A stretch of DNA of 11,793 nucleotides from a virus: positions 1 through 11,793 of the IMG/VR virus record IMGVR_UViG_3300022205_000042; one strand, written 5' to 3'. The translations under genes and the position numbers were made by a program. The notes under the pieces were generated by a model. The model was not told the origin of the DNA. It saw nothing but the letters and a program-made list of their open reading frames with translations, and made no database searches. This document shows positions 1 through 11,793 of the stretch, one piece after another. How positions within the stretch are numbered: position 1 is the stretch's first letter; every line of letters starts with the position of its first letter.

Positions 1-127
1 AAGATCTCTTCTGCTTTTTTTATTGCTGGGAGATTTTTTTCTTCTTTCTCTTCCGTTTGCTCTTCTGTTGTCTCCTCTGTTTGTTTTTCTGTTTCCTTTT
101 GTTGTGTTTCATTGTCTGTCATTTTTA
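1..127. repeat. Terminal direct repeat, copy 1 (identical to 11667-11793). Either a circular-closure overlap or a terminal redundancy.
   Basis: Read directly: 1-127 (aagatctcttctgc...tctgtcattttta) matches 11667-11793 base for base. On the minus strand it duplicates the first 122 nt of the gene at 11459-11788, with the start codon as cat at 120-122. A length of exactly 127 equals a common maximum k-mer in de Bruijn assemblers. Confidence 0.95.
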
Positions 128-1198
128 TTTCTTACCTCCAGAAGCTTCTCCTATTCCTGCTTCCATGTTATTTAACGACCTAGATTTACTTTGATCTTTT
201 TGCATTGTTTGTTCCAAACTTGCTGGGAACTCTAATTCAATTTTTATTCCTAATTGTATTTCGCATTGTTCTTCTATAAATAACTGATTCCATTCTATAG
301 CTTGTTGAAATGCCAGGTACAACATTTTTGCCATTGCTTCAGTATCTTCTTTTTCACCACTTCCAACAATTAATGATGGTACACCTTCAGCTATTATAAA
401 ATCTCTTTCTAATAGTGCAATATAAGGCATAGGATCTAGACTGCTATATTGTGGTATGCTCATTCTTTCCATTGCTTTTAGTGTGTCATGTGGAAGTACT
501 AAATTTTCTCCAAGTTCAACAGCTTTATCTAATTTTAATTTATATGCTGCTATTTCTGTTTCATCGTCTGTGTCTACGTGCGAAATTAGAAGAGGTTTAA
601 CATATCTGTGGAATAGGATCCTTAGATCTCTTTTTGATTCTTTGTAAGCTTCTGCGTTCCATTCCAATTTTTCACAAGTACCATTTCCGTGTATATTGTC
701 TGCAATTGGATTCCATGCCAGGTGAAACATTTGATCAGGTTTCCATCCATGTAAAGTTTTTCCATTAACAAATTGTTCATATCTTTTTATCATTCCTTTT
801 GAATCTGCTATTATTTTTATTGTACCTGGATTAAGTGATTTCAGATTTAATAATTTACCTTTGTGCATTATTTTTTCTGCAAAATAATCACCGCTAATTG
901 TATAGACTTTTACAGCATTATGTAGTATTGTATTGAAGGTCTGTTTACCATTTCCTTTTATTCCCTGTATTGTCTTTTTGTATTTCTTTTTTGCTCTAAA
1001 TCCTTTTCCTACAGTCCACATTGCTTTAGCATCAATTAAAGCTGCAAGTATTGGAACGTCTTTATATACACCGTACCACCTTTCCCACTCTGATTGGAAT
1101 TGCTCTTCGGTTGTTGTAGTGTCTTGATTTGCTGAATATGCAGTAACTACATTCGTCATGTTTGTGTAATCACCAGCTGAAATTTTTCCTTCTCCCAT
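125..1198 (-). CDS. Portal protein (357 aa)
   Basis: Full ORF with a strong SD (AGGAGGTAAAAATG, plus-strand 1199-1212). Portal-like motifs seen by eye are GDYFAEKI..LLNLKSLNPGTIKII.DSKGMIKRYEQ and FHLAWNPIADNIHGNG. It sits immediately upstream of the scaffold-like, DUF2190-like and capsid genes once the circle is closed. Confidence 0.72.
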   Translation of the reverse strand: MGEGKISAGDYTNMTNVVTAYSANQDTTTTEEQFQSEWERWYGVYKDVPILAALIDAKAMWTVGKGFRAKKKYKKTIQGIKGNGKQTFNTILHNAVKVYTISGDYFAEKIMHKGKLLNLKSLNPGTIKIIADSKGMIKRYEQFVNGKTLHGWKPDQMFHLAWNPIADNIHGNGTCEKLEWNAEAYKESKRDLRILFHRYVKPLLISHVDTDDETEIAAYKLKLDKAVELGENLVLPHDTLKAMERMSIPQYSSLDPMPYIALLERDFIIAEGVPSLIVGSGEKEDTEAMAKMLYLAFQQAIEWNQLFIEEQCEIQLGIKIELEFPASLEQTMQKDQSKSRSLNNMEAGIGEASGGKK

Positions 1199-1207
1199 TT
1201 TTACCTC

Positions 1208-2053
1208 CTAAGTTGCATTATTTGCAACTATTGATCCTGTTCCATTATCTGTGACATTTGCAACATTTGCAACACAAACTGTTTTATCTACGCCTGTGTC
1301 AATTAGTATTGTTCCAACAGTTGCACCGTCTCGTGTTCTATTACCTACTATCAAATTGTGTGATGCTGAAGTTAAACTTATTTCATCTAATTCTATGTCA
1401 TTGTCTGTGTTTGCATATGATGAATTGCTGTTTATTGTGCAGTCCCAACTATCTCTTAAATATATTCCATGTTCTGCATTATCAAAAATTTCATTTCCTG
1501 TGATTAATAATGATACACCTACAAATGTTTGTATACCAGCTCCAAAATTATCATGTATTATGTTGTTTACTAAAGTTGTTGATGTAGCTCCTGCTGAAAC
1601 TCTAATTCCATTATCGCCACAATTTTCTATCCAAACGTCATGTATTTTGACTTTTGGACCTCCAAAATTAAATATACCTTCATTTGTAGTATTTCCAGAT
1701 CCTGCGCCATATAACCACAGATTAGAAATAATTACACCTGTTTTTCCATTTATATAGATCATTTGTATGTTTTCAGAAGTTGTTATTTTTGTACCTCTGC
1801 CAGTACCATTAATGGAAACATTATCGTTGTCTATAAAAATTCTTGATGTTATGTCATATATACCTTCTTTTACATGTACTATTCCACCATCAGGTGGCAA
1901 TAAATTCACTGCTTCTTGTATATCGTCTGTGTCTCCAGTTCCATCTTTTGCAACAATAATTGTAGCGTGTCTTTTTTCTTTTCTAATACCAATATCTTTT
2001 TCTCTTTTATCTCTTTTGAAAAGATTAAATGATTCTGGTAGATTTAAAACCAT
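1208..2053 (-). CDS. Right-handed parallel beta-helix (pectate-lyase fold) protein. Possible tailspike, depolymerase or adhesin.
   Basis: The N-terminus IIVAKDGTGDTDDIQEAVNLLPPDGGIVHVKEGIYDI is typical of pectin-lyase-fold proteins. It is followed by PbH1-like repeats (NGIRVSAGATSTTLVNNIIHDNFGAGIQT..ITGNEIFDNAEHGIYLRDS..INSNSSYAN). The fold call is fairly safe; the function is an inference. Confidence 0.65.
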   Translation of the reverse strand: MVLNLPESFNLFKRDKREKDIGIRKEKRHATIIVAKDGTGDTDDIQEAVNLLPPDGGIVHVKEGIYDITSRIFIDNDNVSINGTGRGTKITTSENIQMIYINGKTGVIISNLWLYGAGSGNTTNEGIFNFGGPKVKIHDVWIENCGDNGIRVSAGATSTTLVNNIIHDNFGAGIQTFVGVSLLITGNEIFDNAEHGIYLRDSWDCTINSNSSYANTDNDIELDEISLTSASHNLIVGNRTRDGATVGTILIDTGVDKTVCVANVANVTDNGTGSIVANNAT

Positions 2054-2054
2054 T

Positions 2055-2414
2055 TTAAGCTACCTGCATATATGTGACTCTTTTTTGATCTCGGAATACT
2101 TCTTCTAGTTGTTTTAGTCTGAATAAATTTATATTCAACATATTTTCAGCTTCAATTCTTGAAGTATATCCTGCCATATTATACGCTATTAATGGAGCTG
2201 CAATAAATCTTCCAATATATTCATCAATAATATGTTTAACATCTTCATTTAGAGTTGAGTAATTATCAGCCCAATTATATCTTGACCAGGTGCAAATCTG
2301 ACTAATCGCCATTAATTCTAATGCTTCCTGATTTGCTGTTGTGTTTCCTGTTGCATCAACATTTTCTCCTGCAAAGATTGCGATCTTTGCCGCCGTTATT
2401 ATTACAAATGCCAT
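2055..2414 (-). CDS. Hypothetical structural protein (119 aa), possibly a head-tail connector or adaptor
   Basis: Compact ORF packed 1 nt from the downstream gene. Its start overlaps the stop of the upstream 44-aa ORF (TAATG). The functional guess rests only on its position between terminase and portal; I recognised no family. Confidence 0.5.
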   Translation of the reverse strand: MAFVIITAAKIAIFAGENVDATGNTTANQEALELMAISQICTWSRYNWADNYSTLNEDVKHIIDEYIGRFIAAPLIAYNMAGYTSRIEAENMLNINLFRLKQLEEVFRDQKRVTYMQVA

Positions 2415-2548
2415 TATTCATCACTCCATGCTTCTAGAACTGTTCTTCCTTCTACGAAAGTTTTTTTCCAATTTATATCTCCATCTTTTGATAAGTGATC
2501 TGACATTTTTTGTGCTTCTTTATCAAATAATTTAAATAATATTCTCAT
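2414..2548 (-). CDS. Small hypothetical protein (44 aa, MRILFKLFDKEAQKMSDHLSKDGDINWKKTFVEGRTVLEAWSDE); not in the supplied ORF track
   Basis: Hand translation of the minus strand. The ATG is cat at 2546-2548. The stop TAA shares one base with the ATG of the 119-aa gene (TAATG). A GGAGA lies about 14 nt upstream, and a GATAGCAAAAATAG promoter-like motif about 43 nt upstream. Confidence 0.35.
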   Translation of the reverse strand: MRILFKLFDKEAQKMSDHLSKDGDINWKKTFVEGRTVLEAWSDE

Positions 2549-2587
2549 TTTGCCATCATTTCTCCGTTCCAAGGATCTTTCCAGGAA

Positions 2588-2601
2588 CTATTTTTGCTAT
2601 C
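2588..2601 (-). promoter_or_regulatory. GATAGCAAAAATAG motif: weak BRE/TATA-like promoter candidate for the 44-aa/119-aa/beta-helix/portal operon
   Basis: Plus strand ctatttttgctatc. It shares GATAGCAAAA with the elements at 6225-6243 and 11440-11457. Its distance to the next ATG (2548) is similar at about 43 nt. The TATA part is degenerate. Confidence 0.3.
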
Positions 2602-2614
2602 AAAACTTCCGAGA

Positions 2615-2630
2615 TCCGGAGATCTCCGGA
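2615..2630. promoter_or_regulatory. Perfect 16-bp palindrome TCCGGAGATCTCCGGA
   Basis: Read directly; the sequence is its own reverse complement. It lies in the 142-bp gap between the terminase stop and the next promoter-like motif. It could be a dimeric protein binding site or a hairpin. Confidence 0.5.
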
Positions 2631-2648
2631 ACCCAAAATGCAAGCAAA

Positions 2649-2681
2649 ATTATACCCCCCTACCTTGTTTGGGGGTATAAT
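2649..2681 (-). terminator. Hairpin plus U-rich tail immediately downstream of the large terminase gene
   Basis: An 11-bp stem (2649-2659 attataccccc with 2671-2681 gggggtataat) and an 11-nt loop. On the minus strand it is followed by tttgcttgcattttggg. It begins 10 nt after the terminase stop (2691-2693). Confidence 0.5.
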
Positions 2682-2690
2682 GTTTGCGGG

Positions 2691-4157
2691 TTATGCAACG
2701 AACAATTTAAGTCCTTTGCTTTGCCAAGCCCAACAGCACCTTACGAACGCTTCGGCGAGATGCGTATACTTACCGTGAATTCGTAAGTTTCTGTCTTTTG
2801 TATACTCAAACTGTACGCTCTTCAAACTACGTAATAGCTTCAAGTTATTAATGATTTCTATATCTCCTTTTTCCATCATTGCAAGTGCATTACTGTATAG
2901 ATCCTCTTTGAGGATGCCTTTATTGCGTTCATCAGCTCCGAGACGGATACGCTTGCTAGCATTGTTGAGTCCGATAACTTTCGATTTTCCGAGTTCTTCT
3001 TGTAACAGATCAGTAAGCCCGCCTCCAACTCCTGTGTCATCGTTGAATATTCTTCTGAAGTTAAATTTTGAGTTAAGAGCCAGAGCATAATCTCTGAGGC
3101 TAGTGATAGCTTTTCCTGATATTTTTTTCTTTTCATCACAGTAAACCACCTTGTATTTTTTTCTTAGCATTTCACCAGCTACGAATGCAGCTTCGTCCTG
3201 ACCATATCTTGCAGGATCCATTCCCATGTAGTATGACGCGTTTGGATTATGATCTTTTTCTATGTCCCAGTTCATAAATGTCATACATTTCTTTATAAGG
3301 CTTGTCGGGAAAAATTGATTGAAATCGTCTGTAAATTCTGCCAGGTATTCTTGAGCATATTCTGCTTTGTTTAGTCTTTCTTTTTCTTTTGCCAAATAAT
3401 CTCTAGGGATTCTTGGACACATTTCTGAGCTTATATGCCAGTGTCTATAATCTTTGTCATAACAACAGTTGTAAAAGAATCCGCCTTTTCCAAATGGTGT
3501 TGATAGTAGTATGTCCCAGCCTAGTCCTCTTTTTTCTTTTTGGACTGCAAGCATTGGGTTTGTTGCAAGCCAGACCTCTTCAGGGATAAATGCAGCTTCA
3601 TCTGCTATCCTAAAATCTATGGTAAGCCCTCTTATGTATGCTCCTGTTTTTCCCGCAGGAAGCGAATATATGACGTATTCTTCGTCTCTTCTGAAATACT
3701 CCCAATCATTATCGCTTTCTAGTTTTCCCCAATTTGAGAACTTTTTAAGCCTTATCTCTGTTTTTGTAGGCATATTGTCAAAGACTCCCCAGCGTTTTTC
3801 ATGTTCCTTTTTCATAATTTTATTTTGCCTGGCTGATTTTTCAAGATCTTCTCTATATTTACCTTTCATATTTACAACAAAATCATTGAATCTTAGCAAT
3901 CTGGCCAGAACTTTATTAAAGATCAAGCCAGATTGTCTTTGAGAAGCTGCAATCATTAATGTTACTGTATTTTGGTATTTTAAAGATATCTTAGCTGCTT
4001 TTCTTGCAATAACAGTTGATTTTCCTACTTGTCGCCCACAACGTAATGCACAATCTCCTTCATGGTCCATGACCTGAATTTGCCACTTATCCAGAGCCAT
4101 ATCTGTCTCTTTTTCAAGTTCCTCGAATCTTAGATATAAGTCGTACCAGTTGTTCAT
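2691..4157 (-). CDS. terL: Terminase large subunit (488 aa)
   Basis: Walker A is CGRQVGKST, Walker B is IDFRIADEAAF, and the coupling motif is LSTPFG. RNase-H-like nuclease motifs are MGMDPARYGQDEAAFV, NDDTGVGGGLTDLL and the C-terminal HLAEAF. The start overlaps the upstream ORF stop (ATGA). Confidence 0.92.
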   Translation of the reverse strand: MNNWYDLYLRFEELEKETDMALDKWQIQVMDHEGDCALRCGRQVGKSTVIARKAAKISLKYQNTVTLMIAASQRQSGLIFNKVLARLLRFNDFVVNMKGKYREDLEKSARQNKIMKKEHEKRWGVFDNMPTKTEIRLKKFSNWGKLESDNDWEYFRRDEEYVIYSLPAGKTGAYIRGLTIDFRIADEAAFIPEEVWLATNPMLAVQKEKRGLGWDILLSTPFGKGGFFYNCCYDKDYRHWHISSEMCPRIPRDYLAKEKERLNKAEYAQEYLAEFTDDFNQFFPTSLIKKCMTFMNWDIEKDHNPNASYYMGMDPARYGQDEAAFVAGEMLRKKYKVVYCDEKKKISGKAITSLRDYALALNSKFNFRRIFNDDTGVGGGLTDLLQEELGKSKVIGLNNASKRIRLGADERNKGILKEDLYSNALAMMEKGDIEIINNLKLLRSLKSVQFEYTKDRNLRIHGKYTHLAEAFVRCCWAWQSKGLKLFVA

Positions 4158-4354
4158 GTTGAATTTTTCTCTCCAGCTTGGTAGCCAGCTTTATATCCTT
4201 TCCTGTATAATTTATTGCATTTTTCACATCTTAATTTTGTGATGCTACCTATGAATATATTTCTACATTCAATGCAAGTTTTTTTTATTATCGGCATACC
4301 TTTTATTTCTTTCATTTTCAGGTAGTTTATCCCAGATCTTTTTAAGTTCTTCAT
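4154..4354 (-). CDS. Small zinc-ribbon protein (CxxC...CxxC: CIECRNIF..RCEKCNKLY); start uncertain
   Basis: The track ORF starts at a TTG (4357). ATG candidates are at 4354, 4315 and 4297. The stop overlaps the terL ATG (ATGA), which suggests translational coupling. With the longest start it overlaps the upstream 68-aa ORF by up to 89 nt. Confidence 0.5.
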   Translation of the reverse strand: MKNLKRSGINYLKMKEIKGMPIIKKTCIECRNIFIGSITKLRCEKCNKLYRKGYKAGYQAGEKNST

Positions 4355-4475
4355 CAATGACTCTAAGATTTGCTTCAGCCATTCTTTGTGTTAATTGTGC
4401 TTGTCTCCACATATTCACTGCTGTATCTCTAGCGTTTTGCCAGTCCATTTCTTCTAATTTAACCAAAATTTTCAC
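4269..4475 (-). CDS. Hypothetical helical protein (up to 68 aa); start uncertain
   Basis: The track start is GTG at 4475, inside a GAGGTG that more likely serves as an SD. The alternatives are TTG at 4466 and ATG at 4448 (MDWQNARD...). No family recognised. Confidence 0.4.
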   Translation of the reverse strand: MKILVKLEEMDWQNARDTAVNMWRQAQLTQRMAEANLRVIDEELKKIWDKLPENERNKRYADNKKNLH

Positions 4476-4725
4476 CTCTTTTTATAAATCTCTCTAGTTT
4501 AACATTGAATTGTGTATATGATGCGAGAATGTTTTTTAATTCTAGTATTTCTTCTCTTTGATCTTCAATAATTTTACTCATATCATTGATTTTTTGAATT
4601 TGATTTTTAATAATACCTGGTGTTGCAAGAAATGCTTTTGACATTGCTTTTTCATCTAGTGTGATCATTAATTCATTGATTTCTTTTTCTTTCTCATCAT
4701 CGTATCTTATTGTCATTCCTTTCAT
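4459..4725 (-). CDS. Possible ribbon-helix-helix DNA-binding protein with a coiled-coil tail (88 aa)
   Basis: The N-terminus TIRYDDEKEKEINELMITLDEKAMSKAF looks like a beta strand plus helix-helix of CopG/Arc type. The C-terminal half is heptad-like (IEDQREEILELKNILAS). It could also be a small-terminase-like protein. Inference only. Confidence 0.35.
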   Translation of the reverse strand: MKGMTIRYDDEKEKEINELMITLDEKAMSKAFLATPGIIKNQIQKINDMSKIIEDQREEILELKNILASYTQFNVKLERFIKRGENFG

Positions 4726-4740
4726 TTTGATTGTAAATTC

Positions 4741-5391
4741 TCCCCCCCATCCCCCCTCTAGGGAATTAAGGTACGTTCTCTGCGTGCTTACGTCGCCGAA
4801 GGCGGGCTGCGCGAAAAATTTCTGTGTGTGTTAGGCTTTATTATCATAATCATAAAAAATATTTCTCTAGACACCTGGTTATGGGGGTGTTTTTGTTTGA
4901 AAGTCGCTAATAAGAGGAAGGACGTTGTCTCTATAAGCACCAAAACACCATAGAATATGGTGTTTTGGGGTGTTGTTGTTGTATATTTGGGGGTATTTGG
5001 GGTGTTGTTGTTGTGTTTGAGGCTTGGTTTTGCCTCAATAAAGCCCCCCCGGAGGGGGGGTTGGGGGGGACGAGCTCCCGACTTTGATAAGCTGAGACCT
5101 TGTCTCAGCATCTTTGACCCCGACCTAAAGCAGCGACGTTCCCCCTTCCCTTCAGGGAAGGGGGTTAGGGGGATGGGTGATATCATATAGCCGTGTAATT
5201 CATACCGTAGTCTTGTTCTCGGTAATGAATTATGCGGGACACAAGCGTTGTTCGAATTAAGCGCTGTGGATCGTGAAGACCGAAGGGATGAGGGACTGCG
5301 AATTTGGAGCGTATTTAGGTCGGGGGAAGGGTAGCTTTCCCCTTGACAAAATCTATTTTGTCTCGACACCAGGTGTATTCCTGCGACCGCG
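4741..5391. other. ORF-poor, GC-rich, highly self-complementary element: candidate large structured ncRNA and/or replication origin, class unknown
   Basis: Hand-counted GC is about 48% (57-67% across 5041-5160), against about 35% in flanking genes. Local hairpins: 4940-4968 (13 bp), 5044-5060 (C7/G7), 5091-5109 (8 bp), 5141-5164 (10 bp), 5323-5342 and 5345-5362. A 12-bp perfect long-range complement joins 5118-5129 and 5314-5325. The only long ORFs here have atypical, low-complexity translations. Confidence 0.55.
4964..5014. repeat. Two perfect 19-bp direct repeats TTTGGGGTGTTGTTGTTGT (4964-4982 and 4996-5014), period 32 bp
   Basis: Read directly. The repeats are separated by atatttgggggta. 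They lie about 100 bp from an AT-rich stretch (about 4838-4867, containing ATCATA x2). Confidence 0.85.
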
Positions 5392-5646
5392 TCAAAAGTA
5401 TTCGTCTTGTGTGGGTGACAACTTAAATCTTCTTGTCGGATGCACTCCAAATTCTCTCACCTTGTCTACTTCTTCCATTAGTTTCAGCCTGATCATTATC
5501 TCAATTGACTTTTTTACTGTTCTAGGATCTATGCCAATTTCAATAAATATTGCATCTTCCAATGCTTTAATGTTGAATGGTTCACTTTGGAATTCTTCCC
5601 TTATTCTCTGGGCTACTCTTTTATATTTGACTAATCCTTTGCTCAT
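5392..5646 (-). CDS. Putative winged-helix DNA-binding protein (84 aa)
   Basis: The segment NIKALEDAIFIEIGIDPRTVKKSIEIMIRLKLMEEV looks like helix-turn-helix plus wing. The start overlaps the stop of the upstream zinc-ribbon ORF (ATGA). The fold call is by eye. Confidence 0.45.
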   Translation of the reverse strand: MSKGLVKYKRVAQRIREEFQSEPFNIKALEDAIFIEIGIDPRTVKKSIEIMIRLKLMEEVDKVREFGVHPTRRFKLSPTQDEYF

Positions 5647-5801
5647 TCAAATTCACTTAATTTATTATGTTTGCTATCTTTTATATATTTATCGGTTGCG
5701 TACCATCCCCTTTTGCAATCTTTACACCTTACATGATGCCATATATTTATCAATTTATGACCGTCTGCAATCAAAGTACCATTACAGTTGCTACAGATCA
5801 T
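5643..5801 (-). CDS. Small zinc-ribbon protein (52 aa, MICSNCNGTLIADGHKLINIWHHVRCKDCKRGWYATDKYIKDSKHNKLSEFE); not in the supplied ORF track
   Basis: Hand translation. The ATG is cat at 5799-5801, overlapping the upstream gene end by 11 nt. The TGA stop overlaps the next ATG. It has CxxC...CxxC spacing and fills an otherwise unexplained 144-nt gap in a tightly packed operon. Confidence 0.5.
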   Translation of the reverse strand: MICSNCNGTLIADGHKLINIWHHVRCKDCKRGWYATDKYIKDSKHNKLSEFE

Positions 5802-6192
5802 CAATTTTTATCTCTTCAGCAGGATCTTGATGTTCTTTTAAACTCTCTGCAGGTCTGACTGTATTTTCATCAACTCTTGAAAAGGTTCCTTTTGCATTTT
5901 CCTCTGTTTTTGTTTTAAACTTTATTTTCTTTCCAATGATTATATCATCTGGATCTATGGAAACTCCTTCAATTAACTTTTCTCCAAATCTCATCAATAA
6001 TTGACCTAATTTGGATTTTTCGCTTATAACTTGTGGGTAACCAGCTCTAATTTTTATTTGTTCATCATCAACTTTAAATTCTATTTCCAGATCTACATAT
6101 TCAAAAGGTTTAGATCTATATCTTATATTTGTCACAACTCCCAAATGTTCGCCATCTGGAATAATGATTGCTTTTTTTACTTCTAGCTTCAT
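5791..6192 (-). CDS. DUF669-like protein (133 aa); possible OB-fold ssDNA-binding protein
   Basis: The pattern IPDGEHLGVVTNIRYRSKPFEYVDLEIEFKV..IKIRAGYPQVISEKSKLGQLLMRFG resembles phage DUF669 proteins as I remember them, with an acidic C-terminal tail. It is the first gene after a strong promoter-like element, with SD AGGTGA. The family call is tentative. Confidence 0.35.
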   Translation of the reverse strand: MKLEVKKAIIIPDGEHLGVVTNIRYRSKPFEYVDLEIEFKVDDEQIKIRAGYPQVISEKSKLGQLLMRFGEKLIEGVSIDPDDIIIGKKIKFKTKTEENAKGTFSRVDENTVRPAESLKEHQDPAEEIKIDDL

Positions 6193-6224
6193 TTTATCAC
6201 CTATTTCAAAGAAAATGCAATCAT

Positions 6225-6243
6225 ATTTATAAATTTTGCTATC
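6225..6243 (-). promoter_or_regulatory. BRE/TATA-like promoter GATAGCAAAATTTATAAAT for the 133-aa/zinc-ribbon/wHTH operon
   Basis: Minus-strand reading of plus atttataaattttgctatc. The TATA centre is about 37 nt upstream of the ATG at 6192, and the SD AGGTGA lies between them. It is near-identical to the element at 11440-11457. Confidence 0.6.
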
Positions 6244-6275
6244 AAAATAACACTTTTTGGTAGTATGTATGTCAT

Positions 6276-6356
6276 CACTGCGAAGCAGTGTTTAGAAAGA
6301 AATTAGATTTCAGGAAAACCGAAGTTTTCCCTCAATCTGTTTTCTGCATCAGAAAA
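6276..6356. other. Three tandem perfect hairpins in the large non-coding region
   Basis: Hairpin 1 is 6276-6290 (cactgc gaa gcagtg). Hairpin 2 is 6313-6330 (ggaaaac cgaa gttttcc), which on the minus strand reads as a C(UUCG)G tetraloop. Hairpin 3 is 6340-6356 (ttttctg cat cagaaaa). Their function is unknown. Confidence 0.6.
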
Positions 6357-6400
6357 TAATCAATTAGAATATATAAATCTTTCTATCCTGCAAACACAAA

Positions 6401-6410
6401 GTATATATAC
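6401..6410 (+). promoter_or_regulatory. TATA-like box (gtatatatac) about 26 nt upstream of the plus-strand ATG at 6432; candidate leaderless promoter
   Basis: The spacing from the TATA centre to the ATG is about 26-27 nt, which matches archaeal TATA-to-TSS spacing. No SD lies between them. The region is AT-rich, so chance TATA-like strings are common. Confidence 0.35.
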
Positions 6411-6431
6411 AACAATACAAAAGGACAATTT

Positions 6432-6569
6432 ATGCAGATATTGTATAAAAACAGTTTTCTAGAATTTCTAAGAAGAGGGAAACCTTCTGACACTTATACC
6501 CTCTATGTTGCAAAGGTGAGTAATTTTCTAAATTCTCTAATTTGCAGGGTAGAGAAGGGGCAAAGATAA
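6432..6569 (+). CDS. Plus-strand mini-ORF (45 aa, MQILYKNSFLEFLRRGKPSDTYTLYVAKVSNFLNSLICRVEKGQR). Resembles the N-terminal SAM-like core-binding segment of tyrosine recombinases; could be a remnant or a small regulator.
   Basis: Hand translation. The pattern F-LEFL-R-G-S-DT---Y---V--FL resembles the XerC/D and phage-integrase N-terminal motif. No catalytic domain follows. It is the only plausible plus-strand gene. Confidence 0.3.
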   Translation: MQILYKNSFLEFLRRGKPSDTYTLYVAKVSNFLNSLICRVEKGQR

Positions 6570-6638
6570 CTTAGATAACTAACTGTTTTTACTATTATAA
6601 AATAGTCCTAATTCTCTAATTATATAATAATAATAGTA

Positions 6639-6661
6639 GGGGGGTTTGGGGGGATTTTTTT
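6639..6661 (+). terminator. GGGGGGTTTGGGGGG followed by T7: possible oligo-T terminator for the plus-strand mini-gene
   Basis: Read directly: G6 at 6639-6644, G6 at 6648-6653, T7 at 6655-6661. There is no complementary C-run for a bacterial-type hairpin, so only an oligo-T (archaeal-style) termination model fits. Confidence 0.3.
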
Positions 6662-6872
6662 CTTTGCATAGGAAATGAAGGTTTTATAAAGAAAACTATT
6701 ATGATAGCATTATGGTGATTGCAAGATCTTCCAGGAGAGTAATTTTGCTATCAATTTAAAGATGGCCAGAATTTATTCGAAGAAAAAATGCCATCACTGG
6801 AAAGCATCACCAAAACCAGTGACGGCAAAATGTTATATTTTGATTAAATAGGGTGGTCTTTTTGATGTAAAT

Positions 6873-7127
6873 CTATGTTAATTTAGCAATTCCTGATCTA
6901 AGACCCATAAAAGCCAATCCTTCAAGTATTGTTCTTACCCCTTCTTGTTGTCCTAACTTGCCAAGAAATAGCCCTAATAAGCCCCATACGATTAGTCCAA
7001 AGCCAATTGCGTATGTTCTGTTACCTTCAAGTTCTTTGAAAATATGAACTATTGCATTATGTTCACTTTTTTTACTTTTATTTTTTAGATGTAATTCAAC
7101 ATCAATTTCAGTTTCTTTTTTATCCAT
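6873..7127 (-). CDS. Small membrane protein (84 aa); a holin-like role is possible
   Basis: It has the hydrophobic helix YAIGFGLIVWGLLGLFLGKL, a second amphipathic segment, and a charged N-terminus. It is the last gene of the long minus-strand operon and overlaps the upstream gene by 8 nt. Confidence 0.5.
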   Translation of the reverse strand: MDKKETEIDVELHLKNKSKKSEHNAIVHIFKELEGNRTYAIGFGLIVWGLLGLFLGKLGQQEGVRTILEGLAFMGLRSGIAKLT

Positions 7128-8496
7128 TAAAACTCCCTCCTGAATTTATATGTAATTCGCAGCCTGAGTTTATATAGACAAATTGATTTGTCCCAGTAAA
7201 CGTCCAATCTGCAGAAAGATAATTAATTCCGGATCCTGACATTGTTATATTTCCAGGTATAGTATCAGCACTAGACCAATCACAATTATCGCTACAATCG
7301 ACTGTATAGTCCCCTGATGCAGGCGGTGTGCAAGTGTCACTGACGTTTCCTTGTTCTACTACGAACCCAGAATCATTAAACTGTGTTATTAATGAATTAT
7401 TTATTGATGTTTCATTGCAAATGAAAACATTATCAGCGTGACCATGAAATACATTAGCATTTACGTTGTCTTGTCCTCCAATTAAATATGCTGCATTATT
7501 GTTTACTGAACCTGTTGATGCATCACATTGTTTTTGGATTCCGTCTACATATATACAAATGTGACTTGAATTATATGTGCATACAATATTGTGCCATAAT
7601 CCGTCTGTTTCATCAATTGCTCCTGAACTTTGAACTAGTGTATCAGTTAGTCCTTGAAATTCACATTTTGGTCTATTATCTGCATATACAATTTGGATTA
7701 ATGTAGTTCCTCCTATGACATAAGGTATTGTAGATCCACTGCTTGAATTTAATTTTATATGTGCCCCAAAGGACATTGTGGATCCAAAAGTAATTGTACC
7801 TGCATATTCAATTGTATTATCATTGTTATCAACACCATCATTTTCAGTACAATTTTGTTGCCAGCATGTACTTCCTGTTATATATTTTGGATATCCATTA
7901 GCTGCATTATCAAAAGTTAGATCTCTACCTTGGCTACCTCTGTCAACTACTCCACTTTGTGAAGTATCATCCATAAAATATAATGAACAATCATCAGGGA
8001 AATTTTCGTCTGTAAATTCGTAGTCAATTATTGTTGGATCGTATATTCCTTCTGTAATTACTTGGAATGTGTAATCATTTAATATATTAATTTTTACTGC
8101 ATCACGTAGTGTTTCGTATGTTTTGTTTTTTACTGTTTTATTGTATGGAATCCATTTGTTAGGGTAGTATAATGCAACACCGTTACATCCTAAGTTTCTT
8201 CCTTCTCTTTTAATTTTACAGTTTACTTTAACTGTTTCTATTGTAGATTTTAAATATCCATATTCTTTAGTTTTCCATATATCTTTTATTTGGTAGATTT
8301 TTGCAGTAGATTTAATCTTAAATGTTACGTTATTTTTTGTTAAGTTCATTTCATATGGAGATATCATTTTCAAATATTCACCATCTTTAAGGATCCTGTC
8401 AGATTCAATTGGAGAAAAATCTTCGATAATAGCAGCTTTTGTCATATAGCCAGCTAGAAGTAATGCTATTATCGAAGCTATGAGTATTTTTTTCAT
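7120..8496 (-). CDS. Secreted or membrane-anchored protein with a LamG/concanavalin-A-like lectin domain (458 aa); likely adhesion or receptor-binding
   Basis: The N-terminal signal-like segment is MKKILIASIIALLLAGYMTKAA. The LamG-type signature is DGLWHNIVCTYNSSHICIYVDGIQ...AYLIGG. The C-terminal part is Cys-rich (DTCTPPASGDYTVDCSDNCDW). SD is AGGTGA. Confidence 0.6.
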   Translation of the reverse strand: MKKILIASIIALLLAGYMTKAAIIEDFSPIESDRILKDGEYLKMISPYEMNLTKNNVTFKIKSTAKIYQIKDIWKTKEYGYLKSTIETVKVNCKIKREGRNLGCNGVALYYPNKWIPYNKTVKNKTYETLRDAVKINILNDYTFQVITEGIYDPTIIDYEFTDENFPDDCSLYFMDDTSQSGVVDRGSQGRDLTFDNAANGYPKYITGSTCWQQNCTENDGVDNNDNTIEYAGTITFGSTMSFGAHIKLNSSSGSTIPYVIGGTTLIQIVYADNRPKCEFQGLTDTLVQSSGAIDETDGLWHNIVCTYNSSHICIYVDGIQKQCDASTGSVNNNAAYLIGGQDNVNANVFHGHADNVFICNETSINNSLITQFNDSGFVVEQGNVSDTCTPPASGDYTVDCSDNCDWSSADTIPGNITMSGSGINYLSADWTFTGTNQFVYINSGCELHINSGGSFNG

Positions 8497-9453
8497 TCAA
8501 TTCACCTTTATAATCAGGGTAGTTGAATTTGCTCTTATGTATGCAGTTGTTCCGAATGATATATTTGAAGTATTCATGTCATGGTTATACATCTTTCCGC
8601 CTGTCCAGGTATCATCTTCAACTACAAGATCTGCTCCTGTTGCAGAAGTGTCACAATCAACAGTTGATGTTATGTTTGAGCATAGGTTGCTTTTTCCACT
8701 TCCTATTCTTACGCTTCCACTGCTCCAGAATCTATTGTGTCCTGTTCCTCCTTCATAGAAATTCATTTCTGTATCTGCTCCTTGTGTTTCAGATATAGCA
8801 AGCATCAAGTAATCGTTACTTGGTCCAGGATTTGCGTATAAATCCATAAAAGCACCTGTTGTATGTATTCCAAAATAGTTGCTTCCTTCTACATCACTAT
8901 CTATGTGCAAATCGTCATTTATTGCATTGAGTGTGAATCCAAGTCCGTTTGCTTTGTATCTTCCAATGCTTGCATTGCCAGTGATGTTAAAATCACCATC
9001 ATTTGCATAATTTAAATATGCAACATTTCCATCTGAACAGGATCCTGTAGCATTACAGTTTGAATCTGAAGCAGCTCCAACTCCTGTTAATTTAGATCCA
9101 TCACCATAGTAAAAATCTGCAGTTATATTATCTACTGCAGTAATTGATCCATTAACTGTTAAGGATCCATTTATGAAAAGTTCGTTGTTACTTGTGTAAA
9201 GGGCTAAGCCTCCTAGAATGATCATACTAGACAGTACAGCGATCATGGCATATACATTTTTCCATCTTTTTGCTGTAGATCCTAGATCGTATGTATTATC
9301 AACAGCTGCTAAAACATCTTCTGTAATATTTCCAAGATCTGAACCAGTTAAAGAATCAGCATAAGTTTTATTTACAACATCATTGCCATTCACAGGCGTT
9401 TTCTCTACGCTTAACTCTTGAAACGCTCCTGATTTTTCGACTATGTCTGGCAT
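8497..9453 (-). CDS. Tail-fibre-like protein (318 aa)
   Basis: It carries the motifs NTYDLGSTAKRWKNVY and FYYGDGSKLTGV, which I associate with phage fibre N-terminal regions, then Gly/Asn/Ser/Thr-rich beta-type sequence. The hydrophobic stretch AMIAVLSSMIILGGLALY is unusual for a fibre. Confidence 0.55.
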   Translation of the reverse strand: MPDIVEKSGAFQELSVEKTPVNGNDVVNKTYADSLTGSDLGNITEDVLAAVDNTYDLGSTAKRWKNVYAMIAVLSSMIILGGLALYTSNNELFINGSLTVNGSITAVDNITADFYYGDGSKLTGVGAASDSNCNATGSCSDGNVAYLNYANDGDFNITGNASIGRYKANGLGFTLNAINDDLHIDSDVEGSNYFGIHTTGAFMDLYANPGPSNDYLMLAISETQGADTEMNFYEGGTGHNRFWSSGSVRIGSGKSNLCSNITSTVDCDTSATGADLVVEDDTWTGGKMYNHDMNTSNISFGTTAYIRANSTTLIIKVN

Positions 9454-9535
9454 TTTAGGATGGGTAAGCAGTTTTTCGAGTTGCTCAGCTCAGAGTTCTG
9501 CAGTGGGCATGGATCGCCCAAGAACTATCTTAAAA

Positions 9536-9727
9536 TTAAGATTCTTGCACTGAGGTAATTAATTCCCAGCTTGTTGCTGCAGCAGCTGAAGCAGTACAGA
9601 AACATAATTTATCTTGTGTTGTGTCATAAATAATTGTTCCCTTTTCTGCAATCAGAGTATTTCTTACTGCAGTTGTCATTTTAGGTACAATTAAAGCACT
9701 TGGGTTAAGTGGTTCTCCAGCCATCAT
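9536..9727 (-). CDS. Small hypothetical virion-associated protein (63 aa)
   Basis: ATGA overlap with the upstream gene. The motif PKMTTAVRNTLIAEKGTIIYDTTQDKL...W resembles a short module I recall from bacterial and phage surface or fibre proteins. That recollection is unverified. Confidence 0.45.
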   Translation of the reverse strand: MMAGEPLNPSALIVPKMTTAVRNTLIAEKGTIIYDTTQDKLCFCTASAAAATSWELITSVQES

Positions 9728-9915
9728 GCACCAGCTCTTACTATCTTATATATCATCACTTGCGTTCCGTTTGCTATCGGAACTACTTGGAATGTTGTAG
9801 TGTCTGCTCCTGCAGTTGCAGCGCCAGTACTTTCAGAATCCATTGCAGTTTTTATTGCTGCAGCATCAACTGCATATGGACCCATTGTCGTCCATGTTAT
9901 ATCTCCAACTGCCAT
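9724..9915 (-). CDS. Small hypothetical protein (63 aa), Ala/Thr-rich
   Basis: Translationally coupled on both sides (TAATG upstream, ATGA downstream). No family recognised. Its position suggests a head-completion or neck component. Confidence 0.45.
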   Translation of the reverse strand: MAVGDITWTTMGPYAVDAAAIKTAMDSESTGAATAGADTTTFQVVPIANGTQVMIYKIVRAGA

Positions 9916-10127
9916 TATTTATCACCTGGTTTTTTATGTTCACCTGGTTTTTTTTCTTCAGGTTTTTGATGGTCTATCCTGCCATGTTCCTCTATGTATT
10001 CTGGAACATATTTTGCAAGATCTTTGTTTTTCTCTAACTTTGCTTTAGCTTTTGGAACGCCTTCATCTACATCTTTTTTAAGTTGTAGATAATGTGCTGC
10101 TAATCTCATTCTTGTTGCTTTAGTCAT
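9915..10127 (-). CDS. Small basic hypothetical protein (70 aa) with a Lys/Glu/Pro-rich tail
   Basis: It starts 1 nt after the capsid gene stop (TAAAATG). The C-terminus contains KPEEKKPGEHKKPGDK. No family recognised. Confidence 0.45.
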   Translation of the reverse strand: MTKATRMRLAAHYLQLKKDVDEGVPKAKAKLEKNKDLAKYVPEYIEEHGRIDHQKPEEKKPGEHKKPGDK

Positions 10128-10128
10128 T

Positions 10129-11001
10129 TTAAGCCCTCGTGTTAGAAATTAAGCATATTGCTTCGGGATCTGTGAGTTGTGTTACTCCAATTTCCCATGC
10201 TCTTACTACTGTGTGAACTCCTGGTTCTCTTTTTGTAACTACTGTTAGCGGATCAACTGCTTTCCATGTAGCAGCTTGTTTTTTTATGCCTACCATAGCA
10301 TAATCTGCTGTTACATTGTTGCTTTTTATTACGTCTAAACCGACTAATCTTCCGATTTTTCCGTTTCTTGTGACATCATCAGTCCAGAACTGACCTGCAT
10401 TTCTGACGTTTGCATTACCAAGCAATTTTGCAATGTCGGTTCCATTCGCTATGAAGAAACCGTCTGAGTCAGGATCATAGTTATCTGCATCTATAAGAGC
10501 TTTTGCGTCTAGTAGATTTTGAATAGGATCTCTATTTGCAACAGTTGCTGAATCCCATTCAGAGCCTGCTGCTATTGCAAGACTGTTAATGTTTGATGGA
10601 CTTTGACTTTCTGAGATTACATCCCAAATTTCAGCGTCTACTGATTTAACAACTCCTCTTGCTATTCTTAAGAGTGTTCTTGCTATTACATCAACAGCAT
10701 TTGTTTTCTCATCTTCGTATGAGATAACACCTTGTAAACCATGTTTAACTTGTCTACTGCTTTGTTTTGTCCAGGTTACTTCTGCATGAGGAAATTTAGC
10801 TAGTCTAGCTACTCCTTTTACATTTCTTGTTCCGCTTGCAGAAAGATCTGCTGCGGTTTCTTGGTAGTAGCTTTCAGTCCATGCTGAACTACCAACTGTC
10901 ATAACCAATGCTTTAAATTTATAATTTGCTAAAGCAAATCCTTTAACTATTCTTGAAACATTTTCTGCCCTTAAATCTGCCATTCCTGTTGAGTCTGCCA
11001 T
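10129..11001 (-). CDS. Major capsid protein, HK97-fold type (290 aa)
   Basis: Its position directly follows the scaffold-like and DUF2190-like genes, and both its size and composition are typical of compact HK97-fold capsid proteins. The SD AGGTG is embedded in the end of the upstream gene. The family call rests on context and general resemblance. Confidence 0.7.
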   Translation of the reverse strand: MADSTGMADLRAENVSRIVKGFALANYKFKALVMTVGSSAWTESYYQETAADLSASGTRNVKGVARLAKFPHAEVTWTKQSSRQVKHGLQGVISYEDEKTNAVDVIARTLLRIARGVVKSVDAEIWDVISESQSPSNINSLAIAAGSEWDSATVANRDPIQNLLDAKALIDADNYDPDSDGFFIANGTDIAKLLGNANVRNAGQFWTDDVTRNGKIGRLVGLDVIKSNNVTADYAMVGIKKQAATWKAVDPLTVVTKREPGVHTVVRAWEIGVTQLTDPEAICLISNTRA

Positions 11002-11002
11002 T

Positions 11003-11404
11003 TTACACCTTTATCCTGCATTGGATTACTTCACTTGCTGATGCTGTTTCCAACGCATATCCACATACTGTTCCGCCTTCTGCTTCACCTGCAGCTACTT
11101 GTTTTACAAGGTTTGCTCCACCAACTGTTATTGGAAGACCCACTGTAATTCCAGCACCTGAGTCTTTTATATCAAATATACCATTTGTATATACTCCAAG
11201 TGTTGTCTGTCCATCACTTGCGACTTTTTCTGTTGCTGCAATACCAATAAGAATATCTCCATCTGCAGAAGTTGCAGCTCCTGTTCTAGGATCACTCAGT
11301 TTTAAGAGTGTACCTTTTTCTATTGTTGCTCCATCTGCTACTGTAACTTCTATAACGTCTCCCTCATTTCCTAATAATTCAACTATGACTGCTTCATTTG
11401 CCAT
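11003..11404 (-). CDS. DUF2190-like protein (head decoration or capsid-associated), 133 aa from the ATG at 11404
   Basis: The pattern GTLLKLS...GDILIGIAATEKVASDGQTTLGVYTNGIFDIK...ITVGLPITV...GYALETASASEVIQCRIKV matches my memory of DUF2190 proteins found just upstream of capsid genes. The track start at 11407 is a TTG. The ATG at 11404 sits 5 nt after GAGGTG. Confidence 0.6.
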   Translation of the reverse strand: MANEAVIVELLGNEGDVIEVTVADGATIEKGTLLKLSDPRTGAATSADGDILIGIAATEKVASDGQTTLGVYTNGIFDIKDSGAGITVGLPITVGGANLVKQVAAGEAEGGTVCGYALETASASEVIQCRIKV

Positions 11405-11439
11405 CAAAACACCTCAATTAAAAAAATAATTGAAACTAG

Positions 11440-11457
11440 TATATAAATTTTGCTATC
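11440..11457 (-). promoter_or_regulatory. BRE/TATA-like promoter GATAGCAAAATTTATATA for the capsid/fibre operon
   Basis: Minus-strand reading of plus tatataaattttgctatc. The TATA centre is about 40 nt upstream of the ATG at 11404, with GAGGTG between them. It lies in the only gap (51 nt) between the scaffold-like and DUF2190-like genes. Confidence 0.6.
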
Positions 11458-11458
11458 T

Positions 11459-11788
11459 TTAGTCAGGGAACGCCATTTTCTCAAATCCAGTTCCTTTTAG
11501 CAAATTTTTTGCACCTTCAATTTCTTTTTCTTCCTCAGTAGGTTGATGTACTTGACCAAATCCGCCCATCTTTGCCTCTGCAGCTGCTTTATCAAATTCC
11601 TGTATTTTTAGATCTAATGCTTTTTCTTTTTCTTCTAGAGCTTTTCCTCTATCTTCAATTTTCTGCAAGATCTCTTCTGCTTTTTTTATTGCTGGGAGAT
11701 TTTTTTCTTCTTTCTCTTCCGTTTGCTCTTCTGTTGTCTCCTCTGTTTGTTTTTCTGTTTCCTTTTGTTGTGTTTCATTGTCTGTCAT
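11459..11788 (-). CDS. Scaffolding-like protein (109 aa), highly charged and coiled-coil
   Basis: It has a Glu/Lys/Thr/Gln-rich N-terminus and heptad-like helices (AEEILQKIEDRGKALEEKEKALDLKIQEF). It lies between the portal gene (across the circular junction) and the capsid genes. Its first 122 nt are duplicated at 1-122. Confidence 0.5.
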   Translation of the reverse strand: MTDNETQQKETEKQTEETTEEQTEEKEEKNLPAIKKAEEILQKIEDRGKALEEKEKALDLKIQEFDKAAAEAKMGGFGQVHQPTEEEKEIEGAKNLLKGTGFEKMAFPD

Positions 11789-11793
11789 TTTTA
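11667..11793. repeat. Terminal direct repeat, copy 2 (identical to 1-127)
   Basis: See copy 1; exact 127-nt identity read directly. Confidence 0.95.

Follow-up and report, generated by a model that had tools for sequence, protein, structure and literature searches.

An 11.7-kb genome of an extremely small head-tail-type virus, probably archaeal, from a large undescribed family

The 11,793-nt IMG/VR record IMGVR_UViG_3300022205_000042, analysed here over its whole length (the window), is a complete viral genome of 11.7 kb. With its relatives, about 9.4-12 kb in size, it forms a large virus family that is so far undescribed. The genome's 20 genes, all on the minus strand (Table 1), include a set that builds a small HK97-fold capsid and a classical terminase that would package DNA into it, together with receptor-binding-type proteins. 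The window is best explained as the genome of a dsDNA virus of the head-tail type (realm Duplodnaviria) that is uncultivated and extremely small; with its proposed host, replication and packaging included, this account is given a probability of about 0.6.

Table 1. Features of the window, in order of position
Feature	Positions	Strand	Basis
Terminal overlap	1..127	.	copy of 11667-11793; closes contig into 11,666-bp unit
Portal protein, 357 aa	125..1198	-	phrog_9232 portal at 4e-9
Right-handed beta-helix protein, 281 aa, tailspike or depolymerase type	1208..2053	-	PF13229 at 6e-19
Probable head-tail adaptor, 119 aa, cluster c1	2055..2414	-	fold matches of AF2 model
52-aa ORF	2414..2572	-	ORF list; also called in L006
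Large terminase subunit (TerL), 488 aa	2691..4157	-	PF03237 at 6.5e-6, phrog_2 at 3e-33
Three small ORFs between island and TerL	4154..4725	-	ORF calls in window and L006
Zn-ribbon protein	4154-4315/4357	-	weak zinc-ribbon matches
68-aa protein	4269-4475	-	ORF call
88-aa coiled-coil protein	4459-4725	-	weak coiled-coil matches
GC-rich structured non-coding island	4726..5391	-	GC profile, folding, synteny
84-aa protein, cluster c9	5392..5646	-	adjoins GC-rich island, directly upstream
CxxC zinc-finger protein, 53 aa	5643..5804	-	weak CxxC-family matches
OB-fold SSB-like DNA-binding protein, 133 aa, cluster c18	5791..6192	-	AF2 pLDDT 81, Foldseek
AT-rich conserved non-coding region (nc2)	6193..6872	-	alignment with relatives
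84-aa protein, one hydrophobic helix	6873..7127	-	hydrophobic 19-mers starting at residues 37-41
LamG/concanavalin-like protein, 458 aa	7120..8496	-	PF13385 at 1e-10
Fibre-like protein, 318 aa	8497..9453	-	weak tail-fibre PHROG matches, phrog_19602 at 0.016
Three small ORFs after capsid gene, 63/63/70 aa, clusters c60/c28/c21	9536..10127	-	
HK97-fold major capsid protein (MCP), 290 aa	10129..11001	-	PF25209 at 4e-11, phrog_1650 at 9e-26
Capsid decoration/cement protein, about 133 aa	11003..11407	-	PF09956 at 3.5e-9, phrog_122 head decoration
Scaffold-like acidic coiled-coil protein, 109 aa	11459..11788 (closed: 11459..122)	-	position between portal and capsid genes

Genome closure and completeness

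The first and last 127 bases of the window are identical, 127 nt being the longest exact overlap, and closure leaves a unit of 11,666 bp with a GC content of 35%. Closure also restores the gene order, as the first-pass annotation had proposed: the portal stop codon (125-127) is followed after 2 nt by the start of the scaffold-like gene, at position 122. That annotation read the overlap as either closure of a circle or terminal redundancy, and asked whether an assembler k of 127 lay behind it. An independent assembly, contig k141_1517937 of ENA ERZ27296354 (L006; 11,807 bp), contains the same 11,666-bp unit with a single mismatch, overlaps by 141 nt and is broken elsewhere, at window coordinate 5125. 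The overlaps of closed relatives measure 30, 96, 99, 123, 127 or 141 nt, lengths that resemble an assembler's k or k-1 to judge by how the contigs are named (k141_, for example). Because both overlap length and break point differ in L006, the overlap tracks assembler k; the 127 nt are therefore read as k on a cyclic path, and of the two earlier options closure is retained while physical terminal redundancy is dropped.

An overlap equal to k proves by itself just a cyclic path in the assembly graph, and a repeat could have closed an incomplete fragment of a larger genome into an artefactual circle. This explanation is already largely refuted and very improbable. Two assemblers working at different k gave one unit, and the gene order runs unbroken over the junction. 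Including the window's own genome, 14 loci close, at 9,434-11,925 bp, so that 13 relatives agree with it in size. A 17.3-kb contig is concatemeric, covering 1.7 units that repeat every 10,052 bp, and hundreds of related contigs end below 12.7 kb, the length of the longest non-concatemer among the contigs listed as bearing TerL or the adaptor. A GTDB scan of 185,579 species genomes found no chromosomal copies of close relatives, only contigs of at most 11.3 kb. Taken together, these observations make completeness well supported, and the suggestion that the sequence is part or an island of a larger genome fails.

The search for relatives in metagenomes, proposed in the first-pass annotation together with a check for embedding, uncovered a large family and, in the species genomes scanned, no prophage or satellite island within a chromosome. 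It comprises more than 2,200 TerL relatives and 383 IMG/VR loci, and a profile search with the adaptor-like protein yielded 790 clusters at 50% identity. The genome is of a size that fits a small capsid: for T=3, the mean length expected from a published model is 11.8 kb (PMC7762592).

Capsid, portal and packaging genes

Profile matches bear out the large terminase, portal, HK97-type capsid and DUF2190-like proteins named in the first-pass annotation, the last of these through PF09956, presumably the former DUF2190. The portal is present in 85 of 90 loci, and orthologues in relatives match PF04860. Across 34 relatives, TerL keeps a Walker A-type motif, GRQVGKS, and acidic residues unchanged. 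The N-terminal ATPase domain is established by profile and structure matches, including one at 9e-5 to the P74-26 TerL structure 4zni, and a C-terminal nuclease domain is suggested by the conserved acidic residues and the full length of the protein. Among isolates, TerL is matched best over its full length by that of Halogranum tailed virus 1 (27.5% identity), and the MCP is about 26-28% identical to those of Bacillus siphophages. The scaffold-like protein (cluster c5, in 70 loci) matched no Pfam or PHROGs profile, and a maturation protease was found nowhere in the genome; the capsid set consists of portal, protease-less scaffold-like protein, MCP and decoration protein. By their position, the three ORFs at 4154-4725 are candidates for TerS-like or DNA-binding partners.

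Neck and receptor-binding proteins

The 119-aa protein, found in 89 of 90 loci, is probably a neck or head-tail adaptor. Its AF2 model (pLDDT 90.6) is all-helical, and its best PDB match in Foldseek is a P74-26 neck chain (9oab_Ea; probability 0.92, at a weak E-value of 0.26). Matches in BFVD include a Gordonia phage 'Head-to-tail adaptor' (probability 0.87) and an unnamed protein (TM 0.80, with an E-value of 1.3e-3 that is likewise weak). The beta-helix and LamG-like proteins named earlier are confirmed by their Pfam matches. The former also matches pectinesterase, NosD, tail-spike PHROGs and TIGR03804, and the latter is hydrophobic at its N-terminus, much like a signal peptide. The earlier fibre-like call for the 318-aa protein, which has no PDB sequence match, is weakly supported. 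Beta-helix spike, LamG, PTL_trimer and depolymerase-like domains are found in genomes of the family. The term 'head-tail' is used here in the sense of the neck adaptor and these receptor-binding-type proteins, and reaches just that far.

Missing functions and small DNA-binding proteins

Searches against Pfam, PHROGs and NCBIfam recognised no polymerase, primase, helicase, Rep or integrase in the window and no tail tube, tape measure, baseplate or endolysin, in agreement with the first-pass annotation, and no hidden polymerase or Rep emerged among the ORFs. A tail nozzle was recognised neither in the window nor in relatives. Among 83 representative proteins of at least 140 aa from relatives, Pfam likewise identified no replication, integration or lysis enzymes and no tail tube, tape measure, baseplate or nozzle, just an RNase_T/DnaQ-like exonuclease, SNase, HNH, C5-methylase, wHTH, LamG and beta-helix.

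The claim that replication genes are missing holds for polymerase and Rep, with one qualification: the window encodes an SSB-like protein with an OB fold, and small proteins of the winged-helix and zinc-finger kinds. These fit the earlier proposal that replication relies on the host together with non-coding elements and small DNA-binding proteins. Structure prediction and Foldseek, recommended earlier for every ORF, gave functions to two hypothetical proteins: the probable adaptor and the 133-aa SSB-like protein. For the latter the top match is PrgE of pCF10 (E 1e-4, probability 1.0), followed by SsbA and RPA OB folds; the cluster occurs in 29 loci, and two orthologues match phrog_378 SSB at 4e-4. 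The 84-aa protein beside the island (56 loci) gave no significant profile match, carries a G-T-D/N-x-R-T motif conserved in the sequences listed and, from its sequence pattern, is probably a winged-helix DNA-binding protein. A point against replication by the host is that no initiator was identified, although most small dsDNA viruses that depend on the host replisome reportedly encode one.

Conserved non-coding regions

Two conserved non-coding regions occupy 11.5% of the genome. The genome averages 35% GC, whereas the island reaches up to 56% over 200 nt; its folding z-scores are -5.6 and -7.0. Perfect hairpins abound in it, C7-AA-C7-TCC-G7 at 5044-5069 among them, and it also holds AGAGAAATATTTTTTATGA at 4870-4850, which resembles a promoter or terminator. 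The C-run motif has 25 occurrences on the coding strand and none on the other. There is no match in Rfam, and a GC-rich island fills the matching syntenic slot in all 44 relatives tested. Its position, structure and conservation make it the most likely candidate for a packaging-recognition or origin element. The 220-aa ORF located there lacks both codon periodicity (GC1/2/3 = 0.45/0.48/0.49) and homologues. The island lies directly upstream of the packaging genes (the small ORFs and TerL).

Over about 490 nt, the AT-rich region nc2 shares some 68% identity with the relatives L002 and L041, and it has no ORF under any stop-codon reassignment. It holds a terminator-like hairpin, TGATRRCA repeats and C6-AAA-C6, and AGTTATCTAAGTTATCTTTGCC is invariant in the alignment. 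A BRE/TATA-like AGAAAGATTTATATA is located at 6384-6370, a stem-loop with a UUCG tetraloop at about 6339-6303 (two compensatory pairs in four sequences), and a second TATA-like element at 6244-6224, ahead of the OB-fold gene.

Host and dependence on a helper

The host is probably an archaeon of the DPANN group, of the Pacearchaeota type. Three of the four closest hits in genome collections lie in MAGs labelled 'uncultured archaeon' or Candidatus Pacearchaeota, and the three closest MAG matches with a firm label are all archaeal (two of them Pacearchaeota), labels that rest on binning, which is error-prone for small circular contigs. A bacterial host for such a mini virus, for example a small-genome Patescibacteria/CPR lineage, is considered unlikely. 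Other relatives are binned as Bacteroidota or Saccharibacteria, with Elusimicrobiota and Glassbacteria among the source labels; Shine-Dalgarno-like sequences precede about 12 of 20 genes; the MCP is nearest to those of Bacillus siphophages; and the TerL ATPase and adaptor resemble Thermus phage P74-26. Against these points stand the archaeal labels of the closest firmly labelled matches and the haloarchaeal origin of the nearest isolate TerL. By eye, the promoter-like elements also fit BRE/TATA much better than -35/-10; AGAAAGATTTATATA matches the archaeal BRE+TATA consensus and is identical in four of five aligned W-lineage genomes (L040/L122 differs). A tRNA (49 bits) in L096, a relative with a TerL identity of just 47%, has an insertion of about 21 nt in the anticodon loop, the archaeal type of tRNA intron. 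The family-wide absence of endolysin from representative proteins of relatives is easier to reconcile with hosts that have no peptidoglycan.

Less probable than the main account, though far more so than an assembly artefact, is that the genome is a capsid-forming satellite. It would then package itself by means of the small capsid, portal, adaptor and terminase that it encodes, but take a tail, and perhaps replication functions, from a co-infecting larger tailed virus, like capsid-forming PICIs. The missing tail tube, tape measure, baseplate and nozzle, in the window and the 83 representative proteins, would agree with such dependence, as would the lack of an initiator and the size of 9.4-12 kb, which falls where satellites and HK97-type mobile elements are reported to lie (10.1101/2025.06.18.659913). 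The 119-aa protein, present in almost every locus and closest in fold to siphovirus neck proteins, might dock onto a foreign tail, but would equally suit a minimal tail of the virus's own. Known PICI-type satellites have an integrated lifestyle, whereas here no integrase was recognised in the window or the representative proteins, and no integrated copy among the 185,579 species genomes. Members of the family bring their own receptor-binding-type proteins, which known capsid-forming satellites usually lack. No helper came to light, and the family is in its own right highly abundant and diverse.

Proposed life cycle

For an autonomous virus, attachment to a small-celled host, most likely a Pacearchaeota-type DPANN archaeon, would be mediated by the spike and fibres. 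The host replisome would replicate the viral DNA, recruited to one or other conserved non-coding region with the help of the OB-fold SSB-like, winged-helix and zinc-finger proteins. Replication would yield concatemers, which the terminase would cut and package as linear DNA, by headful or at a defined site; such packaging would explain why the assemblies close into a circle. Particles may leave the cell through the action of the small membrane protein, a route that would not require a peptidoglycan hydrolase. The 84-aa protein at 6873-7127, which matches no family in Pfam, PHROGs or NCBIfam, is a candidate holin by its size, topology and place at the end of the structural block.

Other small genes

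The 52-aa ORF has no family matches. The clusters c60, c28 and c21 of the three small ORFs after the capsid gene are present in 4, 14 and 22 loci, respectively, and the 63-aa protein at 9536-9727 has a tail-fibre-type N-terminal motif (phrog_30742 tail fibre at 0.003).

A tailed-virus lineage with a reduced gene set

The window and its relatives form a family of 9.4-12 kb genomes, best classed as tailed viruses whose gene set is unusually reduced and not as a categorically new entity. On the boldest reading, which we consider rather unlikely at a probability of about 0.3, these would be the smallest autonomous terminase-packaging tailed viruses, a new lineage of family rank or higher that would infect DPANN archaea and build T=3-size capsids without any replication enzyme or conventional tail. 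The genome would then depend for propagation and packaging on the GC-rich island, a conserved structured element that lacks an Rfam counterpart and carries a length-matched C-run/C-run/G-run motif, which could form an intramolecular C+.G-C triple helix, and, in many relatives, a TCGCTnCGCTC hairpin. The picture with the best support is a minimal virus reduced to head, packaging machine, neck and adhesins; DNA synthesis would be left to the host, and terminase would cut viral DNA from concatemers.

Among cultivated tailed phages, the smallest (about 11.6-11.7 kb) are without exception phi29-like and encode a protein-primed polymerase; that tailed viruses even smaller or simpler than these are lacking has been treated as a puzzle, 'the missing tailed phages' (PMC7762592). 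The present family is a second, unrelated lineage that reaches the same or smaller size; it is very widespread, packages with a classical terminase and has dropped all replication enzymes and, it appears, the tail tube. If autonomous, it would define a minimal gene set for a head-tail virus, with T=3-size HK97 capsids as a prediction.

Closure and completeness of the genome

The first 127 bases of the window equal its last 127, the longest exact overlap, leaving a unit of 11,666 bp at 35% G+C. The first-pass annotation took this overlap to mean either closure into a circle or a terminal redundancy. The same genome in an independent ENA assembly (L006, contig k141_1517937, 11,807 bp) has the identical 11,666-bp unit, with one mismatch to the window, but its overlap is 141 nt and its contig breaks at window coordinate 5125. 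In closed relatives the overlaps measure 30, 96, 99, 123, 127 or 141 nt. These lengths, including the 127 nt of the window, appear to be assembler k or k-1 values, as contig names such as k141_ support. The overlap therefore shows a cyclic assembly graph, as expected of a circular, circularly permuted or concatemeric genome, and is no sign of a physical repeat; a direct terminal repeat of 127 nt is rejected. Closing the circle also gives the sensible gene order that had been pointed out, the scaffold-like gene starting 2 nt past the portal stop.

Fourteen loci close to units of 9,434-11,925 bp, namely the window's own genome (L006) and 13 relatives. That the unit is an assembly artefact instead of a complete genome is essentially excluded. 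One related ENA scaffold (L001, 17,311 bp), the sole one of the listed contigs beyond 12.7 kb, is a head-to-tail concatemer of 1.7 units that repeats every 10,052 bp; its two copies are only 93% identical, so that it is either an assembler-joined pair of strains or a real heteroconcatemer.

Gene content

Twenty credible genes, all on the minus strand, cover 86% of the unit. Profile searches bear out the terminase (TerL), portal, HK97-type capsid, LamG and beta-helix proteins named by the first-pass annotation, and identify its DUF2190-like protein as a decoration or cement protein (PF09956). [quoted passage not shown] TerL has a Walker A-type motif and conserved acidic residues, and its ATPase domain matches PDB 4zni; the acidic residues together with protein length suggest a nuclease domain as well. 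A 109-aa acidic protein is putatively scaffold-like, judging from gene position and conservation in 70 related loci. Neither the profile searches of the window nor those of 83 family representatives give a family match to a capsid maturation protease. This does not bar membership of Caudoviricetes, since several accepted tailed phages (P22, T7, phi29) are not known to have one either.

Two small proteins were modelled. The 133-aa protein adopts an OB fold whose closest structure is PrgE of plasmid pCF10, an SSB-like OB-fold protein, followed by bacterial SsbA and archaeal RPA domains, and two of its orthologues match an SSB PHROG. The 119-aa protein gives a helical model (pLDDT 90.6), which structurally comes closest, at weak E-values, to a P74-26 phage neck chain and to a 'head-to-tail adaptor' from a siphophage; with moderate confidence, it is probably a head-tail adaptor. 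PDB sequence searches with the portal, the 318-aa fibre-like protein and the profiles of the adaptor-like (c1) and OB-fold (c18) clusters returned nothing useful. The LamG protein begins with a hydrophobic segment like that of a signal peptide, an unusual feature if a virion protein is to be assembled in the cytoplasm. Within the fibre-like protein, residues 66-88 form a hydrophobic stretch. Hidden genes read through a recoded stop codon are ruled out: all three stops terminate genes, and the AT-rich region has no long ORF under any reassignment.

Positions of features in the window and in related loci (L-numbers)
Feature	Position	Strand	Remark
119-aa adaptor-like protein	window 2055-2414	minus	
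133-aa OB-fold protein	window 5791-6192	minus	
LamG protein	window 7120-8496	minus	
318-aa fibre-like protein	window 8497-9453	minus	
Candidate holin, 84 aa	end of structural block	minus	one hydrophobic helix
GC-rich island	window 4726-5391		non-coding
220-aa ORF	window 4788-5450		rejected as a gene
C7-AA-C7-TCC-G7	window 5044-5069 (5069->5044)	coding strand	instance of triple-run motif
G6-AT-G7	window 4741-4756		just upstream of 88-aa gene
AT-rich region	window 6193-6872		non-coding
BRE/TATA-like AGAAAGATTTATATA	window 6384-6370		
Stem-loop after AGAAAGATTTATATA	window 6339-6303		
Second TATA-like box	window 6244-6224		preceded by TGATAGCAAAA
TGATRRCA pairs	window 6796/6753 and 2602/2558		
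TCGCTnCGCTC hairpin	L007 6839-6863, L074 2176-2200, L117 3791-3815		examples
DnaQ/RNase_T-type exonuclease or staphylococcal-nuclease-like genes	L002 5725-6270, L001 7945-8514, L122 3522-4085		cluster 8 in 60 loci
tRNA-Pro (ARAGORN)	L096 5556-5650		49 bits against Rfam tRNA

Missing functions

The absence of recognisable replication, integration, tail and lysis genes, already remarked on from the sequence, persists under profile searches: Pfam, PHROGs and NCBIfam find no polymerase, primase, helicase, Rep, integrase, tape measure, tube, baseplate or endolysin in the window. Across the family, a Pfam scan of 83 representative proteins of at least 140 aa likewise finds no replication enzyme, initiator, integrase or endolysin. 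The protein-primed family-B DNA polymerase of small tailed phages, which the first-pass annotation had also called absent here, and its terminal protein have no match in the window with the same three collections or family-wide. Sequence profiles show no tail tube, nozzle or tape measure, structure models covering two proteins; the tail-related genes seen are the probable adaptor and the spike, fibre or LamG proteins. Rfam includes a pRNA family, and no pRNA match appears at E up to 1 in the window or at gathering score in 13 closed relatives.

There is likewise no sign of an integrated state. An integrase is missing, and a scan of 185,579 species, with one genome for each, shows no embedded copy, which speaks against a prophage or chromosomal island. 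In the same scan, no close relative (TerL identity of 38% or more) sits on a contig longer than 11.3 kb, and none is part of a chromosome.

The wider family

A search for relatives returns more than 2,200 TerL relatives at an E-value of 0.001 or better among the candidates scored, and the longest TerL-bearing contigs among the matches listed cluster at 10-12.4 kb. In IMG/VR, an alignment-based scan finds 383 related loci, and the contigs of the 80 that were retrieved are no longer than 12.7 kb; a single-protein scan with TerL gave nothing. The adaptor-like protein alone forms 790 clusters at 50% identity. Members of the family are already deposited as unannotated contigs in public collections, and no description of the family was found in the literature.

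Clustered ORFs of 90 loci give a collinear, one-directional layout. TerL is followed by the adaptor, a variable slot (staphylococcal-nuclease-like protein, beta-helix protein and others) and the portal, then often by a protein of about 430 aa with a hydrophobic core and a coiled coil, and by the scaffold, decoration and capsid proteins. After the capsid gene come small proteins, variable spike, fibre or LamG proteins, small DNA-binding proteins, the GC-rich island and further small proteins, leading back to TerL. The small DNA-binding proteins have an OB fold or a winged helix, and some relatives encode an HTH protein of about 270 aa or a DnaQ-like exonuclease.

Two kinds of extra gene occur in many relatives and are absent from the window: a DnaQ/RNase_T-type 3'-5' exonuclease directly upstream of TerL and, as an alternative, a staphylococcal-nuclease-like protein between adaptor and portal. 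The adaptor domain also forms the C-terminus of many proteins of about 285-290 aa. In the representative search, the adaptor-like profile (residues 51-92) matched 25 times in P0252, a giant predicted protein of 6,824 aa that is probably a repeat or assembly artefact.

Virus or satellite

The main rival to an autonomous virus is a satellite that forms its own capsid and joins it, through the adaptor, to the tail of a helper, an explanation we consider rather unlikely while giving it serious weight. It would account for the absence of tube, nozzle and tape measure, for an adaptor of siphovirus type and for the failure to find an initiator. Set beside a satellite-type gene set, the genome has the capsid and packaging module and no tail tube, together with spike- and fibre-type genes; that these last are the genome's own speaks against a satellite, as do the missing integrase and integrated stage and the great abundance of the family by itself. 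The closest satellites in kind are capsid-forming phage-inducible chromosomal islands (cfPICIs) and elements such as P4, which are small (about 10-15 kb) and have small capsids. Like the window, where the adaptor is probable and profiles show no tail tube, cfPICIs encode capsid, portal, adaptor and terminase but no tail. They sit integrated in the host genome with an integrase and replication or primase genes, and a helper induces them; P4 (11.6 kb) is not known to have capsid genes of its own. In the present family, by contrast, integration, integrase and replication or primase genes were not found, whereas spike- and fibre-type genes are carried. If the family were nonetheless made up of satellites, it would stand beside the capsid-forming kind as an archaeal or small-cell equivalent, without an integrated stage. 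Either way, it may give a view of viruses of DPANN-type hosts.

Comparison with known systems

The phi29-like small podoviruses (Salasmaviridae and relatives) are, like the window, about as small as tailed viruses get; Astrithrvirus (11.6-11.7 kb) and Mycoplasma phage P1 (11.7 kb) are phi29-like and have the protein-primed polymerase (PMC11476376, PMC7762592). Common to them and the window are an HK97-fold capsid, a portal, a scaffold without a recognised protease and receptor-binding appendages (PMC11476376, PMC7762592). However, phi29-like phages replicate by their own protein-primed family-B polymerase and terminal protein, of which the window has neither. Their packaging ATPase depends on pRNA. 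They package unit-length DNA, whereas the window encodes a full-length classical terminase, in which the ATPase domain is matched and the nuclease domain putative, and gives no Rfam RNA match. No sequence relationship to phi29-like phages is detectable, as none of them turned up when the phage collection was searched with TerL and MCP.

None of 50,697 phage records holds a close TerL relative. The best full-length match in an isolate is Halogranum tailed virus 1 (HGTV-1), at 27.5% identity over 94% of the protein. HGTV-1 and the window probably share a host domain, but HGTV-1 differs in its 144-kb genome, full tail and many replication genes. Published genome maps of DPANN (nanohaloarchaeal) tailed viruses show a major tail protein, tape measure, baseplate and family-B DNA polymerase (10.1101/2025.02.15.638363).

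The 'twilight-zone' survey of IMG/VR contigs of 20 kb or less with terminal repeats and tailed-virus marker genes (Aguilar et al. 2025 preprint; 10.1101/2025.06.18.659913) used the same kind of data as the present work and addressed the same question of the minimum size of HK97 viruses. The clade it reports lacks portal, terminase and tail genes and has integrases, RepA-like genes and encapsulin-like capsid proteins (10.1101/2025.06.18.659913). The present family, of which no description was found in that preprint, has portal and terminase and lacks integrase and Rep.

A search for plasmid relatives in cultured hosts led only to pSR11-type plasmids. The small extrachromosomal element pSR11 of Salinibacter ruber (11.2 kb) encodes an ATPase of the terminase family that aligns with the N-terminal half of the window TerL at 28% identity, along with a P4-family primase and ParA, and has no annotated capsid or portal gene; such plasmids are another kind of element.

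Host

Indirect evidence favours archaea of DPANN type as hosts. Three of the four closest genome-collection matches are in MAGs labelled 'uncultured archaeon' or Candidatus Pacearchaeota, the best isolate TerL match is haloarchaeal, and the promoter-like elements fit BRE/TATA. The family-wide lack of endolysins fits hosts without peptidoglycan. Against an archaeal host, some relatives fall in bins with the labels Bacteroidota, Saccharibacteria, Elusimicrobiota or Glassbacteria; the binning of small circles into MAGs is unreliable.

The only tRNA in the 90 related loci, a tRNA-Pro in L096, has about 21 extra bases in its anticodon loop, which we take to be an intron of the archaeal type and position and count among the pointers to archaea.

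Non-coding regions

The GC-rich island and the AT-rich region make up 11.5% of the genome. The island, a conserved structured element that by itself accounts for about 5% of this tiny genome, is dense in hairpins, reaches 50-56% G+C and folds far better than shuffled controls on either strand. It is present in 44 of 44 relatives that have both the 84-aa winged-helix-like gene and a downstream TerL; in these, a 200-nt window within the gene interval exceeds the genome mean by 10-28 GC points. The same syntenic slot is seen in L002, L007, L040, L041, L069, L079, L115, L122, L123 and other loci; the ORFs of 119-305 aa that gene callers assign to it are spurious and unrelated to one another. The 220-aa ORF of the window is not a hidden gene, having flat codon-position GC, no homologues and no likeness to the ORFs called at this slot in relatives. 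Nor does the island match a known RNA (group I/II intron, GOLLD/ROOL, pRNA, tmRNA or tRNA): Rfam gives nothing at E up to 1, no tRNA is called, and 13 closed relatives are without an Rfam match either. Its position directly before the small genes and TerL makes the island the best candidate for a packaging signal or replication origin.

Two motifs recur at this site. The triple-run motif consists of C5-9, a 1-6 nt spacer, C5-9, a 2-7 nt loop and G5-9; it has 25 copies on the coding strand against none on the other, in 21 of 93 loci (the window and 20 related). The second C-run equals the G-run in length in 19 of 21 and the first in 16 of 21 (r = 0.74-0.78), a match that would suit the geometry of an intramolecular pyrimidine-motif (C+.G-C) triple helix. 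In the window, C7-AA-C7 could alternatively pair with G6-AT-G7. The other motif is a hairpin with the invariant 11-nt loop TCGCTnCGCTC, found in 30 of 93 loci (39 copies on the coding strand, 4 on the opposite), 170-1340 nt upstream of TerL, and not found in the window itself. Its stems differ in sequence yet remain complementary: 69.7% of cells are paired, against 41.6 +/- 3.3% in shuffles, and the covariation score is 0.60, against 0.19 when shuffled (reached by 0 of 500 shuffles) and 0.11-0.24 in slid controls.

The AT-rich region is about 68% identical along some 490 nt to relatives with 65-75% identical TerL, and contains invariant blocks, among them the direct repeat AGTTATCTAAGTTATCTTTGCC. 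The sequence AGAAAGATTTATATA, identical in 4 of 5 aligned genomes, reads as an archaeal BRE plus TATA box. The stem-loop that follows ends in a C(UUCG)G tetraloop in two genomes and shows compensatory changes in others, the comparison covering only four sequences; it is possibly a small RNA or structured leader. A search for further copies of the conserved blocks recovered known loci only, so that this covariation comes from 4-5 sequences. By these signs the region may serve as a promoter, regulatory or origin region. A second TATA-like box lies further on, with TGATAGCAAAA before it.

The octamer TGATRRCA is over-represented 5-12-fold genome-wide in the window and relatives, with most copies on the coding strand. 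Part of the enrichment comes from stop-start overlaps (TGA/ATG-GCA), and the non-coding copies adjoin TATA-like boxes, for which reason they are read as promoter-associated sites, not as origin-specific repeats (iterons). The octamers often come in pairs about 44 nt apart, and in L002 the variant is TGATAACA.

Follow-up and report, generated by a model that had tools for sequence, protein, structure and literature searches.

The window (the whole stretch of DNA analysed, 11,793 nucleotides) holds the complete circular genome, about 11,666 bp, of a minimal tailed virus. After a small gene for an 84-aa winged-helix protein, and ahead of the terminase operon, lies an element within a one-directional transcription unit. 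Its GC content is 0.488 in 4741-5391 and 0.617 in 5041-5160, against 0.345 in the remaining genome, in agreement with an earlier note on this DNA that had put these values at about 48% and 57-67%; the sign of the GC skew flips within it. Upstream are genes for 133 aa and 53 aa and the winged-helix gene, a block presumed to be early, ahead of the late terminase/structural operon. A separate AT-rich non-coding region lies at 6193-6872. The large terminase (TerL) is a canonical nuclease-type enzyme. The best fold matches of the winged-helix protein were to ORC winged-helix domains, at a weak E of 3e-3, and it was set aside as a functional clue, the fold being generic and without a specific functional match. 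The lower size limit reported for tailed viruses is 11.6 kb (bioRxiv 10.1101/2025.06.18.659913); the virus, at about 11.7 kb, sits at that limit and yet spends around 5.5% of its genome on the element.

Among 8000 candidates scored, 2148 were TerL relatives at E <= 1e-10, many of them on contigs of 11-12 kb. In all relatives with upstream sequence the gene order is winged-helix gene, GC-rich element, small genes and TerL, and relatives at about 50% TerL identity likewise carry GC-rich segments upstream of TerL. The element keeps its place throughout a widespread lineage of tailed viruses that are uncultured and very small (about 11.7 kb). Its primary sequence turns over very fast, being unalignable, motifs aside, even with a relative at 85% TerL identity. 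Direct searches returned little: blastn of 4600-5500 had no match among GenBank phages, a single-protein TerL scan of IMG/VR did not find the relatives, and exact-pattern scans of IMG/VR with TTTAGGTCGGGGGAAGGGTAGC and GCGACTTTCAAANNAAAACACCCCC gave zero matches. The pattern GAATAYTTNTRAC..CTGGTGTC recovered in IMG/VR just L012 and L011 again, plus chance matches; in the genome collection it had 29 matches, of which the six inspected were chance and the rest were titled as unrelated cellular genomes. The pattern CGCTTAATTCGAA..TCCC gave only chance matches in coding regions of unrelated viruses, and literature searches found no description of the virus group or the element. Two bin labels of relatives (Elusimicrobiota and Glassbacteria) were discarded as unreliable clues to the host.

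The earlier note had read the region as one structured RNA of about 650 nt. The region is indeed not a product of chance and the helices of its core covary, but it is a composite rather than a single RNA, in which a start-site motif, the core of 208 nt, additional hairpin modules, a conserved block of 45 nt, an AT-rich tract resembling a promoter or terminator, and a leader can be told apart. Its features are as follows.

4788..5450, minus strand: stop-free frame of 220 codons (193 from GTG), spanning the element.
5365..5382, minus strand: 5' boundary motif AGGAAT-ACACCTG-GTG-TC, kept in relatives.
5118..5325, minus strand: core multi-helix domain P1 to P5, 208 nt, from the covariance model, covariation and the folds of relatives.
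5314..5325, minus strand: 5' arm of P1, CCCCGACCTAAA, pairing with 5118-5129.
5251..5263, minus strand: conserved motif CGCTTAATTCGAA, recurring in related loci.
5191..5239, minus strand: TCCCG junction followed by hairpin P4, an inverted repeat with both-side changes.
5140..5182, minus strand: ATATCAC-CCATCCCCC-TAA-[CCCCCTTCCCT-GA-AGGGAAGGGGG]-AACG, a C-tract followed by hairpin P5, of the C(n)-NN-C(n)-loop-G(n) family.
5118..5129, minus strand: 3' arm of P1, TTTAGGTCGGGG, pairing with 5314-5325.
5091..5109, minus strand: hairpin GCTGAGAC-AAG-GTCTCAGC, from inverted-repeat search and folding.
5037..5069, minus strand: C7-AA-[C7-TCC-G7]-CTTTATT, second C-tract/hairpin motif with a T-tract after it; near-identical motif in L138.
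4877..5012, no strand assigned: three direct repeats, each about 21 nt long (plus strand GGTnTTTGGGGTGTTKTTGTT), at 4877, 4960 and 4992.
4940..4968, no strand assigned: perfect 13-bp hairpin, an inverted repeat.
4864..4909, minus strand: conserved block TAGCGACTTTCAAA..CACCCCC..AACCAGGTGT-CTAGAGA, including a second CCWGGTGT copy, from alignment.
4833..4866, minus strand: AT-rich tract (GAGAAATATTTTTTATGATTATGATAAT), resembling TTGAAAGATTTTTATAAG.
4726..4832, minus strand: leader of an 88-aa gene, with a small GC hairpin and G6-AT-G7 (4742-4756); G-tract in L137 and L138.

All local helices that had been listed from the letters were recovered: 4940-4952 with 4956-4968 (13 bp), C7 5044-5050 with G7 5054-5060, 5091-5098 with 5102-5109, 5323-5328 with 5337-5342 and 5345-5351 with 5356-5362, together with one between 5141-5151 and 5154-5164 that had been given as 10 bp (5141-5150 with 5155-5164) and measures 11 bp. 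The long-range complements 5118-5129 with 5314-5325 (12/12) and 4871-4879 with 5368-5376 (9/9) are also there. The proposed pairing of the C-tract with the G-tract exists as well, at 4741-4756 with 5055-5070 (94% complementary), but it is unconserved beyond the closest relatives. That the region folds beyond chance was borne out on both strands, with minimum free energies of -258.6 kcal/mol on the plus strand (z -5.6) and -210.9 on the minus strand (z -7.0), neither reached by any of 20 dinucleotide shuffles.

The 12-bp long-range pair is P1, the closing helix of the core domain. It had been put forward with a rough chance expectation of about 0.01; taken alone it is not significant, since about 0.24 such 12-mer pairs are expected over the whole genome at spacers of 100-300 nt, but it gains significance from its position, which corresponds to that of perfect closing helices of 14-21 bp in the relatives. 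P1 is perfect throughout, with a length of 12-21 bp (mostly 19-21) and an interior of 140-250 nt, and its sequence in one virus is unrelated to that in the next. It measured 12 bp in the window, 14 bp in L137, 21 bp in L138, 20 bp in each of L004, L134, L009, L131, L062 and L069, and 19 bp in L012 and L033; thus 9 of these 11 tabulated helices, and 9 of the 16 P1-like closing helices measured, are of 19-21 bp, and in L004, L009, L012, L131, L134 and L138 they are perfect and divergent in sequence. The chance of a perfect 19-bp pair is about 2e-5 per genome. Inside P1, in a domain of around 180-240 nt, hairpins P2-P5 are linked through unpaired stretches with conserved motifs (GGTCT, CGCTTAATTCGAA, (C)ATCCCG and ATATCA-C(n)). 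The core is followed by one to three further modules that all have C(n)-NN-C(n)-loop-G(n) at their end.

Because MAFFT misplaced the variable helices when aligning the cores, a covariance model built from L012 alone was used. This model matched the window at 5321-5122 on the minus strand (35.5 bits, E 2e-8) and recovered the window, L009, L134, L004 and L131, exclusively on the sense strand, with E values between 1e-33 and 5e-7. In the resulting alignment, which had been fitted to the structure by the model, 89.9% of the cells were paired, compared to 65.7% in shuffles, and 28 of 42 pairs showed changes on both sides, compared to 13.6 in shuffles and 6-13 in slid controls. P1 and P4 both covary, with 17 of 19 covarying pairs in P1 and both-side changes in 5 of 8 pairs in P4. 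The core architecture and its junction motifs are kept from 85% down to about 48% TerL identity. These data establish the fold of the core, its conservation and the strand to which it belongs.

The assignment to the minus, gene-sense strand, already supposed in the earlier note, agrees with the conserved motifs, which lie on that strand. Within 573 kb of related loci T[TA]AATTCGAA was found 10 times in the sense direction, always within the element, and never in antisense, the count for TTAATTCGAA being this same 10 to 0. For C(n)-NN-C(n)-loop-G(n), 23 distinct sense instances were found versus 2 antisense ones, with equal tract lengths in 21 of the 23. Each element holds 1 to 3 of these C-tract hairpin modules, and the motif lies inside P1 in most relatives and outside it in L137 and L008. 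A terminator-like hairpin with a T-tract occurs at one site, 5060-5037 on the minus strand; the homologous hairpins of relatives are mostly followed by (A)ACG. Three other readings were dropped: a pure G-quadruplex for G(n)-NN-G(n), which instances with n = 4 are unable to form; a pyrimidine-motif triplex at neutral pH, for which protonated-C runs are unfavourable and the interrupted tracts have A where T is needed; and a BoxA/nut-like site, which TGCTCCTTTAA may resemble. An invertible segment was also discarded: there is no recombinase, the sequence of the inverted repeats is not conserved, and the interior always points the same way.

A junction of several helices whose joining nucleotides are conserved, borne by a virus as ROOL, GOLLD and pRNA are, could in principle belong to a known RNA class, such as riboswitches, ribozymes, Y-RNA-like RNAs, ROOL/GOLLD-like RNAs or phi29-type pRNAs, and have diverged too far for the covariance models to find it. 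The earlier note had recognised no known family, and the searches agreed: Rfam 15 at gathering threshold gave no match in the window or in 15 relatives, and ARAGORN found no tRNA or tmRNA gene in the window and none inside the element in 27 relatives. The best sub-threshold Rfam matches in 4600-5550 (E 0.2-9) were to unrelated families, none of which recurs in the element of six relatives, and a canonical nuclease-type TerL differs from a pRNA-dependent packaging motor. This is the least probable of the explanations weighed here. A covarying domain without an Rfam family is, in turn, a direct candidate for a new RNA family.

The 5' boundary motif reads as a Shine-Dalgarno-like AGGAA, a spacer of 7-8 nt and a GTG start at 5369-5367, also makes the near-palindrome ACACCTGGTGT, and lies about 20 nt past the winged-helix stop in L004, L008, L009, L012, L134, L137 and L138. 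The 4864..4909 block aligns in the window, L004, L008, L137 and L138. The AT-rich tract that adjoins it may be a promoter or a T-tract terminator; the similar TTGAAAGATTTTTATAAG precedes the next gene in L036 and L048. The earlier note had seen no promoter here: a weak sigma-70-like match does exist at 4869-4840 on the minus strand, but promoter-like matches over 4400-7000 are no commoner than in shuffles. In the leader, the G6-AT-G7 tract is complementary to the C-tracts at 5054-5069 and 5168-5177.

The open frame that runs through the element, treated as incidental in the earlier note, is stop-free far beyond chance in most close relatives. In the window it has no stop, while the two alternative frames have 12 and 11, and its length was not attained in any of 500 shuffles. 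Seven of 10 close relatives keep it open, and it is long beyond chance in the window, L137, L008, L129, L009, L131 and L134. The SD-GTG is conserved at its start, where the gene caller began a 193-aa gene, and in L008, L129 and L131 its end overlaps the following gene through ATGA. These features would fit an ordinary protein-coding gene, of 193-220 aa in the window, with a fast-evolving and probably disordered product and with helices that are incidental or secondary. However, the earlier note had named codon-periodic substitutions in this frame as a result that would refute a structured RNA, and the differences turned out flat across codon positions, from 0.33/0.20/0.35 up to 0.52/0.42/0.47, with no third-position excess. 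Such an excess is clear in the same pairs of genomes for TerL and the winged-helix gene, at about 0.13-0.31 for position 2 and 0.46-0.68 for position 3. The frame is cut to 30 codons in L012 (a virus seen in three samples), absent in L138 and only 106 codons long in L004, despite an intact folded core in all three, and among relatives with TerL identity of about 50% no frame through the equivalent element is free of stops. Among 5.8 billion clusters the product matched only itself, in a word-based search that may miss distant relatives. Nor can a coding gene account for perfect 19-21-bp inverted repeats that differ in every virus, and we regard this explanation as very unlikely. What is unusual about the frame, and testable, is that selection keeps it open without constraining its amino-acid sequence, and the 150-300-aa "hypothetical protein" that gene callers annotate here is probably not a conventional protein.

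GC-rich palindromes in an AT-rich genome, with 1 to 3 C-tract modules, a total length that ranges from 337 to about 830 nt, fast turnover and an open frame tolerated through the palindromes, are also what might be expected of selfish elements dumped in a tolerant spacer with no function for the virus, as with the GC clusters of yeast mitochondria or the palindromic elements of Rickettsia. Yet each genome has just one, syntenic locus and no copy elsewhere, orientation is fixed, and inverted repeats that change in sequence from virus to virus surround a conserved interior, which is unlike a MITE or mobile palindrome. With the core architecture and junction motifs kept from 85% down to about 48% TerL identity, and with spare DNA that should be costly to a genome of this size, selfish insertion is about as hard to credit as a coding gene.

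A more serious rival is a role at the level of DNA, as a replication origin or a packaging/recognition region, with the hairpins forming in single-stranded DNA; we consider this a real possibility, if on the whole an unlikely one. The repeats and palindromes would be bound by the adjacent winged-helix protein or by host initiators, the likeness being to archaeal ORB/G-string origins, plasmid single-strand origins or cos/pac sites upstream of terminase genes, and the open frame would merely keep ribosomes on the transcript and avert termination in a long untranslated stretch, which would suit its unconstrained amino-acid sequence. Several observations favour it. No G-U wobble occurs in about 250 bp of P1 helices, P1 shows no one-sided G-U changes, and the whole alignment has 2 U-G cells; because G-U pairs are nearly absent, both strands fold about equally well. 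Helices that are Watson-Crick only are unusual for RNA and leave a real chance of a function at the single-stranded-DNA level. A count of G-U versus A-C mismatches (23 vs. 26) was uninformative, most of the imperfect stems counted being probably spurious. Direct repeats are found in the window (the three of about 21 nt), in L008 (four GCTCCCTRCGGTCGC) and in L009 (three 75-nt tandem copies); at 4833-4909 a dyad ACACCWGGT is followed by a G-string and then by the AT-rich tract; the neighbouring gene has the weak ORC winged-helix matches; and the ten larger products, scanned against Pfam and PHROGs, had no match to a replication family (polymerase, Rep or other). On the other hand, a junction of four or five helices, conserved unpaired motifs and a closing helix over 200 nt are atypical of origins or pac sites, and cruciform extrusion over a spacer of 150-200 nt is unlikely in duplex DNA. 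A GC-rich element is the opposite of an unwinding element; the AT-rich 6193-6872 would be a more natural origin, and no AAA+ initiator or Rep protein was found among the products scanned.

Between RNA and single-stranded DNA as the acting form, RNA is the best reading, held tentatively and at somewhat less than even odds: the element would be a new family of cis-acting, strand-specific structured RNA on the sense transcript, at the junction between the small genes and the terminase operon. Its action would be in cis, on the polycistronic transcript. With a length of about two helical turns, P1 may serve as a processing or insulating duplex that separates or stabilises the upstream message, and would release or present the core. 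Together with the C-tract hairpins, the core would then bind a viral or host factor and so gate the downstream packaging genes, or the same gating may come from switching their pairing with G-rich ribosome-binding regions. In the window's subclade, ribosomes that start at the conserved SD-GTG would read through, coupling folding of the element to translation. We infer these processing and gating steps; the translation signals tied to the element are the SD-GTG at its start and, in some relatives, the ATGA overlap at its end. Several points speak against the RNA reading: the near absence of G-U pairs, the very fast turnover of the primary sequence and the variable place of the C-tract motif relative to P1; ribosomes on the open frame would melt the structure, and the iteron-like repeats, the palindromic sites and the adjacent DNA-binding winged-helix gene fit a DNA-level role.

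A bolder version of the RNA reading, which we think doubtful, is that the core represents a regulatory RNA of a new structured class, or else an element with a dual RNA/DNA role, combining an equal-tract module with a sequence-free helix of about 20 bp, in which translation-gated folding would time a gene switch. The features for which, under this doubtful version, no described counterpart would exist are the C(n)-NN-C(n)-loop-G(n) module with equal tracts (n = 4-7) and the measured, sequence-free P1 of about 20 bp; the equal length of the three tracts would, on the same footing, imply an intramolecular triple helix or a two-state pairing toggle. If true, translation through the open frame would set when the virus moves from its upstream small genes to packaging, a device suited to a virus too small for dedicated protein regulators. 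Three oddities are in any case testable: Watson-Crick-only helices with full sequence turnover, equal-length tracts, and an open yet unconstrained frame.

Compared to known systems, the element shares traits with several of them. Archaeal origins are AT-rich regions flanked by ORBs beside an initiator gene, and haloarchaeal ORBs carry G-strings essential to origin function (PMC4010727). The likeness here lies in the dyad ACACCWGGT followed by GGGGGTG beside an AT-rich tract, in the repeated copies and in the adjacent winged-helix gene. However, what lies between the two dyads is about 490 nt of GC-rich hairpins rather than an unwinding region, just an AT-rich tract of about 35 nt adjoins the 3' dyad, the next gene encodes only the 84-aa winged-helix protein and no Orc1/Cdc6 (AAA+), and ORB origins are not known for covarying long-range helices. 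A CRISPR array or repeat mimic, with identical, evenly spaced repeats of 24-40 nt and unique spacers, also differs, the 21-nt repeats here being imperfect and spaced by 83 and 32 nt, and the C-tract hairpins differing from each other and being irregularly spaced.

ROOL and GOLLD (RF03087, RF01998) are virus-borne RNAs of several hundred nucleotides with many helices, GC-rich compared to their hosts and of unknown function, and the element resembles them in all these structural traits. It differs in giving no covariance-model match, in a conserved core of just about 200 nt, in perfect Watson-Crick helices and in the open frame that reads through it in most close relatives. RNase III stems, as in T7 early mRNA or the rRNA operon, likewise present a sequence-independent duplex of about 20 bp that closes a folded segment between gene blocks, and P1 is a candidate processing stem of this type, although it has only 12 bp in the window and the interior motifs conserved here are unneeded by such sites. 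Most archaea probably lack RNase III, and the promoter-like motifs may be archaeal (BRE/TATA-like).

Plasmid single-strand origins (ssoA) and integron attC sites are also orientation-specific and conserve a folded single strand with few short motifs, but their hairpins are less elaborate and imperfectly paired, and go with rolling-circle Rep proteins or with integrases, for neither of which a match was found among the products scanned here. Finally, RNA structures embedded in open reading frames, such as the HIV Rev response element, share a long closing stem and a multi-branch domain within a translated frame; there the protein is conserved, whereas here the amino acids are unconstrained and the frame is missing in some relatives.

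The region 4741-5391, between the winged-helix gene and the operon of the large terminase (TerL), had been proposed in an earlier note to be a large structured RNA. Its GC content is indeed raised (0.488, and 0.617 in 5041-5160, vs. 0.345 elsewhere in the window) and the sign of the GC skew flips within it. All the local and long-range helices listed in that note were found in the sequence, and both strands folded far more stably than dinucleotide shuffles (z = -5.6 for the plus strand and -7.0 for the minus strand). An Rfam search of the window gave no match at the gathering score, the weaker hits were not credible either, and ARAGORN detected no tRNA or tmRNA. The element is real and matched by no known family; that it belongs, in divergent form, to an RNA class already described is a remote prospect.

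TerL relatives at 85-61% identity were fetched as contigs (L002-L009 and L127-L134), together with 80 loci from metagenomes, of which three have a TerL 65-72% identical and the others one of about 44-53%; further relatives (L135-L138) were found via the winged-helix protein. Gene order was invariant in the relatives: small winged-helix gene (ending in ..EYF), GC-rich stretch, small genes and TerL. The GC-rich stretch ranged from 337 to about 830 nt, and nucleotide similarity between elements was limited to short patches, even against L137, whose TerL is 85% identical to that of the window. In the distant relative L082 a tRNA-Pro(TGG) gene (5556-5650) lies just upstream of TerL, roughly at the usual position of the element. 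A DEDD (RNase T/DnaQ-like) exonuclease gene is also found just upstream of TerL in L004 (5725-6270), L008 (3522-4085), L129 (4545-5099) and L134 (2992-3546); it is missing from the window, where small zinc-ribbon-like genes take its place.

The perfect 12-mer pair 5118-5129/5314-5325 to which the earlier note drew attention closes, as helix P1, a minus-strand domain of 208 nt, and is homologous to perfect closing helices in the relatives, whose sequences are unrelated from virus to virus. P1 spans 12 bp in the window, 14 bp in L137, 19 bp in L012, 20 bp in L004, L009, L131 and L134, 21 bp in L138 and 19-20 bp in three loci at about 50% TerL identity (L033, L062 and L069); the chance expectation for perfect pairs of this kind of 19 bp is about 2e-5 per genome. 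The interior of the core consists, in this order, of:

hairpin P2, with GGTCT at its end
segment with CGCTTAATTCGAA
(C)ATCCCG
hairpin P4, covarying inside, its CCG/CGG base constant
AT-rich linker ATATCA
C-tract, 2-3-nt spacer and hairpin P5 (C-tract and G-tract of equal length)
(A)ACG

A covariance model of the core built from a single sequence, that of L012, found positions 5321-5122 of the window on the minus strand (35.5 bits, E 2e-8), scored 117 bits in L009, 46 in L134, 34 in L004 and 31 in L131, and also detected a pair of distant loci, with E about 4e-3 when 66 sources were searched and 4e-4 within six sources. Antisense matches to this model were limited to the palindromic self-hit of L012 and one 7-bit match (E 5.9). 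In the alignment derived from the model, which was fitted to the structure so that its counts are somewhat inflated, 89.9% of the pairing cells were paired vs. 65.7% in shuffles, both sides changed in 28 of 42 pairs (13.6 in shuffles and 6-13 with slid partners) and 17 of the 19 P1 pairs covaried. The perfect-repeat search for P1 is independent of the alignment and free of this bias. The earlier reading as a large structured RNA is thus partly right: conservation and covariation mark a core of about 200 nt rather than a single RNA of 650 nt.

Motifs of the form C(n)-N(1-5)-C(n)-loop-G(n) occurred in 23 distinct versions on the sense strand (the minus strand of the window) vs. two on the antisense strand. 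The three tracts were equal in length in 21 of the 23 (n = 4 to 7) and, where they were interrupted (L004, L134 and L131), the upstream tract carried an A where the stem strand has a T. Being equal in length, the upstream C-tract is matched to the same G-tract, which points either to two hairpins that alternate or to an arrangement of three strands; a purine-motif triplex could form from C(n)-loop-G(n)-NN-G(n) on the complementary strand. Another motif, T[TA]AATTCGAA, was detected 10 times in sense and never in antisense in 573 kb, always within the element, and reaches loci with TerL only about 48% identical.

The frame 4788-5450 of the window contains no stops (12 and 11 in the other two frames), and its stop-free length of 220 codons was reached by none of 500 dinucleotide shuffles. 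It is likewise open, beyond what shuffles give, in L008 (296 codons), L129 (257), L131 (222), L009 (206), L137 (185) and L134 (167). Together with the AGGAA or GAGGAA before it, the conserved "palindrome" ACACCTGGTGTC at the 5' end reads as a Shine-Dalgarno-like site (SD), a spacer and a GTG start, and in L008, L129 and L131 the frame terminates in an ATGA overlapping the start of the next gene. A conventional protein-coding gene is nevertheless very improbable. Substitutions were even over codon positions, whereas the winged-helix gene and TerL showed a third-position excess in the same genome pairs, so that codon periodicity did not refute the structured RNA. The only homologue of the product was itself. 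L012, with an element nucleotide-identical across three samples, retains only 30 codons of the frame and L004 106, and the frame is absent in L138; the core is intact in each. Where TerL identity is about 50%, stops interrupt every one of the three frames. Taken together, these results suggest selection for an open frame, i.e. for its translation, but not for a conserved protein product.

The element is composite, with further parts 3' of the core, in this order on the sense strand of the window:

5109-5091, sense, hairpin
5069-5037, sense, second C7-AA-C7-TCC-G7 motif, then CTTTATT
sense, another hairpin
4877-5012, three repeats, each of about 21 nt, that resemble iterons
13-bp hairpin
block of about 45 nt, TAGCGACTTTCAAA..CACCCCC..CCWGGTGT.TAGAGA, kept in L004, L008, L137 and L138
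AT-rich tract
leader with G6-AT-G7, kept in L137 and L138

To read this composite as selfish palindromic elements seems very improbable. The double G-tract of the leader (GGGGGGATGGGGGGG, 4742-4756, minus strand) lies 17-31 nt upstream of the ATG of the 88-aa gene and is complementary to the C-tracts 5054-5069 and 5168-5177; it may act by long-range pairing with these tracts or by SD sequestration. Inside the element, an iteron-like 15-nt direct repeat, GCTCCCTRCGGTCGC, is present four times in L008 (2029-2415) and twice in L129 (3625-3700), and L009 carries three tandem 75-nt units (1770-1990), each of three GC-rich hairpins.

Independently assembled contigs from different samples share break points inside or beside the element. 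L135 and L136 both end at the equivalent of position 897 of L137, L002 and L003 start 83 nt ahead of TerL, within a (GGCTCT)n repeat, and L007 starts 2 nt into P1. These break points probably result from repeats and hairpins disrupting assembly; less probably, they mark physical genome ends.

Positions 1-127 of the window are identical to 11667-11793 (127 bp), indicating that the genome is complete, circular (or terminally redundant) and about 11,666 bp long; this is at the reported lower size limit of tailed phages, 11.6 kb (bioRxiv 10.1101/2025.06.18.659913). The minus strand carries all credible genes, among them that of a decoration protein and the following:

125-1198, minus, portal
1208-2053, minus, beta-helix tail-spike-like protein
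2691-4157, minus, TerL
10129-11001, minus, major capsid protein

Pfam and PHROGs scans of the ten larger products revealed no match to a polymerase, Rep protein, integrase or replication protein. At the head of the upstream block, the gene at 5791-6192 (minus) encodes a 133-aa product without family match, beta-rich by eye and possibly an OB fold like that of a single-stranded-DNA-binding protein. By TerL, the closest cultured relative was Halogranum tailed virus 1 (27.5% identity). Among 8000 candidates scored, 2148 were TerL relatives at E <= 1e-10, many on 11-12 kb contigs, so this lineage of minimal tailed viruses is large, and it is uncultured.

Another non-coding stretch (6193-6872, about 680 bp), AT-rich (GC about 0.29), separates the last structural gene from the first upstream small gene. 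It holds an 11-bp inverted repeat, TAAAAACAGTT, spanning 146 nt, with positional equivalents (TAAAATTAGAT/G) in L009, L012 and L127, and may serve as an origin or contain a promoter. The minus-strand motif GATAGCAAAATTTATA(A/T)A occurs twice, upstream of the first upstream small gene (6203-6243) and upstream of the decoration/capsid genes (11417-11457), and a promoter-like TTGAAAGATTTTTATAAG was detected in L036 and L048. Both look closer to archaeal BRE/TATA than to sigma-70 signals; an archaeal host would make a role of RNase III at P1 less likely.

We tentatively read the element as a structured RNA that acts in cis where the upstream small genes meet the terminase operon, because it sits inside a one-directional transcription unit, its orientation is fixed, its multi-helix junction has conserved unpaired nucleotides and it is tied to translation signals. 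The conserved core coexists with an unconstrained frame that appears translated and with DNA-like repeats. A DNA-level origin or packaging site, rather unlikely on balance, is favoured by the lack of any one-sided (G-U) change in P1, with only two U-G cells in the whole alignment, by the about equal folding of both strands and by the repeats and dyads of the element. The protein encoded next to the element is a winged helix whose best fold matches, although weak, were ORC winged-helix domains (pLDDT 73; E 3e-3), and dyad, G-string and AT-rich tract are arranged in a way reminiscent of archaeal ORB origins (PMC4010727).
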